Shown: in pieces, positions 1-54,501 of the stretch | Numbering within the stretch: the first letter of the stretch is position 1 | How the letters are laid out: each line of letters starts with the position of its first letter | NCBI GenBank assembly: GCA_944363705.1 | Contig: CALVUY010000002.1 | Location: forward strand, 1-54,501 | Length of the DNA stretch: 54,501 nucleotides | Direction of reading: 5' to 3' | DNA from: an uncultured Bacilli bacterium | GTDB taxonomy: Bacteria; Bacillota_I; Bacilli_A; RF39; UBA660 | Translations under genes and position numbers: made by a program | The notes under the pieces: model-generated | What the model saw: the letters and a program-made list of their open reading frames with translations, nothing else | Database searches by the model: none | What the model was told of the DNA's origin: nothing

Positions 1-29
1 AAAATAAAAAAATCCTTATATCATAAGGA
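1..29 (-). terminator. Rho-independent terminator-like hairpin at window edge
   Basis: Inverted repeat tccttat (13-19) / ataagga (23-29). On the minus strand the stem is followed by a T-run (complement of 1-12). Confidence 0.4.
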
Positions 30-98
30 CTTCGTGAAAGATGGGCATAAAATATTTATGGGCATAAAAGGCAGTTTTTATGCTTAAGGATAAAAACT

Positions 99-107
99 GC
101 CCCCCCC
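99..107. repeat. Homopolymeric C9/G9 tract
   Basis: Nine consecutive C on the + strand, directly after an 11-bp perfect-stem hairpin (70-80 / 91-101). It lies inside a possible 49-codon minus-strand ORF (56-205). Confidence 0.9.
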
Positions 108-295
108 CAGGTAACAAATTGTAAACCTGAAGTTTTAGAAAAATGACGAATTAATTTACCCCAGAATTGACGATTTATTTTACCCTGAAAAATTAAATTA
201 GCCATATTCATTCCTTCCTTTCTTTATCTTTGTTAACTTAATATTATCATGAAAAAGGGAAAGAGTGCAACTACTTTTATTTTAGGTTTACATAT

Positions 296-1420
<1,125 letters not shown>

Positions 1421-1436
1421 CTATAGAAAAAGAAGT

Positions 1437-2804
1437 CTAACCTCTTCTTTTCTTTTGATATGTAAGTGGATCTTTAGCAAGCGTTTCGTTCATATTATTA
1501 TTAATATCATAAACTACACCTGTTCCAACCAATGTATTATTATCTAAAGTAGATAAATATCTATAATCAAACATTTGATTATTTTTAAGTCCTATTATTT
1601 CTTGTCCTAAAGGACTAATCGCTTCTACATAATCCGTATTTAACTCAGTAGAAACAGCTTGATTAATAATCTCTACTCTTCTATTCTGAATCTGTCCATC
1701 TTCAAAAGTCATAATACTAACTTTACTACCAATGCCTATTGTATTATCAGATGGTGGTTCTACTATTTTACCTTCTCTAAGCATCTTATTAACAATACCT
1801 AATCTAGAATAAATAGCCCAAATACTAGAATAAACACTTTCTTCTTTTTCTATATTACTATTATCTATATCAATAATCTCACCTGTATAAGTAGTAGTTC
1901 TACATTTACCATTTTCTTTATATGAAAAATTTTCTTTAACATAATCTCCTTTATGTTTAACGAAAATTCTAGATGCTACTGTACTATTAGCATTAATCTC
2001 ACTATGAACATCATACTCATCTTTATCAACAATTGTATACATCTTTGTTTTATTATTTTTATTTTTTAAAGTAATAATAGAACCTACCATTATTCTATCT
2101 TCATATTTTTTTAACTTTGCTAAAGAATTTCTTAATCTTTCCTGTTCTTCTTTTAATAACTTAAACTGACTTAATGTTATCTCATGTAGTTTGTTTAACT
2201 CTTTAGTATCATTTTTCATATAAGCTTTCTTTCTTATTATTTCATTTTTCTTAGAAATTCTAGCAGATTTAGGTCTAGACATTATAAAATGTATATCTTT
2301 ATTAGATTTCTTTATGATTTTAACTATCTTACCCGTAATAGTAATAGCATCTTTTCTTCCTTCTAAATTAAACGTATAAGAAAACTCATCATCGATAGTT
2401 TTACCCCAAACTGCTTTACCTAAGTTACTATCATATGGCATATAACCTTTATCCTGATTAATATTAGCCCTTGTAAGTCCTATTGGATTTTCTACTAAAG
2501 TATAAGTTGCCTCTTCTTTTGAATCATCGTATAGGACTGTAAATTCTGTTCCATAATTAATAGTATTAGACTCTTTTAAATCAATAAACTCATTTTCTTC
2601 TAAAGCACTTTTATAAGATTGCAATTTAGCTCGTATATTACTATAACTACTTGATTCTAGAGTAGTATCTACATATTTTACAAATCCTAAATCCATCGTT
2701 GTTTTCTCAGCGTTTTTAAAGTATTCTTCATAGTCTTTCTTCTGCTCTTCTAAACGTTTTATCTCATCTCTTAAAGCTTTTACTTGTTCTGGTATTAATA
2801 TCAT
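1437..2804 (-). CDS. Coiled-coil protein with three GreA/GreB C-terminal-like (FKBP-like) domains
   Basis: 455 aa. Three segments resemble the GreA C-terminal domain: GTEFTVLYDD..ATYTLVE..SNLGKAVWGKTIDDEF; VGSIITLKNK..KMYTIVDKDE..STVASRIFVKHKGDYV; IGSKVSIMTFEDG..VEAISPLGQEIIGLKNNQMFDY. They are separated by charged coiled-coil stretches. Confidence 0.55.
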   Translation of the reverse strand: MILIPEQVKALRDEIKRLEEQKKDYEEYFKNAEKTTMDLGFVKYVDTTLESSSYSNIRAKLQSYKSALEENEFIDLKESNTINYGTEFTVLYDDSKEEATYTLVENPIGLTRANINQDKGYMPYDSNLGKAVWGKTIDDEFSYTFNLEGRKDAITITGKIVKIIKKSNKDIHFIMSRPKSARISKKNEIIRKKAYMKNDTKELNKLHEITLSQFKLLKEEQERLRNSLAKLKKYEDRIMVGSIITLKNKNNKTKMYTIVDKDEYDVHSEINANSTVASRIFVKHKGDYVKENFSYKENGKCRTTTYTGEIIDIDNSNIEKEESVYSSIWAIYSRLGIVNKMLREGKIVEPPSDNTIGIGSKVSIMTFEDGQIQNRRVEIINQAVSTELNTDYVEAISPLGQEIIGLKNNQMFDYRYLSTLDNNTLVGTGVVYDINNNMNETLAKDPLTYQKKRRG

Positions 2805-2863
2805 ATAAATTCCCCCTTTAATGACTAGATTATGATACCATAGAAAAGCTTATAAGTAAAGAA

Positions 2864-3283
2864 TTATTTACTTCTTCTATTCTCATTTATATAGTCATAA
2901 TTCTTTGCCTCTACAAATATTAATCTCTTTTTAGCATCCATTACCTTTTTTTGAAGTTCTAAAGACATTTCTTTTAGAGTTTTTTCTAGAAGGTAAGCTC
3001 TATATTTATTTTTAACTAATTGTCTAAACTTCTCTATTTCATTTAAGGCCTCATGATAGGCAGTACCTGTATCATCATCACTATTTAAATAGAAATTTAC
3101 TAATTTTAAAAGTTTTAAATATTTTTTATAGACTTTGTTACTAATAAAGACTTTTTGTATATCTAGACTATATATAGATACTTTGTTATCGTGTGACTTA
3201 ATAGTTAGCTCTTTTCCTAAAGTTAAATCTCCATTATAAGTAAAACTCTTTTCTATTATTAAATAATTATTCAACTGAATCAT
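2864..3283 (-). CDS. Hypothetical protein (139 aa), overlaps trmD stop
   Basis: ORF overlaps the trmD 3' end by 17 nt. No motif recognised. The start may be a downstream TTG. Confidence 0.5.
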   Translation of the reverse strand: MIQLNNYLIIEKSFTYNGDLTLGKELTIKSHDNKVSIYSLDIQKVFISNKVYKKYLKLLKLVNFYLNSDDDTGTAYHEALNEIEKFRQLVKNKYRAYLLEKTLKEMSLELQKKVMDAKKRLIFVEAKNYDYINENRRSK

Positions 3284-3947
3284 CTCCTTTTAATAAGTCA
3301 GGCCTATTTTTTTCTGTTAGTTTAATTTGTTGTTCCCTTCTCCATTTATCTATCTTGGCATGATCTCCATTAACTAAGACATCAGGAACACTTAAACCTT
3401 CATAAATTCTAGGTTTTGTATAGGTTGGATAGTCTAACAAATTATCAGAAAATGATTCGTTCTCATAACTTTCTTTTCTTATAACACCATCTATTAGTCT
3501 TGTAATAGAATCTATTAAGACCATACAAGGTATTTCTCCTCCTGTTAAGATATAGTCTCCTATAGATATTTCCATATCACAAATAGTTTTAATTCTCTCA
3601 TCAAAACCTTCATAATGACCACAAATAATAATTAAATGTTTTTCTAAAGATAAATCTATTGCCATACTCTGTTTGTATAACTTTCCACTTGGTGTTAATA
3701 AGATTACTTTAGAATTATCACTTCTTAAGGCTTTAACAGCATCAAATATTGGTTGACACATTAAAACCATACCAGCTCCTCCCCCATAAGGAGTATCATC
3801 TACTTTTTTATGAGTATTGTTACTATAATCTCTAATATTATGAATATTAATTTCTACTAAATTATTACTAATTGCCCTTTTAATAATAGATTCATCAAAC
3901 ACACTATTAAACATATCAGGAAATAAAGTTAATACATCTATTTTCAT
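3267..3947 (-). CDS. trmD: tRNA (guanine37-N1)-methyltransferase
   Basis: MKIDVLTLFPDMF N-terminus and YGGGAGMV, GHYEGFDERI, GDYILTGGE motifs. Start moved to the ATG at 3947, which is preceded by GGAGGA. Confidence 0.95.
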   Translation of the reverse strand: MKIDVLTLFPDMFNSVFDESIIKRAISNNLVEINIHNIRDYSNNTHKKVDDTPYGGGAGMVLMCQPIFDAVKALRSDNSKVILLTPSGKLYKQSMAIDLSLEKHLIIICGHYEGFDERIKTICDMEISIGDYILTGGEIPCMVLIDSITRLIDGVIRKESYENESFSDNLLDYPTYTKPRIYEGLSVPDVLVNGDHAKIDKWRREQQIKLTEKNRPDLLKGDDSVE

Positions 3948-4068
3948 GATTTCCTCCACTAATTAAACTATTCTTTTATCATCTACCAATACCCTAAAAT
4001 CATCAATTGCATTATTATGTAATCCATACAAATATATTTAATCAAATTTACTGGTATTGTGAATATTT

Positions 4069-5025
4069 TTAACATTTACTTTGTTCAATATGTTGTGTTA
4101 AAACTTTTTGAGGTGATATTTTTATTTCCCATTGTTGCGGTCTTAATTTATGCATTTGTTTGCAAAATTCTATTTCAGACCAAATTCTATCTGTAGTTTC
4201 TTTATTACCATAAAATTCAAATAACATTTTATAAGTCCATTCATTTAATAATTCATATTTATCAAACGGTGGTAATGGATTTCCTTTAAAGTTTTCATTA
4301 TCATTAACAATTCCCCATTCCCATTGTTCTAGATATTCATCATAGGTTTCATCATCATACCAAAAATCCATAATTAACTTTTGTTTTTCTTCTAATGTCC
4401 AATTAGGATTTCTTAAAATTTGATATCTAATATCAAATGGTCCCCACCCATGAACTTGGGTATCACTTAACATAGTAAATGCATAATTAAAATATTCATT
4501 TATTGCTTTTGCTCCAATTGGATTAATACATCTATCAATATCAATTGTAGTTGTAATATCATCTGTTATCCCTTGCTCATCCAATTTTTTGGAATATTCA
4601 TCTCTTTGTTTTTTATATCTAGTTGTTCCAATTTTATTCATTGCTTCATCAACAGCAAAAGCTTTTTGTTCTTCTGTCAATTTTATATTGTGATTCCATA
4701 AACTCATTAACAAAAATGAATAACCACCGTTATGAGCGCCATCTATAACAAGTCTAGCTATATCTTTATTTGTATAAATAGACTTTATCAATTCATTATA
4801 TGCAACATGATCTACATCCCTATAATCAATTAATATTGCTTCTGAAATAGCCAAACCATTTACAATATATCCACTATTACTTTTATTTCTTCTAATTTTA
4901 ACTGCCTGTCTTAAAACTTCTGAATTACTTTTAATTTGAGTCCATATAACATTTGCATCTCCAATTCTTGGTAATCCATATTTAGCAATAGATAGTTCTT
5001 TATCTATTTTTTCAATATTTAACAT
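4069..5025 (-). CDS. Hypothetical Trp/acid-rich protein (318 aa)
   Basis: ORF with a good RBS (AGAGGAGGG) before the ATG at 5025. No recognisable catalytic motif, signal peptide or TM segment. It sits alone between rimM and trmD, with intergenic gaps on both sides. Confidence 0.6.
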   Translation of the reverse strand: MLNIEKIDKELSIAKYGLPRIGDANVIWTQIKSNSEVLRQAVKIRRNKSNSGYIVNGLAISEAILIDYRDVDHVAYNELIKSIYTNKDIARLVIDGAHNGGYSFLLMSLWNHNIKLTEEQKAFAVDEAMNKIGTTRYKKQRDEYSKKLDEQGITDDITTTIDIDRCINPIGAKAINEYFNYAFTMLSDTQVHGWGPFDIRYQILRNPNWTLEEKQKLIMDFWYDDETYDEYLEQWEWGIVNDNENFKGNPLPPFDKYELLNEWTYKMLFEFYGNKETTDRIWSEIEFCKQMHKLRPQQWEIKISPQKVLTQHIEQSKC

Positions 5026-5207
5026 TTTAAACCCTCCTCTTTGTAATTGTATATTATAATACATTTTTTTAAATTGAAATATTATTTAGTGTTTTTTAAA
5101 GATTATTATATACATTAACTTCCAATTTACAAATATATTTTCTAAATTGCCAAAATAAAATCATTTTGAACATCTACTACCAATAATAATTTTTTCATAA
5201 CTTCCTC

Positions 5208-5690
5208 CTATAGAAGTTTAACTATAACTTCTTTTTTATTACTATCTATTTTTACAAACTCTTTATGATAAGGAACTAATACTTCATTGTTATTTATTAA
5301 TAATCTAAGTATCTTATAATTATTACCAGTCTCTTCAATATCAATAATCTTACCTTCTATATTATCAGTAGTTTTAACTTTATAAGTTATAAGTTCACTA
5401 TCTAAGACATCTTCATTATTAAGATTTATCTCATTCTTAGATTTATATACTTTCTTACCCTTCAAGAATAATACTTCATTTATATTAGTAAACCCTAGAA
5501 AAGTAACCATATCATAATCTTTATGAACTCTATAACTAGTTATCTCATAAGATTTATCATCTATAATTAAATTACTTCCTATTTTAAATATCTCATCTCT
5601 TTGTTTAGTAGTTAAGTTATCTTTAATCCTAAGTTCTCCTTTAATACCATGGGTATTAACTATTTTACCTATTATATATAATTTATTCAT
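5208..5690 (-). CDS. rimM: 16S rRNA processing protein RimM
   Basis: N-terminus MNKLYIIGKIVNTHGIKGELRI matches the RimM signature (iG.i...hGikGe). Size is about 160 aa and it neighbours trmD. Confidence 0.85.
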   Translation of the reverse strand: MNKLYIIGKIVNTHGIKGELRIKDNLTTKQRDEIFKIGSNLIIDDKSYEITSYRVHKDYDMVTFLGFTNINEVLFLKGKKVYKSKNEINLNNEDVLDSELITYKVKTTDNIEGKIIDIEETGNNYKILRLLINNNEVLVPYHKEFVKIDSNKKEVIVKLL

Positions 5691-6441
5691 TAGATTCATC
5701 CATTTCATAAAGAATTATAGAAGTAGCGACTCCTACATTAAGGCTTTCTACTACATCATTCATGGGTATATAGATAAATTTATCACTTTGTTCTAAATAC
5801 TTAGGATTAACACCATTACCTTCATTACCTATTATAAGGGCAAAGGTTTCTTTTTCTTCTTGAGATAAGTTCTTTACTTCTTCACCATACTTAACATTAG
5901 TTGCAAGTACAGGTATTTTTAATTTCTTTAATATAGGAATTAATTTATCTATTGAATAGAAGACTATTGGTACATGAAAAATCATACCTTGAGTCGCTCT
6001 TACTACTTTAGGAGAATAAACATCTACAGTATTATCTCCTATTACGATAGTATCTATATTGAAAGCAACTGCACTTCTAATAATAGTACCCATATTACCA
6101 GGATCTTGTATTTCATCTAATATTAGTATTCTCTTACCTATTGTTGTATCTATTATCTTCTCGCATAACCCTATCATCTTAGGAGGAGATGATAAACTAC
6201 TTATTTTCTTTAAGACTTCTCTACTTACTTCAATCTGTTCTACATCTAGTGGTAATACCTCTCCTTCTTCTAATAGGATTTCTTTCAAAACACCAGCTTT
6301 ATATGCTTCTAATACTAAATGTTCTCCTTCTACTATAAACTCATTATTAATATCACGATACTTTTTCTTCTGTAATTTATAATAGTACTTAACTTTCTCA
6401 TTATCTAAACTAGTTATAACCATACTACTCCTCTTCTCCAT
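5683..6441 (-). CDS. SpoU/TrmH-family RNA 2'-O-methyltransferase
   Basis: Motifs DEIQDPGNMGTIIRSA, IIGNEGNGV and SLNVGVATSIILYE. Confidence 0.85.
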   Translation of the reverse strand: MEKRSSMVITSLDNEKVKYYYKLQKKKYRDINNEFIVEGEHLVLEAYKAGVLKEILLEEGEVLPLDVEQIEVSREVLKKISSLSSPPKMIGLCEKIIDTTIGKRILILDEIQDPGNMGTIIRSAVAFNIDTIVIGDNTVDVYSPKVVRATQGMIFHVPIVFYSIDKLIPILKKLKIPVLATNVKYGEEVKNLSQEEKETFALIIGNEGNGVNPKYLEQSDKFIYIPMNDVVESLNVGVATSIILYEMDESNE

Positions 6442-7075
6442 ATTTATTAGTTAATTTTCTCCACTTCTTATAATCAGGACAGTTCTCTTCTACAATAGCC
6501 CAAAACTTCTTAGAATGATTCGCTTCTATTAAGTGACTTAACTCATGATAAATAACATAATCAAGACAACCTATATCTTTAGTAATTAATTCTGTGTTTA
6601 ATGTAATAACATGAGTCTTAACATTACATACTCCCCATCTAGTAGTCATCTTCCTAAGTCTTAATTTAGGATGAGGAATACTTCTAGTAAAGTTATTATA
6701 ACACATTTCTAGATGTTTACTAAAAATACCTAAAGCTTGTTTCTTCTTCCATTTATCTAAATCAAAGTCTCTTTTAATAAAAACTTTATTTTCACCTAAT
6801 TTAAAGTCACAAAACTCTGTATATATAATATCATATTTTTTACCTAAATAGTAAAATTCACTATTAAATTTTATTTTTTCTTTAACTTTCTTAATCATTT
6901 TTCTAATAGAATCTAAATTTTCTTCTACTACACTCATTATCTTTTTATTAGAAGTTAAAGTATTACAAGTAACATAAATAGTTAAATCATCTTTAACTCT
7001 AATATAAATATTTTTAGTAGTACTTTTCTTAACTATCTCTAAATTGTAAGTTTCATTATCTATATTTAAAGTCAT
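6425..7075 (-). CDS. YgjP-like (DUF45 / M48-like) metal-dependent hydrolase
   Basis: C-terminal HELSHLIEANHSKKFW motif typical of the YgjP/DUF45 family. 216 aa. Confidence 0.75.
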   Translation of the reverse strand: MTLNIDNETYNLEIVKKSTTKNIYIRVKDDLTIYVTCNTLTSNKKIMSVVEENLDSIRKMIKKVKEKIKFNSEFYYLGKKYDIIYTEFCDFKLGENKVFIKRDFDLDKWKKKQALGIFSKHLEMCYNNFTRSIPHPKLRLRKMTTRWGVCNVKTHVITLNTELITKDIGCLDYVIYHELSHLIEANHSKKFWAIVEENCPDYKKWRKLTNKYGEEE

Positions 7076-7088
7076 AAAATCATCCCTC

Positions 7089-7117
7089 TTGATAAAATTA
7101 ATTATTTATGATACTAT
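7089..7117 (+). promoter_or_regulatory. Orphan sigma-A-like promoter (TTGATA-17-TGaTACTAT)
   Basis: TTGATA at 7089-7094, a 17-nt spacer, then an extended -10 TG-a-TACTAT (7109-7117). No + strand ORF follows. Transcription would run antisense into the 3' end of the small minus-strand ORF. Confidence 0.4.
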
Positions 7118-7145
7118 GAATATGTAAAGAGAATTTACATATTAT

Positions 7146-7185
7146 AAAAAAGAGGAATACCTAGTTTGCAGTTAGGTGTTACCTC
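7146..7185 (-). terminator. Rho-independent terminator (minus strand)
   Basis: Imperfect hairpin gaggaataccta / taggtgttacctc (7152-7185). On the minus strand it is followed by TTTTTT (complement of 7146-7151). Confidence 0.5.
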
Positions 7186-7241
7186 AAATTGTGTTTTTCA
7201 AGTTAACACCCTAATTACAAAGATGTAATTGGGTGTTTCTC

Positions 7242-7310
7242 TTAGTTGTATATAATTAAAAGAATAATAATCACTATTAACATAGTTATTAAAAAATCCT
7301 TTTTTGTCAT
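7242..7310 (-). CDS. Candidate 22-aa hydrophobic peptide (MTKKDFLITMLIVIIILLIIYN)
   Basis: Found by hand translation; it is below the ORF-track cutoff. ATG at 7310 is preceded by AAAGGGGA, and the stop TAA is at 7242-7244. A charged N-terminus is followed by one TM-length hydrophobic run. Two hairpins and a terminator follow. Confidence 0.35.
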   Translation of the reverse strand: MTKKDFLITMLIVIIILLIIYN

Positions 7311-7434
7311 AAGCAAGTCCCCTTTCTACCCCCTGAAATCAAGAAGTGAAAAGAGGCAAAACACCCATTACTAAGTATTCCTAGGTAAATAATAACACAA
7401 ATGTATCTGTTAATCAATCGAACAAGATACATTT

Positions 7435-8661
7435 TTATTTTAAAATTTTACGTTTTGAATAAGTTTTCATCTTATCTACATATTCATCTAAACATAAAGA
7501 AGAAATGTCAATTATCTCATCTTCATTTTTAAACTTTAAAATTAATTTATACTGTTTGAATATATTATCAAGCAATTTGCAATAAGTATCAAAATTGTCG
7601 CGTCCTAAATTTTTATATAGTGGAGAAATTCTATTAGTAATAGCGCAATAATCTATCAATTGCCTATAAGTATCTAAAAGAGGTTTAATTAAAGGAATAA
7701 ATACTTCATAAATACATTGAGGTATTTCTTTATTACTATTCTCTTCATAATCAAATATATAAATATTATCTTCTCTTAGTTTCGATAAAAGTTTAAAAGC
7801 CTTTTCTTCTGTTCTTATTTCATTAAAAAAGCAATATTTATTATAGCAATTTTCACTTACATGAATTAGTTCGTGAATTAAAGCCTCATCTAGAATATTA
7901 GAAAAAGGGAACTTTAATAAAGGAAATATCAAAATACTTTTCCAGTTATTATGATTAGTCTTTATTGTTTGTACTTGTGAAAAAGCATTTAAAAACAACA
8001 TTGATGTAGCAATCTCTTCTATAGATATTAAGGAAGAATTATTAGTATGCTCTAATCTTTGAATAACTTTCTTTCCAAAAATACTACAACAAGTGGTTAA
8101 ATAATTTATTTGTTTTTCTATTTTATTTTTATAATCTAAATAGTTTTGTACTTCATTCACATCAACTGCGGAGTTTAATCCAATACTTTTGCAATTATCT
8201 AAATATTCTTGCCTTTTATTTCTTATTGTATTTTTATCAGCTTCACTTATATTAGAATCTAATAAAAGAGCTTCGCTTTCTTTTGAAAAGCTATCTAAGT
8301 TAAGATTTAAAATTTCATCTTTATAGTTTTCAAAATAAGAATCACTTATATTAAAAAATTCTTTTATATAAGGATAATATATTTTCTTATTAACGGATTT
8401 ATTAGCAGTTTGCGATGTAAATTTATAATCCTTACTTAAAAAATAGTACTTTATCAAGTTTTTAATATTAGGATTAAACTTTTTTACAAACTGATAAGTT
8501 ACATCTGGAGTTGAATCAAAGAAGTAGAAAGCATCTTTAATTCTAGTAGCAATTAAGTCTTTAAAACTATGATGATAGGAACTAGCAATTAAATCTATTA
8601 GATAATCTTGATATTCTAAAAATCTCTTGTTAGGGTTTAATAATCTATCTAAGTCTTTCAT
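7435..8661 (-). CDS. Hypothetical protein with HExxH motif (408 aa)
   Basis: ALIHELIHVSEN contains HELIH. The start ATG overlaps the obg stop (TAATG, 1-nt overlap), which suggests translational coupling. Confidence 0.6.
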   Translation of the reverse strand: MKDLDRLLNPNKRFLEYQDYLIDLIASSYHHSFKDLIATRIKDAFYFFDSTPDVTYQFVKKFNPNIKNLIKYYFLSKDYKFTSQTANKSVNKKIYYPYIKEFFNISDSYFENYKDEILNLNLDSFSKESEALLLDSNISEADKNTIRNKRQEYLDNCKSIGLNSAVDVNEVQNYLDYKNKIEKQINYLTTCCSIFGKKVIQRLEHTNNSSLISIEEIATSMLFLNAFSQVQTIKTNHNNWKSILIFPLLKFPFSNILDEALIHELIHVSENCYNKYCFFNEIRTEEKAFKLLSKLREDNIYIFDYEENSNKEIPQCIYEVFIPLIKPLLDTYRQLIDYCAITNRISPLYKNLGRDNFDTYCKLLDNIFKQYKLILKFKNEDEIIDISSLCLDEYVDKMKTYSKRKILK

Positions 8662-9932
8662 TATTTACGATACTCAAAATAAAAGTCTAATATTCTAACC
8701 ATATCCCCATCAGTTGCACCCATCTTCTCAAGTTCTTCATCAATACCCATTTTTCTTAGCTTATTACTAAATCTTTTAATACCTTCATCAGTGAACTTAG
8801 TCATTTTAAATAACTTCTCTACTTTTTCTCCCTTAATTACAAAGTCTTCCCCTTCTTTTTCTATAGTAAATGGTTTTTCTTCTTTAAATTTATATAAGAC
8901 GTGAGACTCAAAAGCATCATCTTCATAAAGATTTTCTTCTTTTATAGTATCTAATAAGTCACTTAAGTAATCTACTACTTCACTAAGTCCAGAACTTGTT
9001 AAGGCAGTTACTTCAAATATTTTCTTATCTTTTACTTTTTCTTTAAATTTATCAAGGTTATCAATACTACCTTCAATATCCATTTTATTTGCAATTATTA
9101 CCATAGGTTTAGTAAGTAGTTTTTTATTAAATTCTTCAAGTTCTTTATTTATTAAAAGATAATCTTCATAAGGATCTCTTCCTTCAGTACCAGCCATATC
9201 AATAACATGTAATATTACTCTAGTACGCTCTATATGTCTTAAGAATCTATCACCTAATCCTTCTCCTTTACTTGCACCTTCTATTAATCCTGGAAGATCT
9301 GCCATAACAAATGTTTTACCGTTAGTTGCACGTACTACTCCAAGATTAGGTTTTAGCGTTGTAAAGTGATACTCTGCAATCTTAGGTTTAGCTTTACTTA
9401 CTTTAGAGATAATAGTACTCTTACCAACACTAGGAAGACCAACAAGACCAACATCGGCAAGAAGTTTAAGTTCTACTTTAATAGTTCTCTCTTCTCCTGG
9501 TTCACCATTTTCGGAGAAGTTTGGAGCGGTATTAGTCTGGGTCTTAAAGGCAGTATTACCACGTCCACCTCTACCACCTTTTGCAATAATAGCAGAATCA
9601 TTTTTACCTTTTAAATCGGCAAGAATAAGGCCTGTATCTAAATCTGTTACAACTGTTCCTTGAGGCACTTTAACTACTAAAGGTTCAGCACCTTTACCAT
9701 GTTGATTCTTTCCTTTACCATTTTCACCTTTCCTACCTTTAATTTCTTTTTGATAACGTAAATCAAGTAAGGTATGAAGTCCTTCATCTACTTTAAAGAT
9801 AATATCAGAACCATGTCCTCCATTACCGCCATAAGGTCCTCCCATAGGAATATATTTTTCACGACGAAAAGCAGTACAACCATCTCCACCACTTCCAGCG
9901 ATTACTTTAAGTGTTACTTCATCTACAAACAT
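8661..9932 (-). CDS. obg: GTPase Obg/CgtA
   Basis: Glycine-rich Obg fold (GGDGCTAFRREKYIPMGGPYGGNGGHGSDIIF), G1 GLPSVGKST, G3 DLPGLIEGAS, NKMD, and a C-terminal OCT-like domain. Confidence 0.95.
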   Translation of the reverse strand: MFVDEVTLKVIAGSGGDGCTAFRREKYIPMGGPYGGNGGHGSDIIFKVDEGLHTLLDLRYQKEIKGRKGENGKGKNQHGKGAEPLVVKVPQGTVVTDLDTGLILADLKGKNDSAIIAKGGRGGRGNTAFKTQTNTAPNFSENGEPGEERTIKVELKLLADVGLVGLPSVGKSTIISKVSKAKPKIAEYHFTTLKPNLGVVRATNGKTFVMADLPGLIEGASKGEGLGDRFLRHIERTRVILHVIDMAGTEGRDPYEDYLLINKELEEFNKKLLTKPMVIIANKMDIEGSIDNLDKFKEKVKDKKIFEVTALTSSGLSEVVDYLSDLLDTIKEENLYEDDAFESHVLYKFKEEKPFTIEKEGEDFVIKGEKVEKLFKMTKFTDEGIKRFSNKLRKMGIDEELEKMGATDGDMVRILDFYFEYRK

Positions 9933-10004
9933 ATTAACACACTCCCCTCAAAACTTTCCTATATTATATCACAGAGAAAAGAAAAAAAGAAAGAGATTTT
10001 CTTC

Positions 10005-10295
10005 CTATTCACTTACTGGATAAACAGAAGCTTGTTTCTTATCTCTTCCTTTACGTTCGAACTTAACAATTCCATCTACTGTTGCATATAATGTATCATC
10101 ATTACCACGTTTAACATTAACACCTGGGAATATCTTAGTTCCTCTTTGACGATAAATAATACTACCAGCAGTTATATATTCTCCATCAGCAGCTTTCGCT
10201 CCTAATCTACGTCCAATAGAGTCACGTCCATTAGATGTAGAACTTTGTCCTTTTTTATGAGCGAATAACTGAATATTTAACTCTAAAAATTTCAC
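10005..10295 (-). CDS. rpmA: 50S ribosomal protein L27 with cleavable N-terminal extension
   Basis: [20 protein letters not shown]... is the Firmicute L27 pro-sequence followed by the conserved AHKK core. Confidence 0.95.
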
Positions 10296-10307
10296 TATAG
10301 TCCCTCC

Positions 10308-10610
10308 TTACTGTATTTCAATATTTTCTTTATATTTTAATGATAATTCTTTTAGTAGTCTTAACATATTTTTAAGTAGAGATTGAGTTACTCTATCATT
10401 ACTTAAAACTTTAATAGTTAAACCTTTACTACTAGCAAGATAAGTAATAGTACTTTTATCAATAGTAAGAATACCATTTATTGTTGTAGTAACAATAGAA
10501 CTAACAGCACTACAAACTATATCTTTACCATATTCATCATACATAGCATGACCTAATATACTTATCTTTTTAAAATAACCTTTTTCTTTTTCTACTTTTA
10601 CTCTAATCAT
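10308..10610 (-). CDS. prp: Ribosomal-processing cysteine protease Prp (YsxB-like)
   Basis: 100 aa, located between rplU and rpmA. GHA...DIVCSAVS His/Cys pair typical of Prp. Confidence 0.85.
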   Translation of the reverse strand: MIRVKVEKEKGYFKKISILGHAMYDEYGKDIVCSAVSSIVTTTINGILTIDKSTITYLASSKGLTIKVLSNDRVTQSLLKNMLRLLKELSLKYKENIEIQ

Positions 10611-10612
10611 AA

Positions 10613-10915
10613 TTAACCATTAATCTTAGTAATTTTAATTTTAGTATATGGTTGTCTATGTCCCTGAGTTTTACGGTTACTTCTAGATTTGTTCTTATAC
10701 TTAAAAATACGTATTTTCTTAGCTTTACCATTTTTTAAGACTGTACCTTCTACAGTGACATTAGATAAATAAGGGGAACCAACTTTAGAATCAAGCATTA
10801 AAACCTCTCCAAAAGTAACAACATCATTAGTATTAGCATTTAATTTTTCTACGAAGATTTCATCTCCTTCACTAACACGATATTGTTTTCCACCAACTTT
10901 AATTACTGCGTACAT
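10613..10915 (-). CDS. rplU: 50S ribosomal protein L21
   Basis: MYAVIKVGGKQYRVSEGDEIFVEKL... is the canonical L21 N-terminus. Confidence 0.95.
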   Translation of the reverse strand: MYAVIKVGGKQYRVSEGDEIFVEKLNANTNDVVTFGEVLMLDSKVGSPYLSNVTVEGTVLKNGKAKKIRIFKYKNKSRSNRKTQGHRQPYTKIKITKING

Positions 10916-11073
10916 TTTTTAACCTCCTTTTTTAAACTAAAGACTCGCTCTTAAGGTATTACTCTCTATTAGCAATTTCTACCTCTTCAATGCGGTTTAC
11001 AGCTTACACTCAAATAAGAGGTATAACAAGCTACAAACAATATGATTTTAGCATAAAAACAACTTTACGTCAA
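10916..11073 (-). promoter_or_regulatory. rplU promoter (TTGACG-17-TAAAAT) plus structured 5' leader
   Basis: On the minus strand, -35 TTGACG (11068-11073), a 17-nt spacer and -10 TAAAAT (11045-11050). The roughly 125-nt leader contains the stem ACCTCTT...AAGAGGT. This may be the Firmicute L21-leader type autoregulatory element, but I cannot verify its consensus. Confidence 0.45.
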
Positions 11074-11087
11074 ATACTTTTGATATT

Positions 11088-11789
11088 TTATTCATTTAAA
11101 TATGGTAATAACTCTCTTGTAATAACAACATATCCTAAACTATTTAAATGTAATCCATCTTCAGTATACTTTTCTTTTAAATTACCTTCTTCATCTATTA
11201 AATCATCATATAAATTAATATAATTACAACTCTCACCATCACAGTAATTAGATAATTTTTTATTTAAATCTCTAATCTTCTTATTAGTTCTATTATTAAC
11301 AGTATTATTTTCTAAAGTAGAGTTTACAGGATAAACACTTTCTACATATATAGTTGATTCACTTCTATTTTCTCTTATCTCTCTTATTATTTTTTTAATA
11401 TTATTAAAAGTAGTATCAACAATATCTTCACTAGTCAAATCTAAATCATTAGTACCTATTAAAAGAAATACTTTAGTAGGATTATATTGATAAACTCTAG
11501 TTTCCATATCGTTTAAGATATCTGTCGTCTTATTACCAGAAATTCCACTATTTACAACTGGCAAGTTATCATAATACTCTTCTAAAGGATAAAAATCTGT
11601 AATAGAATCTCCTAAAAATAAGAAATTATCATCAGGATTCACCTTTACTTCATAAGGATTAGTAAAAGTATTATTTTCTTTAATTAACAAAGATATACCC
11701 ATAGTTATGATAATTATAAGCATAATAACTATAGTTATAAGATAATATTTATGCAATTTTATCTTTTCTTTAATAATATTTATATTCAT
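11088..11789 (-). CDS. SGNH/GDSL-family hydrolase with N-terminal membrane anchor
   Basis: FLGDSITD (block I), GTNDL (block III) and DGLHLN (block V). N-terminal TM segment YYLITIVIMLIIIITMGISLLI. Confidence 0.8.
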   Translation of the reverse strand: MNINIIKEKIKLHKYYLITIVIMLIIIITMGISLLIKENNTFTNPYEVKVNPDDNFLFLGDSITDFYPLEEYYDNLPVVNSGISGNKTTDILNDMETRVYQYNPTKVFLLIGTNDLDLTSEDIVDTTFNNIKKIIREIRENRSESTIYVESVYPVNSTLENNTVNNRTNKKIRDLNKKLSNYCDGESCNYINLYDDLIDEEGNLKEKYTEDGLHLNSLGYVVITRELLPYLNE

Positions 11790-11811
11790 AATAGCCCCCT
11801 GTTTAGTTATT

Positions 11812-12612
11812 TTAATTCTTCTTAACTAAAAAATGATAAATAATTACTACTAGTATATTAATAAAAAATTTAGAAAGAATAACATCAATGTGTAAATTAT
11901 CTACAAGTAGTAATAAAGATAATCCTTCTATTAAATAAAAGCATATAATAGATGTTATTATATTAGAAAGTTTCTTTGTTTTAAATAAAGCCATAAATAA
12001 GCAAGATAAAACATAGGTAATAGTAAAGTTTAAATAGATGTTCATACCTGTAAGATTTAATAGGTAAAAGATAAATAGATTAAGTAATGCTGTTAAAATA
12101 ACAAACTTATCACGATTAAACCAACTAATATGATTAGAATCTTCTATATAATTAGTAATTAGTTCTTTAAAGTTTTCATTATTACTATTAAACTCTTTAG
12201 GTTTAAATGTTTTACTTTTAATTAGCATTTTATCTAACTTAGTTAAATCTTTTAAAGGTATAATATAACCTAATCTACCAAATTCTTCTATTATTTGTTT
12301 TTGATGATCATTAGTATGCTCATTATATTTAGAAAGTCTTGGCGTTGCAATTACTTTTTTATGATGTTTTAAAGCAGTTAGAATGCTCCCTACTCCACCA
12401 TGAGTAATGATAAGTGAAGCCTCATCCATAAGCTCTTCTAATCTATCATTTGATACACTTTTAAATATCTCCATGTTATCACTTTTATATTTTGTATAAC
12501 CTGCTTGAACCAATACTTTATCTTTAATATTACCTTTTTCTATTTCTTTATCTATCGCTTTTAATAATCTTTCAAAACTTTTATCTTGCGTACCTAGAGT
12601 TACTAAAATCAT
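11812..12612 (-). CDS. Alg13-like (GT28 C-terminal domain) glycosyltransferase subunit fused to a C-terminal membrane domain
   Basis: MILVTLGTQDKSFERLL...ITHGGVGSI is the Alg13/PssE/Cps14G-type signature. The last 100 aa or so form three hydrophobic helices. Start taken at the ATG at 12612. Confidence 0.7.
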   Translation of the reverse strand: MILVTLGTQDKSFERLLKAIDKEIEKGNIKDKVLVQAGYTKYKSDNMEIFKSVSNDRLEELMDEASLIITHGGVGSILTALKHHKKVIATPRLSKYNEHTNDHQKQIIEEFGRLGYIIPLKDLTKLDKMLIKSKTFKPKEFNSNNENFKELITNYIEDSNHISWFNRDKFVILTALLNLFIFYLLNLTGMNIYLNFTITYVLSCLFMALFKTKKLSNIITSIICFYLIEGLSLLLLVDNLHIDVILSKFFINILVVIIYHFLVKKN

Positions 12613-13088
12613 TAGAAACACCACCCTCCATATGTTGCTTTAGGATATAGTTTCAACATAGGACGCCACTGAACGATAAAAAGATTAGCGATATGGAACT
12701 TATAGAAAAGTGTACCTGTAATAGTTTTAGTTTTAATATTAGCGAACGATTCTATATAGATTATTTTACTACCAAAGATTCTTCCGATACAACACATTGG
12801 TCCTGCCGTATGAGCACCTGTTGTAATGATATAATCAGGTTGATATTTAAAATATAGAAAAAGACTAATAAAACAATTAGCAAGTAATTTAAAGGGATAT
12901 GTTAATTTATGGTCTTTAGTACCATATAAAAGAAAGTTAGTATTTTTATATTTTCTTTTTAATTTATTATTCGCTTTAGTCTTCTCTGTTATTAGAGAAT
13001 AATCATAGTTTTTTATAATACTATCAAGTTGCAAAAGTTCAGTTAAATGTCCTCCTGTACTTGATATAAACATTACTTTCTTCTTCAT
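12612..13088 (-). CDS. Alg14-like (PssD/Cps14F-type) glycosyltransferase subunit
   Basis: MKKKVMFISSTGGHLTELLQL and TTGAHTAGP motifs. It is adjacent to and overlaps the Alg13-like gene. Confidence 0.7.
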   Translation of the reverse strand: MKKKVMFISSTGGHLTELLQLDSIIKNYDYSLITEKTKANNKLKRKYKNTNFLLYGTKDHKLTYPFKLLANCFISLFLYFKYQPDYIITTGAHTAGPMCCIGRIFGSKIIYIESFANIKTKTITGTLFYKFHIANLFIVQWRPMLKLYPKATYGGWCF

Positions 13089-13092
13089 TCTA

Positions 13093-14250
13093 TCACTTTC
13101 TTTCAATTATTTTTTCCCAATATGTACATATATTATCACTTAGATATCCTTTTACCTTACGTCTTCCATTTTTGCCTAATTCTTTACGAATATTAATATC
13201 TTTTGTTAAATCTAGTATTTTCTTTTCCATTGCGTTAAAATTACGATGTTTTATTAAGTAACCATCACGTCCTGAAGTTATTACTTCTTTAGCACCTTCA
13301 GCAGAATCAAAAGCAATACAAGGTAGACCATTACTCATCGCTTCAAGTAAAACTATACCAAAGCTTTCTGTATAACTTGTCATAACATAGATACTAGCTT
13401 TGTGCATTAATTTCTCTATTTCTTTACTATTCTTAAATCCATGAAGAGTAACATCAGCTTCTAAATTATTATCTTTAATAAATTTCTCTAATTTTCTTCT
13501 TTCACTTCCATCTCCTACAATATCTAAATGCCATTTACATTTTTTATTTTTTAAATCTAAATATATTTTTAAAAGATCTAAATATCCTTTTTCAGGAGAT
13601 AATCTTCCTACAGAAATTAAATGTTCAGAAGTTAAAGGACTTTTAGTTTTGGGGATATTTTCTAAAGCATTAGGAATGTATATTGTATGGCATTTACTAT
13701 TAGCTAATTTTTTCTTATAAAATTTTTTTAAATCTTTCGATACTAAAACAAAATAATCAAGATTTTTAACACTTCTAATAACATCTGTTGCATATTTCAT
13801 ATCATTATGATGATGATTATGTTCCCAACCTATTTTTAATGTTTCATCACGCCCGTATTCACTTAATAGTTCATTTAAGAAAACACGAGTTGATATGATA
13901 ACGTCAGCTTTAGTATTTTTTATATAATCTATCATTTCTTTTCTTCTTTTATATAATATTTTTAAGCTTTTCAAAGACTCTTTTCCTAATTTTATTAATT
14001 TTAAATTATGTAAAGCTTCTTTCCATTCTTTTCTGTTAGGATTTAATCTTGATGGTAATAAATAAGTTACTCTAATGTTTTCGTTTATATCAAAAACTGG
14101 TTTTTCATATAATTTATAGATAGATACTATTTCAATTTCATACTTATTAGTTTTGGCTAAAGAATTTGCAAGTGATGTAATAGCTTTTTCTACCCCACCA
14201 TATCCAAGATGCAATGATAATATTGCTATTTTCTTTTTCAAATGAATCAC
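13093..14250 (-). CDS. GT4-family (GT-B) glycosyltransferase
   Basis: 385 aa with GGVEKA at the N-terminus and the E..G(I/L)..LEAM..G.P EX7E-type block (ESFGIVLLEAMSNGLPCIAFD). Confidence 0.8.
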   Translation of the reverse strand: MIHLKKKIAILSLHLGYGGVEKAITSLANSLAKTNKYEIEIVSIYKLYEKPVFDINENIRVTYLLPSRLNPNRKEWKEALHNLKLIKLGKESLKSLKILYKRRKEMIDYIKNTKADVIISTRVFLNELLSEYGRDETLKIGWEHNHHHNDMKYATDVIRSVKNLDYFVLVSKDLKKFYKKKLANSKCHTIYIPNALENIPKTKSPLTSEHLISVGRLSPEKGYLDLLKIYLDLKNKKCKWHLDIVGDGSERRKLEKFIKDNNLEADVTLHGFKNSKEIEKLMHKASIYVMTSYTESFGIVLLEAMSNGLPCIAFDSAEGAKEVITSGRDGYLIKHRNFNAMEKKILDLTKDINIRKELGKNGRRKVKGYLSDNICTYWEKIIERK

Positions 14251-14290
14251 CTCCGTGCGTTTTAGCTAAAATTAGTATATATTAATTTGC

Positions 14291-14315
14291 AAAAAAAGAA
14301 AAGAGCTTACGCTCT
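14291..14315 (-). terminator. Terminator after ftsZ
   Basis: On the minus strand: hairpin agagc-gtaa-gctct, followed by TTTCTTTTTTTG. The stem overlaps the TAG stop. Confidence 0.5.
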
Positions 14316-15450
14316 AAAAATTCTTATCTCTTAAGAATGGAGGAAAATCATAATCCGTATCATCTAATAATTCTCCGTCATCATCATCATTATCATCATT
14401 AGATTGTGGTACTGTAGCAACATAGGAAATCTCATCACGACTTCTTCTATTAGAAGTGGCCATATTAGAGAAAACAGGTTGTTTTGTTTCTTCATCGTCA
14501 TGTTTATTAAATCCTGTAGCAATTACAGTAACTATTACTTCATCAGATAAGTTTTCATTAATAACAGAACCAAAGATGGTATTAATGTCATTACCTGATG
14601 CTGCTCTTACAACTTCTGCTGCTTGTTCTGCTTCAAATAGTGTTAAGTTAACACCACCAGTTATATTGATAATAGCATCTGTTGCTCCAGTTATACTAGT
14701 TTCAAGTAATGGGCTAGAAACAGCTTGTTTAGCAGCTTCAAGAGCTCTATCTTCACCCATTCCTATACCAATACCTATAATAGCACGACCTGAATCTTTC
14801 ATAACTGATTGTACATCAGCAAAGTCTAAGTTAACAAGTCCAACTACAGCTATTAAATCTGATATTGATTGAACACCACGTCTAAGAACATTATCAACTT
14901 CTTTAAAGGCTTCTAACATTGGTGTTGTTTTATCAATGATTTCTCTTAATCTATCGTTAGGTATAACGATTAGGGTATCTACATGTTTTTCAAGCTCTGC
15001 TAAACCTTTTAATGCATTATCCATTCTCTTTTTACCTTCAAAAGTAAATGGCTTAGTAACAATTGCAACTGTTAAAGCACCAAGAGCCTGAGCAATTTCA
15101 GCAACTACAGGAGCTGCTCCTGTTCCTGTTCCTCCACCCATTCCACATGTAATAAATACCATATCTGCTCCAGTTAGGGCATCTTCTATTTCTTTTTTAG
15201 ATTCTAGGGCAGCTTCTCTACCAATATCTGGGCGAGACCCTGCTCCAAGTCCATCAGTAAGATTTGCTCCTAATTGAATTTTAACATCAGCTTTAGAGTT
15301 ATTTAATACTTGTAAATCAGTGTTAGCAACAATAAATTCTACTCCTTTAACTCCTGATTCTACCATTCTATTGACAGCATTACCGCCGCCGCCTCCACAG
15401 CCGATTACTTTTATCTTAGCTAATTGATCCATTTCTAGTCCATTTCCCAT
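14314..15450 (-). CDS. ftsZ: Cell division protein FtsZ
   Basis: [13 protein letters not shown] and [13 protein letters not shown] tubulin signature, with an acidic C-terminal tail ending in a DFPPFLR peptide. Confidence 0.97.
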
Positions 15451-15470
15451 GATTGTTCCTCCTTAATTAG

Positions 15471-16697
15471 TTAAAAGTGACCAAAAAATTTATTTGTCAT
15501 AGTATCATTAATTGTATTTTTCTTTTTAGGTGATACAAAATTATCTATTTCATCATCATCAAACATATTTATATTTTTCTCTTTTAATATACATTTTCTA
15601 TCAAAATATTTACAACTGCCGAAGGCACTTGAGTATTTATTATGTCTTGCACCAATAACAGACATATTAAAGCAACCAGATACACTACCCAAATTTTCTT
15701 CAACTATGTAGTTAAAACCTGCAAGTTCGCTAATACCACCTACTACAATTATATAACTAATTTCTCTTTTTGTTAAGCGATTTATTTCATTTTTTGCAAG
15801 TTTTAGTATTTCTTTTATACGTGATTCGATTACTTCAGATATTTGAGTTTGATTTATAGTTAACTTTTTGTTTTCTTTATTAATGATTGTAATATCATCA
15901 TTTCTATCGGCATATCTAGAAGTTGAAAGAGCAAAGGTTTCTTTTAATTTCCTAGCTTCTTTTAAATCTACTTTGTATATGAAAGCTATATCTTTATCAA
16001 CACTACTACTGCCTACAGGTATATATGAATTTTTTATCATTATGCCTTTATTAAATATACCAATGCTAGTGATATCTGCCCCTATATTAATAATAGAACC
16101 CATTTTACGATCTAATTCTTTTGTTGCAACTGTATAATAGTCTGCTTGAGTATTATAAATTATATCTGTTATATTAATACCAATACTTCTAACTATATTT
16201 ATAAATGGATATATTTCTTCTTTAGGTGATGTAGCAACTACTGCTTTTAAGAAAAGTTTTTCTCCAACTTCTTCTAGAGGGTTTATAACACTTGCTTCTT
16301 CGTCTACTGTAAAAGATATTGGAAGGCAACTAACAAGTTCTCTTGTGTCATCATAAGTATCTTCTACTGTATCTTTTATAACTGCATCTATATCTTTACC
16401 TCTAACTTTTTCACCTCTTATATTAACAAGGCCACTTTCTATAGTCATACTAGCTCTATTGGCAGGTAAAGTTAGTATTACTTCTCTTATTTTCATACCT
16501 AGTTTTTCTTCTGTTAATTTAATAGCATTTAATAGAGAATTTTTTAATTTTTTATCATCATAAATTGTATTTTTCTTTAGGCCTAATGTTTTAACAGAGG
16601 TAGATGCTAAAACATGGTAATTATTATCATTAGCATTTACTACTATTACTTTAATCTCACCGTTTCCTATATCAAGGCCTGTATAGATATGATTCAT
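15471..16697 (-). CDS. ftsA: Cell division protein FtsA
   Basis: Actin-like ATPase pattern (GLDIGNGEIKV, INIGADITSIGIF, VVGGISEL), immediately upstream of ftsZ. Confidence 0.9.
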   Translation of the reverse strand: MNHIYTGLDIGNGEIKVIVVNANDNNYHVLASTSVKTLGLKKNTIYDDKKLKNSLLNAIKLTEEKLGMKIREVILTLPANRASMTIESGLVNIRGEKVRGKDIDAVIKDTVEDTYDDTRELVSCLPISFTVDEEASVINPLEEVGEKLFLKAVVATSPKEEIYPFINIVRSIGINITDIIYNTQADYYTVATKELDRKMGSIINIGADITSIGIFNKGIMIKNSYIPVGSSSVDKDIAFIYKVDLKEARKLKETFALSTSRYADRNDDITIINKENKKLTINQTQISEVIESRIKEILKLAKNEINRLTKREISYIIVVGGISELAGFNYIVEENLGSVSGCFNMSVIGARHNKYSSAFGSCKYFDRKCILKEKNINMFDDDEIDNFVSPKKKNTINDTMTNKFFGHF

Positions 16698-16749
16698 GAG
16701 TTAACATCACTACCTTCCTGATTAATACACTTACTTACCTTATGAATTA

Positions 16750-16778
16750 ATTATACATAATTAATCAATATTTAACAA
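16750..16778 (-). promoter_or_regulatory. Candidate ftsA-ftsZ promoter (TTGTTA-17-TATAAT)
   Basis: Minus strand: -35 TTGTTA (16773-16778), a 17-nt spacer and -10 TATAAT (16750-16755). It lies about 50 nt upstream of the ftsA start. Confidence 0.5.
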
Positions 16779-16800
16779 GAGCAAAAATAATGAATAATTT

Positions 16801-16844
16801 GTTAAAACAAAATATAAAGTTCTCAATATTATAATAATGAGAAC
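16801..16844 (-). terminator. Terminator after the 368-aa gene
   Basis: Hairpin gttctca (16819-16825) / tgagaac (16838-16844). On the minus strand it is followed by TTTATATTTTGTTTT. Confidence 0.55.
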
Positions 16845-16862
16845 CTATGATTTTATATTGAC

Positions 16863-17969
16863 TTAATTCATTGAAAATTGAAAGGGGTCTGATTTAGTTC
16901 CTGTTCCTCCAGTTATTATGACGTTAGATTTTAAGTTTAAAGCAGGTTTAATAGAACTAACATCAGTGTGAGCATTTTGCTCAATGCCATTATTGCTATC
17001 AATACTATACAAGTACCAATTACCACCAAATGGCGTTAGTGTTTTATACCTTCCATTTAAACCAAGATTATATGAACCTCCAATGTCCATTTGCCTTTTA
17101 AATTGTCCTGTCATTAATTCTCCATATCTTAATAAACCAACTTTTGCTGTAGTTGTAGATGAAGTTAAATTTGTACTAGATGTATCTGTATATTTAGCTA
17201 GTTTATAACTTGCATTAGTACTTACTATCCCTAAATACCAAGTAGTATTATCTTCTATCATATTACTATAGTTTTCTCCTATATAATCTGTTAAATATTC
17301 TCCATTTAAAAATGTTCCCATCGTTGTTGATAGAGAATAATTTGTATTTCTATTACTATCGAAAACAATATTCTTAAATATTCCATTTTCTTTTAAAGGT
17401 TCTGCACTAGTTATTTTAGTTAATCCTTCTGTCTCATGACTTACTATTCTATATAAGTTATTATAACCTATTCCAAATCTTATATATTCTCCACTATATC
17501 TTGTATTTAGTTTTACCCCTTCTAAATTACTATCATTATCTCCCATTAACCTATATGGATCTTCTTCTGTTCCACTACCTGATACTATTTTTATTTCAGA
17601 TTTTAAATTTATTGATGGCCGAATACCAGCACTCATTTTTCTTACAAATGTAGGTACTTGATTACCTATATTGCCATTAGCATCGACATAACGCACATTA
17701 GAATCGCTATATGGTGTTAAGAGCCACCAGCCAAGCCCATTATTTAAGTAGCCAGCTCTTCCTCCATCATTACTAGATTGATATTCATATACGTTAAGTA
17801 AACCCACAGCATTGCTTACAGTTGTTGTTCCATCAAGTCTTGTTATTTCACCTAAAGCTCTATTATCCATTGTTGCATCCCATACACTATCTGTTACTAT
17901 AAAGTTTTTATAATCTCTTAAATTACCAAGGAATCCATCTTCTGTAGTATCATTTAACCAATCTTCCAT
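16863..17969 (-). CDS. Two-repeat protein resembling the DUF6273-type domain; no signal peptide
   Basis: Start placed at the ATG at 17969, after AAAGGAGGAAG. Two repeats end in similar blocks: GWWLLTPYSD...GIRPSINLKSEIKIVSGSGTEEDPYRL and the shorter ...SSIKPALNLKSNVIITGGTGTKSDPFQF. The family name is from memory of the W.WL..P...(I/V)(R/K)P(A/S)(L/I)NL pattern. Confidence 0.5.
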   Translation of the reverse strand: MEDWLNDTTEDGFLGNLRDYKNFIVTDSVWDATMDNRALGEITRLDGTTTVSNAVGLLNVYEYQSSNDGGRAGYLNNGLGWWLLTPYSDSNVRYVDANGNIGNQVPTFVRKMSAGIRPSINLKSEIKIVSGSGTEEDPYRLMGDNDSNLEGVKLNTRYSGEYIRFGIGYNNLYRIVSHETEGLTKITSAEPLKENGIFKNIVFDSNRNTNYSLSTTMGTFLNGEYLTDYIGENYSNMIEDNTTWYLGIVSTNASYKLAKYTDTSSTNLTSSTTTAKVGLLRYGELMTGQFKRQMDIGGSYNLGLNGRYKTLTPFGGNWYLYSIDSNNGIEQNAHTDVSSIKPALNLKSNVIITGGTGTKSDPFQFSMN

Positions 17970-17995
17970 ATAGCTTCCTCCTTTAATTATTACAC

Positions 17996-18032
17996 ACAAA
18001 AAAGAATAGAATAACTTTCTTACTCTATTCTT
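17996..18032 (-). terminator. Terminator-like hairpin between PBP2B and the 368-aa gene
   Basis: 9-bp AT-rich stem aagaataga (18002-18010) / tctattctt (18024-18032). On the minus strand it is followed by a T-run, and it lies only about 25 nt upstream of the next RBS. Confidence 0.4.
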
Positions 18033-18206
18033 CTTACACTATGAAAGAAAGTAGTTTTATTACTTAGTTTATTATAAAATTGCCCCCTCAAGTAACATAT
18101 TGTAAACATAATTTTCTCATTTTTTTACCTTCTTTCTAATATTTGTTAATATAATATTATCAAATTAAACATAGAAAAACAATAACTTAAGTTAGATTGA
18201 TACCTT

Positions 18207-20375
18207 TTAAAATTTAGGACTTAATGTTAAAGTTATTTCCATATTATCTGTTATAGTAGTCCCTGCCCCAATACTTTGACTTGTTACATAACCATTACCT
18301 TCCAATTTAACACTAATACCCAATATTCTTAATAAGTCTTCTGCTTGTTTACTAGATAAACCTGTTACATCAGGAACTGTTAAATTACTATCATTAGTGA
18401 TAAGAAAAACCTTTGTCCCTGCTGTTACTTTATCTCCCTTAGAAGGATATTGCTTAGTTACTTTATTACCATTACCTATAACTGTTACATTCATTCCCAT
18501 ACTTTCTAATTCTGTCTTAGATGAAGTTATATCTTTGTTTTTATAAGATGTTAAACTATATTCAGTTAATTCTTCTTCACTCGTAGTATCAGGATCTGTT
18601 CCATAGTATTTACTTATATTAACAACTATATCTTTAATAGCTTTCCAAATTACTTTTTGATTACCGCCATCAGGTCTTTTAACTGAAGCATAGATTATAA
18701 CTTTAGGATCATCATTAGGATAAATTCCTGCAAATGATGAAATAATATCAGAAGCTCCTGTTAAGTAACCTCCTCCATTTTCATCAGCGATTTGTGCTGT
18801 ACCAGTCTTACCTATTAAATTATATCCATCAAGACGATATCCAGCACCTGTCATACCAGGAGTATTAACAGTATCCCACATTAACTGTCTAATCTTATTA
18901 ACAGTAGTTTCACTTGCAACAGTATCTACTTCTGTTCTTTCTCCTTTATAAACAGTTTCTCCAGTATCAGGATCTACTATTTTTTCAACTAAATAAGGTT
19001 TTAACATAACTCCCCCATTAGTAAGAGAAGTCAAAGCTTGAATATTTTGAATAGGTGTTGTTGTAATACCTTGTCCAAATCCAGCATTAAATATCTCTGT
19101 TTCATATTTAAAGTCTAGTTCACCTGTCGCTTCATTAGGAAGTTCAATACCTGTTTTTTTACTAAATCCTAGTTTTTTAAAGTAACTTCTAAGAATATCT
19201 GCAGATAAATGACGATCTATTAGATTAATAACACCAACGTTGCTTGATAAAGCGAATCCTTTATCAAAAGTAATATCTCCCCAACCTGCTCTATTATGAT
19301 CTCCTATTTCAGTTCCATCACTTGTTACATAAACACCAGAGTGATATATTTCATTACCATCATAAACACCTTGTTCCATTGCCGCCATATAAGTAAATAT
19401 CTTCATAGTAGATCCTGGTTCATAAGGACTAGAAACATTCATATCTAAGTAATTAGTAATATCTCTTTTATTAGGATCAAATGAAGGAGATGTACTAGAT
19501 GCTAGTATTGCTCCTGTCTTAGCATCTGCTATCATGATTGTAAACCATTCATAATTATAGTTAGCTTCTGCTTCACTTAAAGCTTGTTCTACAAAGAACT
19601 GAATACTACTATTAAGAGTTAAATATATATCTTTACCATCACTAGCTTCTTTACTTATCTCATTAGTACCTGCTATTTTAAACCCTCGTAAATCTTTTTG
19701 ATAAGTAGTATAACCATCTTCTCCTTTTAAAGTACTATCATAATACTTTTCAATACCCATCTCCCCAGTCATAGTAGTCTCTTCTTCTCCATCATCATTA
19801 GTAGTAACTTCTTCTTTAGCATAACCTAGGATATAGGAAGCAAAGTCTCCTTTAGGATAATATCTTTTAAAACTTTCTATAAAGTCTATTCCTGGTAAAT
19901 TTAAAGCTTCTATCTTCTCTTTAGTAAGTTCTGTAAGTCCTTTACCAGCATTACCAAATTCTGTTTGATAAACACCTTCTTTGCTAAGATATTTAAGTAT
20001 TTCTTCTTCACTAACACCAAGAATAGGTGCTAGTTCTCTAGCAGTTTTTTCTTTATCTACTACATGTTGTGGATTATCTTCATCTGTAGTCCTAGATGGA
20101 GAAAGGTAAGCGATTAACTTGTATGAAGAAACATTTTGTGCTAAAGCTTCTCCATCACTACTATAAATATTACCACGTTCTGCTTTTATAATATCTGTTT
20201 TTGTAGTTCGCCTTCTTGCTAAAGCTTGTAAATTTGTATCATCTACTTCCTCTGCTAAAGCAAGTTGAGTTACTCTAGCAATCATTAGAGCAAACAAAAA
20301 AAGAGAAGTAATTATTAAAAGTTTACTATATTTTATATTATTTTTCCTTCTCTTTTTTCTTTTCAAGTTTACCAC
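18207..20375 (-). CDS. pbpB: Class B penicillin-binding protein (PBP2B/FtsI-type) with two C-terminal PASTA domains
   Basis: N-terminal TM anchor; SxxK (GSTMK), SxN (SSN) and KTG (GKTGTAQ). Two PASTA-like repeats at the C-terminus. Follows ftsL. Confidence 0.9.
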   Translation of the reverse strand: MVNLKRKKRRKNNIKYSKLLIITSLFLFALMIARVTQLALAEEVDDTNLQALARRRTTKTDIIKAERGNIYSSDGEALAQNVSSYKLIAYLSPSRTTDEDNPQHVVDKEKTARELAPILGVSEEEILKYLSKEGVYQTEFGNAGKGLTELTKEKIEALNLPGIDFIESFKRYYPKGDFASYILGYAKEEVTTNDDGEEETTMTGEMGIEKYYDSTLKGEDGYTTYQKDLRGFKIAGTNEISKEASDGKDIYLTLNSSIQFFVEQALSEAEANYNYEWFTIMIADAKTGAILASSTSPSFDPNKRDITNYLDMNVSSPYEPGSTMKIFTYMAAMEQGVYDGNEIYHSGVYVTSDGTEIGDHNRAGWGDITFDKGFALSSNVGVINLIDRHLSADILRSYFKKLGFSKKTGIELPNEATGELDFKYETEIFNAGFGQGITTTPIQNIQALTSLTNGGVMLKPYLVEKIVDPDTGETVYKGERTEVDTVASETTVNKIRQLMWDTVNTPGMTGAGYRLDGYNLIGKTGTAQIADENGGGYLTGASDIISSFAGIYPNDDPKVIIYASVKRPDGGNQKVIWKAIKDIVVNISKYYGTDPDTTSEEELTEYSLTSYKNKDITSSKTELESMGMNVTVIGNGNKVTKQYPSKGDKVTAGTKVFLITNDSNLTVPDVTGLSSKQAEDLLRILGISVKLEGNGYVTSQSIGAGTTITDNMEITLTLSPKF

Positions 20376-20381
20376 TTCCTA

Positions 20382-20681
20382 TTATTCATCGATATTTTTA
20401 ATGTTATCATTATTATAACTTAATCCTTGTTCTTTGGCAACTTCTTCTATTTTATCTAATGATGCTAACTCATTTATTTTCATAGATAAACTTTCATTTG
20501 TTTTAGTTTGTTCACTTATTTCTTTTTTAGTTTTCTCAACTTCAAAGTTTATTTTAGACAAAGTTGCTTTAGAAAATACTATTGTTAGAGGTGCACTAAT
20601 CGCTAATACTAATGCAAATGTATAAATAAGACGTTCAAACTTACTCATTTTAACTCTTTTTACTACTTTTCTCTTAGCCAT
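20382..20681 (-). CDS. ftsL: Cell division protein FtsL
   Basis: 99-aa bitopic protein (basic N-terminus, one TM, coiled coil), located between rsmH and the PBP gene. Confidence 0.8.
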   Translation of the reverse strand: MAKRKVVKRVKMSKFERLIYTFALVLAISAPLTIVFSKATLSKINFEVEKTKKEISEQTKTNESLSMKINELASLDKIEEVAKEQGLSYNNDNIKNIDE

Positions 20682-20692
20682 AAGTATCCCTC

Positions 20693-21616
20693 CTATTTTA
20701 TTCTTTCTATTACTCTAAGCGTTGCAGAATGAGCTCTATTATTTAAAGCTAACTCTTCACTGCTTGCTTTTATTCCTTTTTTAGTAATTAGTTTAAAGTC
20801 TGGTAGTTTATCTATAGGTATATTAGGTAATCCTTTAGATAAAGGATCTATCTCACACATTTCATTAAACTTTTTCTTAACTATTTTATCTTCTAGAGAA
20901 TGAAATGTTATAATAGCAATTCTTCCATTAATATTTAACATAGATAAACTATCATCAAGAGATTTCTTTAAGACGTTTAACTCATCATTAACTTCTATTC
21001 TTAACGCTTGAAATATTTGTTTAGCAGGATGTTTCTTTATTCTTTCTTTATAAGGAACAGCACTTTTAATAATATCTACTAGTTCAAAAGTAGTTTCGAT
21101 TTTCTTAGTCTCTCTATACTTAACAATATTTCTAGCGATAGATCCCGAAAACTTACTTTCACCATAGTCTTTAAAGATTCTCTTTAACTCATCATAACTA
21201 TAAGTATTAACTATTAATTTAGCATTTAACTTATTATCTTTATCCATCCTCATATCAAGGGGAGCATCAAATCTATAAGAGAAGCCACGATAGTCTTCGT
21301 CTAGTTGAGGACTTGATACTCCAAGATCATAAAGGATAGCATCTACTTTTTCTATGCCTAGTTCTTTTAATTTATTTTTAGCATAGACAAAGTTAGAATC
21401 AATTATTTGGAAGTTATCACCAATAGTAGAAAGTTTATCTTTACTATAGGCAAGTGCTTCCTCGTCTTGGTCAAAGGCGAATAGATACCCATTTTTAATT
21501 CTTTTTAAAATTTGACTACTATGTCCTGCAAAGCCTAAAGTCATATCAACAGCGATACTGTTATCTTTTAGATTTAAGGATTCTATTGTTTCATTAAGTA
21601 ATACTGATTCATGCAT
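20693..21616 (-). CDS. rsmH: 16S rRNA (cytosine1402-N4)-methyltransferase
   Basis: HESVLLNE...DMTLGFAGHS...DLGVSSPQLD...GFSYRFDAPLDMRM motifs. Follows mraZ. Confidence 0.95.
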   Translation of the reverse strand: MHESVLLNETIESLNLKDNSIAVDMTLGFAGHSSQILKRIKNGYLFAFDQDEEALAYSKDKLSTIGDNFQIIDSNFVYAKNKLKELGIEKVDAILYDLGVSSPQLDEDYRGFSYRFDAPLDMRMDKDNKLNAKLIVNTYSYDELKRIFKDYGESKFSGSIARNIVKYRETKKIETTFELVDIIKSAVPYKERIKKHPAKQIFQALRIEVNDELNVLKKSLDDSLSMLNINGRIAIITFHSLEDKIVKKKFNEMCEIDPLSKGLPNIPIDKLPDFKLITKKGIKASSEELALNNRAHSATLRVIERIK

Positions 21617-22047
21617 TATATCTTCTCCTCAAATAAGTTTTCAGCAATATCGGACATTTCATCATTACAAGAACTCATAAACTCATTGAAGGCATCCTCA
21701 TCCCATATTTCTAATCTATCTCCCGTTCCTACAATTACACATTTTTTAGATAGATTAGCATAACTAACAAGGGGACTTGGAATATTAGCTCTTCCCTGTT
21801 TATCAAGTTCAATGGCAGTAGCACCAGACATAAAGAAGCGAGTGAAAGCTCTAGCATCTTTTTTAGTAAATGGTAAGCTTTCTAATTTTGCAACTATGTG
21901 ATTAAAAGTAGATTCTGAATAAACATAAATACAATGTTCTATACCACGTGTAATAACGAAGCTTGGGCCAAGTATTTCACGATATTTAGATGGTATAGCA
22001 ATTCTTCCTTTTTCATCAAGGTTATAATGAAATTCTCCCATGAACAT
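21616..22047 (-). CDS. mraZ: Transcriptional regulator MraZ
   Basis: MFMGEFHYNLDEKGRIAIPSKYR and a second DKQGRANIPSPL repeat. Start moved to the ATG at 22047, after GTGGGGGA. Confidence 0.93.
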   Translation of the reverse strand: MFMGEFHYNLDEKGRIAIPSKYREILGPSFVITRGIEHCIYVYSESTFNHIVAKLESLPFTKKDARAFTRFFMSGATAIELDKQGRANIPSPLVSYANLSKKCVIVGTGDRLEIWDEDAFNEFMSSCNDEMSDIAENLFEEKI

Positions 22048-22174
22048 ATTTATCCCCCACTTTTCACCACAATTCTCCACTGCTTAATTATATGTTACAC
22101 AAAAAGTTAGAAAATGTAAATAAAATAGAGAATATTTAATTAGACAAATAAATTACTTGACAAGAAAAATGTAA

Positions 22175-22207
22175 ACAAAAAGAAAAAAGGTCTTGACATT
22201 ACCTTTT
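22175..22207 (-). terminator. Terminator between the duplicated cassette and mraZ
   Basis: Stem aaaaggt (22185-22191) / acctttt (22201-22207). On the minus strand it is followed by TTCTTTTTG. Confidence 0.5.
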
Positions 22208-22295
22208 ACCTCTGTATTCTGTTTTTGCATATATATTAATAGAAGAAAGTTTTGTTTTCTAGGTATCACACCATAAATAAACTTTTTTAAAAAAT

Positions 22296-23420
22296 TCATC
22301 TTTCATAATCATAAATAATCACACCGGTATCATCTATACTAGGATCTAAAATATATTCTTTACCCCAACTTGATACTAAATACCTTCCATCATCTAAAAC
22401 ATCAACAATTGTCATAGCATGATCTCCAACATTATCATAAACTATATCATCTAGTTTTCCATTACCATCTAAATCTTCAGGAGAAAATAATGTAAAATAA
22501 TGAGCAGAAACAATAGCAAACTTCCCCTCTCTTAAAACTTCTTTAATATTTACTTTTTCTTTTTCTGTTTTATTTTCAATTATAGGCTGATTATCAGGAA
22601 TATTAATTCCAACTTCTTCTAGCTCTTTCTTTCTTTTTTTCCACTCCGCTGTACCTGGTTCTAAAATTACTTTTTTCGTTATAGTATTACTATTAACTGA
22701 CAACTGTATACCTTTTTCTGCAAGATATCCAGAAAGAACTCTACCAACATCAATAAGGCTCGTTCCACCCATACCAGTTCTAATAAAAATTTCATCATCC
22801 AAAGCTGCATCATTATCTCTTATTTTCATTTCCTCTTCTACATTACCATAAACTTCTTCAATAGTTTGAAATCCTTTTTCATTTTTGGCATAATACAAAA
22901 AGAAATCTAAAAACATATATTCATAGCGATACCCTAAATATGTTTCTCCACCAGGAGAATTCTGTTTATATGTTAACATAGAAAAACCAAATATTTCCTC
23001 AAATTTGCTCTCTCCATTAGGAATACTTTGAAAGTATTGAAATATTGTATTAATTGCAGCGACATAACCACAGCCAACAAAATTCATTCTATTAAATAAA
23101 AGTTCTAAATCTTCTTCTGTAGCATCTGGATAATATTTATTTACTATTTCCCATATATTTTCATCATTAAGATAGTTTTCTATATTTTGAACTAATGCTC
23201 CCTGATTACCACCAAAACTACTAGTACTATCATTTTCAGAATCAAATATACTACTGCATAAAGTTATTGTTTCTAAATCATTGTTACTATTATTATCACT
23301 ATTAAAAGTAACTTGTTGATCAGTAACATAATTAGTTATCTTACTTGTTGTAGTACTAGCTTTTTTTAATACATTATTAAAATTAATACTTGTTTTACTA
23401 ATATCTGACTTTATCTTCAT
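22296..23420 (-). CDS. Papain-fold (C39-like / transglutaminase-like) Cys-His-Asp protein, paralog A
   Basis: 374 aa with no signal peptide. Candidate catalytic blocks are NFVGCGYVAAINTI (Cys117), GDHAMTIVDV (His334) and YLVSSWGKEYILDPS (Asp359). The first 43 aa are identical to paralog B. Confidence 0.6.
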   Translation of the reverse strand: MKIKSDISKTSINFNNVLKKASTTTSKITNYVTDQQVTFNSDNNSNNDLETITLCSSIFDSENDSTSSFGGNQGALVQNIENYLNDENIWEIVNKYYPDATEEDLELLFNRMNFVGCGYVAAINTIFQYFQSIPNGESKFEEIFGFSMLTYKQNSPGGETYLGYRYEYMFLDFFLYYAKNEKGFQTIEEVYGNVEEEMKIRDNDAALDDEIFIRTGMGGTSLIDVGRVLSGYLAEKGIQLSVNSNTITKKVILEPGTAEWKKRKKELEEVGINIPDNQPIIENKTEKEKVNIKEVLREGKFAIVSAHYFTLFSPEDLDGNGKLDDIVYDNVGDHAMTIVDVLDDGRYLVSSWGKEYILDPSIDDTGVIIYDYER

Positions 23421-23431
23421 AATTACTTCTC

Positions 23432-23929
23432 CTATAATATCTTATAGCTTAACATTTTACATTCAATATTAAGTTTTTCTAATGTTTCTTTTTCTAATTT
23501 TTCTTTAATATTATTTATTCCTTCTCTTTGTTTTCTTATATTATTTATATATTCTTCCTTAATTTGCTTCTCTTTATTTTTTCCATAAATAAAAGCGAAT
23601 ACTAATGTACCATTTTTTATAATAGTTTCTGGGGTAGGCTCAAAATAGGTAATATTTTTTACCCCTTCTTTTGTAATTACCTTCTTTAATGTATTTTTAA
23701 TAAACTCTTCTGTCATTTCTTCATTTTCATTTAACTCATCTAAATATAAATTATTAAGACAATATATATATTTAGAAACTTTCATATAACCATACTTTTC
23801 AAAAGTAGTAGATGGTGTAAATGAACAATTACTCTCTTCTACTACATTATCTAAACTATCCAAATTAAGTTCACTTTTTAATAGTTCTATTAAACTATTT
23901 TTATACACTTCTTTATATTCTTCCTTCAT
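23432..23929 (-). CDS. Hypothetical 165-aa protein, copy 1 (cassette partner)
   Basis: Translation is identical to 25325-25822. No motif recognised. Acidic N-terminal half and a Lys/Glu-rich helical C-terminus. Confidence 0.6.
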   Translation of the reverse strand: MKEEYKEVYKNSLIELLKSELNLDSLDNVVEESNCSFTPSTTFEKYGYMKVSKYIYCLNNLYLDELNENEEMTEEFIKNTLKKVITKEGVKNITYFEPTPETIIKNGTLVFAFIYGKNKEKQIKEEYINNIRKQREGINNIKEKLEKETLEKLNIECKMLSYKIL

Positions 23930-23996
23930 TTATATCACCACCTTAAGTTTATCAAATATATAATTAAATAACAATATAAAAAGCATAAGTTTTCAC

Positions 23997-24046
23997 TTAC
24001 ACTTCTTGTATTACGGTTATAATCATAGGTTTTGTTTCCATAGTTT
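23997..24046 (-). pseudogene. Duplicated 3'-terminal fragment of rnj
   Basis: 50 bp identical to the last codons plus stop of RNase J at 25890-25939 (..TKPMIITVIQEV*). It was carried along by the tandem duplication. Confidence 0.8.
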
Positions 24047-24182
24047 AACCTTAAACACAACTTCTCTTCAAAAACATAAATATCATTAAGTTCACCATTA
24101 CCATCAAAACCTTTTGAATATTAATGTTCTGATTTCTGATATTAATTATTCATTTTTTCTTTCCTTAATTTTTTCAAACTTA

Positions 24183-25313
24183 TTAAAAATCATATAAATC
24201 AATACCAATAAGCTTATTTTTACTTGTATCTAAAGTATACAAATTACCCCAACTACTCACTACCAATTTATCACCCCAAACATCTACAACCCTCATAGCA
24301 TGAGGTCCTATATCTTCTTTAGGAATATCATTAGCAATTCCTCCAATAATGTTTAAAGGCTCCAAATCAAAATCTTTAGCACTTACTACTATATATTTTC
24401 CATCTTCAATTAAAGCTTTCATAACATCATTTGTTATATCTTCAACACCGAGTTCAATATTACCATTTTTCAAAACATTTACCATTGTTAAAGAATGATT
24501 ATTAATAAAAACATCATATGCTTTATCCCCTGGTTTTATCACAACTGGTGTAATTGTATCACCCGTTGTATGATTTCCATTATTAATAATATTTCCACCA
24601 GCAGCAGTTATACTAATACCATGTTCTGCCATATAATTAGAAAAAACATACAACCTATCACCAGGAGTAGTTCCACCCATACCAGTTCTATCAAAATTTT
24701 CATCATCCAAAGCTGCATCATTATCTCTTATTTTCATTTCCTCTTCTACATTACCATATACGTCCTCTATAGTTTTATATCTTAAAGCATCATGAGACCA
24801 ATATAGAAAAAAATCTAAAAATAATAAATCATAATTATAATTATTCTCTAAACCAAAGAGAGTATCTTTTTTTAATGGAAAACCAAATTTTTTCTCAAAT
24901 TCTTCTTCACCATTCTCTTTATTTGCATAGTAATTAACAATAATATTAACACAAGCAACATAGCCACATCCAATAAAACTCATTCTATTAAATAAAAGTT
25001 CTAAATCTTCTTCCGTAGCATCTGGATAGTATTTATAAACTATTTTCCAAACATCTGGGTTTAACAAATAATAATCAACATTATTTTTTAGATTACTTTG
25101 ATTGCCACCGTAATTTTCCGCGTTAAAAATATCCCTAATATCTATGCTATCTGATAATTCAATAGTCTCTACATTACTACTTTTATTATCACTATTAAAA
25201 GTAACTTGTTGATCAGTAACATAATTAGTTATCTTACTTGTTGTAGTACTAGCTTTTTTTAATACATTATTAAAATTAATACTTGTTTTACTAATATCTG
25301 ACTTTATCTTCAT
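24183..25313 (-). CDS. Papain-fold Cys-His-Asp protein, paralog B
   Basis: 376 aa with SFIGCGYVACVNII, GPHAMRVVDV and LVVSSWGNLYTLDTS. It is a mosaic of identical, similar and unrelated blocks relative to paralog A. Confidence 0.6.
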   Translation of the reverse strand: MKIKSDISKTSINFNNVLKKASTTTSKITNYVTDQQVTFNSDNKSSNVETIELSDSIDIRDIFNAENYGGNQSNLKNNVDYYLLNPDVWKIVYKYYPDATEEDLELLFNRMSFIGCGYVACVNIIVNYYANKENGEEEFEKKFGFPLKKDTLFGLENNYNYDLLFLDFFLYWSHDALRYKTIEDVYGNVEEEMKIRDNDAALDDENFDRTGMGGTTPGDRLYVFSNYMAEHGISITAAGGNIINNGNHTTGDTITPVVIKPGDKAYDVFINNHSLTMVNVLKNGNIELGVEDITNDVMKALIEDGKYIVVSAKDFDLEPLNIIGGIANDIPKEDIGPHAMRVVDVWGDKLVVSSWGNLYTLDTSKNKLIGIDLYDF

Positions 25314-25939
25314 AATTACTTCTCCTATAATATCTTATAGCTTAACATTTTACATTCAATATTAAGTTTTTCTAATGTTTCTTTTTCTAATTTTTCTTTA
25401 ATATTATTTATTCCTTCTCTTTGTTTTCTTATATTATTTATATATTCTTCCTTAATTTGCTTCTCTTTATTTTTTCCATAAATAAAAGCGAATACTAATG
25501 TACCATTTTTTATAATAGTTTCTGGGGTAGGCTCAAAATAGGTAATATTTTTTACCCCTTCTTTTGTAATTACCTTCTTTAATGTATTTTTAATAAACTC
25601 TTCTGTCATTTCTTCATTTTCATTTAACTCATCTAAATATAAATTATTAAGACAATATATATATTTAGAAACTTTCATATAACCATACTTTTCAAAAGTA
25701 GTAGATGGTGTAAATGAACAATTACTCTCTTCTACTACATTATCTAAACTATCCAAATTAAGTTCACTTTTTAATAGTTCTATTAAACTATTTTTATACA
25801 CTTCTTTATATTCTTCCTTCATTTATATCACCACCTTAAGTTTATCAAATATATAATTAAATAACAATATAAAAAGCATAAGTTTTCACTTACACTTCTT
25901 GTATTACGGTTATAATCATAGGTTTTGTTTCCATAGTTT
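25183..25939. repeat. Direct repeat copy 2 (about 757 bp)
   Basis: See 23290-24046. Confidence 0.85.
25325..25822 (-). CDS. Hypothetical 165-aa protein, copy 2
   Basis: Identical translation to copy 1. Confidence 0.6.
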   Translation of the reverse strand: MKEEYKEVYKNSLIELLKSELNLDSLDNVVEESNCSFTPSTTFEKYGYMKVSKYIYCLNNLYLDELNENEEMTEEFIKNTLKKVITKEGVKNITYFEPTPETIIKNGTLVFAFIYGKNKEKQIKEEYINNIRKQREGINNIKEKLEKETLEKLNIECKMLSYKIL

Positions 25940-27542
25940 TATAAAAGTATTTACCCAAAACATCTCTTACTTCTGTTTTAATAGTAGAATACTCTACTCT
26001 TCTAGAGTTTTCACTTATATTTTTCTCTATTATTTCTAAAGACATATTTTTAATTTCATCTACTAAATCTAAATTATCTTTAACATAGATAAAACCTCTT
26101 GTTAATACTTCTGGTCCTGCTAATATCTTTTTAGTTTCTCTATCTAAAGTACAACTAATAATAACAATACCATTTTCTCCTAACATCTCTCTATCTTTTA
26201 AAACTAAATCTCCAATATCACCATTACTTTTACCATCTATTAGAATTTCATCAACTGGTATATGTTCATTAGTAGGAACAAGATTACCTTTAATAAATAG
26301 AGTTACATCTCCATTTTGTTTTAAGATAATATTATCTTTAGGTATTCCTAAGTCTTCCGCAATCTCTGCATTAGCATATTGATTACGATATTCTCCTTTA
26401 ACAGGAAAATAATACTTAGGATTCATTATGTTTATTAATAAAGATAAATCTTCACGAGATGCATGATGTAACAAGTGTTTCTTACTAGATAAACTAATAG
26501 CATTAACACCAAGCATGGCAATATCATCCATAACAGTAGCAAGACGTTTTTCTATTCCTTCATACGCAGGTTCTGTTATAAAGATAGTATCATTAGTATT
26601 AAGTTTAATAAACTTATCATACCCTTTAATTATTCTTTCTAAGTTTGCAAAAGGTTTCTCTTTTTCATCTGATATTAATACTACAACATCTTTATCTTCT
26701 AAATTATTTAAATCTCCAATTACTCTTCTATCAATAGTTAAATAATTATTCTTTATGGCATAATTAATAGTATTTTGTAATGAATGACCCATAATAACAA
26801 TCTTTCTATGAGTCTTACTAACTTCATCAAATATCTCTTGTATTCTATAGAAATGTGCAGGAAAAACAGTTGCAATTATTCTTCCTTTGTTTCTTGCTAA
26901 TACATTTCTAATAAAGTCACTTACTCTATTATTTGGACTAGTATAGCCTTCTCTTTCAGCATACATAGATTCTGCTAAAAGACAAAGTACTCCTTGCTTA
27001 CCAACATAAGCAAGTTTACCTATATCTGTTTTATATAAACCTGTTTCAGTATGATCAAAAGTAAAGTCTCCTGTATAAACTATTGCCCCATCTTTAGTAT
27101 ATAAAACATAACATAAAGCATCAGGAATAGAATGAGTCATTGATATAGGAAAAATACTTTCTTTTCCAAGTTCTAATTTATGATGAGGTTTAACCTCTAT
27201 TAAATGACTTTTTTTAATCTCTTGTTCTGTTAAATCTTGTTTTAATATTTCAAGCGTTAGTTTCGCTCCATAAATATTAACTTCAGGAATCTGCTTTAAT
27301 ATATCAGGAACTGCTCCCATATTACCTTCATGACCGTGACTTAAAAAGATACCTTTTATTCTTTTTCTATTTTTTATTAAATAATCAAAGTTAGGAATAA
27401 TATAATCTATTCCTAGATTCTTTTCATTATCAAATTTACTTCCGGCATCAAACACATAGATGTTTTTATCTACTTCAACAACATACATATTCTTACCATT
27501 TTCGTTTAGTCCACCTAAACTAAATATTTTTATTTTACTCAT
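25890..27542 (-). CDS. rnj: RNase J-family ribonuclease with degenerate metallo-beta-lactamase motif
   Basis: MSKIKIFSLGGLNENGKNMYVVEV N-terminus, beta-CASP architecture and about 550 aa. Motif II reads HGHEGN instead of HxHxDH. Start moved to the ATG at 27542, after GGAGAA. Confidence 0.85.
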   Translation of the reverse strand: MSKIKIFSLGGLNENGKNMYVVEVDKNIYVFDAGSKFDNEKNLGIDYIIPNFDYLIKNRKRIKGIFLSHGHEGNMGAVPDILKQIPEVNIYGAKLTLEILKQDLTEQEIKKSHLIEVKPHHKLELGKESIFPISMTHSIPDALCYVLYTKDGAIVYTGDFTFDHTETGLYKTDIGKLAYVGKQGVLCLLAESMYAEREGYTSPNNRVSDFIRNVLARNKGRIIATVFPAHFYRIQEIFDEVSKTHRKIVIMGHSLQNTINYAIKNNYLTIDRRVIGDLNNLEDKDVVVLISDEKEKPFANLERIIKGYDKFIKLNTNDTIFITEPAYEGIEKRLATVMDDIAMLGVNAISLSSKKHLLHHASREDLSLLINIMNPKYYFPVKGEYRNQYANAEIAEDLGIPKDNIILKQNGDVTLFIKGNLVPTNEHIPVDEILIDGKSNGDIGDLVLKDREMLGENGIVIISCTLDRETKKILAGPEVLTRGFIYVKDNLDLVDEIKNMSLEIIEKNISENSRRVEYSTIKTEVRDVLGKYFYKTMETKPMIITVIQEV

Positions 27543-27599
27543 AAATTCTCCTTTCTTTTTATATAGAAACAAAACTTTACTAATTATACACTATTTTGA

Positions 27600-28070
27600 T
27601 TATATTTTCAAATTTAAATTTTTAATTAATATTTTATTAGCTTCAGTTATTTTTCTTTTAACTAACTTACTATTTTGATTATTTTCCATTAAATATTTAT
27701 CATGATAATTCTTAATTTTATAAAATCTATAATTAATAAGTAAAACTAAATAAATATCATAATTAATATAGAGATTTCTTATTATTAGAGCATTCGAATA
27801 ATTAAATCCTAAATTACTATAGTCTTTCTCTTCAAATCCTTGTTCAGTTGCTATGGCAATTCTTTCTAGAGCTTTAACAGCAATGTTATTACTATTTACT
27901 AAAACAGCTAATCGTTCTCTTATTTCAGGATCTTTTAATAATGATTGGTTTTCTAAGATATTCTCTAAGTTAAAATAAACAATATCTTCTCTTATCTCAG
28001 TTCCTTCCATTTCCAAGTTAAAAAGAGTATCTACTAAATTGTTATATATAGTTGTTTCTTTTACATTCAT
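27600..28070 (-). CDS. Hypothetical protein (156 aa)
   Basis: ORF located between rnc and rnj. No motif recognised. Confidence 0.5.
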   Translation of the reverse strand: MNVKETTIYNNLVDTLFNLEMEGTEIREDIVYFNLENILENQSLLKDPEIRERLAVLVNSNNIAVKALERIAIATEQGFEEKDYSNLGFNYSNALIIRNLYINYDIYLVLLINYRFYKIKNYHDKYLMENNQNSKLVKRKITEANKILIKNLNLKI

Positions 28071-28072
28071 AA

Positions 28073-28738
28073 TTATATAGCAAGTTTTTCTAAAGCATTT
28101 TTAGCAGCTAGTTGCTCTGCTTCCTTCTTACTGTTTCCTACTCCTTCTCCATAAATAATACCATCTACTCTTACTTGCATTTTAAAGGTTTTATCATGAG
28201 GAGGACCTGATTCAGAAATTAATTCATAATAAAGACTCTTTTTAGTAGTTTGAACTGCTTCTTGTAAAGCTGATTTATAATCTGAGAAGAATGTTACATT
28301 AGGATTAGTAACATAAGGAACAATTATATCTAAAATAACTCTTCTAACAGTAGCATATCCTAAATCTAGGTAAATAGCACCCATTAAAGACTCAAAGATA
28401 TCGGCAACTATAGCTTTTTTAAGTTTACCTCCATGTAATTCTTCTCCATGGCCTACTTTTATATATTTATTAAGTCCTAAACCTAAAGAATACTCATATA
28501 AAGCATTCTCACATACATAACTTGCTCTTACTTTAGTCATAGTACCTTCATTTTCATCATGATTACGATATAAGTAATCAGCCATGACTAAATCAACAAC
28601 AGCATCTCCTAAAAACTCTAACCTTTCATAATCTTTTTTCGCTCTATGTTCATTAGCATAAGATGAGTGAGAGAAAGCTACTTCATATAGTTTTATATTT
28701 TTAGGAGTTATATTTAATTTTTTAAATAATTCATCCAT
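28073..28738 (-). CDS. rnc: Ribonuclease III
   Basis: ERLEFLGDAV signature, plus a C-terminal dsRBD (GPPHDKTF...GEGVGNSKKEAEQLAAKNAL). Confidence 0.95.
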   Translation of the reverse strand: MDELFKKLNITPKNIKLYEVAFSHSSYANEHRAKKDYERLEFLGDAVVDLVMADYLYRNHDENEGTMTKVRASYVCENALYEYSLGLGLNKYIKVGHGEELHGGKLKKAIVADIFESLMGAIYLDLGYATVRRVILDIIVPYVTNPNVTFFSDYKSALQEAVQTTKKSLYYELISESGPPHDKTFKMQVRVDGIIYGEGVGNSKKEAEQLAAKNALEKLAI

Positions 28739-29090
28739 TAATTATCACTTCTTTCCATATATCTTCTTTAAAACCAGTTAAAACAAAATTATCACTCACA
28801 AGAAGAGGTCTTTTTACAAGCATACCATCAGTAGATAATAACTCAAGCTTTTCATCCAAAGTCATATTAGGTAACTTATCTTTTAAATGTAACTCTTTAT
28901 ATAAATTACCACTTGTATTAAAGAGTGTTTTTATATCTTTACCACTAATTTCAAGAAATTTCTTTAGTTCCTCTTTAGTAGGATTATTAGTTACTATATT
29001 TCTATCAACATATTTAATATTATTATCATCTAAAAACTTTTTAGCTTTCCTGCAAGTACTACATTTTGGATATTCTATAAACAAATACAT
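28731..29090 (-). CDS. ArsC/Spx-family thioredoxin-fold protein
   Basis: MYLFIEYPKCSTCRKAKKFLDDNNIKY..DR.. pattern with a CxxC motif. Start taken at the ATG at 29090, after AAAGAGGGA. Confidence 0.75.
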   Translation of the reverse strand: MYLFIEYPKCSTCRKAKKFLDDNNIKYVDRNIVTNNPTKEELKKFLEISGKDIKTLFNTSGNLYKELHLKDKLPNMTLDEKLELLSTDGMLVKRPLLVSDNFVLTGFKEDIWKEVIING

Positions 29091-29131
29091 AATAGTCCCT
29101 CTTTCCATAATTATTATACTAGACTTTAAGG

Positions 29132-29160
29132 CAAAAGAAAAGTAAGTTATAATACTTACT
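29132..29160 (-). terminator. Terminator closing the toxin-island operon
   Basis: Stem agtaagt (29141-29147) / acttact (29154-29160). On the minus strand it is followed by TTTCTTTTG. It lies 7 nt after the stop of the kinase-like gene. Confidence 0.6.
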
Positions 29161-29166
29161 CATCAT

Positions 29167-29898
29167 TTAATTATTATTTTTCCATAATATTAAGTCATTT
29201 TTTGCTTCAATAACATTATTATATCTAGAATTAATCATTTTATAAAAAATAATTTCAAGATTATCACTTATATCATCTATAACATCACTTATTAATAAAT
29301 TATCACTTTTTTTCTCATTTATTAATTCATTTAAATTATTATAATTAAATGCTTTTTTATTTGTAATTATCTCATATAATATAATTCCTAAAGCATATAT
29401 GTCAAAATTATATGTAACTTTTTCTTTTCTTAATTGTTCAATAGAACAATAAGATACACTACCATAATCAGTTTTACCACCTATAAATTGAGCTGTACCA
29501 TAATCTATAATATATATGTCCTTATTATTAGAAATTAAAATATTACTAGGCTTCAAATCACAATGAACAATAAAACGATTATGTAACATTTCTACTTTTT
29601 CTATTATTTTAATAAAAACATCTATTTTTTCATTTAAGTTATCAAATTTATAATTATTTAATGTAACACCATCTATATATTCATAAATTATATAATAAGG
29701 ATTTTTATTATTAAAAAATAATACTTTAGGAACAAACGACAATTCCTTTATCTTTTGCCATATATATAGTTCGTTATCTAGCATTTTTAGTAAATCTTCA
29801 TCATAGTTTATTAACTCTTTTTTTAATACTAATTTATTCTCATAAGAAAAAGATGTATATACATATTTATTAGCTTCTGTTTCTTTTTTATCTAGCAT
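29167..29898 (-). CDS. Minimal Ser/Thr protein-kinase-like protein (243 aa)
   Basis: Catalytic loop HCDLKPSNILIS, DYG in place of DFG, and SIEQL in the APE position. Candidate beta3 Lys (LVLKKE) and alphaC Glu (DNELYIW). No TM or extra domains. Overlaps the upstream gene by 11 nt. Confidence 0.65.
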   Translation of the reverse strand: MLDKKETEANKYVYTSFSYENKLVLKKELINYDEDLLKMLDNELYIWQKIKELSFVPKVLFFNNKNPYYIIYEYIDGVTLNNYKFDNLNEKIDVFIKIIEKVEMLHNRFIVHCDLKPSNILISNNKDIYIIDYGTAQFIGGKTDYGSVSYCSIEQLRKEKVTYNFDIYALGIILYEIITNKKAFNYNNLNELINEKKSDNLLISDVIDDISDNLEIIFYKMINSRYNNVIEAKNDLILWKNNN

Positions 29899-30199
29899 TT
29901 TGTTTATGTTTATATACCTTTTCTAGAATATCTTTTTGATTAAAAAGAGTTAAATCATCTTCATCTCTACTAATATTTTTAGTAGCATAATCTACTATTC
30001 CTATACCAGGTATTTCATAATCAATATATATAACTTCATAACTAGAATCATCGCCTTTTAATTTAACAATATCTCCAACTTCTAATTTTTCTTCAAAAGA
30101 TGAATTTTTTTGTAAAGACTTAATATATTGCTCATTATTTTCAACTATATTACCATTTTTATCTTTAAATATTAAATCATCAAAACTAAAATTATCCAT
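29888..30199 (-). CDS. 103-aa acidic protein, candidate immunity protein for toxin 1
   Basis: The ATG at 30199 lies inside the last toxin codons (..AAT AAT GGA TAA), an 8-nt overlap, and GGAGG lies upstream. No known motif. Confidence 0.5.
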   Translation of the reverse strand: MDNFSFDDLIFKDKNGNIVENNEQYIKSLQKNSSFEEKLEVGDIVKLKGDDSSYEVIYIDYEIPGIGIVDYATKNISRDEDDLTLFNQKDILEKVYKHKQNAR

Positions 30200-33100
30200 T
30201 ATTACCTCCATTTTCTATAATATTTCTTATAATATTATAAACATTTCTCGTATTATATTTATTATAGAAGTTAATTAAATGATCAGAAATACCAAGTTTC
30301 TTTAATTCTACAATGTTATCTAATTGTTCTTTAGTATATTTCTGTTCAAGCATATTATCTTTTATTTCTTTATTTCCACGTATTTCTTGAATTTGATAAG
30401 ATGATTTGATTAATTCAGTAGCAAGTTCATTTCGTAAATATTTTTCATTCAAGTTACCTGGGAATCTAACTCTATCTAAGGCATCAGCATCTTTTAAAAT
30501 AGTAGCAATTCTATATACCTCGTTAGCATCATTATTACTAATATTATACTTACTAAATATTCTATTAATATCAGCATTAGTATCACCTGTTTCATGATAC
30601 TCTATAACCGCTGCTATTTTATTTAATTCTTCTTCACTATAATTATTCTCTAACTCTTTAAGAGCTTTAACAGCACTAAGTTCAGCATGATTAGTATCAG
30701 TTTGAAGATTCACTCTACCTGAGTCATGGAATTTAGCAGCTTCTATTAGTATATTCATTTGATCAATATTTAATCCTAGTTCTTCTCCCATATACATTGA
30801 ATAAAATAACACTCTTTCAACATGATCTATATTATGTTCAGGAATATTGATATCATAAAGATCATTACTTTTTAAATATCTAACTTCACTTTCAAATCTT
30901 CCTAATAACCCTTTTTCTTTAAACGTATTCATAATATCATAAAGATCTATTTGATTTTGTGCTAGAGGGCTAGACTTAGAAACAAAATTATTATAATAGC
31001 TTAGTGATTGATTTTTACTATTAATTTTATCTAAATTAAGACTTGATACAATAGACTCTTCCTGAGGAATTAATCTAGCTCTTATTTTTATTTGTCCAGT
31101 ATTTTGATCTATCTTAGGATAGGATATAATTTCAAATTCATTATTACGTCCTAATAATAATTCTTGTTGATTATAGTTTTTAATACCTGCAAACTTTTCT
31201 AAATAGGCTGCTTTAGTTCCTTTAGGAACTTCTATTTCTAAGGATATATGTCTTGTACTAGAAATTTTTTTAGGTATAAGCGAAGTACTCATAAAAGCTT
31301 GATCATTAAATTTTTGACCAATATTAAAAGTATTAATTCTATTACCATCTAAATATAAAGCATCTACACCACGGTATACTAAAATATCATCTTTTAAAGG
31401 TTCTGATTTTTCAATAATATTATCCATAGCTTGGACATATTCATCAACATTAGTATATTTAAATAGTTCGTTAAATTTACCAGTAAAATTTATAGATTTA
31501 GTTAGATATTCATTAATTGATGACTTCTTTTTACCATTAAAAAATCTACCTTTAAAATTAGTAATTGTATGTCTCAAATATGCTGTAACTGCTGGACCAG
31601 CTGCTAAAGTATATGTTTGAATCAAGTCTTTTTCAGTTTCAGTATAACTGTTTCCAATTTTATCAAGGATTTGTAACTTTTTATAAGTCTTTTTATCTTT
31701 TCTAGGTAAATATTTAAGATAATCTTTATAGTCAATATCTCTAATAGATTCATTGGACATTTTATCATATGCTTTTTTTACTTCTTGATTATTGGTAGTA
31801 TTTGCAATTATTTCTAATTGATTTAGAAGAAATTGATTAGCATCATTAAAATAATTGGCAATATCATATTTATCTTGAAAAACTTTAACAGAAGCATCAA
31901 TTGACTGTTCAATTGATGAAGTTAATTTAGCAGTTATACTACTACCATCATCAATATTAGTTAATTTCTCTGTTATCTCACTTCCTTCATCTATATCATG
32001 TAATTTTTCAGTTATTTCAACACCATCATTAGAACTATCCCTTATAGAATCAATACCAGCATTAGTTGCTTCTGCAACACTATTTACCACTTCATCGATA
32101 GTTTCTCTTGTATTAGTATTTCCTGAACTATTTATTTTATTAACATCACTAACTACACCATCTTTATCTACACTAAAGAAAGAATCAATATATTCAGGCT
32201 TAATACAATAAACGTTTTTTTCTTCATTAAAATAAACTAAATCTTCTATCTGTGATCCTTTAGGAATCTTTAAAAAAATCGCTCCATCTACAATATTACT
32301 TCCTTGAGATATTCCATTAGCATTTTTAACATCTCTAATTGCATCTATAATACTATCCATTCTAGTAATAGTTGCATCTATATTAATTTCATCAATACTT
32401 GTTGGAGCTCCTCCTCCACTAGCAGTATGGTTATTACAGTATAGACCTATTTCGCTTATAGATGCTATATCAGAACTTGGTATTGTTTTAATATAAACAT
32501 CATAATTAGGGTCTTCAAATAAATTACTAATATACTCTCCTGTTTCTTCACTTATAAATCCTTTATTATTAATATTTTCTATCATACTATCTAGTTGTTC
32601 TTTAGTGAAAAATCCTGATTCTAATCTACTTTTATAAAATCCTGTTATGTCATTTTCATTTAATTGATAGCCATGAATTTCATCAATTTCTCTTGATATT
32701 GGAACTTGTTCTTTTCCTACAGAAATTCCTTTAATTATTTTGGAAATAGCACTTATACCTGGTATATTTATTCCCTTTATTGATTTAGATACTTTATCTG
32801 CTACTCTATTATTTATATTTTCTTGAAGAATAGAAGTATTTATACTTGATATAGAATCAACTACATCATTTGTCGTTTCTATTACATCTTGATTTTCTGA
32901 TATATTAGTATCACTAATACTTTCAACATTACTTAATTTGTTAACAGTTAAAGAAGGTCCATTCATTGTTCCACTTATTATCATACCATAAATAGTACTT
33001 TTTAGAGCATCTAGATTCAATTGATCTCCATCCAATTGTTCTCCTAAAACTGTACCTCTTAAATAAGCATCTATATATTCTTGAGTACCTTCTTCTCCAC

Positions 33101-34694
33101 CTTCTTTTAATATTGATGTTGCTAATTCTTTAAATGATGTTACATTAACATCATTTAATCCTGGTATAGAACCAATCCATTTTTGCAATGTCGCTTCAGA
33201 AAGACCAGATAATGTTCCATAAAAAACAGCATCTCTTGTACTTACACCATTAACTAAAGCTTGATGATAACTATTTCCACCTGCTGATGTTCCCATTAAA
33301 AATGTACCTGCTGTTGGTGTTGTTAACATTCCTAAAGCCATACTCGGTAACATATTACCAACACTCATACTTATCTCATAATTATTATCTAGAAAGTTTG
33401 CAAAATCTTTATCATCACTTAATGCTTCTAATATATATAAACTCTCATATTCTTCAACACTATATACATCACTAGATTGATGCCATGCGGCAAGTCCTAA
33501 AAAGAAATTCTGGGCTCCATCCCCTATTCCTTTACCTGAAACTTTAAAATGATTCATTATATCCGTATAATCATAATTACCATTTTCATCTTTTTTTAGT
33601 CCTTCTAAAAACTTCTCCGCTTTCTTTTGTCCTGCTAATTGATTTATTTGATCTTCTATATCTTCAAGATATTTATTCGCTGAATCTATCCCTTCTTTTT
33701 CATATAAATAATTATATGTTTTTATTAAATCACTATCTTCATCTGCTACTGATATTAATGTCTTTAATAACCCTTCATTATCCATCGCTGTAGCCGTTGT
33801 ATCAGGATAATTTTCTTGTACCCACATACAAAATTCTAATGGGCTTATATTGTCTCCTGTCTTAGTACAATACTCACTATATGATACCTGAGTACCCATC
33901 TGCATTCGCATTTCATCTATTATGCTTTTATCTATTTGAAACTCATAATTAAAGTTTTGGTAATCTTCTTCTTTAACGAGAAACTCATATTTTGCCATCT
34001 TCTTTAATTGTTCTATTTTATATATAGATGTATTTAAAGTAGTTTGTTGGACCTCTAATTCTTCTATTCTTGCTAAATACTCATCATATGTAGAAAACTC
34101 TGTATTCTCGCTTATCGCTTTATCTAAATTTTCTTTTCTATATTCCTCAATAGATGCAAGTTTCTCTTTTACTTCATCATCTTTTTCTTTAAGCACTTCA
34201 AAAAGTTCAGCATAAGTCATACTAGTTACATCTGCTTGATTTAAGCCTAACTTTTCTAACTCTTCTTCTGGACAAGATATTTTATACCCTTCTATTAACT
34301 GATATATTTCACTAGTTATAGTATTCTCATAGTCTTTACACATATTTTCTATAACAGTTAGATTTGTTCCTGATTCTGCAAAGGCATCTTCTTTTAATAT
34401 TCCAAGTTCATTTTCTGTATCTTCTAACATAGTCTGATATAACTCTAATTCTTTTTCTAAACTAGCTTGATATGTCTTTAAATCTGTATTTTCTATATTA
34501 TAACCTTTATCTATATTAGTAAGATCTATTTGCGTATTAGATGTATTTGTTTGTTCTATCTTAGTTTCATTATTAATATTTCCTATATCTACATCTTCCA
34601 CAGGCTCACTACTACTTTTAGATAAGTTGCCATTTGTAATACTTTTTTTAAACTCAGATAATACATTAGGTATATCTATTTTTATCTTATCCAT
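30192..34694 (-). CDS. Giant polymorphic toxin 1: shared 857-aa N-terminal region + R-S-QxE ADP-ribosyltransferase domain + HD domain
   Basis: 1500 aa. ART motifs: YTLAAGPAVTAYLR, LVYRGV (Arg1108, codon 31371-31373), FMSTS (1136-1138) and NQQELLL (1176-1178). HD motifs: DHVERV, KFHDSGR, EYHETGD and KDADALDRVR (about 30462-30845). Confidence 0.8.
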   Translation of the reverse strand: MDKIKIDIPNVLSEFKKSITNGNLSKSSSEPVEDVDIGNINNETKIEQTNTSNTQIDLTNIDKGYNIENTDLKTYQASLEKELELYQTMLEDTENELGILKEDAFAESGTNLTVIENMCKDYENTITSEIYQLIEGYKISCPEEELEKLGLNQADVTSMTYAELFEVLKEKDDEVKEKLASIEEYRKENLDKAISENTEFSTYDEYLARIEELEVQQTTLNTSIYKIEQLKKMAKYEFLVKEEDYQNFNYEFQIDKSIIDEMRMQMGTQVSYSEYCTKTGDNISPLEFCMWVQENYPDTTATAMDNEGLLKTLISVADEDSDLIKTYNYLYEKEGIDSANKYLEDIEDQINQLAGQKKAEKFLEGLKKDENGNYDYTDIMNHFKVSGKGIGDGAQNFFLGLAAWHQSSDVYSVEEYESLYILEALSDDKDFANFLDNNYEISMSVGNMLPSMALGMLTTPTAGTFLMGTSAGGNSYHQALVNGVSTRDAVFYGTLSGLSEATLQKWIGSIPGLNDVNVTSFKELATSILKEGGEEGTQEYIDAYLRGTVLGEQLDGDQLNLDALKSTIYGMIISGTMNGPSLTVNKLSNVESISDTNISENQDVIETTNDVVDSISSINTSILQENINNRVADKVSKSIKGINIPGISAISKIIKGISVGKEQVPISREIDEIHGYQLNENDITGFYKSRLESGFFTKEQLDSMIENINNKGFISEETGEYISNLFEDPNYDVYIKTIPSSDIASISEIGLYCNNHTASGGGAPTSIDEINIDATITRMDSIIDAIRDVKNANGISQGSNIVDGAIFLKIPKGSQIEDLVYFNEEKNVYCIKPEYIDSFFSVDKDGVVSDVNKINSSGNTNTRETIDEVVNSVAEATNAGIDSIRDSSNDGVEITEKLHDIDEGSEITEKLTNIDDGSSITAKLTSSIEQSIDASVKVFQDKYDIANYFNDANQFLLNQLEIIANTTNNQEVKKAYDKMSNESIRDIDYKDYLKYLPRKDKKTYKKLQILDKIGNSYTETEKDLIQTYTLAAGPAVTAYLRHTITNFKGRFFNGKKKSSINEYLTKSINFTGKFNELFKYTNVDEYVQAMDNIIEKSEPLKDDILVYRGVDALYLDGNRINTFNIGQKFNDQAFMSTSLIPKKISSTRHISLEIEVPKGTKAAYLEKFAGIKNYNQQELLLGRNNEFEIISYPKIDQNTGQIKIRARLIPQEESIVSSLNLDKINSKNQSLSYYNNFVSKSSPLAQNQIDLYDIMNTFKEKGLLGRFESEVRYLKSNDLYDINIPEHNIDHVERVLFYSMYMGEELGLNIDQMNILIEAAKFHDSGRVNLQTDTNHAELSAVKALKELENNYSEEELNKIAAVIEYHETGDTNADINRIFSKYNISNNDANEVYRIATILKDADALDRVRFPGNLNEKYLRNELATELIKSSYQIQEIRGNKEIKDNMLEQKYTKEQLDNIVELKKLGISDHLINFYNKYNTRNVYNIIRNIIENGGNNG
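31914..32027 (-). repeat. Three tandem 36-nt (12-aa) repeats in the toxin 1 linker
   Basis: DGVEITEKLHDI / DEGSEITEKLTNI / DDGSSITAKLTSS. Confidence 0.7.
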
Positions 34695-34699
34695 AGCAA
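32125..34699. repeat. 2575-bp direct repeat, copy A (5' part of toxin 1)
   Basis: Matches 41158-43732 at an offset of 9033 bp. The first mismatches are at 32124/41157 and 34700/43733. The translations are identical over 857 aa and the antisense ORFs are identical (33287-33475 and 42320-42508). Confidence 0.9.
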
Positions 34700-34713
34700 G
34701 CCTCCTCTTTTAT

Positions 34714-34956
34714 TTACATTCTATTACTAACATTAGGCATTATACTATTTACTAACTCATTTTCTAATGAATCAACAGTACTTTTTATATTGTTAAAACT
34801 ACCATCTACTACTGTTTTCTCATCTACTACTAAATTTTCCTTAACACTTACTTTTAAGTCATCAAAAGCTTTATCTAATTCTTGATATTTATTTTTAATA
34901 TGATAAAGCTTACTTAATAACTGTTTATATTTTTCTTTAATTAATTCATCCTCCAT
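34714..34956 (-). CDS. 80-aa alpha-helical protein (toxin-partner candidate)
   Basis: The ATG at 34956 follows GAGGTG. The sequence is coiled-coil-like (MEDELIKEKYKQLLSKLYHIKNKYQELDKAFDDLK...). Position immediately upstream of the toxin matches LXG-associated helical proteins. Confidence 0.55.
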   Translation of the reverse strand: MEDELIKEKYKQLLSKLYHIKNKYQELDKAFDDLKVSVKENLVVDEKTVVDGSFNNIKSTVDSLENELVNSIMPNVSNRM

Positions 34957-34969
34957 AATTAGCACCTCA

Positions 34970-35266
34970 CTAACCGATATCATCAAACATCTTAGATATT
35001 TTCTCACTAGTTGCAATATAAGTTTCCATATTCTTTTTTAAAACTAATATATTATTATCATGAATAGAAACAATAGTCTTAAATTTATTTTTAAAGTTTA
35101 AAGCCAAATTATTTAACTTATCAGAATTATCTGTTTTATAATTAAGGTTTAACGATTCAATAGCTGCATTAATATCTTCAATATTTAATTGTTCATCTTT
35201 TGTCTCTACTTCTAAATTTTTAATAGTTTTAGATATTTCCTCAGTACTAAGAAAATTACCATTCAT
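34970..35266 (-). CDS. 98-aa alpha-helical protein (toxin-partner candidate)
   Basis: The ATG at 35266 follows AGGTGA. Helical composition. Ends ..ISKMFDDIG. Confidence 0.55.
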   Translation of the reverse strand: MNGNFLSTEEISKTIKNLEVETKDEQLNIEDINAAIESLNLNYKTDNSDKLNNLALNFKNKFKTIVSIHDNNILVLKKNMETYIATSEKISKMFDDIG

Positions 35267-35275
35267 CTTTATCAC

Positions 35276-35839
35276 CTACATAAATTCATTAATATCTGCT
35301 TCTTTTATTATCTCAATATTTATCTTGGATAACCTTAAATTAACATCTTTTTCTATTTGTTCTATCTTCTCAAAAATATTTTTTACTTTTTCTTTATCTG
35401 TCACTATTTTTTCTTTTATTTTTATTAACTCTTGTTTTTGTTTTGCTAGTTTATTTGCAATAGTTACTGTACAAAAACTCAAATCTAAGTCATTATATAA
35501 GGAAACTAACTCATTAATCTTCTCCCTAAAATCATTAAACTTAGTGATTACCTTATTTTTTTCTTCCAAATTAACTCTAATTTTATTACCAATACTTTTA
35601 TATTGTTCTATTAAAAAAGTATAAATATCATTTAAAGATTTAAGTTCATTATATGTATTATTAAGTTTAATTTTTTCTGAATTTACATTCGTAAAGAAAA
35701 GTCTTGCATGAAAATCATTCCAATAACCGCTAGCCCAATTGAGCTCATTATAAATATTTAAAATATTTTCATAAAAAGATTCTATACTTTTCGTTAATAA
35801 ATCATATTCTTTTTCAAGTGCTAATACATTAATTTCCAT
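35276..35839 (-). CDS. 187-aa helical protein with W-x-x-G-like turn (NWASGYW)
   Basis: The internal ATG at 35839, preceded by AGGTGA, was chosen. The longer ORF-track version (to 36028) would overlap the Esx-like gene. Long coiled-coil C-terminus. Confidence 0.55.
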   Translation of the reverse strand: MEINVLALEKEYDLLTKSIESFYENILNIYNELNWASGYWNDFHARLFFTNVNSEKIKLNNTYNELKSLNDIYTFLIEQYKSIGNKIRVNLEEKNKVITKFNDFREKINELVSLYNDLDLSFCTVTIANKLAKQKQELIKIKEKIVTDKEKVKNIFEKIEQIEKDVNLRLSKINIEIIKEADINEFM

Positions 35840-35930
35840 AGTATCACCTAACCATTTTCCAAATATATAAAAACTACAAAATGTAGTTTCCATATATTTA
35901 GAAAATAAATTTCTAAATAGCTTATCAAAT

Positions 35931-36584
35931 TTATCCTTGAAGTGTGAATGCCTCAGATATTTTTCCTTCAGTATCACCATAAGCTTCAATTGTGCTTTGA
36001 ATAGCAGTTTTAGTTTCTGTTGTAACATTGGTTACAACCTCATCAATTTTAGTTTTAATTTGTCCAAGTGATTCAACTAAGTTTGCTTGTTGTGAACCAC
36101 CAATAAATCCAGAATTTTGAACAGCACTCTGAGCATTAGATAATGCTGATTCTGCATCTGATGCCAATCCAGGTAATTTATTAGCTACATTTTCAGCGTT
36201 TGCTTTATCTATCCCTCTAACACCTCCAATGTTTTCTAAAATTACACCTGCATCGATTGTTTTAGCAGTTGGTGTAAAAGATACTGGAGAATAGCTTGAC
36301 TCAGTACGAGCAGCCCATGCTTGTCCTGCACTGTTCATAGATGCAACAACGCTTTCAAAAGTACTATTAGAGCTTGTTATAATACTATCAATCGCTGGTT
36401 TAAAAGAATTAGTAAAGAATTTTTGTGCTTGTGTACAAGCCCATTTATCTTGCATTCCTCCTACAAAATCACTTTGCATCTTGTCTCCTAAAACTCCTAT
36501 TAATTCCTCATAGGCAGATATAACTTTTCCTATAGATTGACTTACAATTTCTGGATCAAATCCTGTAATACTTGATGTTGCCAT
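35931..36584 (-). CDS. Double-length WXG100/Esx-like protein (217 aa)
   Basis: The N-terminal half has Esx-like layout: ..DPEIVSQSIGKVISAYEELIGVL....DKWACTQAQKFF, i.e. W-A-C in place of W-x-G, followed by A..F. The second helical half has GFIGGSQQANL. The C-terminus ends EAFTLQG, reminiscent as I recall it of the F-G-L-Q end of S. aureus EsxA. First gene behind a strong promoter. Confidence 0.55.
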   Translation of the reverse strand: MATSSITGFDPEIVSQSIGKVISAYEELIGVLGDKMQSDFVGGMQDKWACTQAQKFFTNSFKPAIDSIITSSNSTFESVVASMNSAGQAWAARTESSYSPVSFTPTAKTIDAGVILENIGGVRGIDKANAENVANKLPGLASDAESALSNAQSAVQNSGFIGGSQQANLVESLGQIKTKIDEVVTNVTTETKTAIQSTIEAYGDTEGKISEAFTLQG

Positions 36585-36635
36585 TTTTCATACCTTCTTT
36601 CTTATTAATATTTGATAGTCATCCTATCTGAATTA

Positions 36636-36676
36636 ATCATAATATATTAACACTTAACTGTCAATTAAAATTGACA
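36636..36676 (-). promoter_or_regulatory. Strong sigma-A promoter (TTGACA-17-TATGAT) with palindrome over the -35
   Basis: Minus strand: -35 TTGACA (36659-36664), a 17-nt spacer and -10 TATGAT (36636-36641). Perfect palindrome TGTCAATT-AA-AATTGACA at 36659-36676. Confidence 0.7.
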
Positions 36677-36694
36677 ATAATTTACACAACTTAT

Positions 36695-38343
36695 GTAACT
36701 ATTCAGACTATGAAAAAAATAAAATGTAAAAAGTAGTGTCAACGATGCTGCTTTTTTCAATTATATATGAGAAAATAATAATAGTTAAGGATAGTGGTAT
36801 AAATGATGAAAGTTACAAATGATTTCTATAGGCAATTTGAAGAATTAAATAATAAGTTAGATTCATTATTAAAAGAAAATAAAGATTTAAAGAAAGAATT
36901 TAAACAAGAAAAAGAAGAATTAAAAACCACTATAACTAGTTTAGAAAAAAGCATAAAAGAAAAAGATGAACTTATAGAAAAATTATTAAATGAAATAGAT
37001 AGACTAAAAAATCAAATAAATAAAAATAGTAGTAATTCTAGTAAACCACCCTCAACAGATACAGGAAAGAAAGAAAAAAGTGGAGCCAATTTATATAATT
37101 CTAGAAAAAAGACAGACAAGAAAATAGGAGGACAAAAAGGTCATGAAGGACATAGTCTTACTAAAGATAAAGTTGAAAAGATGATAAAAGATAAACTTGT
37201 AGAAACTAGAACTATTTATCATGAGAGTAATAATAGGAATGGTAAAGATGTTACTAAGTATAGAATAGGCTTAGAAGTAAATGTTTATGTAGAAGAACAT
37301 ATCTTTAAACATAATCCAAATACAGAAGAAAAAATACCAAAAGAGTTTTATACAGATGTAACTTATGATAATAGTATAAAAGCTTTAACAATTGAACTTG
37401 GAACATACAATGTAGTGGCATTAGATAGATTAAGTGATTTATTTAATGTTCTTTCTAAAGGAGTAATAGATATATCTAATGGTACATTAGTTAACTTTCT
37501 AAAAGAGTTTAGTCTAAAGTCAAAACCAACTTTAGACAATCTAGAAAATGATTTATTAAATAAAGCTTTAATGCATACAGACGAAACAACTAACGATAAT
37601 AAATGGTATATAAGGAATTACAGTAATAGTGAAACAGTAGTTTATAAGCCTCATAAAAATAAAGGGCATAAACAAATAGAGGAGCATGATATTTTAACAA
37701 GATATACTGGGGGTATTATGCATGATCATGATACTGCAATGTATAAATATGGTTCTAATAACTATGAATGTAATGTTCATTTGGGAAGATATTTAGAAGA
37801 GATAATTCAAAATGTCTCCGAAGTTACTTGGCCGAAAGATTTAAAAGAATTAATATTTAAAGCATATCATGATAGAAAAGTTTTAATAAAAAAAGGTTGC
37901 AAATCATTTTCTAATATAAAAACTAATGAGATTAGTGCAAAATATGATGAGATTATATCATTAGCCAAGAAAGAAAGTAAAAATATTAAATCTACATATT
38001 ATAAAGAAAAAGCACTTAAACTTATTAGAAGATGTGAAAAATATAAAGATAATCATTTGGCTTTTATATATGATTTTAGTGTTCCTTTTGATAATAATCC
38101 AAGTGAAAGAGATTTAAGGATTATTAAAATTAAAACTAAAATATCTGGAGGATTTAAAAATATAAATAGTGCTGAAGCATATTGTAATGCAATTAGTATT
38201 ATAAAAACATCTCTTAAAAGAAAGATTAATCCTTTTGAATCTATTAAAGATATATTTAACAATAAAGTATTATTTGCAAACTAAAAAGAGCAATTTTTGT
38301 ATAATTACTCTTTACTTTTGCGTGTCATAGTCTGAATAGTTAC
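36695..38343 (+). mobile_element. IS66-family insertion sequence (single-ORF type), 1649 bp
   Basis: Perfect 19-bp terminal inverted repeats GTAACTATTCAGACTATGA (36695-36713 and 38325-38343), starting with GTAA as in IS66. 8-bp target-site duplication CAACTTAT (36687-36694 and 38344-38351). An uninterrupted copy of the target site is at 44303-44310. Confidence 0.9.
36803..38284 (+). CDS. IS66-family transposase
   Basis: 493 aa. N-terminal coiled coil, GGQKGHEGHSL block, CNVHLGRYLEE (C.aH.rR-like) and the C-terminal NNPSERDLRIIKIKTKISGGF block typical of IS66 TnpC. Confidence 0.85.
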   Translation: MMKVTNDFYRQFEELNNKLDSLLKENKDLKKEFKQEKEELKTTITSLEKSIKEKDELIEKLLNEIDRLKNQINKNSSNSSKPPSTDTGKKEKSGANLYNSRKKTDKKIGGQKGHEGHSLTKDKVEKMIKDKLVETRTIYHESNNRNGKDVTKYRIGLEVNVYVEEHIFKHNPNTEEKIPKEFYTDVTYDNSIKALTIELGTYNVVALDRLSDLFNVLSKGVIDISNGTLVNFLKEFSLKSKPTLDNLENDLLNKALMHTDETTNDNKWYIRNYSNSETVVYKPHKNKGHKQIEEHDILTRYTGGIMHDHDTAMYKYGSNNYECNVHLGRYLEEIIQNVSEVTWPKDLKELIFKAYHDRKVLIKKGCKSFSNIKTNEISAKYDEIISLAKKESKNIKSTYYKEKALKLIRRCEKYKDNHLAFIYDFSVPFDNNPSERDLRIIKIKTKISGGFKNINSAEAYCNAISIIKTSLKRKINPFESIKDIFNNKVLFAN

Positions 38344-38372
38344 CAACTTATTTATCTCGTTAAATTAATATA

Positions 38373-41300
38373 CTAATTGTTATTTAAAATATTTGACTTA
38401 TCAATTTCTTCTAATGTTTTATTTAGATTATTTATATCTTTATTTAACCTTTCAATATTTTCTAATGTATTTTTTTCGTATTCAGTTATATCTTTTTGAT
38501 AGTAATAATCCATTACACTTGTACTATCTGGAACATAATCAAACTGTGTAATACTTTTAAATTCTGTTTCTATAGATTTAATCTTTGTAGTTAAGCTATC
38601 TATCTCAGCTGCAATATTTTGATTGTCTTTTTTTAATGACTCTACTTTATTTATAGATTCTTGTAAATCCTGCTTATACTGTTTTATTCTTTTCCTATAA
38701 ATAAGTCTTTTAATAAAATTACTAGAAGTTTCTTTAATTAACATATTCATAGTTTCTTGGTGATTTTTTTCACTAGTAATTTGACTGTTATTTTCTTCTA
38801 ACTTAAAAATATATTCATTTCTCATTTTGTATTTTTCTTTTCTATTATCAATTAATTCATTAAGATGATTTTTGGAAGCGATTATATTTTTAGCTAGCTT
38901 TATCTCTTCTAAAGAATTATTATATTTTTTTAGTTCATCTTGTTTTTCTAATAAGTCATTTCTAATTTCATTTTGAGAAAATTGTGTAATTACTTTAATA
39001 ATATCTTCATAGGAATGTGCACCTTCAAGTAATTTATTAAGAGTTTGACTATCTTTATCATCTATATTTTCACATAAGTTTAACAATAATTCAAAATTTG
39101 GTAGCTTCTCAATTAAGTTATTATTTTCATATAAATTAATAATATTTAACTGACTTATTAAATCAGAAAATGTTTTTACGTTTTTAAAACTGGATTTTAT
39201 AATATTATAAGTTTTTTCTTCAATATTTTCCAAAGTAACATTTTCTATTTTTTCATCTGGCACGTCTAATCTAATCAACAAATTATGCAAATATTCTATA
39301 TTTAAATAATTAGGAAACAATTCTAAAAAAACATTTTTATAATAACTATCATAATAATAATTAGAACAACACCTAAGTAAAGAAATAAAATCATAAACAC
39401 TATGAACATTATTAATATTTAAATTAGATAATATATTATTTTTTATTTCTTCATCAGGTAACGTATCACCTATAATTTTTTCTGTTTCACTACTTGGTGT
39501 TATATTATGAGTAACTTCAGACTTAATTTTATCTTTTAGCATTTTTATATCTTCTTTACTTGTTATATCATATTTGCTTTCTTTACCGAGCGAATCGTAT
39601 AAATCTATTTTAATTTTTCTAGTGTTTTCTTCATTGTCATTAAACTTTTCTACAATATTTAATTCATTTATTATAAATTCAGCTTGACTATAACTTAATT
39701 TTCCATCATCTGGCATATAGATAACTAATTCAACACCAGTTGAAGCCATCATAGCATTTCTCGGCCTTACATCAAAATATCTACTTTGATTATCATTATA
39801 TATTTCCGCTTCTATATTACCTGCTATTTCATTATGAGTAGCAAAGTCATTTCTAAGAACTTGACTATAAAATACAGACTGTCTATCGGTTATTACCCAT
39901 ACCCCTCTTATCCTTTTATTATTTTCATTACAATAATCAAAATAATCTTCAGCTTTTAGTTCTAAACTCTTTTCATTTATTTTTTTCAAATCACTAGATT
40001 TTCTTCTACCTACCAGTAATCTATCATAGTTTTTTTCTGATATATAACCTTTCATTAATAAATATCTCTTCATATCAGCAGTATTTAAACCATCAAATTT
40101 TTTAAATAATATAAAAGTAGACGTAGCTAATGCATTTTTATCTCCTGTCTTAATATAATCTTCTAAATATTTTATAGCGTTTTCTTTACCACATCTTTCA
40201 CTAATATCATTAAACAAATTATCTAAATTTCTATAAGTACGTGGATTCATTAATATAAAGCTACCACTTTCTTCATTCTCTTTATTGCTAGAAGCTTCTT
40301 TAATATTATTATCAATATTTTCATGTTGTTCATTAGAACTTGTATTATTAAAAATAGAATAGACTCTTTCTTTAATACCCATAGGATTTATTGCTTTCTC
40401 AAATTGACTGACTAGCCCACTTATTTTAGAATTTCCAAAAAAACGTCCTAACTCTTTAGATAATTCAGTATATGCACCATCATAAACGTACCTATCAAAA
40501 ATACTTCTTATAGTATCAGGGTCATTATTCAAATAACTATCTAATAAAATATCATTTTCACCATACAGTTCATAAAGTGCATTATCTATTCTCTCCCACA
40601 ATCTTATTCCTACATCATCATAATTATAATAATAAATTTTTTGATCATAATATTTTGATGCTAAATAATCAGTTAAACATTCATTTGAAAGGATATTATT
40701 AGTGCCATCTGAATAAAGTTCAATTATTCCTGAAGCCTGTATTTCTGTTCCTTTAGAAGTTTTAATTTTTTTATTTTTAACTTCTGAAAACTTATGAAAT
40801 AATTCATGTATAACATTATGCATACTTGAATTTGAAGGAAAATATACATTATGATTTTTATCTACAAAGCCAAGAACACTACTACTATGGCCCCTTTTTT
40901 TAACAAAACTTTCCCATTCATTAGCATCTATAATGTTAACGTCATCAACAATACTGTCAATATATGATTTTTTAAATTTTCCCTTTAAAGCTTTATAAAA
41001 AACATTCTTAACTTTTTTTGCATCCCATATATCAGCATCATCTGCTTCAGTAGCAGAAGCCATTAAAGCCCTTATATCAGATTCAAGTAATTCATCAGTA
41101 ATTGAAGTAGTACTTTGTGCAATACTTTTAGCTACATTATCAACATTTTCATTATAAGAACTATTTATTTTATTAACATCACTAACTACACCATCTTTAT
41201 CTACACTAAAGAAAGAATCAATATATTCAGGCTTAATACAATAAACGTTTTTTTCTTCATTAAAATAAACTAAATCTTCTATCTGTGATCCTTTAGGAAT

Positions 41301-43727
41301 CTTTAAAAAAATCGCTCCATCTACAATATTACTTCCTTGAGATATTCCATTAGCATTTTTAACATCTCTAATTGCATCTATAATACTATCCATTCTAGTA
41401 ATAGTTGCATCTATATTAATTTCATCAATACTTGTTGGAGCTCCTCCTCCACTAGCAGTATGGTTATTACAGTATAGACCTATTTCGCTTATAGATGCTA
41501 TATCAGAACTTGGTATTGTTTTAATATAAACATCATAATTAGGGTCTTCAAATAAATTACTAATATACTCTCCTGTTTCTTCACTTATAAATCCTTTATT
41601 ATTAATATTTTCTATCATACTATCTAGTTGTTCTTTAGTGAAAAATCCTGATTCTAATCTACTTTTATAAAATCCTGTTATGTCATTTTCATTTAATTGA
41701 TAGCCATGAATTTCATCAATTTCTCTTGATATTGGAACTTGTTCTTTTCCTACAGAAATTCCTTTAATTATTTTGGAAATAGCACTTATACCTGGTATAT
41801 TTATTCCCTTTATTGATTTAGATACTTTATCTGCTACTCTATTATTTATATTTTCTTGAAGAATAGAAGTATTTATACTTGATATAGAATCAACTACATC
41901 ATTTGTCGTTTCTATTACATCTTGATTTTCTGATATATTAGTATCACTAATACTTTCAACATTACTTAATTTGTTAACAGTTAAAGAAGGTCCATTCATT
42001 GTTCCACTTATTATCATACCATAAATAGTACTTTTTAGAGCATCTAGATTCAATTGATCTCCATCCAATTGTTCTCCTAAAACTGTACCTCTTAAATAAG
42101 CATCTATATATTCTTGAGTACCTTCTTCTCCACCTTCTTTTAATATTGATGTTGCTAATTCTTTAAATGATGTTACATTAACATCATTTAATCCTGGTAT
42201 AGAACCAATCCATTTTTGCAATGTCGCTTCAGAAAGACCAGATAATGTTCCATAAAAAACAGCATCTCTTGTACTTACACCATTAACTAAAGCTTGATGA
42301 TAACTATTTCCACCTGCTGATGTTCCCATTAAAAATGTACCTGCTGTTGGTGTTGTTAACATTCCTAAAGCCATACTCGGTAACATATTACCAACACTCA
42401 TACTTATCTCATAATTATTATCTAGAAAGTTTGCAAAATCTTTATCATCACTTAATGCTTCTAATATATATAAACTCTCATATTCTTCAACACTATATAC
42501 ATCACTAGATTGATGCCATGCGGCAAGTCCTAAAAAGAAATTCTGGGCTCCATCCCCTATTCCTTTACCTGAAACTTTAAAATGATTCATTATATCCGTA
42601 TAATCATAATTACCATTTTCATCTTTTTTTAGTCCTTCTAAAAACTTCTCCGCTTTCTTTTGTCCTGCTAATTGATTTATTTGATCTTCTATATCTTCAA
42701 GATATTTATTCGCTGAATCTATCCCTTCTTTTTCATATAAATAATTATATGTTTTTATTAAATCACTATCTTCATCTGCTACTGATATTAATGTCTTTAA
42801 TAACCCTTCATTATCCATCGCTGTAGCCGTTGTATCAGGATAATTTTCTTGTACCCACATACAAAATTCTAATGGGCTTATATTGTCTCCTGTCTTAGTA
42901 CAATACTCACTATATGATACCTGAGTACCCATCTGCATTCGCATTTCATCTATTATGCTTTTATCTATTTGAAACTCATAATTAAAGTTTTGGTAATCTT
43001 CTTCTTTAACGAGAAACTCATATTTTGCCATCTTCTTTAATTGTTCTATTTTATATATAGATGTATTTAAAGTAGTTTGTTGGACCTCTAATTCTTCTAT
43101 TCTTGCTAAATACTCATCATATGTAGAAAACTCTGTATTCTCGCTTATCGCTTTATCTAAATTTTCTTTTCTATATTCCTCAATAGATGCAAGTTTCTCT
43201 TTTACTTCATCATCTTTTTCTTTAAGCACTTCAAAAAGTTCAGCATAAGTCATACTAGTTACATCTGCTTGATTTAAGCCTAACTTTTCTAACTCTTCTT
43301 CTGGACAAGATATTTTATACCCTTCTATTAACTGATATATTTCACTAGTTATAGTATTCTCATAGTCTTTACACATATTTTCTATAACAGTTAGATTTGT
43401 TCCTGATTCTGCAAAGGCATCTTCTTTTAATATTCCAAGTTCATTTTCTGTATCTTCTAACATAGTCTGATATAACTCTAATTCTTTTTCTAAACTAGCT
43501 TGATATGTCTTTAAATCTGTATTTTCTATATTATAACCTTTATCTATATTAGTAAGATCTATTTGCGTATTAGATGTATTTGTTTGTTCTATCTTAGTTT
43601 CATTATTAATATTTCCTATATCTACATCTTCCACAGGCTCACTACTACTTTTAGATAAGTTGCCATTTGTAATACTTTTTTTAAACTCAGATAATACATT
43701 AGGTATATCTATTTTTATCTTATCCAT
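38373..43727 (-). CDS. Giant polymorphic toxin 2: shared 857-aa N-terminal region + HExxH zincin-like domain + about 800 further residues
   Basis: 1784 aa. The N-terminal 857 aa are identical to toxin 1. HELFH at aa 974-978 (40794-40808), with a downstream NECLTDY Glu candidate. The last 250 aa or so are coiled-coil-like. Confidence 0.75.
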   Translation of the reverse strand: MDKIKIDIPNVLSEFKKSITNGNLSKSSSEPVEDVDIGNINNETKIEQTNTSNTQIDLTNIDKGYNIENTDLKTYQASLEKELELYQTMLEDTENELGILKEDAFAESGTNLTVIENMCKDYENTITSEIYQLIEGYKISCPEEELEKLGLNQADVTSMTYAELFEVLKEKDDEVKEKLASIEEYRKENLDKAISENTEFSTYDEYLARIEELEVQQTTLNTSIYKIEQLKKMAKYEFLVKEEDYQNFNYEFQIDKSIIDEMRMQMGTQVSYSEYCTKTGDNISPLEFCMWVQENYPDTTATAMDNEGLLKTLISVADEDSDLIKTYNYLYEKEGIDSANKYLEDIEDQINQLAGQKKAEKFLEGLKKDENGNYDYTDIMNHFKVSGKGIGDGAQNFFLGLAAWHQSSDVYSVEEYESLYILEALSDDKDFANFLDNNYEISMSVGNMLPSMALGMLTTPTAGTFLMGTSAGGNSYHQALVNGVSTRDAVFYGTLSGLSEATLQKWIGSIPGLNDVNVTSFKELATSILKEGGEEGTQEYIDAYLRGTVLGEQLDGDQLNLDALKSTIYGMIISGTMNGPSLTVNKLSNVESISDTNISENQDVIETTNDVVDSISSINTSILQENINNRVADKVSKSIKGINIPGISAISKIIKGISVGKEQVPISREIDEIHGYQLNENDITGFYKSRLESGFFTKEQLDSMIENINNKGFISEETGEYISNLFEDPNYDVYIKTIPSSDIASISEIGLYCNNHTASGGGAPTSIDEINIDATITRMDSIIDAIRDVKNANGISQGSNIVDGAIFLKIPKGSQIEDLVYFNEEKNVYCIKPEYIDSFFSVDKDGVVSDVNKINSSYNENVDNVAKSIAQSTTSITDELLESDIRALMASATEADDADIWDAKKVKNVFYKALKGKFKKSYIDSIVDDVNIIDANEWESFVKKRGHSSSVLGFVDKNHNVYFPSNSSMHNVIHELFHKFSEVKNKKIKTSKGTEIQASGIIELYSDGTNNILSNECLTDYLASKYYDQKIYYYNYDDVGIRLWERIDNALYELYGENDILLDSYLNNDPDTIRSIFDRYVYDGAYTELSKELGRFFGNSKISGLVSQFEKAINPMGIKERVYSIFNNTSSNEQHENIDNNIKEASSNKENEESGSFILMNPRTYRNLDNLFNDISERCGKENAIKYLEDYIKTGDKNALATSTFILFKKFDGLNTADMKRYLLMKGYISEKNYDRLLVGRRKSSDLKKINEKSLELKAEDYFDYCNENNKRIRGVWVITDRQSVFYSQVLRNDFATHNEIAGNIEAEIYNDNQSRYFDVRPRNAMMASTGVELVIYMPDDGKLSYSQAEFIINELNIVEKFNDNEENTRKIKIDLYDSLGKESKYDITSKEDIKMLKDKIKSEVTHNITPSSETEKIIGDTLPDEEIKNNILSNLNINNVHSVYDFISLLRCCSNYYYDSYYKNVFLELFPNYLNIEYLHNLLIRLDVPDEKIENVTLENIEEKTYNIIKSSFKNVKTFSDLISQLNIINLYENNNLIEKLPNFELLLNLCENIDDKDSQTLNKLLEGAHSYEDIIKVITQFSQNEIRNDLLEKQDELKKYNNSLEEIKLAKNIIASKNHLNELIDNRKEKYKMRNEYIFKLEENNSQITSEKNHQETMNMLIKETSSNFIKRLIYRKRIKQYKQDLQESINKVESLKKDNQNIAAEIDSLTTKIKSIETEFKSITQFDYVPDSTSVMDYYYQKDITEYEKNTLENIERLNKDINNLNKTLEEIDKSNILNNN

Positions 43728-43732
43728 AGCAA
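41158..43732. repeat. 2575-bp direct repeat, copy B (5' part of toxin 2)
   Basis: See 32125-34699. Confidence 0.9.
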
Positions 43733-43774
43733 ACCTCCTCTTTTATTTGCATTATAATTTTATATTTTATTACT

Positions 43775-43889
43775 AATTTTTTTATTTTTATTAAATCTTG
43801 TTTTAGTTTTAACAACTTATTTTCAATAGTTCCTATACAAAATTTAAATCTAAGTCATTATATAAGGAAACTAACTGATTAATTTTCAT
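43775..43889 (-). pseudogene. Remnant of the 187-aa helical-protein gene
   Basis: Aligns by eye to two separated pieces of 35276-35839: the start region (35822-35848) and the 35405-35520 block. The intervening roughly 310 bp are missing, as are the counterparts of the 80- and 98-aa genes. Confidence 0.6.
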
Positions 43890-43980
43890 AGTATCACCTA
43901 ACCATTTTCCAAATATATAAAAACTACAAAATGTAGTTCCCATATATTTAGAAAATAAATTTCTAAATAGCTTATCAATT

Positions 43981-44230
43981 TTATCCCTGAAGTGTGAATA
44001 TCTCAGATATTCTTCAATTGTGTTTTGAACAGCAGTTTCTTTATCTATCCCTATAACAACTCCAACATTTTCTAAAATTACACTTGTATCAATTGTTTTA
44101 GTTATTGGTGCAAAAGATACTGGAGAATAGCTTGACTCAGTATTGCTGGTTTAAAAGATTTAGCAAAGAATTTTTGTGTTTGATTACATGCCTATAAAGT
44201 TCCCATTTTCTCTACAAAAGAACTTTGCTT
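43981..44230 (-). pseudogene. Decayed copy of the Esx-like gene
   Basis: Begins with the same stop-proximal sequence (ttatccctgaagtgtgaa vs ttatccttgaagtgtgaa at 35931). It retains scattered homologous blocks but has several internal deletions and has lost the start-codon region. Confidence 0.65.
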
Positions 44231-44253
44231 TGATAGTTATCCTATCTGATTAA

Positions 44254-44294
44254 ATCATAATATATTAACAATTAACTGTCAATTAAAATTGATA
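44254..44294 (-). promoter_or_regulatory. Second copy of the TTGACA-17-TATGAT promoter with near-palindrome
   Basis: -35 at 44277-44282 and -10 at 44254-44259, with a 17-nt spacer. The palindrome has one mismatch (TGTCAATTAAAATTGATA, 44277-44294). Confidence 0.65.
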
Positions 44295-44306
44295 ATAATA
44301 CACAAC

Positions 44307-44819
44307 TTATTTATCTAGATAATGTGATGTTCTAAAACTGAAACTATCAACCTTACCTTTATTTAATAAATAATCCAAATCTAAAATACTTTCTGATAAA
44401 AGATAAGCATAATCATCTTTATATAATGTTGAAATATTCTCTTTATAATTTTCTAATTCTCTTAAATATTTATTATATTCTTCTAAAGTTAATGTAAACT
44501 CATTTTTATCAATACTTTCTCTTACTAAAGAGAATATCTCCCTACTTATTTTCTCTCCTTTATTATAAGTTTCATCATTATATGTTAATTTAACTTTTAA
44601 ATAATCAGATTTTGAACAAATAAACTCAATATCATTACTTATACTAACCAAAGTAATATCATCATTTTTCTTACAAGCATCTAAAGCTTTATCAGCATAG
44701 TTTTTTTGATACCAATTTTCTAAAGAAGTTAAAATTTTAGATCTCAAATTATCATCCGTTGTATTAACACAATTATTAAACCTTTCTTTAACCATAGCAT
44801 AATATTCTTGATAAGTCAT
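44307..44819 (-). CDS. Hypothetical 170-aa cytoplasmic protein in the T7SS operon
   Basis: ORF 12 nt downstream of the YukD-like gene. No TM segment and no motif recognised. Confidence 0.55.
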   Translation of the reverse strand: MTYQEYYAMVKERFNNCVNTTDDNLRSKILTSLENWYQKNYADKALDACKKNDDITLVSISNDIEFICSKSDYLKVKLTYNDETYNKGEKISREIFSLVRESIDKNEFTLTLEEYNKYLRELENYKENISTLYKDDYAYLLSESILDLDYLLNKGKVDSFSFRTSHYLDK

Positions 44820-44830
44820 TTTACTCTCTC

Positions 44831-45091
44831 CTATCTTGATATCAAAATGAGTTCACTACTATTTCTAATATCAGTTTCTAAAATTATTTCATTATTATTA
44901 TAAATTTTACTATTATCTTTATTTATTAATACACAGTCAAGATCATTAAAAGTATTAATATTATTAAGATCACTAACTGACTTCAAAATTAATTTTTTTA
45001 TTTTCCATACTAATTCATTGACTGGTATAAAAACATCAAAAGTAGAATCTAATTCTGGAACTATTAACTTAATTAAAACTTTATTTTTCAT
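44831..45091 (-). CDS. esaB: YukD/EsaB-like small ubiquitin-fold T7SS protein
   Basis: 86 aa counted from the ATG at 45091, which overlaps the essC stop by 11 nt. Size, position and beta-grasp-like pattern (KVLIKLIVPELDSTFDVFIP...ELILISR) fit YukD/EsaB. Confidence 0.6.
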   Translation of the reverse strand: MKNKVLIKLIVPELDSTFDVFIPVNELVWKIKKLILKSVSDLNNINTFNDLDCVLINKDNSKIYNNNEIILETDIRNSSELILISR

Positions 45092-48000
45092 CTTGTTCCT
45101 CCTCTTTACTAACAAAATCAATAACTTTTAGAAGTGTTGCATACCCTTCACTTATATAATAAGCCATATTGTTTTTAATATCTTTTGACATTTCTTTTGT
45201 TATTGTAGATAAACGAAGTACATTTTGATCACTTACACCTCTACCAATAAAGATACCATCATTACTACTAAATGTTCCTGTAAACCAAGATTCAAAAGCA
45301 TATTGTTTAATTTTAGCAGCATCATCTACTACAATTACACTAATCTTCTCATATTCTTTTATCTTCTTAATAAACTCTAACATCTTATTATTGTCATTTA
45401 ATTTAGAAATAAATTTAGCAAGTCCATAAATCAAAATAACACCTTCATTTTCACTTTTAGAGTCTATTAATTTTTGTAAGTATTCAATTATTTTACCTAA
45501 AATATCTGAGATATCTTCTGTATAATAATTAGGATATTCATTTCTATCTAGATTTAAATCTTTTGTTACATCTATAACCATTAGAGTACTACCTTTAATA
45601 GAATTAATTATCATTAATAGGCTTTTAATAAAGTTTAAACTACTATTAATTCTATTTGCTGTAATAATATTACCAGGTGCTGCTAAAAAGTCTACTGTTA
45701 CTATTTCTAAATCTTTTTTACTAATACCTATAGGTACATTTCCTAAATTAGATACTTCTTCTAAAATATCATTATATCTAATAATATCTGGAAGAGTTGG
45801 TATCCTTTTAGCTTTTATAACAGATTTTTCTTTTTCCTTAGCGACGAAATCAACTAAATAGTCATTTAAGATAGCATCATCTTCTGTAATACTAGCTGTT
45901 TGAAATTCATGTATACCATCATTTTTAAGATAACCTCTACCTAAAATATCTCTTGGCATAGTTTTAGCTCTAAGTCCTAAAACACTACTATAATCACTGC
46001 TATCTTTTAATTTATAAGCATATACATTAGTAAAATTAGATGTTAATTTACTACTAATTGAATTTATAGCATTAGCAGTTATAATAAATATAACACCATA
46101 ATTAACAGAATCTCTAATTAAATCTGATATTTCTTCATAAAGATTAGGATTACTTCCATACAAGGAATCAAAATTATTTATAATAACAGTTATAACTGGT
46201 AGTTTTTCTTCTGCAGTCTTAATATAATTTAAGTAACTTCCACCACTATTTACAAATAACTTCTTTCTTCTTGATAACTCTTCTCTTAATAATTTTAGTA
46301 AGTTATTATATTTCTCATCTTCACTCTGAAATACTATTCCTCCTACATGAGGTAAGCCAATAAATCTTCTTAAAGTTTCTGAACCATAATCAATAATATA
46401 ATAGTTTAGTTCCTGTGCTCCATGATATTTACAAGTTGAATAAATAATAGTATTTAAAAGCATTTCTTTTTCTGCACCATCATTACCATATATTAGAGTA
46501 TTACCATCATCTAAAAAGTTATATTTAACAATACCTTGTTCTTGCTTTTCTGGAGCATCATATTCTCCTACAATGGCTTCAATGTTATAAGGATTAATAT
46601 TGATATTATATTTTTCTACTAATTTATCTGTAACAATTACATTAGGTATATTTGGAAGCCATAACCTTTTAGCTTTCTTATTAACAGAACTAGAAATATC
46701 GATAATACTTTTTAATATAGAAGTTATCTGTTCTCCTTTTGCTTCTGTCTTTCTAGAAGTAGCTGCTTGAATACTTTTAATTGGAATACCAAAGTCATTT
46801 ATAAAGTTTATACTTTTATCTACTTGTTTAACAATCTTTTCAGATGGATAATACTTAGCACCACACCATGCAGATTGTCCTAGTGCAAAATATTCATCAT
46901 AACCAACTTGTAAATAAAACCTTCCTGTTTGTTTTATGCTAGCAGCTTCTGGACGTTTTAACATTTCTTTACTATCAGCTTCATCTTGAACTTTTAAACA
47001 AACTCTAAACTTAGTATTAGACCAAATTTGATCATTAACAACACCACTTGGTTTTTGGGTTGCAAGTATTAAATGAACACCTAAACTACGTCCTATTCTG
47101 GCAACAGATATTAAATTATCCATAAAGTCTGGTTGTTGACTTTTAAGTTCAGCGAACTCATCACAGATTATAAATAAATGTGGTATCGCTTCTGTTAGTT
47201 TACCTTCCTTAAAGAATCTTTGATATTTATAAATATCAATTGTACTCTCCCCTAAATTATCTCTAGCACTATTAAATAAAGCTTGTCTTCTTTGAAGTTC
47301 ACTATTAATACTAACTAAAGTTCTATCCATCTCAGCTTTATCTAAGTTTGTAATAGTTCCTGCTAAGTGTGGTAGATTGATTCCAGTAACTTTATTTTCA
47401 AAAGCACCTGCTAAACCTCCACCTTTATAATCGATTAAAATAAAGGCAACATCATCAGGACTATAATTAATAGCCATTGATAAAATATAGGTAATAATGA
47501 ATTCTGATTTACCACTACCTGTCATCCCTGCTATTAAGCCATGAGGTCCATGATACTTTTCATGAAGGTCTAAATACATTAAATCTCCATCTTCGGAAAC
47601 ACCTACTTCTGCTTTTAAACTAGTAGTAGAGTCAGACGTATTCCATCTATTTAAAATATTAAGTTGTTCTACTTTTCCTACTTTTTCCATTTCAAGAAAA
47701 GTAATCATATCTGGCAATTCTTTTAGTCCATCTTCAAACTCTATTGGAATATTTGATAACACTTTAGTAATTTGCATCATATCAATATTATAATTAATCT
47801 CATCAGAGAAAGCTATCTGTTCTTGCTTTTCATAAGAATTCTTTAATATACCAGAATTATTATCACCAACAGTAATAAAATTATTACATTTACTTGGTAA
47901 CTTACTTAATCTATTTTCTATTATCAACAGACTAAAACCAATATCTTCATCATCTTCTGTTTCAGTAATTGTCTTAATTAAATCATATCTTTTAAGCATA

Positions 48001-49640
48001 TCTAAATCGTCAACTATAACTAAATAATGTGGTTTATATGGATTACTTTTCCCTTGCTTTTGATTTAGTCTTTGATTAGCAACTAATTCTAAGTAATCTG
48101 CCACATTTTTAGTAGAATCCAAATCAGTTGCAAAGAGTCTAAAATTCATCTCATTAGTAAAGGTGTGTTTTAAATATCTAAGATATTCAAAATTACCTTT
48201 ATTATTTTCATTAGTGAAAACAGCTATTTTAATATCTTCATAACTATAAAATGCTAATAGTTGAACAATTACATTATGAACAAAATTAACTGCCTTATAT
48301 CTTTCTCCCATAATTGCTGTTGTTTTATTTTCATATAAAGAATATCCTATAGGGACATTTTCAATATATTTAAATTCCTCTACTAACTTATCAGCAGCAT
48401 CTCTTAATTCGCTCTCATCAATGGTAAATCCTTCTTCAGGATAATCTATTTTTACATCTAATTTTTCTTTTCCTATACCAAGTCTTACTACTAAAAAGTC
48501 GCTTTGATCAACTCTTTTATCCCAAAAGTTAATACTTTTGTTCTTAATAATATTTAAGCATTCATTAACTGTTATTAAATTTTCAAACAAAATATTTTTC
48601 TGTAACTTAGCTTCTTCTGTCAATTCTTTTCTTTTCTCATCCAAGTAAGCAGTGTATTTTTTTATTAACTCTTCTTTATGTTTCTTTTTCATTCTTCTGT
48701 TATACCACTGAGTAACTAATGGCCATACTAACATAGAAACTAACATCGCTCCGCTTGTAACAAGTTGAGGCCATGAATCAGCTACTGTTGTTTCTTTAGA
48801 ATAAATACGTGATATTGTATTGAGAAGCATGGTTAAAGACATAATACCCATTGTAAGCATAGGACCAATGGTAAGTATTAAAGGTAGTTGATTAGAATCA
48901 TTTTCACGCGGTGGGGCACTTAATTTTATTTCTTTTGTTTCAATAACTCTTCTAATTCGAGGTGATTTTGAAAAATAATCGTCTTTACTGTATAAATCTA
49001 TGTCTTTAACTTCAACATTGATAGGTTTATCTAGTTCTGGAAAAGAATAACTAGTTAATTTTGAAGTTTCTAGGTTAATGTTAGCGACTAAATTTGTTAT
49101 TAAAAGGTTATTTAAAAATAGTAAAGATAAACCATATATTTCAATTAAATCTCCATTATTTATAGTGTAAGAACTACTAGATAAAATATGTTTATTAATA
49201 TAAATAGGAAGGTTATCACTTTTCTCTAATATTAATCTTCCTTCTTTAATACTAATTTTTGCTAATAGGTTGTTTAAGTAAGGACAATTATAATTAATAG
49301 TAGCAGCACTCACATTACCTACTATTAAATTTATATTAGAATCATATGAGTATACTGCTATATTTTTAAAACTAATATCACTAACATGAATTAAATAATT
49401 AATATTATTTCTTCTTAATATATAAAAATTATTAGGTACAATCACTTCTCTACTATTACCATTATTAGTAATGATTTTGACATCACTAGTTTCATAAAGA
49501 ACCCATTTACCCTCACTTGCTTCTACATTTATTAATTTACTTTCTTCTTTTTCATTAAAGTCAAAAGTATAACTTCCAGATACTTCTTCTGGTAGTTTAA
49601 AATCTATAATTTTATCATTCAAAAACAATGTTATCTTCAT
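45081..49640 (-). CDS. essC: T7SSb ATPase EssC/YukB-like (FtsK/SpoIIIE family)
   Basis: 1519 aa. N-terminal FHA-like repeats (MKITLFLNDKIIDFKLPEEVSGSYTF...), two TM helices (LPLILTIGPMLTMGIMSL.., SGAMLVSMLVWPLV) and a P-loop domain with GMTGSGKSEF (about 47505-47535) plus LFIICDEFAEL Walker B. Two further P-loop-like domains follow, with degenerate Walker A sequences. Confidence 0.9.
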   Translation of the reverse strand: MKITLFLNDKIIDFKLPEEVSGSYTFDFNEKEESKLINVEASEGKWVLYETSDVKIITNNGNSREVIVPNNFYILRRNNINYLIHVSDISFKNIAVYSYDSNINLIVGNVSAATINYNCPYLNNLLAKISIKEGRLILEKSDNLPIYINKHILSSSSYTINNGDLIEIYGLSLLFLNNLLITNLVANINLETSKLTSYSFPELDKPINVEVKDIDLYSKDDYFSKSPRIRRVIETKEIKLSAPPRENDSNQLPLILTIGPMLTMGIMSLTMLLNTISRIYSKETTVADSWPQLVTSGAMLVSMLVWPLVTQWYNRRMKKKHKEELIKKYTAYLDEKRKELTEEAKLQKNILFENLITVNECLNIIKNKSINFWDKRVDQSDFLVVRLGIGKEKLDVKIDYPEEGFTIDESELRDAADKLVEEFKYIENVPIGYSLYENKTTAIMGERYKAVNFVHNVIVQLLAFYSYEDIKIAVFTNENNKGNFEYLRYLKHTFTNEMNFRLFATDLDSTKNVADYLELVANQRLNQKQGKSNPYKPHYLVIVDDLDMLKRYDLIKTITETEDDEDIGFSLLIIENRLSKLPSKCNNFITVGDNNSGILKNSYEKQEQIAFSDEINYNIDMMQITKVLSNIPIEFEDGLKELPDMITFLEMEKVGKVEQLNILNRWNTSDSTTSLKAEVGVSEDGDLMYLDLHEKYHGPHGLIAGMTGSGKSEFIITYILSMAINYSPDDVAFILIDYKGGGLAGAFENKVTGINLPHLAGTITNLDKAEMDRTLVSINSELQRRQALFNSARDNLGESTIDIYKYQRFFKEGKLTEAIPHLFIICDEFAELKSQQPDFMDNLISVARIGRSLGVHLILATQKPSGVVNDQIWSNTKFRVCLKVQDEADSKEMLKRPEAASIKQTGRFYLQVGYDEYFALGQSAWCGAKYYPSEKIVKQVDKSINFINDFGIPIKSIQAATSRKTEAKGEQITSILKSIIDISSSVNKKAKRLWLPNIPNVIVTDKLVEKYNININPYNIEAIVGEYDAPEKQEQGIVKYNFLDDGNTLIYGNDGAEKEMLLNTIIYSTCKYHGAQELNYYIIDYGSETLRRFIGLPHVGGIVFQSEDEKYNNLLKLLREELSRRKKLFVNSGGSYLNYIKTAEEKLPVITVIINNFDSLYGSNPNLYEEISDLIRDSVNYGVIFIITANAINSISSKLTSNFTNVYAYKLKDSSDYSSVLGLRAKTMPRDILGRGYLKNDGIHEFQTASITEDDAILNDYLVDFVAKEKEKSVIKAKRIPTLPDIIRYNDILEEVSNLGNVPIGISKKDLEIVTVDFLAAPGNIITANRINSSLNFIKSLLMIINSIKGSTLMVIDVTKDLNLDRNEYPNYYTEDISDILGKIIEYLQKLIDSKSENEGVILIYGLAKFISKLNDNNKMLEFIKKIKEYEKISVIVVDDAAKIKQYAFESWFTGTFSSNDGIFIGRGVSDQNVLRLSTITKEMSKDIKNNMAYYISEGYATLLKVIDFVSKEEEQDEK

Positions 49641-49730
49641 ATGCTTACACCTTTTCTTACCTTATATATTAATTATAGCATTTATTTATTTATTCGAAAA
49701 GATATTAAAAAGAAAAACTCCAAAATGGGG

Positions 49731-50945
49731 TTATATGTGCTTCTTATAATCAGAATCATTATTTTGCTTTATTTTTTCTAAACCATCTTGCAAAATATGT
49801 AATTTAATTAGAATAATTACTCTTATATAGTCTTTATCTTTTAACATTGAAGCAATTCCTCCAATTCTAGAAAGACTTTTTAAACTTTTTATATAATCAA
49901 AAACTTCGTTATATGTACTAGTAATTATTAATTTCTTGTGAACATCTTTTTCTGATATAAATTTCTTTATATAATCTTGTTGAACTGCATTTCTAAGTTC
50001 TCCTATATGATCTTTAATTATTATCATTTCTTCAATCATATTAATTTCATCATTAGTTTTTGAAAAAAGTTGTACCTCATCAAAATTTATTTTTAAATTT
50101 ATATATTCTTCAACTATTTCATCATCATCTGTTTTTTCTACTCTATCTTTTAAATTATTAATTTTATCTTGTAAATAAAATGCTTGAGATATAAGCATAG
50201 CCACTTCATCATCAATAGAATTAAAATAGCTCTTAACCATACCATCAAAATTTTCTAAATGTTGATGGTACCAGTCAAGAATCTTATTATATGCATTTTC
50301 CATTGTTACATCTATTTCTGCTCTTGCTATATCATATCCAGCATAATATTTATATTTTTCAGTTAATTCTTCTATTTTTCTTAAAAATACATTTTCAATA
50401 CTATATTTTTCTTTTATTTCTAATAATTTTTCATAAAGCTCATCAAAACTACAGTTATAATTTATTGTTTCAGTCACTTCATCCTTATTAATACCATTCT
50501 TCTCATAAAATTCTTTTTCAAAGTCTTTATACACCATAATTATTTTAGTAAGTGCACTTAGATAATTACTATCAACCTCACTAACTGTATTATATGTTTT
50601 TGATGAAAAATTCCTAATAATTTCATTTATATAAAAAACATAATTTGGAAAGAGTTGTACATATTTTTTTAATTGATATATCTTTAACACCTCTATTCTT
50701 TCCATCATATAATTAAAAACTACATCTATATTCTCTTGATAATCACTTCTATCTTTATTATTTAGTAATGTTTCATATGCTAAATTAATATTTTTTAGTT
50801 TTTCTTCAGCTTTTATTCTTTCTTTATCATCTTTAAAATTATCTGGATGATATTTCTTTGCTAATTTACGATAAACTATTTTAAGTTCTTTTTCACTATA
50901 ACTACTACTAATCTTTAAAATTTCTAAGGCCTCATAAACTGTCAT
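49731..50945 (-). CDS. J-domain (DnaJ-like) protein with a long helical C-terminal region
   Basis: The N-terminal roughly 65 aa carry YEALEI...ELKIVYRKLAKKYHPDN...INLAYETL (HPD motif). There is no G/F region and no zinc finger. 404 aa. Confidence 0.75.
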   Translation of the reverse strand: MTVYEALEILKISSSYSEKELKIVYRKLAKKYHPDNFKDDKERIKAEEKLKNINLAYETLLNNKDRSDYQENIDVVFNYMMERIEVLKIYQLKKYVQLFPNYVFYINEIIRNFSSKTYNTVSEVDSNYLSALTKIIMVYKDFEKEFYEKNGINKDEVTETINYNCSFDELYEKLLEIKEKYSIENVFLRKIEELTEKYKYYAGYDIARAEIDVTMENAYNKILDWYHQHLENFDGMVKSYFNSIDDEVAMLISQAFYLQDKINNLKDRVEKTDDDEIVEEYINLKINFDEVQLFSKTNDEINMIEEMIIIKDHIGELRNAVQQDYIKKFISEKDVHKKLIITSTYNEVFDYIKSLKSLSRIGGIASMLKDKDYIRVIILIKLHILQDGLEKIKQNNDSDYKKHI

Positions 50946-51064
50946 ATATAATCCCCTTTTCAGATTGATTCATATTATATAACAAAACATATTGCTTGTC
51001 AAAAATTACTACAAAAAACAGAAGATAATAAGTCTCCCATTTTTTATTAAACTATATTTTTCTA

Positions 51065-51856
51065 CTATTCAAGGTTAAGCTTATTTTTAAGAATATAATT
51101 AGTTATTGGTGTAATTATCGCTGTAATAATAATTACAAGTCCTATTAATATACCAAATAAGATATTAACAGATGATATTACACCTACTTCATTATCAAGA
51201 GTTCTTACAAAATCAGGGCTAATTGTTCCTATAAAGACAAGAGAGAATGTAAAGTACATTTCATAGATAATGTAAAGGATTATGTAAGCAAGAAAACTAA
51301 AGCCTAGTTTATTATTATTTTTTAATTGTCCTAATGCTATAGATAAATAACATACAGCAAGTCCTGATATATATGCTACAATCATAAGAATTGCAGTAAG
51401 TATTAACATAACAACAGCATCACCTGGTATATCTTTAAAGAAGTAAACTATACCATCTACAAAAGAAGTCCACTCTCCACTACCTATTATTAATATGATA
51501 ATAGATATAAACATAACAACAAGACTTGATAGCATAGTAACAACACTTGTTATAAATTTAGATGTAATAATAGTACCTTTCTTAACAGGTAAAGTATTTG
51601 TTAAATATCCTCTTTCACTAGCAAAGTCTAGATAAAAATCTCTAATACTTAAGAAAAATGTTCCTATTACTAATACCATTAATATTACAACATAACTTAA
51701 TATCATTAATCCGTTTAAAGTAGAAAATAAATTAGACGTATCACTTAAATTATTAAGGATAACTGTTAATATAGTAATAACTAATGTAATTAGATATATT
51801 GGTAGTAAAGTCTTATAAAGATTCTTAAAATCATATTTTAATAATTTACCTAACAT
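51065..51856 (-). CDS. ABC-2-type transporter permease
   Basis: 263 aa with about six hydrophobic helices. Overlaps the ATPase gene. Confidence 0.7.
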   Translation of the reverse strand: MLGKLLKYDFKNLYKTLLPIYLITLVITILTVILNNLSDTSNLFSTLNGLMILSYVVILMVLVIGTFFLSIRDFYLDFASERGYLTNTLPVKKGTIITSKFITSVVTMLSSLVVMFISIIILIIGSGEWTSFVDGIVYFFKDIPGDAVVMLILTAILMIVAYISGLAVCYLSIALGQLKNNNKLGFSFLAYIILYIIYEMYFTFSLVFIGTISPDFVRTLDNEVGVISSVNILFGILIGLVIIITAIITPITNYILKNKLNLE

Positions 51857-52545
51857 TTAAATTCCTCCCTAAATAAATCATTAATAGACATATTAGTTTC
51901 TTTTCTAATCTCATCTGTACTACCACTTCTTACGACTTTACCATTCTTTAAAAATATTACTTCATCTAACACTTTTTCTAAATCACTAATTAAATGAGTT
52001 GAAATAAGTAGTGAAGCATCATTACTAAAATTAGTTAATATTGTATTAATAATATAATCTCTTGCAGCAGGATCTATCCCACCAATAGGTTCATCTAAAA
52101 TATATAGTTTCGCTTTCCTACTCATAACAAGTATTAATTGTACTTTTTCTTTAGTACCTTTAGACATTGTCTTTAATTTTTGATTTAAATCAAGTCCTAA
52201 CTTACCTATTAACTCTTTCGCTTTATCTATCCTAAAGTCTTCATAAAAGTCTTTAAAATAGTTAAGTAACTCTAATACTGTCATATTATTATTTAAATAG
52301 TTTTTATCAGGTAAGTAAGAGATTAACTTCTTAGTTTCAACTCCAAGGTCTAGTCCTTCTACTTTAATAGAACCAGAATCTTCTTTTAATAAGTCATTTA
52401 TTAACTTAATAAGAGTTGTCTTACCACTACCATTAGGTCCTAAAAGTCCTACGATTTTACCTTTAGGAATGCTAAAAGTAACATCATCTAATACTCTATT
52501 AGCACCATAACTTTTACATACATGACTAACTTCTAATAAAGCCAT
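51850..52545 (-). CDS. ABC transporter ATP-binding protein
   Basis: Walker A GPNGSGKTT, signature-like SKGTKEKV and Walker B LYILDEP. Confidence 0.9.
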   Translation of the reverse strand: MALLEVSHVCKSYGANRVLDDVTFSIPKGKIVGLLGPNGSGKTTLIKLINDLLKEDSGSIKVEGLDLGVETKKLISYLPDKNYLNNNMTVLELLNYFKDFYEDFRIDKAKELIGKLGLDLNQKLKTMSKGTKEKVQLILVMSRKAKLYILDEPIGGIDPAARDYIINTILTNFSNDASLLISTHLISDLEKVLDEVIFLKNGKVVRSGSTDEIRKETNMSINDLFREEFKC

Positions 52546-52913
52546 TAAATTTCACTCTCCTTTAGTATTTTCTTAATATCAGCATCACTATATCCTAAAG
52601 ATTTTAAATTATTAATAAAATCTTGATATAGACTCTTTGCAAGTAATCTTTTCTCTTTTAAGATAAACTCTCTATTATCAGTAACATATTTACCACTAGT
52701 TCTAACTGTATAAATAAATCCCTCTTCTTCTAATCCTTGTAAAGCTTTCTGCATTGTATTAGGATTTACTTGATATTTAAGGGCAAAGTCACGAACAGAA
52801 GGTATTTTACTACTAGGTAATAACTCTCCTTTAAATATCTCTTTTTTAATTATTTCTTCTAGTTGTAAATAGATAGGTTTATCATTATCAAAAACATAAC
52901 TTATAATTATCAC
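52545..52913 (-). CDS. GntR-family (YtrA-subfamily-like) transcriptional regulator
   Basis: 122 aa with DKPIYLQLEEIIKKEIFKGELLPSSKIPSVRDFALKYQVNPNTMQKALQGLEEEGFI. First gene of the ABC operon. The start codon is uncertain (GTG). Confidence 0.85.
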   Translation of the reverse strand: MIIISYVFDNDKPIYLQLEEIIKKEIFKGELLPSSKIPSVRDFALKYQVNPNTMQKALQGLEEEGFIYTVRTSGKYVTDNREFILKEKRLLAKSLYQDFINNLKSLGYSDADIKKILKESEI

Positions 52914-53009
52914 CTCTTTTGTGTTACTTGATTAATACAGTTATACAATAAATATATGTTAATGTCAAGTAAAAATACCAAATTAATATTTGATACTAAA
53001 ATAATATTT

Positions 53010-53052
53010 TTATTGCATTATTATTGCATTATTATTGCATTATTATTGCATA
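53010..53052. repeat. Tandem 11-bp repeat (TTATTGCATTA x about 3.9)
   Basis: Read directly from the sequence. The last unit runs into TATAAT (53050-53055), about 40 nt upstream of the 53093 start. Confidence 0.9.
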
Positions 53053-53092
53053 TAATTAAATAAAAGTATTATAATAATATTGGAGGACTGAG

Positions 53093-54412
53093 ATGATGAT
53101 TGATTTTATAGAAGATTCAAGAAATGAATTTAAAGAAATATTAAATGACAAATTAGAAAAGGAAATAATTAGTTTTTTAAATGCCAATGGTGGTAATTTG
53201 TATATTGGTATATCCGATAATGGTAATGTAGTTGGTATAAATGAAAACATTGACGATATGCAATTACAAATAAAAGATAGAATAAAAAATAATATTTTAC
53301 CCGCTACAGTTGGATTATATGACATAGAAGTAAAAGAACATGACGATAAAAAATATTTACATATTATAATTGCCAGTGGTAATGAAAAACCATATTATGT
53401 AAGAAAAAAGGGAATGACACCTGAAGGATGCTTTATTAGAATTGGAAGTTCTTGCGAGCCTATGAGTCAAAAACAAATTGAAGAATTATTTTCTAAAAGG
53501 ACCAGAAATTCTCTTAAAAATATTGTATCCCCAACCCAAAATTTAACTTTTTCTCAATTAAAAATATATTATGAAGAAAAGAAATATAAGATAAATGATA
53601 ACTTTTTAAACCAATTAGGGCTTGTAATGGATGATGGTAAATATAATTATCTTGCATATCTTTTGGCTGATAATAATGATATCTCTATAAAAGTTGCAAC
53701 ATATTCCGGTAATGATGCCTATGATTTGATTGAAAATGAAGAATATGGTTATTGTTGCTTAATTAAAGCTGCTAAAAATGTCATTAATAAGTTTGAACAA
53801 GTTAATAAAACTTTCACTAAAATAACTAGTGAAGATAGGAAAGAGATTAAAATGTTTGATAACATTTCAGTCAAAGAAGCAATTACCAATGCTTTTGTTC
53901 ACACACTATGGGAAAGAGAATATCCACCCAAATTTGAAATATTTAATGACCATATTTCAATCTCATCAACAGGAGGATTACCCCTTCACGTATCAAAGAC
54001 TGATTTTTTAAAAGGGTTTTCTGCACCAACTCATCCAGAATTAATGAGAGTATTTAAAGATTTAGAATTAGTTGAACAATTAGGAACAGGTATTATTAGA
54101 ATTTTAAAATCATATAGCAAAGATGTTTATGAGTTTAGTGATAATTTTATCAGAGTTAATTTTAAATTTAGAACTTCTAAAACTCTAGTTAATATACCAA
54201 AATCAGTAGATAATAATATTTACTCATTATCTGAAACACAAGAAAATATTTTGAAGTTAATAAGAAAAAATAGTAGAATAACTCAAAAAGAAATAAGTGA
54301 TAAATTAGGAATAAACATCACTACTGTTGCTAGAAACTTAAAAGACTTAAAGAATAAAAATGTTATTAATAGAATTGGTTCAAACAAAAATGGTCAATGG
54401 GAATTGTTATAA
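53093..54412 (+). CDS. AlbA_2/Schlafen-like ATP-binding protein with C-terminal winged-helix domain
   Basis: N-terminus EDSRNEFKE...FLNANGGNLYIGISDNGNVVGI is typical of the divergent AAA (AlbA_2) domain. The C-terminus SETQENILKLIRKNSRITQKEISDKLGINITTVARNLKDLKNKNVI is an HTH. GGAGG RBS. Confidence 0.75.
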   Translation: MMIDFIEDSRNEFKEILNDKLEKEIISFLNANGGNLYIGISDNGNVVGINENIDDMQLQIKDRIKNNILPATVGLYDIEVKEHDDKKYLHIIIASGNEKPYYVRKKGMTPEGCFIRIGSSCEPMSQKQIEELFSKRTRNSLKNIVSPTQNLTFSQLKIYYEEKKYKINDNFLNQLGLVMDDGKYNYLAYLLADNNDISIKVATYSGNDAYDLIENEEYGYCCLIKAAKNVINKFEQVNKTFTKITSEDRKEIKMFDNISVKEAITNAFVHTLWEREYPPKFEIFNDHISISSTGGLPLHVSKTDFLKGFSAPTHPELMRVFKDLELVEQLGTGIIRILKSYSKDVYEFSDNFIRVNFKFRTSKTLVNIPKSVDNNIYSLSETQENILKLIRKNSRITQKEISDKLGINITTVARNLKDLKNKNVINRIGSNKNGQWELL

Positions 54413-54501
54413 CTCCATTGACTTTTTAATTCTTTAATTTAAATGTTTTAGGGGCATAGTAATATATTAAAATTAAAGATATTATAGAATAAAGTATTAC
54501 A

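Follow-up and report, generated by a model that had tools for sequence, protein, structure and literature searches.

Two copies of a two-gene cassette lie between rnj and mraZ in the window (the whole 54,501-nucleotide stretch of DNA analysed here), and we propose that each is probably a toxin-immunity pair whose family is unannotated and linked to type VII secretion (T7SS). The larger gene encodes a protein of 374 or 376 aa that is predicted to be a Cys-His hydrolase toxin in a short form, and the smaller one a 165-aa protein which, judging by the sequences of its homologues and their positions, is most likely an immunity protein (inhibitor) and not an adaptor for the N-terminus of its partner.

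All genes of the locus are on the minus strand, in the order rnj (RNase J, 25890-27572, 96-99% identical to L001 and L015 genes with RNase J Pfam domains), small gene copy 1 (25325-25822), big2 (376 aa, 24183-25313), small gene copy 2 (23432-23929, identical to copy 1), big1 (374 aa, 22296-23420) and mraZ (21616-22080). No WXG100 or Lap-like partner gene is found between rnj and mraZ. As the sequence-only reading had claimed, the cassettes share a perfect repeat of 757 bp: positions 23290-24046 and 25183-25939 are exactly identical in direct orientation, at an offset of 1893, and this is the sole long run of identity. The repeat contains the entire 165-aa gene, 43 codons plus 2 nt of the large gene and 67 nt of intergenic DNA with a Shine-Dalgarno (SD) site. 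It also includes the final 50 nt of rnj, which the earlier reading had missed. Thus, the copy adjoining rnj (25183-25939) runs from the end of rnj through the intergenic region and small copy 1 to codon 43 of big2, while the other (23290-24046) runs from a duplicated rnj 3′ remnant through the intergenic region, with its SD site AAGGTGGTG, and small copy 2 to codon 43 of big1. The remnant (50 nt, 23997-24046, placed by comparing the repeat coordinates with the rnj ORF) reads ...METKPMIITVIQEV up to its stop and marks one edge of the duplicated segment. Between it and the end of big2 is a unique 136-nt spacer (24047-24182), only about 30 nt of which resemble the 3′ flank of big1.

The two large proteins are 50% identical overall, and past codon 43 their genes form the mosaic that had been described, with nucleotide identity swinging from 30-50% to 100% between patches. 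Identity is 100% over codons 1-43, about 50% over codons 46-85, 90-96% over codons 91-110, 100% (including synonymous sites) over codons 190-212, 30-50% over codons 236-330 and 65-70% over codons 336-372. The further suggestion that the catalytic motifs sit inside near-identical blocks stands only in part: GCGY and RTGMGGT are at patch edges, and HAM and VSSWG are short family-wide motifs in the stretch of 65-70% identity. We suggest that the tandem pair arose through recombination in which the 5′ module common to both cassettes (the end of rnj, the immunity gene and 43 codons of the toxin gene) was the homology arm, and that more gene-conversion patches were laid down inside the toxin gene, although the order of these events is conjectural. 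The outcome would be a single immunity sequence serving two toxin bodies.

The small and large genes are closely linked. The big1 start codon is 11 nt past the small gene, and its AGGAG SD site overlaps the small-gene stop codon; the SD sites and the 11-nt spacing indicate translational coupling of the two genes. The small gene is just upstream in 15 of the 17 short-form genes examined. A third paralogue (on contig C82 of G000) and L019 have no small-gene partner nearby. Under our proposal, the immunity protein would be made first from the coupled operon and would stay in the cytoplasm, shielding the producer until the toxin exits.

A phmmer search placed the large proteins in a family of 429 representative clusters at 50% identity, of which 208 members were retrieved; the family has no match in Pfam, NCBIfam or the PDB. 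Across it G116, C117, H334, W352 and G353 show no variation, and S350 little or none (big1 numbering). The predicted nucleophile, Cys117 (codon 23070-23072; invariant in alignments A1 and A5), starts a helix (117-132) in the AlphaFold2 (AF2) model of big1, which has a pLDDT of 84 and disordered residues 1-50. The predicted general base, His334 (codon 22419-22421, also invariant), starts a strand (334-341) and aligns with the catalytic His of Peptidase_C39_2. Ser350 (codon 22371-22373, invariant in A5) is in a V-S-[ST]-W-G motif at His334+16, the position held in Peptidase_C39_2 by the third triad residue, an Asp (H140, D156), and may take over that role here. The Cys-His-Asp triad proposed earlier is not supported, since the Asp of 'VDV' is Gly in most family members and the residue at His+16 is the Ser. 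In addition, big1 contains an EF-hand or DxDxDG-like segment, D316-D325 (DLDGNGKLDD, 22446-22475), which is nearly invariant in A1 and is, from its sequence, a candidate Ca2+ site. The loop is absent in big2, and the strict motif is present in 83 of the 208 family members.

The invariant Cys-His pair supports the view of the large proteins as Cys-His enzymes, and a papain-like (C39-like) fold is plausible, with weak hints from profiles and structure. Alignment with hhalign against Peptidase_C39_2 gave 29% probability (E 5.8e-4, His aligned to His), compared to 1.4% for CHAP, 0.04% for NlpC/P60 and 0.13% for Transglut_core as controls; the Cys region alone gave E 0.07 with Cys aligned to Cys. 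Weak, sub-threshold Pfam C39_2 matches occur in 3 of 107 family members. Relative to C39_2, the family has about 110 inserted residues that separate the Cys part from the His part. Foldseek found no PDB or BFVD match with E < 0.01 for the large protein; the top match was the staphopain-staphostatin complex 1y4h (E 0.03, TM 0.14-0.27), and one to 9l5u, a 'papain-like cysteine protease toxin/immunity pair', was not significant (E 0.13-0.49). The profile and structure searches proposed earlier thus yield C39_2 at the above probability and no significant structural match. We favour a thiol hydrolase that is probably papain/C39-like. It would resemble Tox-PL-C39/Tox-PL1 and C39_2 in having the Cys at the start of a helix, the His on a strand and a conserved His+16 residue, but differ from them in the Ser, the insert and the lack of a significant profile or structure match. 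Zhang et al. 2012 (PMC3482391) give Imm35 as the inhibitor of Tox-PL1 and list Tox-PLC39 under T2SS, T6SS and PVC systems but not under T7SS.

The link to type VII secretion comes from longer relatives. About 60 of the 208 retrieved members have at least 450 aa and carry the Cys-His domain at the C-terminus, and this domain is common to LXG, WXG-like and giant proteins. For example, the N-terminal halves of P0196, P0222 and P0225 score above the Pfam LXG cut-off, and the N-terminal domain of P0132 is common to proteins of 503-1126 aa. One locus (L029) reads WXG100, DUF5344, DUF3958, LXG toxin and a 240-aa gene, and two others (L024 and L028) read WXG100 genes, DUF4176, long toxin and small-protein homologue. 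The window itself contains a T7SSb island on the minus strand (29167-50945) with EssC at 45081-49640 (FtsK_SpoIIIE match, 6e-40) and giant toxins at 30192-34694 and 38373-43727; placed about 4 kb away in the sequence-only reading, it begins about 3.2 kb off, with a kinase gene at 29167. Other cassettes are found directly after a T7SS toxin operon (L011) or about 2 kb from a T7SS island (L004), and three short-form loci are 0-3 kb from such islands.

Among 151 genomes of the order, the domain is patchy, being present in 10 and in 0 of 3 same-genus genomes. EssC is encoded in all 10 domain-bearing genomes compared to 78 of the 151 overall, so that co-occurrence with essC, proposed earlier as a check, is borne out in this sample. 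The small protein is found in 7 of the 151 genomes, all among the 10. The link to type VII effectors holds for the relatives, where the domain is the tip of LXG toxins and of toxins in WXG100/DUF4176 operons. For big1 and big2, we detect no LXG or WXG domain (Pfam) and, as had been stated, no signal peptide: neither has a hydrophobic N-terminal segment. Their N-terminus is a disordered stretch of about 50-60 aa, whose motif is not detectably shared with the giant toxins of the island. Export of the short form is presumed. By analogy with its LXG-fused relatives, the probable target is the cell envelope of competitors.

Next to these toxins are homologues of the 165-aa protein. That protein has an alpha/beta fold predicted with high confidence (AF2, pLDDT 92.5) and no PDB fold neighbour, and it matches no Pfam family beyond noise at E up to 1 (including the Imm families, SUKH and SuFu). 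A homologue is directly 3′ of the toxin in L024, L026, L028, L029, L030, L033 and L034, and the same order recurs in G037, G066, G067, G084 and G148 and on contigs C1, C23 and C29 of G075; in total, homologues adjoin the Cys-His domain in about 15 long-form loci. The HMM of the small-protein family alignment (A2) matches the downstream homologues with E from 2e-28 to 7e-5, and hhalign gives 99.5% probability for the one in L024. Where a neighbouring toxin has another tip, the gene that follows it encodes no homologue. The accompanied toxins have N-termini with no relation to each other, and include LXG and WXG-like proteins and giants of 1371 to 6816 aa. Since homologues lie 3′ of toxins with any N-terminus, the 165-aa protein goes with the catalytic domain, and an immunity protein is the best reading of it. 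We expect the catalytic domain, and not the N-terminus, to be what it binds and blocks.

A lipobox or a signal/TM segment (LLAGC, LTGC) is present in each of the four LXG-linked homologues, compared to 0 of 28 in the low-GC clade. In the low-GC gut clade, the immunity protein would be cytoplasmic, including where its partner is a long toxin from a WXG100 operon, and the protein of the window likewise has no signal peptide and is predicted to be cytoplasmic.

A toxin-immunity pair recalls TelC-TipC of Streptococcus intermedius, where TipC follows TelC, an LXG polymorphic toxin of T7SSb (PMC6193138). As in that system, relatives of the window's domain are fused to LXG in operons with WXG100, DUF5344 and DUF3958 and are directly followed by a gene for an outward-facing, membrane-anchored immunity protein, and the genome of the window also encodes EssC and further T7SS toxins, as in LXG T7SSb systems. 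Unlike TelC-TipC, the window proteins have no LXG domain or Lap-type partners, the immunity gene is upstream with a cytoplasmic product, and neither the toxin domain nor the immunity fold is annotated or related to TelC or TipC. Another comparison is Cpe1-Cpi1 of Gram-negative bacteria, a toxin/immunity pair with a papain-like cysteine protease: a thiol-protease toxin used between bacteria is neutralised by a small immunity protein of its own, as predicted here. Its target, GyrB/ParE (PMC12136450), is cytoplasmic, whereas the exported immunity proteins of the LXG relatives point outside the membrane. The staphopain-staphostatin pair is similar in that a cytoplasmic inhibitor, encoded together with a secreted papain-type protease, guards the producer; the alpha/beta fold of our small protein differs from that of staphostatin. 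Staphostatin genes come after those of the staphopains, which carry Sec signals and propeptides.

Three features of the window fit a toxin-immunity pair less easily. Its toxins have neither an LXG/WXG domain nor Lap-like partners, so that export of the short form must be presumed. The immunity protein is leaderless here and exported in LXG loci, and one mode of action is hard to fit to both. Finally, specific immunity would not usually rely on a single, identical protein against two toxins with only 50% identity. The weak fold assignment and the lack of a small-gene partner near the third paralogue and in L019 also count against this reading.

Some of these features could reflect a module that works inside the cell, of the toxin-antitoxin or abortive-infection type, and that stems from the secreted toxin family but has lost export, a reading to which we give a minor but real chance. 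The antitoxin would be made first, both proteins would remain cytoplasmic, and the toxin would be freed on stress or phage attack. The immunity-first, tightly coupled gene order, the lack of an export signal in either protein and of a trafficking domain are all consistent with it. So are the cassette junctions, which differ between loci and involve housekeeping genes (rnj-mraZ in the window, HAD-rpsJ in L004), with one copy beside transposases, and toxin domains are known to be shared between polymorphic toxins and toxin-antitoxin systems (Zhang et al. 2012, PMC3482391). Against this, we found no match in PADLOC, PHROGs, Pfam or NCBIfam, and the small protein has no DNA-binding domain detectable with Pfam. 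EssC is also present in every sampled domain-bearing genome, the three short-form loci near T7SS islands point the same way, and an N-terminal extension of about 60 aa, needless for a pure toxin-antitoxin toxin, is kept in more than 100 short-form clusters.

It is improbable that the large protein is instead a self-directed wall remodelling enzyme that, like EssH of S. aureus (PMC13059805), clears a way through the wall for the T7SS, with the small protein as a cytoplasmic safety inhibitor like staphostatin for staphopain. The staphopain-staphostatin match, weak matches to phage wall hydrolases and PeiR/PeiW, SLH or choline-binding wall-binding repeats in single family members and the dcw cluster adjoining the cassette would suit such a role. 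However, the distribution is patchy although EssC is encoded in 78 of the 151 genomes, no structural match is significant, and the multi-copy arrays, mosaic diversification and LXG fusion are marks of polymorphic toxins. Very improbable is the chaperone or export adaptor preferred in the sequence-only reading, which would recognise the N-terminal 43 residues and hand the large protein to the T7SS: the repeat boundary does link the small gene to codons 1-43, and across 15 short-form loci small-protein identity tracks the N-terminal region (r 0.66) more than the body (r 0.52), but this difference is expected from linkage of neighbouring DNA, the N-terminal motif is not detectably shared with the island's giant toxins, homologues accompany toxins with unrelated N-termini, and the Sec-exported or membrane-anchored homologues of the LXG loci are incompatible with a T7SS adaptor in the cytoplasm, and immunity proteins are typically of this kind.

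The family is large (429 clusters), unannotated and often seen in uncultured gut Bacilli, and under the toxin-immunity reading it brings along a new immunity fold. Neither Pfam nor NCBIfam annotates such a protease-type or thiol-hydrolase family of T7SS toxins, and none was found in the literature searched; the activity, if confirmed, would be a new enzymatic one in the T7SS arsenal. The layout in the window is unusual: the immunity gene precedes the toxin gene, the toxins lack a trafficking domain and two diverged toxins share a single immunity sequence, which would provide a natural test case for broad versus specific immunity and for toxin-body exchange by recombination. More speculatively, one toxin-immunity family may act on both sides of the membrane, its immunity protein being an outward-facing lipoprotein in classical Firmicutes and cytoplasmic in the low-GC gut clade. 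The target might then be reachable from both faces, such as a lipid-linked wall precursor or a membrane lipid. Alternatively, the leaderless, immunity-first short form might be a new class of T7SS substrate or a domesticated intracellular module, in which a single broad-range inhibitor would permit the free swapping of toxin bodies behind a constant 5′ module.

Four minus-strand genes lie between rnj (25890-27572, minus strand) and mraZ (21616-22080, minus strand), encoding in order a 165-aa protein, the 376-aa big2 (24183-25313), an identical 165-aa protein and the 374-aa big1 (22296-23420). An offset scan found a single long run of identity, at offset 1893, where 23290-24046 equals 25183-25939 over 757 bp with 0 mismatches; the perfect repeat of about 757 bp that a sequence-only reading had placed over the 165-aa gene and 43 codons is thus exact. 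It holds the last 50 nt of rnj, an intergenic leader with the Shine-Dalgarno site of the small gene (AAGGTGGTG), the whole small gene, and the large gene up to 2 nt past codon 43. Because the repeat includes the end of rnj, its inner copy carries a useless rnj 3′ remnant (23997-24046, minus strand). The 136-nt spacer after big2 is unique and joins big2 straight to this copy of the rnj 3′ end, which makes an assembly artefact unlikely. Together, remnant and spacer argue that the tandem is real and not a mixture of strains. A promoter and terminator scan gave no more matches than the shuffled expectation.

The two large proteins are 50% identical, and their codon alignment is the mosaic of near-identical and divergent blocks that had been described beyond codon 43. 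Nucleotide identity is 100% over codons 1-43, about 50% over codons 46-85, 90-96% over codons 91-110, 100% (synonymous sites included) over codons 190-212, 30-50% over codons 236-330 and 65-70% over codons 336-372. The identity at codons 190-212 is best read as a gene-conversion patch and not as purifying selection, because the stretch holding them is variable across the family and absent from the compact LXG-linked versions. The duplicated segment extends from within rnj to codon 43, and the toxin bodies and 3′ flanks differ. Two origins fit this layout: a second allele may have integrated via homology in the shared 5′ module, in a Campbell-type event, or a duplication may have been followed by replacement of one body and later by conversion patches. 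Simple tandem duplication and subsequent divergence is rejected, since a 100% identical repeat stands beside bodies of about 50% identity and unlike 3′ flanks.

Neither the large nor the small protein matched anything in Pfam, NCBIfam, PADLOC, PHROGs or PDB sequences, profile-against-PDB searches gave nothing meaningful (a match to 8g8i, a designed repeat protein, is spurious), and full-text searching turned up no paper on the large-protein family. The latter comprises 78 clusters at 90% identity by word-indexed search and 429 representative clusters at 50% identity by exhaustive search. The family occurs in uncultured low-GC Bacilli of the gut, whose genomes are deposited either as MAGs labelled 'Tenericutes' or 'Bacilli' or under the name Candidatus Onthousia; the window's own genome is a 1.46-Mb MAG of 26.6% GC, 90% complete. 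G70, Q73, G116, C117, H334, W352 and G353 (big1 numbering) are invariant in a 52-sequence alignment, S350 nearly so, and G-C-x-Y, H and S-x-W-G are still invariant in a domain-only alignment to which long forms, with the domain as C-terminal tip of a longer toxin, were added. In the AF2 model of the large protein (pLDDT 84, pTM 0.77) residues 1-50 are disordered, a helix begins at C117 and a strand begins at H334.

A third paralogue (354 aa, 41% identical to big1) is found on contig C82 of the window's genome (C82:4504-5568; L009:1504-2568). Its Cys, His and SSWG are intact and it directly adjoins two transposase genes; a small-protein gene was not found across the whole 5.6-kb contig. Another member, P0110 (623 aa), carries the domain twice in tandem. 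The first copy has PSCFITT where GCGY is expected and, apparently without the GC motif, may be inactive.

Foldseek searches of the PDB with both AF2 models, and of BFVD with the large-protein model, returned no match with E <0.01. The top PDB matches, all non-significant, were staphopain-staphostatin 1y4h (E 0.03), the papain-like toxin/immunity pair 9l5u and the pseudomurein endoisopeptidase PeiR; the highest-probability BFVD matches were phage wall hydrolases, none significant. A Pfam scan of 107 members found LXG in 4 (3 above cut-off), Peptidase_C39_2 in 3 (best E 5.7e-4), and SLH, Amidase_6 and the choline-binding repeats Choline_bind_1 and Choline_bind_3 in 1 each. We also compared the domain alignment, using hhalign, with four papain-superfamily profiles built from genomes of the class. 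Peptidase_C39_2 reached a probability of 29% (E 5.8e-4), its catalytic His pairing with H334; the Cys region alone pairs Cys with Cys, but at E 0.07. For the papain-type fold proposed earlier, Foldseek offers nothing below E 0.01 and the C39_2 profile weak support. CHAP (1.4%, E 0.037), Transglut_core (0.13%, E 0.46) and NlpC/P60 (0.04%, E 0.91) were rejected.

The Cys-His-Asp triad that had been proposed survives in part: Cys and His are invariant, but the Asp of 'VDV' is Gly in most members. Peptidase_C39_2 has an Asp 16 residues past the His, whereas the large-protein family has the invariant Ser350 at the same position. In papain, His159 and Asn175 are likewise 16 residues apart, and we take its N-S-W-G motif to resemble the family's V-S-S-W-G. 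Ahead of the His, big1 and 83 of the 208 members have a DxDGNGKLDD motif that big2 lacks; it resembles a Ca2+ loop and on that basis may bind Ca2+.

The suspected connection to type VII secretion holds, in that the domain is found as the C-terminal tip of LXG toxins and of long toxins in WXG100 operons. Of the 208 members retrieved, around 60 carry the domain at the C-terminus of a protein of at least 450 aa. The N-terminal halves of P0196, P0222 and P0225 pass the Pfam LXG cut-off, and the P0225 operon, at locus L029 of a cultivable Firmicute (GCA_014322795.1), runs WXG100, DUF5344, DUF3958, LXG toxin, 240-aa gene. Two others, P0132 and P0224, are located after two to four WXG100 genes; a DUF4176 gene precedes P0224, and P0132 is followed by a small-protein homologue and then a DUF4176 gene. 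Proteins of 503-1126 aa share the N-terminal 200 residues of P0132, and one of them is encoded in the same operon with a different tip. This sharing of a domain among varied N-termini, and of an N-terminus among varied tips, is the pattern that Zhang et al. 2012 (PMC3482391) describe for polymorphic toxins.

Among 151 genomes evenly drawn from the window's order, its own included, 10 carry the domain (several matches are weak or partial), as do 0 of 3 same-genus genomes. EssC is present in 10/10 of these carriers, compared to 78/151 overall, so that the co-occurrence with essC raised earlier is seen in this sample. For the nine carriers besides the window's genome the hypergeometric p value is about 0.002, uncorrected for relatedness and with several matches weak or partial.

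In the window, the T7SS island (29167-50945) begins 3.2 kb from the cassettes, close by as had been noted but nearer than the 4 kb given, with EssC itself at 45081-49640. The cassette of a close relative (L011) comes right after a T7SS toxin operon (toxin, 107-aa gene, kinase, small, big, mraZ), and in L004 a T7SS island lies some 2 kb from the cassette. A common N-terminal export signature, MKIKSDI...NF in the large proteins and MDKIKIDI...EF in the giant toxins of the island, is unsupported: a PSSM from 15 family N-termini did not rank the giant toxins within the best 40 among 10,751 candidate starts, the EssC start reached 5.9 by chance, and a broader N-terminal HMM had no discriminating power.

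The surroundings vary between relatives. In L001 and L015, some 0.1-0.4 kb separates the DnaJ gene from the ArsC-like gene/rnc-rnj block. The whole 20-kb T7SS island of the window (compared over 29167-49640) has therefore either been inserted in the window or been lost from those two relatives. L011 differs in another way, with no rnc-rnj block separating its kinase gene from the cassette. Between the large gene and mraZ, the 67%-identical relative L001 encodes a 99-aa protein (L001:9181-9480) that has a single hydrophobic segment, at the N-terminus, and no counterpart in the window. A 156-aa ORF between rnc and rnj (27600-28070, minus strand), with no Pfam match, is conserved at the equivalent position in both L001 and L015, with about 52% identity. 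An IS66-family transposase gene (DDE_Tnp_IS66, DUF6444; 36803-38284, plus strand) lies inside the island between two giant toxin genes, and a 439-aa protein with Schlafen/AlbA_2, HATPase_c_4 and winged-helix domains (53093-54412, plus strand) is encoded at the window edge.

The small protein forms its own family (29 clusters by sequence search, alignment A2), with a confident alpha/beta AF2 model (pLDDT 92.5) for which Foldseek found no PDB fold neighbour. Its gene is just upstream of the large gene in 15 of the 17 short-form (leaderless) genes examined, the exceptions being L019 and the C82 paralogue. A homologue is found immediately downstream of the long toxin in L024 (hhalign probability 99.5%, E 2e-22), as the next gene downstream in L026, L028, L029, L030, L033 and L034, and likewise in genomes G037, G066, G067, G084 and G148 and at three G075 loci; L025 alone has another gene there. 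The gene upstream of long toxins is not a homologue, nor is the one that follows an adjacent toxin with a different tip. Within the order sample, 7 genomes have the small protein, all of them among the 10 domain carriers. Since homologues adjoin long toxins of differing N-termini, the small protein tracks the catalytic domain across at least four unrelated N-terminal architectures.

At the start of all LXG-linked homologues (4/4) there is either a lipoprotein signal (LLAGC, LTGC) or else a signal/TM segment, compared to 0/28 in the low-GC clade, where the protein is cytoplasmic even when its toxin is a long one in a WXG100 operon (L024, L028). A Sec-exported lipoprotein cannot act as a cytoplasmic T7SS adaptor. 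Because the 165-aa protein tracks the catalytic domain and its LXG-linked homologues are exported, we read it as a putative immunity protein (inhibitor), and not as the chaperone or export adaptor for the conserved N-terminus that the sequence-only reading had preferred. Among short forms, its identity does correlate more strongly with the N-terminal 60 residues (r 0.66) than with the body (r 0.52), as predicted from linkage; this difference shows recombination often cutting between N-terminal region and body. The toxin AGGAG overlaps the stop codon of the small gene, 11 nt ahead of the toxin ATG. With the small gene also first, the immunity protein would therefore be made before the toxin, from the same message.

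Two further loci extend the range of arrangements. L032 (G075:C3:58000-72000), from the same family as the window's genome, has four long-form toxins of ~700 aa arrayed on one strand with three small genes of 217 aa, each small gene 10 nt ahead of a toxin gene and coupled as in the window. L031 (G148:C32:49-20001) is a giant open frame of >6,600 aa with four or five compact Cys-His domain copies (HMM positions 100-160 and 270-361, middle insert absent), followed by a small-protein homologue at G148:C32:21836-22366.

As the target we favour the cell envelope, namely a peptidoglycan peptide or precursor, with about an even chance of being right, because the immunity proteins of LXG relatives are exported, single members bear wall-binding repeats and there are weak wall-hydrolase hints. 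A TA-like or abortive-infection role is a live rival for the short form. On the immunity reading, a single immunity sequence could serve two 50%-identical toxins, and perhaps the third, partner-less paralogue, only if the inhibitor recognises the conserved active site.

Follow-up and report, generated by a model that had tools for sequence, protein, structure and literature searches.

Organization of the island

The window, a stretch of 54,501 nucleotides, contains an island at 29167-50945 built around essC, followed by genes for a ubiquitin-like protein, four helical proteins, two putative giant toxins and their immunity-like proteins (Table 1). As noted in the sequence-only reading, every gene of the island is on the minus strand, except for the transposase gene (36803-38284), and the flanks, an ArsC-family gene with rnc at one end and a GntR-ABC operon at the other, are unrelated to it. 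The inserted element has perfect 19-bp terminal inverted repeats and an 8-bp target duplication (ATAAGTTG), and its empty site is present in the near-identical strain L083. Moreover, the island is shifted relative to its neighbour genes in a near-identical strain. Regarding the terminator placed after the kinase gene, a terminator-like hairpin is visible by eye in the sequence, but it is AT-rich and was missed by the scan.

Table 1. Features of the island and of the neighbouring cassettes, in window coordinates
Feature	Position	Strand	Description
Tandem cassettes (x2)	22296..25822	-	165-aa immunity-like gene + 374/376-aa protein; outside the island
Kinase	29167..29898	-	243 aa, soluble Ser/Thr kinase domain (HCDLKPSN, DYG)
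107-aa protein	29888..30211	-	Immunity-like, ART/HD toxin type; 3' of c10-type toxins in L006, L007, L061
Toxin 2	30192..34694	-	1500 aa, putative; N-terminal 857 aa as Toxin 1; ADP-ribosyltransferase + HD phosphohydrolase C-terminus
Direct repeat	32125..34699, partner 41158-43732		Perfect, 2575 bp; first 857 codons of both toxins
s81	34714..34956	-	80-aa helical protein, fourth conserved small partner
s98	34970..35266	-	98-aa helical hairpin, ESAT-6-like
p187	35276..35839	-	187-aa helical protein, WXG100/YwqH-like; nearly invariant Trp44
p218	35931..36584	-	217-aa helical protein; WXG100-type hairpin with invariant Trp at the turn, then second hairpin
Promoter of p218	36636..36664	-	TTGACA-17-TATGAT, sigma-70-like, best of the region
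IS66-family element	36695..38343	+	493-aa transposase, DDE_Tnp_IS66 8.6e-27
Toxin 1	38373..43727	-	1784-aa putative polymorphic toxin; common 857-aa N-terminal delivery region
Decayed copy	43733..44306	-	p218 promoter + p218/p187 genes; 77-93% identity in pieces
170-aa protein	44307..44819	-	Orphan immunity-like
86-aa protein	44831..45091	-	Ubiquitin-like (EsaB/YukD/TsxB-type); start overlaps essC stop by 11 nt
essC	45081..49640	-	1519-aa membrane-bound FtsK/SpoIIIE-type ATPase; only membrane protein of the locus
J-domain protein	49731..50945	-	404 aa; DnaJ domain at residues 8-69 only

EssC and the ubiquitin-like protein

The 1519-aa protein is, by its profile matches, a bona fide EssC, as first assigned: it passes the NCBIfam equivalog model T7_EssCb_Firm (993.9 bits, cutoff 778.4), matches Pfam FtsK_SpoIIIE (6e-40) and has as closest PDB relative the YukB of B. 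subtilis (chain 9qks_G, E = 1e-149, residues 196-990), the alignment running from the stalk through ATPase 1. It is an ATPase of the T7SSb type in which each protomer has two TM helices, a TM segment being predicted at about residues 252-270 (Kyte-Doolittle scan). The P-loop GMTGSGKSE, already pointed out, is invariant in 14 homologues with 58-95% identity, as are other motifs. The domain preceding the membrane, of ~220 aa, does not align with the N-terminal domain of YukB, and for the FHA-like character attributed to it, Pfam gives no match in the window protein and a precomputed FHA match exists in only one homologue (P0017). The gene has its own extended -10 promoter, located past the hairpin of the J-domain gene.

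The following gene had been read as an overlapping YukD/EsaB-like gene. The overlap stands, its translation is coupled to that of essC, and the AF2 model of the 86-aa protein (pLDDT 87.8) has a beta-grasp, ubiquitin-like fold, for which Foldseek matched ubiquitin, SUMO and the EccD5 ubiquitin-like domain (TM ~0.67); however, the protein itself does not reach the Pfam YukD threshold, which is matched by 15 of 47 distant members of its family. It is predicted to be a ubiquitin-fold protein tied to YukD via the fold and these intermediate sequences. The C-terminal Gly-Gly is absent, and the gene is found in 79 of 81 related loci.

Four conserved helical proteins

Besides the ubiquitin-like protein, the conserved partners of EssC are, according to profiles and predicted folds, four helical WXG100-like proteins. 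Pfam WXG100 is matched by 11 of 42 p218 members (best 6.5e-7), and p187 members match WXG100 (8 of 41) and YwqH-like (4 of 41; best 5.6e-5), with a weak colinear alignment of p187 to EsxB and EsxA; the window's own p218 and p187 do not reach the Pfam thresholds. The s98 family profile finds HP0062 of H. pylori (E = 0.004), which we take to be ESAT-6-like, and s98 matches NCBIfam ESAT6_2 (E = 0.003), while no database match was obtained for s81. In the AF2 model of p218 (pLDDT 89.6, pTM 0.85), the invariant loop ENIGGVRGID is ordered, and no PDB fold matched the model with E<0.001. In addition, several p218 homologues, a minority of the members, match Pfam Flagellin_C (best 5e-8), which could reflect a helical composition rich in Ala, Gln and Ser.

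The p218 promoter sits inside a palindrome, TGTCAATTTTAATTGACA, and its sequence is kept in L083 and in the decayed copy (44229-44304). The Esx-like and small helical genes of the sequence-only reading do exist intact, all of them past the IS (34714-36584), but none is intact at 43733-44306, the stretch that separates the 170-aa gene from Toxin 1, where no intact ORF was found.

Toxins, immunity-like genes and sporadic cargo

Judged by their domains and architecture, both giant proteins belong to the polymorphic toxins. Past residue 857, Toxin 1 has an HExxH-containing domain (~884-1128), followed by a long helical C-terminus, residues 884-1128 being homologous to the C-terminal part of 'c27' toxins in relatives. 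Toxin 2 matches ADPrib_exo_Tox (5.7e-23) and HD (3.5e-6) and shares 52% identity with 'c10' toxins from L006 and L007. No Pfam domain was matched by Toxin 1, and no LXG domain was detected in either toxin, so that it is their position and architecture that point to them as T7SS substrates. The 374/376-aa proteins of the tandem cassettes are free-standing homologues of toxin C-terminal domains, in a layout repeated in the independent contig L087.

The 170-aa, J-domain and kinase proteins had been proposed for accessory roles in the apparatus, which is not borne out by their presence in only 5, 2 and 6 of ~81 loci, respectively. The 170-aa gene lies directly 3' of a c27-type toxin in L001, L004 and L031, and its homologues in relatives always come after a particular toxin type; its product looks like an orphan immunity protein, rather than a core component. 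The J-domain gene has a TTGACA-17-TATAAT promoter for itself and ends in a terminator-like hairpin; it is a separate transcription unit and not a core component, L031 being the only other locus with a homologue, which is placed differently there. The kinase matches the PADLOC model PD-T4-6 (3e-31) slightly better than the generic Pkinase (2.6e-27), and its gene always comes after an immunity-like gene; it resembles that defence kinase and is accessory cargo.

A conserved six-gene unit without linked membrane partners

A scan of species-representative genomes gave at least 574 tblastn-confirmed stretches with EssC relatives, and the 79 best EssC loci all come from uncultured Bacilli-type MAGs. 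Clustering of their ORFs gave one conserved order, EssC followed by proteins of 88, ~218, ~187, ~98 and ~81 aa. An HMM census, restricted to the 51 loci whose sequence extends 4 kb or more past essC, found the ubiquitin-like gene in 50, p218 and p187 in 44 each, s98 in 43 and s81 in 42. The conserved unit, as delimited from these predicted ORFs, is six genes over ~7 kb: essC, the ubiquitin-like gene and the four helical-protein genes, which abut, leaving no room for hidden small ORFs. The flanks of the relatives vary among housekeeping genes (ffh/ftsY, rpsF-ssb-rpsR, rplK-A-J-L, GntR-ABC and ArsC-rnc).

The earlier finding of no further membrane-protein ORF in the island agrees with the Kyte-Doolittle scan, in which TM segments occur in EssC alone, and EssA, EssB/YukC and EsaA are indeed unrecognisable, with none among 10 island proteins searched with NCBIfam or 13 with Pfam. 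Concerning the relatives, 108 representative TM proteins encoded within -6/+12 genes of essC were compared: no Pfam family recurs in more than two, and the best 25 of 115 matched families include no membrane family of T7SS, although a single YukC match could sit among the remaining ones. Within 10 kb of essC, no EssA, EssB or EsaA gene was found in ~80 genomes (40-95% EssC identity) among the families listed. The synteny of these ~80 loci of uncultured gut Bacilli, with the same soluble genes and no recurrent membrane protein, favours the reduced or alternative apparatus, one of the two options initially considered, and we infer that EssA, EssB and EsaA would be absent genome-wide. The window also encodes a PASTA-domain class B PBP and an FtsL-like protein of the DivIC family, and relatives encode PG hydrolases and SpoIIP, indicating that the organism makes peptidoglycan; consequently, wall loss does not explain the reduction.

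Comparison with known type VII systems

With T7SSb (S. aureus Ess, B. subtilis Yuk/Yue), the locus shares the equivalog-level EssC related to YukB, a small ubiquitin-like protein without Gly-Gly, WXG100-type helical proteins and giant polymorphic toxins with immunity-like genes downstream, besides DUF4176-toxin cassettes in relatives. However, the described T7SSb loci have the EssA, EssB and EsaA genes in one operon with essC (PMC11217815), whereas here none was found in the island or, among the families listed, within 10 kb of essC in ~80 relatives. Further differences are the esaB-like gene overlapping essC downstream, four helical proteins in place of the single ~100-aa EsxA, two of them being ~200-aa extended WXG100 derivatives, the toxins without detectable LXG domain and the EssC N-terminal domain not alignable with that of YukB.

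T7SS variants without EssA, EssB or EsaA have already been documented in a survey of RefSeq genomes (PMC11217815); the clade studied here is known from MAGs only. Among them, T7SSg and T7SSf resemble the present locus in having an ATPase (TsxC), a ubiquitin-like protein (TsxB) and WXG100 proteins (TsxA) without those partners; in T7SSg the WXG100 proteins are two paralogues, and there are few additional parts (Garrett, Higginson & Palmer 2024, PMC11217815). On the other hand, T7SSg has a TsgC without N-terminal domain, a DUF5050 beta-propeller protein (TsgL) and adjoining Tad pilus genes, and T7SSf includes a PPM phosphatase along with TsfJ (FHA/DUF6382) and TsfV (AAA+) (PMC11217815), none of which is seen here. 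As in T7SSa (ESX, Actinomycetota), WXG100 substrates accompany an FtsK-like ATPase contacted by a ubiquitin-like module, and the model of the present ubiquitin-like protein superposes on that of EccD5 (TMq 0.67); in contrast, the module is a free protein here, and EccB, EccD, EccE and MycP are lacking.

Alternative explanations and proposed mechanism

In the cryo-EM model from B. subtilis, YukB forms the central channel with YukC at its periphery, YukD is clamped by the FHA and DUF domains of YukB, and YukC binds the pre-TM N-terminal domain of YukB (PMC12637312). The EssC studied here keeps a domain at that place and passes a T7SSb-specific model, as a canonical T7SSb would if its EssA, EssB/YukC and EsaA/YueB genes were unlinked, elsewhere on the chromosome, and the mobility of the island in the near-identical strain means that gene order is fluid in this lineage. 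Nevertheless, this explanation is unlikely in view of the ~80 genomes lacking such genes near essC among the families listed, the operon structure of described T7SSb loci, the relocated esaB-like gene and the unalignable N-terminal domain.

It is likewise improbable that partners spanning membrane or wall, non-homologous to EssA, EssB and EsaA, are encoded elsewhere or co-opted from housekeeping functions, or that a helical protein is the conduit; for example, p218 could polymerise extracellularly to cross the wall. A cell with peptidoglycan does need some route through it, other subtypes employ partners unrelated to these, for instance TsdI and TsgL (PMC11217815), and the Flagellin_C matches and the invariant loop of p218, which has no PDB analogue, fit such a role; yet no membrane gene shows conserved linkage to essC, and the flagellin-like matches are those of a minority, possibly due to composition, the polymerisation being hypothetical. 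Finally, a decaying T7SSb remnant that has lost secretion is very improbable, despite the lost partners, the decayed gene copy, the IS insertion and the orphan immunity gene, because EssC is still encoded by an uninterrupted 1519-aa ORF whose Walker and other motifs are invariant, the six-gene unit is kept in most of ~80 species-level genomes, toxin C-termini are actively diversifying, the 2.6-kb duplication is perfect and recent, and the strong promoter in front of p218 is conserved.

The island is probably a minimal T7SS with polymorphic toxin cargo in a walled gut bacterium of low GC content, an uncultured member of the Bacilli. In a minimal system of this kind, an EssC hexamer with 12 TM helices would be the only dedicated membrane channel, and the ubiquitin-like protein would be gripped by the N-terminal and DUF domains of EssC, locking an assembly-competent conformation, acting on EssC as YukD does on YukB. 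The four helical proteins would be EsxA-like secreted co-substrates and targeting partners, bundling with the helical N-terminal region of the toxins and presenting them to the ATPase domains of EssC; the HExxH-domain and the ART+HD toxins would then be exported against competitors, with the small adjoining genes providing self-immunity. Both B. subtilis and S. aureus need EssB, EsaA and EssA for secretion, so that function with EssC alone in a walled cell is hypothetical. Taken together, the locus is best read as a minimal subtype of T7SS, new and widespread, which compares with the T7SSc-j variants of 2024.

Organization of the island

The T7SS island lies in a window of about 26% G+C, and all genes from 50945 to 29167 are encoded on the minus strand save one transposase, as described in the sequence-only reading. 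The flanks were also correctly described there: the GntR-ABC operon borders the island at one end, and rnc and an ArsC-family gene at the other. That reading placed Esx-like genes after the 170-aa gene, ahead of the first of the giant genes; they are not present, this stretch holding only remnants.

Coordinates of the island genes and of associated features in the window
Feature	Position	Strand	Remarks
439-aa protein	53093-54412	+	just past the GntR-ABC operon
J-domain protein, 404 aa	49731-50945	-	first in transcription order
EssC	45081-49640	-	after the J-domain gene
86-aa ubiquitin-like protein	44831-45091	-	ATG overlaps the essC stop
170-aa protein	44307-44819	-	directly behind the ubiquitin-like gene
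574-bp stretch	43733-44306		no intact ORFs; decayed duplicate of the p218 promoter, p218 and p187
Toxin 1, 1784 aa	38373-43727	-	
IS66-family element	36695-38343	+	between toxin 1 and the p218 promoter
Four helical proteins, 217/187/98/80 aa	34714-36584	-	p218, p187, s98 and s81
Toxin 2, 1500 aa	30192-34694	-	
107-aa protein	29888-30211	-	
Kinase, 243 aa	29167-29898	-	
2575-bp direct repeat, two copies	32125-34699 and 41158-43732		
Two tandem cassettes outside the island	22296-25822	-	each a 165-aa gene, then a 374- or 376-aa protein

The island is placed differently in the near-identical strains of loci L083-L085, whose ubiquitin-like protein is 99% identical. There, the ABC permease gene directly adjoins ArsC-rnc-RNase J and the T7SS island comes after RNase J and two ORF6N fragments, compared to the window (25890-51856), where the island is located between the ABC operon and ArsC. 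Within one species, either the 3.2-kb block from ArsC to RNase J or the island itself has changed position.

EssC and the ubiquitin-like protein

Failure to match EssC profiles did not occur: the protein scores 993.9 bits with the NCBIfam equivalog TIGR03928 (T7_EssCb_Firm, cutoff 778.4) and matches Pfam FtsK_SpoIIIE at 6e-40, its best solved relative being YukB from B. subtilis (E = 1e-149, residues 196-990). Hundreds of close relatives exist, all of about 1520 aa. A domain of about 220 aa, conserved within the clade, precedes the TM helices; its first 195 residues give no alignment to YukB and no Pfam match, the earlier term FHA-like being a putative label. Precomputed PF00498 (FHA) is present on one EssC homologue, and inspection by eye of EssC residues 1-200 did not reveal the GR and SxxH motifs canonical for phosphothreonine binding.

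Regarding the gene overlapping essC, previously read as YukD/EsaB-like, the ubiquitin fold is upheld by modelling, but the window protein has no direct match to Pfam YukD (PF08817). [quoted passage not shown] The protein ends in ...LILISR, without a C-terminal Gly-Gly. Its family occurs in 79 of 81 loci, and an exhaustive profile search with it reached 434 cluster representatives. Pfam YukD is matched by two of 38 close family members (E ~0.08) and by 15 of 47 more distant ones, where the best value, 2.2e-4, is below the gathering level. From its sequence family and predicted fold, the 86-aa protein may be regarded as a divergent EsaB/YukD/TsxB.

Conservation of a six-gene unit in related genomes

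A scan of species-representative genomes for EssC relatives gave at least 574 confirmed matches. The best 79 loci were sourced from MAGs of uncultured 'Bacilli', 'Tenericutes' and 'Erysipelotrichaceae', Ca. Onthousia, Ca. Faecimonas and Clostridium sp. CAG:451; the two Candidatus genera are classed as Bacilli incertae sedis, and their clade is presumably the GTDB order RFN20. A Bacilli-type essC was also seen on records labelled Muribaculaceae or Methanobacteriaceae (L010, L011, L038, L041, L043, L046, L055, L078), which probably reflects mislabelling or chimerism of the MAG bins.

ORFs were called in every locus and then clustered. The synteny proposed as a check in the sequence-only reading consists of one recurring module, in which EssC is followed by proteins of about 88, 218, 187, 98 and 81 aa. 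As seen by profile HMMs, these five partners are found in 50, 44, 44, 43 and 42, respectively, of the 51 loci having at least 4 kb downstream of essC. The core genes abut and so leave no gap in which further small ORFs could hide. The module is flanked by unrelated housekeeping genes that differ from genome to genome and that, judged from sequence, are of the types ffh/ftsY/ylxM, rpsF-ssb-rpsR, rplK-A-J-L, NTP-transferases, GntR-ABC and ArsC-rnc.

Membrane components at the locus

No membrane protein other than EssC had been noticed in the island, and the hydropathy scan agrees, finding TM segments in EssC only. The EssA, EssB/YukC and EsaA models are unmatched by any island protein scanned; for EssA, the island has no TM ORF of at least 40 aa, and the abutting core genes leave no room for one. 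The core observation, a T7SS locus lacking these parts, is thus confirmed, since EssC is genuine, it alone bears TM segments and the three models are unmatched. The only kinase of the island, seen in six loci, is soluble with intact catalytic motifs, in contrast to EssB/YukC, a single-pass membrane pseudokinase.

The neighbourhood of essC was also considered, from six genes upstream to 12 genes downstream in about 80 loci, taking one representative per co-directional protein with one to three predicted TM segments (n = 108) for a Pfam scan. Each Pfam family was found in at most two of these 108 proteins, those seen twice being peptidoglycan carboxypeptidases, M23 peptidases, glycosyltransferases and similar; none of the T7SS membrane families is among the 25 listed of the 115 families matched. 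The absence of EssA, EssB and EsaA, observed at the essC loci, would presumably be genome-wide.

Two explanations were dismissed. Loss of the cell wall, as a cause of EsaA loss, disagrees with the gene content: among the genes of the window are those for a class B PBP with PASTA domains and for a DivIC-family (FtsL-like) protein and, identified by sequence only, FtsA/FtsZ/MraZ/RsmH-like genes, and its relatives encode peptidoglycan carboxypeptidases, amidases, SpoIIP and a germination protease. The organism is walled with peptidoglycan and, therefore, cell-wall loss does not explain the reduction. The ORF clusters c20, c60 and c61, upstream of essC in distant relatives, were rejected as hidden EssB, EsaA or EsxA; judged from sequence, they resemble a peptidoglycan carboxypeptidase, FtsY/Ffh and YlxM.

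Helical, probably WXG100-derived partners and the p218 promoter

The assignment of the helical proteins to WXG100 is made at the family level, the window's own proteins being below Pfam thresholds. The p218 family (217 aa in the window) is strongly conserved, with the invariant motifs DKWAC, ENIGGVRGID and GF.GG; Pfam WXG100 is matched by 11 of its 42 members (best 6.5e-7), and the family profile gives a weak, colinear alignment with ESAT-6 and S. aureus EsxA. Its AF2 model (pLDDT 89.6, pTM 0.85) consists of two hairpins with an ordered loop between them, the first bearing the invariant Trp at its turn; Foldseek found no PDB analogue at E<0.001. The p187 family has weak Pfam matches to WXG100 (8/41 members) and YwqH-like, besides weak EsxB/EsxA alignments. 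The s98 protein aligns with H. pylori HP0062 (E = 0.004), which we take to be an ESAT-6-like protein, and with NCBIfam ESAT6_2 (E ~0.003), and s81 (80 aa) has no database match.

Pfam Flagellin_C is matched by three of the 42 p218 members (best 5e-8), and precomputed PF00700 is present on six homologues (P0269, P0276, P0289, P0293, P0318, P0331). These Flagellin_C matches may merely reflect helical composition, or could hint at a polymerising extracellular protein.

Before p218, a near-consensus promoter is located inside a palindrome; a sister strain has kept this promoter, as has the decayed copy. The palindrome, TGTCAATTTTAATTGACA, lies at 36640-36690, in overlap with the promoter's -35 box, and is found again in the decayed copy (44229-44304) and in L083, at about 16780-16840; it may be a putative operator for some regulator.

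Toxins, immunity-like genes and other cargo

The perfect 2575-bp direct repeat comprises the first 857 codons of both toxins, which diverge thereafter. This points to a very recent duplication or gene conversion, and the repeat is a likely substrate for recombination swapping toxin C-termini. Toxin 2 possesses an ADP-ribosyltransferase domain (5.7e-23) and an HD domain and is 52% identical to the toxins of L006 and L007, behind each of which a homologue of the 107-aa protein is encoded. Toxin 1 has an HExxH-containing domain homologous to the C-terminus of toxins of cluster c27 in L001, L004 and L031, directly after which homologues of the 170-aa protein are encoded. The position of their homologues after the matching toxins in relatives suggests that the proteins of 170 and 107 aa are immunity proteins. 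The LXG domain (PF04740) was not detected in either window toxin, in their sub-segments or in seven related toxins. In the shared N-terminal region, a Gly/Ala/Thr-rich hydrophobic stretch, MLPSMALGMLTTPTAGTFLMGTSAGG, is found at residues ~440-480 (e.g. 42290-42410); stretches of this type are called as TM segments in several related toxins, and MLPSMALGMLTTPTAGTFLMGTSAGG may be a glycine-zipper-like membrane-active element.

Three proteins had been offered as possible accessory parts of the system, and their distribution speaks against each. The 170-aa protein travels with the c27-type toxin, and its gene is an orphan in the window, where relatives have a DUF4176 gene and a toxin at the same position behind the ubiquitin-like gene; DUF4176 is reportedly a stabiliser of an LXG toxin. 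The J-domain protein, as core part or chaperone, is known from two loci, its one homologue being in a different position, and in the window its gene bears a terminator-like hairpin and a consensus promoter of its own. The kinase is always behind an immunity-like gene, and regulation of EssC through a kinase-FHA pair is not supported, given its restriction to six loci and the lack of GR/SxxH motifs found by eye. It matches the PADLOC profile PD-T4-6, a single-gene anti-phage kinase, at 3e-31, compared to 2.6e-27 for the generic Pkinase, and may be a defence gene riding in a variable island and no T7SS part.

The inserted element matches DDE_Tnp_IS66 (8.6e-27) and has perfect 19-bp inverted repeats, an 8-bp target duplication (ATAAGTTG) and a single 493-aa transposase with DUF6444. 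It left the p218 promoter intact, and its site is empty in the near-identical L083.

In the cassettes outside the island, the 165-aa copies are 100% identical and the 374- and 376-aa proteins 50% identical. The latter are homologous to giant-toxin C-terminal domains of other loci, where the 165-aa family comes after such toxins, and the same layout is found in an independent contig, L087; the cassettes look like orphan toxin-domain/immunity modules. The 439-aa protein has Schlafen AlbA_2, HATPase_c_4 and winged-helix domains and weak matches to defence-associated CARF/HTH profiles.

Comparison with described systems and proposed mode of action

As described by Garrett, Higginson & Palmer (2024), T7SSc-j were defined from RefSeq genomes, leaving out MAGs, of which the present clade consists; the ATPase is found in all of them, a WXG100 protein in nearly all and a ubiquitin-like protein in most, and several are without EssA, EssB and EsaA (PMC11217815). 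T7SSg is nearly as simple as the window locus; however, its ATPase has no N-terminal FHA region, compared to the 220-aa N-terminal domain here, and its TsgL DUF5050 beta-propeller and adjoining Tad pilus genes are not conserved among the neighbours in this clade. Of the T7SSb parts, EssC and a ubiquitin-fold protein are present, whereas EssB/YukC, EsaA/YueB, which is large and polytopic with a long extracellular domain, and EssA, a small single-pass membrane protein, are missing at the locus. The combination of parts matches no described T7SS subtype, but is not a new kind of system. Text searches of the literature found no later description of this subtype or of a T7SS in this clade.

In the B. 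subtilis cryo-EM structure, YukB is the component at the channel centre and is surrounded by YukC dimers, while its FHA and DUF domains grip YukD 'like a ball in a hand' (PMC12637312). By analogy, essC and its translationally coupled ubiquitin-like gene would fit the YukB-YukD core, and no counterpart is seen at the locus for the ring of YukC at the periphery or for EsaA, which spans the wall. The translocon would then be a hexamer of EssC to which the ubiquitin-like protein lends stability, and the four putatively WXG100-derived proteins would be secreted as co-substrates of the toxins and act as their targeting partners. It is tentatively proposed, at somewhat short of an even chance, that this is an undescribed subtype that belongs to none of T7SSa-j and occurs in hundreds of species of uncultured gut Bacilli, with the EssC hexamer as the sole dedicated membrane component in a peptidoglycan-walled cell and four WXG100-derived proteins replacing the functions of EsxA and of EssA/EssB/EsaA. 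In such a subtype, the 217-aa protein, some homologues of which are flagellin-C-like in sequence, could have an extracellular role.

We know of no complete T7SSb structure; to our knowledge, what EssA, EssB and EsaA do in T7SSb is unsettled, and which T7SS parts are truly needed for translocation is an open question. A natural six-gene system with a T7SSb-type EssC, in hundreds of small-genome species, would be a simple model in which to ask whether EssC and a ubiquitin-like clamp can form a channel alone, what the EssC N-terminal domain binds without EssB and how large toxins are targeted without an LXG domain. It also seems that common uncultured Bacilli of the animal and human gut carry an active-looking interbacterial toxin arsenal, made up of the putative ART+HD toxin, the HExxH toxin and the orphan toxin/immunity cassettes.

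Follow-up and report, generated by a model that had tools for sequence, protein, structure and literature searches.

Why would a secreted bacterial toxin carry two different enzyme domains at its C-terminus? This question is raised by toxin 1 of the window (the whole stretch of 54,501 nucleotides that was analysed). A sequence-only reading of this toxin had assigned to it a C3-like ADP-ribosyltransferase (ART) followed by an HD phosphohydrolase domain, and had offered two roles for the latter: processing of the ADP-ribosyl mark left by the ART, or independent toxicity. Database searches, structure modelling and comparison with related loci confirmed that the C-terminus of toxin 1 joins a C3-type ART to an HD phosphohydrolase domain (Table 1).

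Toxin 1 and its secretion locus

The stretch matching the delivery region of toxin 1 is the N-terminus of toxin 2; the two genes share 2570 nt (857 aa) and diverge beyond. The remainder of toxin 1 had been called its variable part, which is accurate, since the identity between the two toxins stops exactly at 32124. The alternative C-termini on this identical N-terminus are 7 kb apart, with an EssC gene in the same locus. A conserved N-terminus, an exchangeable C-terminus and a cognate downstream gene were all found, and the classification of toxin 1 as a polymorphic toxin was thereby borne out.

Pfam analysis of the delivery region returned no match, and the LXG domain (PF04740) was detected neither in toxin 1 nor in seven homologues. 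The N-termini of the toxins are helical and resemble LXG proteins by eye only. Syntenic EssC genes were identified in related loci (L004, L008 and L135-L139). The four small helical ORFs upstream of toxin 1 gave no Pfam match; the corresponding place in L136 and L138 does give Pfam matches to WXG100, and the toxins in L135-L138 are flanked by WXG100 pairs, DUF4176 and EssC. Judged by this gene content, with EssC in the window, WXG100 proteins in related loci and no LXG match, toxin 1 is best explained as a type VIIb secretion polymorphic toxin. Region 28001..36000 had no DNA similarity match among phage records, and its sole match among plasmid records was an ArsC gene.

Table 1. Features of the toxin 1 locus (positions in the window)
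Feature	Position	Strand	Remarks
Ser/Thr kinase-like ORF, 243 aa	29167..29898	-	Pkinase E 2.6e-27; HCDLKPSN and DYG motifs
107-aa ORF, DUF4176-like, candidate cognate immunity	29888..30211	-	Overlaps toxin 1 stop codon
Toxin 1	30192..34694	-	1500-aa ORF; EssC-like ATPase in same locus
HD domain, aa 1250-1495, 'LKDADALDRxRF' subfamily	30210..30947	-	PF01966; model pLDDT 93.5
H1323-D1324, HD dyad	30723..30728	-	In 38/39 homologues
ART-HD linker, aa 1213-1249	30948..31058	-	Low pLDDT at model positions 221-240
C3-like ADP-ribosyltransferase, aa 1010-1212	31059..31667	-	PF03496, PDB sequence matches, Foldseek
Q1176-Q1177-E1178, QxE motif of ARTT loop	31161..31169	-	Q in 36/39, E in 39/39 homologues
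S1136-T1137-S1138, STS motif	31281..31289	-	S1136 in 37/39 homologues
LVYRGV, aa 1105-1110, NAD-binding R1108	31371..31373 (R1108 codon)	-	Arg in 38/39 homologues
Toxin 1 delivery region, aa 1-857	32125..34694	-	Nucleotide match 100% to 41158..43727
Four small helical ORFs (100, 101, 250, 217 aa)	34714..36584	-	Upstream of toxin 1; candidate WXG/Lap-like export partners
Toxin 2	38373..43727	-	1784 aa; first 857 aa of toxin 1, other C-terminus with HELFH motif
EssC-like FtsK/SpoIIIE ATPase, type VII motor	45081..49640	-	PF01580 E 6.4e-40, two stretches

The ADP-ribosyltransferase domain

The ART was visible to Pfam only on a sub-sequence (aa 961-1240), where PF03496 (ADPrib_exo_Tox) matched with an E-value of 1.9e-23 and 83.3 bits against a cut-off of 23.4; a scan of the whole protein missed it. 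Sequence searches of the PDB returned C3stau2 (1.3e-9), Plx2A, C3larvin, Vip2 and C3bot, and the QQE of the toxin was aligned to that of C3stau2. When an AlphaFold model of the ART and HD domains together (pLDDT 85.5, pTM 0.79) was compared with the PDB using Foldseek, 111 matches were obtained at E≤1e-3. The best 50 were almost all ART toxins, the foremost folds being C3bot1 (E 2e-7, target-normalised TM ~0.6), Plx2A, C3lim, C3cer and Certhrax, and the C3-like assignment was upheld by fold as well as by sequence. The pTM also suggests that the two domains hold a defined relative arrangement, the modelled interface being based on few sequences that span both.

The elements of a complete R-S-QxE enzyme previously read from the sequence were all recovered, namely the helix motif YTLAAGPAVTAYLR (aa 1028-1041), LVYRGV, FMSTS (aa 1134-1138) and NQQE (aa 1175-1178), and the Arg, Ser, Gln and Glu residues are conserved among homologues (Table 1). 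R, STS and QxE also stand in the order expected of this enzyme clade. Q-Q-E is a signature of this toxin ART family, being present in 36 of its 39 members. The sequence-only reading had further associated QxE with modification of Asn; this specificity is not transferable to toxin 1, because bacteria are not known to have a Rho target and guanine-specific ARTs, pierisin and ScARP among them, likewise carry QxE.

The HD domain

A full HD domain had likewise been proposed, and all of its metal ligands are in place within DHVERV (aa 1290-1295), KFHDSGR (aa 1321-1327), EYHETGD (aa 1365-1371) and KDADALDRVR (aa 1401-1410) and their surroundings. PF01966 scored above its cut-off of 22 both in the whole protein (E 3.5e-6, 27.7 bits) and on the HD sub-sequence (E 9.4e-8, 32.8 bits). 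Invariant residues comprise H1287, H1291, H1323-D1324, H1336, H1367, D1402, D1404 and D1407. The model of this domain (pLDDT 93.5) is an all-helical HD fold whose best PDB matches are all HD or PDEase structures (2pq7, a predicted HD hydrolase and the best match, with PDE5, Ppx/GppA and CCA enzymes), at a Foldseek probability of ~1.0 but an E-value of only 9e-3. HD-GYP protein 4mcw was the best PDB profile match (E 2e-7 over 74 residues). From these features, the HD domain is predicted to be an active phosphohydrolase that depends on metal.

Of 37 complete fusions of ART and HD, 36 preserve both the metal ligands and the LKDADALDRxR motif, at identities down to ~35%, which points to selection on HD catalysis. 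P0206 is a fusion in which the HD fold is retained and the ART is intact with all metal ligands lost; HD catalysis is therefore not always needed.

The subfamily to which this domain belongs gave at least 1968 matches at 1e-5 and has no characterised member. Most of these proteins are free-standing (~200 aa) or fused to non-ART domains, so the subfamily has substrates independent of ART, plausibly nucleotides. Weak resemblance to Pfam HD-CE was seen in 35 of 75 members. The subfamily is frequent in gut bacteria and in large phage contigs. A 'TRHTHNE' domain, which had no PDB sequence match, accompanies HD in 26 large proteins. Phage HD proteins of ~480 aa possess an invariant YRG / SxT / ExE triad, and both a PDB profile search and hhalign comparison with the ART profile were non-significant for an ART identity, so that the triad is no more than a lead.

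Recurrence of the ART-HD fusion

The survey of ART-HD co-occurrence suggested by the earlier reading revealed a recurrent cassette. Both domains were identified in 38 fetched proteins, 34 of them representatives of 50%-identity clusters, so that the cassette occurs in at least 34 clusters, C-terminal in type VII secretion toxins. These clusters are all metagenomic, none is annotated and no protein has a name given by its source. The ART precedes the HD domain without exception, linkers are mostly 15-60 aa, and the proteins span 431-5100 aa, with the module nearly always at their C-terminus. Both catalytic sets are kept in about 36 of 39 relatives. The C-terminus of P0167 is 57% identical to that of toxin 1 and the N-termini of the two are dissimilar; the cassette is thus found on unrelated N-termini. 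Single-linkage clustering of toxin N-termini was uninformative. Some of these toxins are more elaborate: P0166 has an added HExxH segment, and those of 3396 and 5100 aa contain further domains.

The ART also occurs in 25 fetched relatives without an HD match, 20 of which are clear relatives of the toxin 1 ART subfamily. The ART-only and ART-HD forms are interleaved, with ART identities of 90% for P0270 and P0196 and 68% for P0209 and P0171. The converse arrangement, HD without ART sequence, was found in essentially no secretion-type toxin among the best 150 of 1375 matches, and P0177 retains an ART remnant; HD-only toxins are possibly under-sampled in this set, because the representative search was seeded with ART and HD together and its best 150 matches were examined. 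An ART-like region seen by eye in P0226 and P0227 was discarded, as the ART HMM was unsupportive and only the C-terminal strands align.

The same HD subfamily was encountered beside a second type of ART. In giant proteins on viral contigs, Pfam DarT (E 6.4e-13) lies ~110 aa upstream of an HD domain of this subfamily in which ILKDADALDRSR is intact. DarT-HD is an independent fusion of an unrelated ART. One free-standing ART-HD protein, P0004, has as neighbours MazG, UDG, HD_3, Ham1p, NT5C and dUTPase; no tblastn match to it was found among phage genomes and no relative by peptide-pattern scan of viral contigs. A metagenome scan with the ART profile gave three close loci, the remainder being ordinary phage or portal-fused ExE ARTs.

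The 2012 survey of polymorphic toxin domains (PMC3482391) does not list an HD toxin domain, and neither that survey nor PMC5512222 mentions one. The cassette is apparently unnamed, given that an HD toxin domain is missing from both surveys and that the proteins bear no source-given names.

Downstream genes

The 107-aa ORF family was identified downstream of ART-HD toxins in the window and in 11 of 11 related loci checked, its divergent members being recovered with HMM E-values of 2.5e-30 to 3.6e-15. It also follows the ART-only toxins P0194 (5.6e-30), P0205 (8.1e-18) and P0208 (1.8e-12), and the small ORF co-varies with the C-terminal cassette down to 33% identity. Toxin, a single small ORF and EssC adjoin one another in L136-L138, so that an HD-specific immunity gene has no space there, and none was seen downstream of ART-HD toxins in the window and related loci. 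The sole immunity candidate tracks the ART alone. In principle, one such protein might suffice to inhibit both enzymes.

With regard to DUF4176 (PF13780), the ORF of the window gave no match, its orthologues scored 17-24 bits against a cut-off of 25, and comparison of the family HMM with canonical DUF4176 gave only 5e-5 to 1e-3. Since it is only distantly related to DUF4176, the small ORF might serve in export as an adaptor and not in immunity.

The kinase-like gene was also considered as an HD-specific immunity gene and rejected: it is present in L004, L005 and L007-L010, follows an ART-only toxin in L139 and is missing from L135-L138. It is linked to lineage, not to HD.

Role of the HD domain

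The reading preferred here, with a probability of roughly 0.45, is that the ART is the primary toxin, that the HD domain acts on its ADP-ribose-bearing product and that the small ORF confers immunity. Toxin 1 would be a type VIIb-exported polymorphic toxin of a low-GC, uncultured, 'Tenericutes'-like gut bacterium with an exchangeable two-enzyme C-terminal cassette. The ART would supply the primary toxic activity, using NAD+ to ADP-ribosylate a target in the recipient cell, and the producer would be protected by the DUF4176-like protein encoded just downstream, which would neutralise the ART. The HD domain would be an optional, ART-dependent add-on, most likely acting on the installed ADP-ribose moiety, for example by cutting the pyrophosphate to leave a phosphoribosyl mark and AMP. 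A mark trimmed in this way may resist macrodomain or ARH erasers, a SidE-like logic of separate ancestry. It is more doubtful that the LKDADALDRxRF subfamily as such represents a dedicated 'ADP-ribose trimming' enzyme for C3-like QxE or DarT ARTs, leaving an eraser-proof phosphoribosyl adduct or possibly a cross-link.

Of the two roles offered by the sequence-only reading, the comparative evidence favours processing of the ADP-ribosyl mark, because the immunity candidate tracks the ART alone, because HD is optional and almost never found without ART in these toxins, and because phages join DarT, an unrelated ART, to this HD subfamily. That HD is instead a self-sufficient toxin (a nuclease, or a hydrolase of dNTP/NTP, (p)ppGpp or cyclic nucleotides) co-delivered with the ART is unlikely. 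Strict conservation of its catalytic residues would suit such an enzyme, as would the members of its family that occur alone or with other partners and hence have ART-independent substrates, the weak likeness of many of them to HD-CE and the existence of multi-warhead toxins such as P0166 and the 3396- and 5100-aa toxins. A second immunity gene is absent, however, and the conserved small ORF follows ART-only toxins too. Among the matches listed, HD is also hardly ever the only warhead that a secretion-type toxin carries, its repeated fusions are specifically to ART-superfamily domains, DarT included, and not to assorted toxin domains, and the 2012 survey lacks it.

The missing HD-specific immunity gene would equally fit a non-toxic helper acting on small molecules (free ADP-ribose, NAD-derived products or nucleotide second messengers), which would drive the ART reaction onward or dampen signalling in stress or immunity. 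Nucleotide-directed enzymes are indeed the nearest solved relatives (HD-GYP 4mcw at 2e-7, V-cGAP3, a Ppx/GppA domain and YedJ-like proteins), large phage contigs often encode members of the subfamily, and P0004 lies among nucleotide-sanitising genes. Both the helper and the effects ascribed to it have still lower odds, as the covalent joining to ART, the fixed order, the short linker and the DarT-HD fusion would be left unexplained.

A third alternative concerns the target rather than the HD domain, with the C3-like QxE enzyme modifying a eukaryotic Rho-family GTPase and the small protein serving as secretion chaperone. Rho-specific C3 exoenzymes lead both the sequence and the fold matches and share an aromatic residue just before QxE, the small ORF is distantly related to a type VII accessory family (DUF4176), and the producers are gut-associated, with related contigs from human gut metagenomes. 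Nevertheless, a host-directed effector is improbable: the cassette swaps N-termini, one locus pairs an identical 857-aa N-terminus with two alternative C-termini, and the co-variation of the small gene with the C-terminal domain is the signature of a toxin-immunity pair. Known type VIIb LXG-type toxins are, in addition, antibacterial. A non-catalytic HD domain, structural, regulatory or targeting (for example, gating the ART by nucleotide binding), would accommodate P0206 but is very improbable against the conservation of ligands and motif in nearly all complete fusions.

Significance

ADP-ribosylating toxins are normally countered by erasers, either ARH-type immunity proteins or macrodomains. 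If the preferred reading is true, built-in conversion to an unerasable mark would amount to a counter-move new to bacterial and phage conflicts, and phosphoribosyl modification would gain only its second known route, alongside that of Legionella SidE. Should the wider reading of the HD subfamily as a dedicated trimming enzyme hold, SidE-type chemistry, known so far from Legionella effectors only, would have arisen independently and be widespread in interbacterial and phage-host warfare. Regardless of the chemistry, a large toxin cassette of two enzymes, so far unnamed and present in at least 34 clusters at 50% identity, is defined, its likely immunity family is identified, and a functional lead is provided for an uncharacterised HD subfamily of at least ~2000 members in gut bacteria and large phages.

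Comparison with known systems

SidE (SdeA) of Legionella contains mART and PDE domains in one polypeptide and carries out phosphoribosyl-linked ubiquitination; the domain order of SdeA is PDE, then mART. The sequence-only reading had likened toxin 1 to these effectors. The analogy fails as a family relationship, while the proposed logic, in which an ART would write ADP-ribose and a second domain would cut its pyrophosphate, is retained as a conjecture. Membership of the HD domain in SidE_PDE was rejected: PF12252 did not match the HD domain of the window at E≤1, and no SdeA/SidE chain was present among PDB profile matches at E≤10 or the best 50 Foldseek matches. Among 75 HD family members one weak SidE_PDE match was found (0.002); P0041 scored 18.3 bits against a cut-off of 25. 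Both systems combine, in one polypeptide, an R-S-E-class mART with a metal- or His-dependent phosphodiesterase of HD-like helical fold. They differ in that the HD domain of toxin 1 is not homologous at family level, the order of ART then HD is the opposite of that in SdeA, the motif is QxE and not ExE, and toxin 1 is a ubiquitin-free type VII toxin of antibacterial type, whereas SidE is a Dot/Icm host effector.

Among solved structures, the HD domain is closest to YedJ-like and HD-GYP proteins (PDB 2pq7, 3gw7, 3dto and 4mcw), with which it shares the H..HD..H..H..D pattern. The similarity is weak (at best E 9e-3 by Foldseek and 2e-7 by profile, the latter over 74 residues), and the subfamily of toxin 1 is set apart by an invariant LKDADALDRxRF motif and by a helical extension at the C-terminus. 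DarT, the ssDNA thymidine ADP-ribosyltransferase of DarTG, offers a parallel in that phage DarT-HD proteins follow the same order as ART-HD. However, DarT belongs to a separate ART clade, targets DNA, is absent from the window and has as its known partner the macrodomain protein DarG, not HD.

By both sequence and fold, the C3 exoenzymes (C3bot, C3stau2/EDIN-B, C3lim and C3cer, with C3larvin and Plx2A of Paenibacillus larvae) are closest to the ART of toxin 1, sharing PF03496, the R / S-T-S / Q-x-E layout and the aromatic residue before QxE. C3 enzymes are free-standing exoenzymes of ~25 kDa that modify Asn41 of eukaryotic RhoA, whereas toxin 1, a type VII toxin of 1500 aa, bears its ART as a C-terminal cassette, to which an HD domain is appended and a small cognate gene downstream belongs. 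Listeria Lmo0066 ART-ARH (PDB 8ZA7), which is among the best sequence and fold matches to this ART, and Serratia Tre1-Tri1 are likewise secreted R-S-E ARTs with an adjacent immunity gene. Their immunity proteins are ADP-ribosylhydrolases that erase the mark, while the partner of toxin 1 is a DUF4176-like protein of ~105 aa without a hydrolase signature, and the HD domain of toxin 1 could, if the model is right, make such erasure impossible.

Domain architecture of toxin 1

Toxin 1 carries a C3-like QxE ADP-ribosyltransferase (ART) and a ligand-complete HD domain in one polypeptide. The sequence-only reading had proposed this fusion from eight motifs, all of which were located at the residues it assigned (the R1108 codon at 31371-31373); the fusion is correct and well past chance, as Pfam, solved-enzyme sequences and model folds agree. 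Scanned against Pfam as a whole, the protein yielded the HD as its sole domain (PF01966, E 3.5e-6, 27.7 bits, cut-off 22). The ART was overlooked in whole-protein Pfam and NCBIfam scans and recovered when the sub-sequence aa 961-1240 was scanned (PF03496, ADPrib_exo_Tox, E 1.9e-23); routine annotation may overlook domains in long, low-complexity, AT-rich proteins. Among the sequences of solved structures, aa 961-1240 matched C3stau2 (E 1.3e-9, QQE over QQE), followed in order by Plx2A, the Listeria Lmo0066 toxin, C3larvin, Vip2, C3cer and C3bot.

An AlphaFold model of aa 990-1500, the 511-aa ART-HD cassette (pLDDT 85.5, pTM 0.79), had C3bot1 as its best PDB fold match (E 2e-7), with Plx2A, C3bot2, C3lim, C3larvin, C3cer and Certhrax among the other top folds. 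The HD region modelled alone was all-helical (pLDDT 93.5). Each of its best PDB matches was an HD/PDEase fold, although a distant one (best E = 9e-3): 2pq7, which is a predicted HD hydrolase, along with PDE5, CCA enzymes and the C-terminal domain of Ppx/GppA.

Toxin locus and alternative C-termini

The window has a G+C content of ~26%, and its toxin locus is summarised in the table. The opening 2570 nt (857 codons) of toxins 1 and 2 are 100% identical and then diverge abruptly; the direct repeat that contains them has flanks unrelated to each other. The edge that the sequence-only reading had drawn at 32124 is the exact breakpoint of this identity. The two toxins pair one and the same delivery region with different C-termini, of which the ART-HD cassette is one; such an arrangement is the hallmark of polymorphic toxins. 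Toxin 1 thus shows polymorphic-toxin behaviour. The repeat may reflect a swap of C-termini in the very recent past, by recombination or gene conversion, or else an assembly effect.

Features of the toxin locus in the window
Feature	Position	Strand	Remarks
EssC-like FtsK/SpoIIIE ATPase	45081..49640		Upstream of toxin 1
Small ubiquitin-like ORF			Upstream of toxin 1
Toxin 2	38373..43727	-	Giant ORF, 1784 aa; upstream of toxin 1
Direct repeat, first copy	32125..34699		2575 nt, 100% identity; from 5 nt before the start codon to codon 857
Direct repeat, second copy	41158..43732		As first copy
IS66-family transposase	36803..38284	+	DDE_Tnp_IS66, E 8.6e-27; between the two toxin modules
Four small helical ORFs			Immediately upstream of toxin 1
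Toxin 1	30192..34694	-	1500 aa
Middle domain of toxin 1	approx. 32150..32700		aa 665-850
107-aa ORF	29888..30211	-	Downstream of toxin 1, overlapping its stop codon
Ser/Thr kinase	29167..29898	-	Minimal, 243 aa; HCDLKPSN and DYG motifs; after the 107-aa ORF
ArsC/Spx, RNase III, RNase J			Housekeeping genes; downstream, beyond the kinase

Few genes in the window lie on the plus strand; the transposase is one of them. The cassette recurs with 98% identity on contig L005, from a MAG that bears the label 'uncultured Tenericutes bacterium'; this contig ends close to the repeat boundary. The middle domain of toxin 1 is conserved in other toxins (43.6% identity to the relative P0181 over 202 aa) and falls within the region common to toxins 1 and 2. 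No Pfam domain was found in toxin 2, which has an HExxH-like motif (HELFH) at aa 974; the segment bearing it also occurs in the relative P0166, where it is joined to the ART-HD cassette.

Type VII context and the cognate small gene

Synteny with the window was seen at L004 and L007-L010, the loci of close relatives. Divergent relatives, with 36-51% identity to the toxin 1 cassette, were P0170 (locus L135), P0168 (L136), P0185 (L137) and P0176 (L138). In L136-L138 small helical ORFs precede the toxin, which is followed by one small ORF and next by an EssC with FHA and FtsK domains; two of the small helical ORFs in L136 and L138 are WXG100 proteins by Pfam. A canonical DUF4176 gene lies immediately upstream of the toxin in L136, and in L135 the small ORF is followed by a canonical DUF4176 gene, with four further genes before EssC. 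The ART-HD toxins therefore have a type VII context; as Pfam detected no LXG domain in any of the toxin N-termini scanned, they are type VII by context and not by LXG membership.

In the window and at each of the 11 other ART-HD loci examined, the ORF directly after the toxin is a member of the same, single family. An HMM of its close members matched the divergent members at 2.5e-30, 5.9e-21, 1.5e-16 and 3.6e-15, and canonical DUF4176 proteins at 5e-5 to 1e-3 only. Three ART-only toxins of the QQE subfamily are likewise followed by a member (P0194, 5.6e-30; P0205, 8.1e-18; P0208, 1.8e-12), so this single cognate small gene, the presumptive immunity gene, tracks the ART. The kinase was considered as a partner of the HD and discarded: it is a feature of this lineage, where it also accompanies an ART-only toxin (L139, E 2.7e-52), and L135-L138 lack it. 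A regulatory role for it in secretion is conceivable, because relatives have EssC proteins with FHA domains.

Distribution of the ART-HD fusion

A word-indexed search gave four ART-HD relatives (P0001 to P0004), and an exhaustive search of the cassette against 1.84 billion representatives gave 1375 matches, 62 of them at E<=1e-30. Co-occurrence of the two domains, for which the sequence-only reading had proposed a survey, is recurrent: both are present in 38 of the fetched proteins, with the ART preceding the HD in every one. The linker is usually 15-60 aa (maximum 280 aa), and the module lies nearly always at the extreme C-terminus of proteins of 431-5100 aa, the main exception being P0179, where it is internal with ~1400 aa beyond. 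The ART motif proved to be conserved among homologues (R1108 in 38/39, S1136 in 37/39, Q1176 in 36/39, Q1177 in 38/39 and E1178 in 39/39). The C-terminus of P0167 is 57% identical to the toxin 1 cassette, and its N-terminus has no similarity to that of toxin 1 at E 1e-10; the same cassette sits on unrelated N-termini. Ten fusion clusters were checked: their members are nearly all metagenomic, and none had a name in any source.

P0004 is a free-standing ART-HD protein (L001:10001-11800) with no adjoining small ORF or kinase. The genes around it form a block on one strand and are of nucleotide-sanitising and 7-deazaguanine type (MazG, two UDG, HD_3, Ham1p, NT5C, dUTPase, Q_salvage, QueC-like and radical SAM); this block may belong to a phage or other mobile element.

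An ART match without an HD match was obtained for 25 fetched relatives. Twenty of these are clear ART-only relatives of the toxin 1 ART subfamily, 16 of which end within 20 residues past the ART. ART identity between ART-only and ART-HD forms reaches 90% (P0270/P0196), 68% (P0209/P0171) and 58% (P0219/P0189). The two forms are interleaved, so the HD has been repeatedly gained or lost; it is an optional add-on to the ART. The final ART strands are retained in P0177. P0226 and P0227 were rejected as ART carriers: their alignment is confined to the C-terminal ART strands, and neither passed the ART HMM.

The HD subfamily

The HD subfamily comprises at least 1968 proteins at 1e-5. Many are free-standing, ~200 aa proteins found in Lachnospiraceae and Bacilli, with 'HD domain-containing protein' as their sole name; some have two domains and a length of ~490 aa, and many are encoded on large viral contigs. 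A further 26 large proteins (P0005, P0008, P0228-P0288) carry, 230-550 aa upstream of the HD, an additional domain with an invariant C..TRHTHNE..PSY signature and no PDB or Pfam match. The subfamily profile matched HD-GYP (4mcw, 2e-7), V-cGAP3, 2pq7, BH2835, YedJ, Ppx and a Cas10 HD; no SidE protein was found in the PDB at E<=10. Pfam SidE_PDE did not match the toxin 1 HD and matched one of 75 subfamily members, below threshold. The HD is thus outside the SidE PDE family, and the likeness to SidE effectors suggested by the sequence-only reading does not hold as a family tie.

The same HD subfamily was identified in giant phage proteins of 1842-2048 aa on IMG/VR contigs (L120-L123, L127, L130; e.g. 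L120:964-7107), ~110 residues downstream of a DarT domain (PF14487, E 6.4e-13, aa 1423-1519), with ILKDADALDRSR and all His/Asp ligands present. They represent an ART-HD fusion independent of the toxin cassette. DarT is a separate ART clade with a DNA substrate, so the ART partners of the HD have ADP-ribose chemistry, and not the target, in common. Phage HD proteins of ~460-520 aa (P0042, P0044, P0046; loci L055-L119, L124-L133) show an invariant YRG / S-x-T / E-x-E triad with ART-like spacing ~100 aa before the HD; profile tests of this region as an ART were not significant.

Proposed mechanism

We propose that the ART is the primary toxin, that the small downstream protein is its immunity protein, and that the HD, with no toxicity of its own, acts after the ART, its most plausible substrate being the ADP-ribose that the ART installs. 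We give this reading a probability of about 0.45. HD enzymes, such as SpoT, YqeK and HD-GYP, cut phosphodiester and pyrophosphate bonds, so it is chemically reasonable that ADP-ribosyl could be converted to phosphoribosyl plus AMP, which would defeat eraser-type defences; this specific trimming step is rather less probable than the proposal as a whole. The acceptor could be a protein amide or amino nitrogen, or guanine. Pierisin and ScARP modify guanine, and the rule that QxE means Asn, put forward in the sequence-only reading, is not transferable here.

That the HD is an independent second toxin is unlikely; among the 150 matches listed, secretion-type toxins with the HD virtually always retained ART sequence, and in L136-L138 EssC comes straight after the small ORF, which leaves no candidate for an immunity gene specific to the HD. 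A role for the HD as a small-molecule helper is somewhat less likely again, and it is improbable that toxin 1 is a host-directed Rho modifier. A non-catalytic HD is very improbable: both the LKDADALDRxR motif and the HD ligands are preserved in 36 of the 37 complete fusions, the exception being the free-standing, 553-aa P0206, whose ART is intact (PF03496, 4.8e-13) and whose HD is degenerate with every metal ligand substituted.

ART toxins with immunity partners are already known in type VI and VII systems. An HD toxin domain is absent from the 2012 polymorphic-toxin survey (PMC3482391), as is 'HD domain' from the 2017 polyvalent-protein survey (PMC5512222); no description of the conserved ART-HD cassette was found in either, and it may have been described elsewhere. 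Its proposed mechanism, ART action followed by HD processing, is testable and potentially important. The logic would be like that of SidE, from which the cassette differs in ancestry.

Follow-up and report, generated by a model that had tools for sequence, protein, structure and literature searches.

Evidence for an old duplication and concerted evolution behind the identical front halves of two giant toxin-like proteins encoded beside EssC in an uncultured gut Bacilli genome

In the window, the whole stretch of 54,501 nucleotides of an uncultured gut Bacilli genome (26% G+C) that was analysed here, two genes downstream of a bona fide EssC encode giant toxin-like proteins whose front halves are identical base for base and whose remaining parts are unrelated. 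Because a decayed flanking remnant is only 87% identical to its counterpart, the same remnant is present in a sister strain, and about 24 strain-specific bases are common to both paralogues, our comparisons indicate that this identity arose through concerted evolution, in which an old duplication was followed by repeated gene conversion, and not through a recent duplication. The full account, which we consider probable, is that these are two T7SSb effector paralogues derived from an old tandem duplication, whose shared delivery half has been converted repeatedly.

Results

Both genes lie on the reverse strand, as do all features described below unless stated otherwise, and both are intact open reading frames: toxin A (38373-43727) has 1784 codons and encodes 1784 aa, and toxin B (30192-34694) has 1500 codons and encodes 1500 aa. 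This bore out an earlier note on the window, which had described a pair of giant, multi-domain toxin-like genes within a type VII secretion locus. Pairwise comparison revealed that 32125-34699 (toxin B) and 41158-43732 (toxin A) agree at 2575 of 2575 bases, in an exact run that cannot be extended by even one base on either side. Each copy comprises 5 nt of leader and nucleotides 1-2570 of the coding sequence (codons 1-857), the last shared base being the second of codon 857; at residue 858 toxin B has G and toxin A has Y, and from there identity falls to a background of 25-46% per 100 nt. The segments named in the note as identical, their abrupt divergence at codon 857/858 and the unrelated C-terminal modules beyond were thereby all confirmed. 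If mismatches are tolerated, the homology spans 2599 nt at 99.9% identity, with 3 differences in the 24 nt 5' of the start codons. The identical antisense open reading frames also pointed out in the note exist, but follow trivially from the identity of the underlying DNA. An exact repeat of 2575 nt cannot be attributed to chance.

The DNA immediately 5' of toxin A (43733-44317) is the remnant of a second, decayed copy of the partner-gene cluster. Six fragments are left, colinear with the cluster that precedes toxin B (34695-36701) and 77-95% identical to it, which together give 588 aligned nt at 87% identity. Had the 2575-nt repeat diverged to this extent, about 333 differences would be expected; there are 0. 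The upstream edge of the tandem duplication is marked by the conserved gene p170 (44307-44819), which is directly followed by the p217 orthologue in two related genomes, L003 and L034, where the order is the unduplicated p170-p214-p187-p98-p80-toxin. In the sister strain L001, both the remnant and the 3' junction at nucleotide 2570 of the coding sequence are present. The duplication also took in a promoter-like element: TTGACA-17-TATGAT (11/12 matches), 5' of the 217-aa gene at 36614-36676, lies between the palindromes TGTCAATTTTAATTGACA and GATAGGATGACTATC and is conserved in L001, L003 and L034, and a copy upstream of toxin A (44232-44294) retains the TTGACA-17-TATGAT and both palindromes. 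Each toxin gene has its own ribosome-binding site (AGGAGG leader), start codon and copy of the promoter region. Between the two genes lies an IS66-family insertion sequence of 1649 bp (36695-38343, forward strand; PF03050, E 8.6e-27), with 19-bp terminal inverted repeats, a single transposase open reading frame (36803-38284) and an 8-bp target duplication, CAACTTAT, at 36687-36694 and 38344-38351; it is absent from L001 and from contigs L056-L061.

In a four-way alignment of the A and B copies of L001 and the window, the flanks sort by locus, and about 24 sites inside the repeat (nt 241-2289) sort by strain. About 14 further sites in the repeat set L001 B apart from the other three copies, and differences found in L001 A alone form a dense block at nt 16-222. 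Over its first 70 residues L001 A is similar to the L003 orthologue, from which we conclude that in the window a B-type 5' end has overwritten that of toxin A. In principle, recombination between strains that replaced both copies could also account for the strain-sorted sites, but this would need two matching events.

Turning to the secretion locus, EssC (45081-49640), the T7SSb motor ATPase, was identified by the equivalog model TIGR03928 (993.9 bits, against a cut-off of 778.4). A gene for an 86-aa protein in the YukD/EsaB position (44831-45091), whose only match is a weak ubiquitin-like one, always follows EssC in relatives (synteny, 11 loci), and the order EssC, 86-aa gene, toxin recurs in related loci such as L008, L009, L011, L012, L013 and L016. 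Of the 33 loci compared, 12 have EssC less than 10 kb from a member of the family. This synteny suggests that the toxins are exported by the type VII secretion system; homologues of EssA, EssB and EsaA were not seen in the window. Upstream of toxin B are four partner genes: p217 (35931-36584; 135 homologues), p205/p188 (35276-35839; orthologues in L001, L003, L034, L008, L009 and L011), p98 (34970-35266; small and helical, with a weak ESAT-6-family match, E 0.0028) and the small p80 (34714-34956), directly next to the toxin, the last two likewise with orthologues in relatives. The three closest relatives have all four, and three more distant species retain two to four. No match to Lap, WXG100 or DUF4176 models was found for the partner proteins. 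An AlphaFold 2 model of p217 (pLDDT 88.5, pTM 0.83) is a four-helix bundle made of two helical hairpins with an invariant W48 at the first turn, which makes this protein a candidate for a fused WXG100-like secreted partner. It gave no family match and no significant fold match, so that of the note's "intact Esx" the architecture fits, but no family model supports the name. When the locus is compared with that of L034, divergence is greatest in the partners and the N-domain (63-83% identity), against 90-93% for EssC, the kinase and ArsC.

The shared region itself has no match to the LXG domain, or in Pfam, NCBIfam, PHROG or PDB, in agreement with the note's view of a constant part far larger than an LXG domain and with no LXG evident. 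An exhaustive profile search nevertheless found relatives of the N-domain in 2832 representative clusters (E<=1e-3), among them EssC-linked giant proteins of gut Bacilli and proteins of 2000-3800 residues in phage structural modules. The phage-borne members (107-135 bits; hhalign E 3.8e-42) occur beside major-head and internal-virion PHROGs and on 20 IMG/VR contigs. By this homology, the front half belongs to a large unannotated protein family that also stands at the start of giant phage virion proteins. It is probably the delivery part and not the toxin; its AlphaFold 2 model is of moderate quality (pLDDT 69). The Gly/Ala-rich hydrophobic stretch proposed in the note does exist, as a Gly/Ala/Ser/Thr-rich segment at aa 435-507, but is only moderately hydrophobic, its Kyte-Doolittle maximum over 19 residues (1.11) being below the classical membrane-helix level.

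In toxin A, the family N-domain (about aa 70-600), with its phage-shared core (aa 183-565), is followed by a module at aa 640-857 and, beyond the repeat, by an HExxH module (aa 877-1246, HELFH at 974) and a C-terminal extension (aa ~1250-1784). A Pfam search of toxin A gave no match. A homopolymer of seven A at codon ~1231 (40030-40036) is A6 in three other samples, where toxin A is truncated after the HExxH module. In toxin B, the 857 shared residues are followed by a linker with ITEKL repeats, a C3-like ADP-ribosyltransferase (ART; about aa 1078-1210, window 31065-31463) and an HD domain (aa 1289-1408, window 30471-30830; PF01966, E 3.5e-6). The ART aligns with C3stau2 (1OJQ), Lmo0066, C3larvin and Vip2 (E 2e-8 to 1e-5) and has the YRG ... 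STS ... QxE pattern (QQE); PF03496 is on record for the orthologous module of L034, 90% identical to that of toxin B. It differs from the C3-like enzymes in forming part of a 1500-aa protein and in being accompanied by an HD domain in every case. A small gene overlapping the end of toxin B, p107 (29888-30211), also occurs beside ART-carrying toxins in L001, L003, L010, L017 and L034, and is likely to be the immunity gene for toxin B, acting against its ART-HD module; the window has no immunity candidate 3' of toxin A. Next to p107 is a gene for a soluble Ser/Thr protein-kinase-domain protein (29167-29898; PF00069, E 2.6e-27), kept in L001, L003, L008, L009, L010 and L034.

In related genomes, the window's modules were found in other combinations. 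The single 1660-aa toxin of L034 joins the N-domain to both the HExxH module of toxin A (86% identical) and the ART-HD of toxin B (91% identical), and the N-terminus that carries the ART-HD module in L003 is unrelated. These arrangements show past shuffling of modules at domain boundaries.

Discussion

Polishing of a repeat would likewise yield perfect identity up to the very limits of homology, and the window's exact proteins are without record elsewhere. We nevertheless think it improbable that assembly or polishing placed one true copy twice, or evened out two slightly unlike copies by consensus. The repeat is real, because short-read contigs from other samples break inside it: in at least four other samples, contigs end inside the repeat on either side, as is typical of sequence truly present in several copies. 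Four of these (L056-L059) correspond to the inter-repeat segment minus the IS, one end of L056 lying exactly 77 nt inside the repeat and the other ends of all four 50-88 nt inside it. In addition, L001, an independent contig of 737 kb, holds both genes at the same places, with copies that show no difference across nt 223-1349 and about 19 across nt 223-2570, and L002, from a third sample, independently joins a window-type N-terminus to the C-terminus of toxin A, with 5 nt differences. Consensus polishing could have removed the last few differences, a handful at most, so that the identity may fall slightly short of a full 100%, which leaves the conclusion unaffected. The absence of any difference would equally follow if the 2575-bp segment had been copied too recently for a mutation to occur, with no conversion at all. 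This is very unlikely, as the duplicated unit took in upstream partner genes whose copies have since diverged by 13% and suffered many deletions, and as the duplication, remnant and 3' junction are common to L001, whose copies differ from their orthologues in the window at 36 sites; bases specific to one strain yet common to both its paralogues point the same way. Of the note's two alternatives, very recent duplication or ongoing homogenisation, the second thus stands and the first does not.

The note had also called the pair a substrate for C-terminal swapping. The repeats are indeed direct, and a crossover between them would remove the C-terminus of toxin A, the IS and the partner genes. Such a crossover would delete the only intact partners (p217, p205, p98 and p80, all conserved in relatives), and should for this reason be selected against. 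A working switch of the Rhs/CdiA orphan-cassette type, in which recombination between the repeats alters the tip of the expressed toxin, is in our judgement unlikely. In its favour are the length and direct orientation of the repeats, the recombined modules of related genomes, a 72-nt orphan copy of the gene start 3' of the toxin in L003, and contig L060, which may be a recombinant. Against it, both copies are complete genes, with no promoterless orphan cassette, and could be expressed simultaneously since each has its ribosome-binding site, start codon and promoter copy; the single toxin of L034, bearing both module sets, is not the predicted product, and no contig carrying the predicted deletion junction was found. 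It is also highly doubtful that the proteins are not type VII substrates at all and instead belong, as polyvalent proteins, to a degenerate prophage or another mobile element that just happens to adjoin EssC. Polyvalent proteins of phages and conjugative elements are giant polypeptides in which unrelated enzymatic modules are strung together (Iyer et al. 2017, PMC5512222), and an HExxH zincin-like module, an ART and a nearby kinase belong to their vocabulary; type VII secretion has 0 occurrences in that paper. The N-domain core is homologous to the domain that heads the giant phage proteins, and Foldseek neighbours are annotated as PolyVal-ART, LPD and MuF-C. The window toxins, however, match no Pfam LPD or MuF model, and their genes are chromosomal, without phage structural or conjugation genes in the window, amid housekeeping genes (RNase III, RNase J and an mraZ-ftsZ cluster). 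Moreover, the EssC-linked synteny persists across loci whose EssC proteins are just 34-61% identical, and one EssC-linked locus has a WXG100 gene above the family cut-off.

We therefore favour an old duplication followed by gene conversion. An old tandem duplication would have copied the unit promoter-p217-p205-p98-p80-toxin; in the EssC-proximal unit, the four partner genes would then have decayed to the 585-bp remnant, while the promoter copy and toxin gene survived. Later, the first 857 codons of both toxin genes would have been repeatedly homogenised by non-crossover gene conversion, and in this strain the copies are base-identical presumably because the conversion tract spanned the whole block of homology. 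The first ~180 residues, a short conserved N-terminus and long helical hairpins, are probably where EssC and the one remaining set of small helical partners dock, in an LXG-like manner. Because both toxins would depend on this one partner set, conversion may keep both compatible with it. The conserved all-helical core (residues 183-565), which has three amphipathic Gly-rich helices and is homologous to the domain at the N-terminus of giant virion-module proteins of phages, may have its role once the toxin has been exported, membrane penetration being one possibility, although its hydrophobic helices fall below the membrane-helix threshold, which counts against a membrane role.

LXG polymorphic toxins of Firmicutes type VII systems, such as TelA-C of Streptococcus intermedius and the YxiD/YobL group of Bacillus subtilis, are accompanied by small Lap partners. 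The window toxins resemble them in lying beside essC, in having an N-terminal helical delivery region with variable C-terminal toxin modules, in being flanked by genes for small helical proteins just 5' and a small candidate immunity gene just 3', and in the common N-terminus of paralogues within one genome. They differ in lacking an LXG match, in a conserved region of ~600 aa (857 aa shared) instead of ~200 aa, in partners that match no DUF3130, DUF3958 or DUF4176 model, in carrying several effector modules in one polypeptide, and in an N-domain core with phage homologues. Rhs and CdiA toxin loci carry orphan C-terminal cassettes, and there, as here, a conserved N-terminal part with variable tips provides homology for recombination; in the window, however, the second copy is not a promoterless tip but a full gene with a start of its own, and the recorded events appear to be non-crossover conversions of the constant part and not displacements of the tip. 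A further parallel is tufA/tufB of Salmonella, an example of duplicated bacterial genes that evolve in concert by RecA-dependent gene conversion. In both cases paralogues within a genome are closer than orthologues between genomes, and identity stops at the edge of homology; here, in contrast, only the delivery half would have been homogenised, while the effector halves are unrelated.

An identical 5' region in two giant toxin genes

Toxin A (38373–43727, minus strand, 1784 aa) and toxin B (30192–34694, minus strand, 1500 aa) are both intact open reading frames with a repeat at their 5' ends. The earlier note had claimed that this 5' region is base-identical over 2575 bp, and exact comparison of positions 32125–34699 and 41158–43732 bore this out: 2575 of 2575 positions agree, and the exact run could not be extended by a single base. 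When mismatches were allowed, the homology covered 2599 nt at 99.9% identity. The repeat comprises a 5-nt leader together with nucleotides 1–2570 of the coding sequence; identity ends within codon 857, and further 3' the genes are unrelated. Exact-protein look-ups found no record of either window toxin.

A repeat this perfect might be an assembly artefact. Among short-read contigs from other samples, six carry p217, one of the partner genes encoded upstream of toxin B, and four of these (L056–L059) correspond to the inter-repeat segment without the insertion sequence found in the window. L056 stops exactly 77 nt within the repeat at one end, and L056–L059 stop 50–88 nt within it at the other. 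Furthermore, in a contig from a third sample (L002), a window-type N-terminus is joined to the toxin A C-terminus with 5 nt differences. Since these contigs break within the repeat as assemblers do at genuine multi-copy sequence, and given the L002 join, we conclude that the repeat is real. Polishing may have erased a few last differences between the window's two copies.

Organization of the locus

Both toxin genes lie near a gene for EssC (45081–49640, minus strand; TIGR03928, 993.9 bits against a cut-off of 778.4). In transcription order this is followed on the same strand by an 86-aa gene in the position of YukD/EsaB, by p170, by a 585-bp non-coding stretch and by toxin A. The next feature, on the plus strand, is an insertion element (36695–38343) with all the hallmarks of the IS66 family: a single intact open reading frame for a DDE_Tnp_IS66 transposase (PF03050, E 8.6e-27), 19-bp terminal inverted repeats and a perfect 8-bp target duplication, CAACTTAT. 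The sister strain L001 has the empty site, and the element is missing from every related contig examined; it therefore entered the interval separating toxin A from the partner operon very recently.

Downstream of the element on the minus strand come a promoter-like element, p217, p205 (also termed p205/p188), p98, p80 and toxin B. The promoter-like element, TTGACA-17-TATGAT, lies at 36614–36676 and has a duplicate at 44232–44294 upstream of toxin A, also on the minus strand. Two palindromes, TGTCAATTTTAATTGACA and GATAGGATnACTATC, enclose it, and it has the look of an operator-controlled promoter. L001 and two related loci (L003 and L034) conserve it, and the insertion element, which sits just upstream, leaves it undisrupted. 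The end of toxin B is overlapped by p107 (minus strand), followed by a soluble Ser/Thr kinase gene and then by the housekeeping genes ArsC, RNase III, RNase J and mraZ. The sequence has a G+C content of about 26%, and the nearest relatives are metagenome-assembled genomes of uncultured gut Bacilli or 'Tenericutes'.

No homologues of EssA, EssB or EsaA were detected near EssC (45081–54412). The system may be a minimal one, or its remaining parts may be encoded elsewhere. Upstream of EssC lie a gene for a 404-aa J-domain protein and then genes for an ABC transporter and a GntR regulator. Elsewhere in the window, a gene pair (165 aa and about 375 aa) is tandemly duplicated (22296–23929 and 24183–25822, 87% DNA identity). 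The same pair is single in L001, directly after the kinase, and its sole Pfam result is a sub-threshold DUSP match.

An old duplication and a conversion mosaic

The absence of divergence had earlier been read as the mark of either very recent duplication or ongoing homogenisation. The 585 bp upstream of toxin A (43733–44317) proved to correspond to the 2-kb cluster that precedes toxin B, in six colinear fragments with 77–95% identity each and 87% over 588 aligned nt, and to retain the promoter-like element and both palindromes. The original event was therefore a tandem duplication of the unit promoter-p217-p205-p98-p80-toxin, after which the EssC-side (upstream) unit lost its partner genes by deletions. 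The unduplicated order, p170-p214-p187/188-p98-p80-toxin, is found in L034 and L003. At the divergence of the remnant, about 333 differences would be expected in the 2575-nt repeat; we observed none. In addition, L001 (ENA ERZ21563605, a 737-kb contig) shares with the window the duplicated layout, the remnant and the 3' junction, and lacks the insertion element, implying that the duplication is older than the split between the two strains.

We then aligned the four paralogous sequences, A and B from L001 and A and B from the window. Outside the repeat, on both flanks, sites group by locus. Within it, about 24 sites (nt 241–1831, 2283 and 2289) group by strain, with a base common to both paralogues of one strain and missing from both of the other; about 14 sites are private to L001 B (1350–1359, 1969–2250 and 2441); and a dense block (nt 16–222) is private to L001 A. 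Since the orthologue in L003, a more distant locus, is similar to this block, the block represents the older A-type 5' end, which B-type sequence has overwritten in the window and in L002. Such a mosaic is the signature of repeated non-crossover conversion, and in the window strain the latest conversion tract spans the whole homology block. Judged from these alignments, very recent duplication falls away and ongoing homogenisation stands: given the 87%-identical remnant, the layout common to L001 and the strain-sorted sites, the mechanism appears to be concerted evolution rather than a recent copy. Between strains the shared region has a dS of 0.043 and a dN/dS of 0.17, which is ordinary purifying selection and rules out positive selection on the N-domain (approximately aa 70–600).

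Further signs of recombination came from related sequences. In L060 (positions 1419–1767; ENA ERZ28614904, scaffold_66273), the 3' end of p217 is joined to the remnant (window 35828 and 44015–43667) at a 138-bp stretch of 95% homology; this contig is either an unequal-crossover or conversion variant from the population or else an assembly chimera. In L003 (12840–14003 and 15258–15532), a 558-bp stretch inside the gene for the related toxin P0003 is tandemly duplicated (98.6% identical), and the gene is followed by an orphan copy of its own start (72 nt, 98.6% identical) and by 85%-identical C-terminal fragments. All of these are recombination traces in these loci.

Module exchange among relatives

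The earlier note had also proposed that the repeat pair serves as a substrate for swapping C-termini. As a working device this found no support, as both genes are complete and a crossover between the repeats would delete the partner genes. An orphan cassette of the Rhs/CdiA type was likewise ruled out, since each copy has its own start codon, Shine-Dalgarno sequence and promoter-region copy. What the related loci do record is historical exchange of modules. The L034 locus encodes a single toxin of 1660 aa that combines the N-domain with the HExxH module of toxin A (86% identical) and the ART-HD pair of toxin B (91% identical); in L003, ART-HD sits on an unrelated 425-aa N-terminus, beside a DUF4176 gene. 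Residues 640–857 of the shared region are a module in their own right, found in P0005, P0006 and P0007 and missing from P0003 and P0024.

Short (E/S)ITEKL repeats occur in inter-module linkers of toxin B (aa ~895–925, window ~31920–32010) and of its closest relatives P0004, P0005, P0008 and P0009. As a family-wide, VENN-like junction motif, 'ITEKL' was rejected: only 12 of 159 proteins have a match within 350 aa past the domain end.

Type VII secretion linkage and partner proteins

EssC is encoded within 10 kb in 10 of the 26 loci from GTDB genomes, usually arranged as EssC, 86-aa gene, toxin, and in 12 of 33 loci overall (L001 and L003 included). In one EssC-linked locus (L010), a tandem WXG100 gene scores over the family cut-off. 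The partner genes p205, p98 and p80 are conserved upstream, their best family result being a weak ESAT-6-family match (E 0.0028). p217, with 135 homologues, is highly conserved. In a confident AF2 model built with database homologues (pLDDT 88.5), a single chain folds into two hairpins that make up a four-helix bundle and place the invariant W48 at the first turn, which would fit a fused WXG100-like dimer. p217 matched no family model, PF06013 and TIGR03930 included, and had no BLASTP similarity to the L010 tandem WXG100 protein; Foldseek returned generic four-helix bundles only, none of them significant (E >= 0.07).

Compared with L034, divergence across the locus is greatest in the partners and the N-domain (63–83% identity), against 90–93% identity for EssC, the kinase and ArsC, a pattern that fits co-evolution of a docking complex. 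We propose that residues 1 to ~180 and the small partners target the toxin to EssC in an LXG-like manner. Homogenisation would be tolerated or favoured because both toxins depend on the single surviving partner set, and crossover disfavoured because it would delete those partners. The pattern of conversion and decay suggests selection for compatibility with one common partner set.

A short N-terminal motif, M-S-[DEG]-[IV]-x-K-I, which reads MDKIKI in the toxins of the window, is present in toxins with unrelated N-domains and in small opposite-strand proteins encoded beside EssC. Carriers include L003 3108–6245, L009 4134–4925 (minus strand), L016 148–720 (minus strand) and P0007–P0013. The motif may serve this type VII secretion system as a shared recognition signal.

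An unannotated N-terminal family shared with phages

The shared region matched none of the annotated families searched. Pfam returned no LXG domain (PF04740) on either toxin at E <= 0.01, and no shared-region family on homologues (eight at E <= 0.01 and five more at E <= 0.001). For the shared region, Pfam, NCBIfam and PHROGs gave no family with residues 1–857, both full toxins or 13 homologues as queries, searching PDB sequences with the profile of the family returned coiled-coil noise only, and a Foldseek comparison of the N-domain model with the PDB gave nothing below E 0.26. An AlphaFold model of moderate confidence (pLDDT 69) is all-helical, with residues 1–64 disordered, long hairpins at 72–241 and, at 435–507, three successive helices, each about 22 residues long, that carry the invariant GNMLPS and SAGGNSYH. 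The hydrophobic stretch was ruled out as a transmembrane segment, with a Kyte-Doolittle maximum of 1.11 and amphipathic helices.

A word-indexed homologue search yielded 22 relatives, to which a rerun with alignment added almost none, and scanning JGI metagenomes turned up no close relatives. By contrast, when 1.84 billion representatives were searched exhaustively with a profile, 2832 clusters (at 50% identity) reached E <= 1e-3 and 671 reached E <= 1e-30, with lengths of approximately 250 to 5100 aa among the matches listed. Other family members are Clostridia phage proteins of 2000–3800 aa with the domain at the N-terminus (107–135 bits; E 1e-26 to 1e-34 at full-library scaling), whose genes adjoin those for major head and 'internal virion' proteins. 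Such genes are carried by 20 IMG/VR viral contigs; a tblastn search of 50,697 GenBank phages with the core found no match. When the phage set was compared with the window-type set, profile against profile, residues 183–565 matched with 100% probability (E 3.8e-42). The best structural neighbours in the viral library are annotated MuF-C, PolyVal-ART and LPD. The N-terminal MuF / SPP1 gp7 domain of MuF polymorphic toxins was not recognised: residues 1–857 have no Pfam or PHROG match, and the sole link is a structural neighbour with an annotated MuF C-terminal domain.

The phage-shared core would act after export, perhaps in envelope penetration. A speculative and rather unlikely reading is that residues 183–565, with their three amphipathic Gly-rich helices, are an envelope penetration or translocation module common to giant proteins ejected by Clostridia phages and to type VII-secreted toxins of gut Bacilli. 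If true, one delivery domain would serve two unrelated injection routes, and a bacterial secretion system would have taken up the multi-effector strategy of polyvalent proteins.

Effector halves and a candidate immunity gene

Toxin B carries a C3-like ADP-ribosyltransferase: its translation contains the R-S-E pattern as YRG, STS and QQE, and it is similar to solved C3/Vip2 enzymes in the PDB (E 2.4e-8 to 1e-5). PF03496 fell above the E 0.01 limit on toxin B and was recorded for the L034 orthologue. An HD domain was matched by Pfam in toxin B, and the ART-HD pair recurs in other family members. Homologues of p107 follow ART-carrying toxins in L001, L003, L010, L017 and L034, making p107 a likely immunity protein.

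Toxin A contains an HExxH module (HELFH at residue 974) followed by a long extension. No small gene was found downstream of it (window 38373–38343) as an immunity candidate; in relatives without the insertion element, only 131–132 nt separate its stop codon from p217 (e.g. L001 7978–8111). At codon ~1231 (window 40030–40036) lies an A7 homopolymer that is also A7 in L058 and is interrupted (AAGAAAA) in L001. The tract is A6 in three other samples (L002, L056 and L057), where the resulting frameshift ends toxin A at about 1238 aa, directly past the HExxH module; L056 and L057 additionally lack 3 nt and contain a stop codon further along. The C-terminal extension may be subject to slipped-strand on/off variation, or may be decaying.

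Comparison with known systems

From sequence comparison, these appear to be polymorphic toxins of the T7SSb kind, with a delivery domain that falls into a large, unannotated family shared with giant phage proteins. Giant multi-effector proteins begin with a domain of this family in two settings, the T7SSb loci of uncultured gut Bacilli and the structural modules of phages. The locus offers a clean natural case of domain-restricted concerted evolution, in which two unrelated effector halves follow an identical delivery half and the duplicated DNA alongside has decayed. For work on type VII secretion, the family is a candidate second type of substrate domain besides LXG, and for work on phages it provides a handle on giant virion proteins.

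Like LXG toxins, the window toxins are EssC-adjacent and have variable effector tips, with an adjacent candidate immunity gene (p107) in the case of toxin B; they differ in having no LXG domain. The upstream partners of LXG toxins are Lap1/Lap2 (DUF3130/DUF3958), whereas the window partners match no family model. Nor do the window copies resemble the orphan cassettes of Rhs/CdiA systems, which are promoterless, start-less C-terminal tips with a short homology arm. The likeness to polyvalent proteins lies in the several unrelated effector domains (HExxH, ART, HD) that are carried on one giant polypeptide and recombined among relatives, and in a similar HExxH/ART/kinase vocabulary. Polyvalent proteins have been described from phages and conjugative elements, in a paper that does not mention type VII secretion (Iyer et al. 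2017, PMC5512222); as far as we could check, this is the first time that they have been linked to a secretion system. Polyvalent proteins are encoded by phages and conjugative elements and delivered with the DNA of the element; the window genes have a chromosomal type VII secretion context, and their distant homologues lie in phage structural modules.
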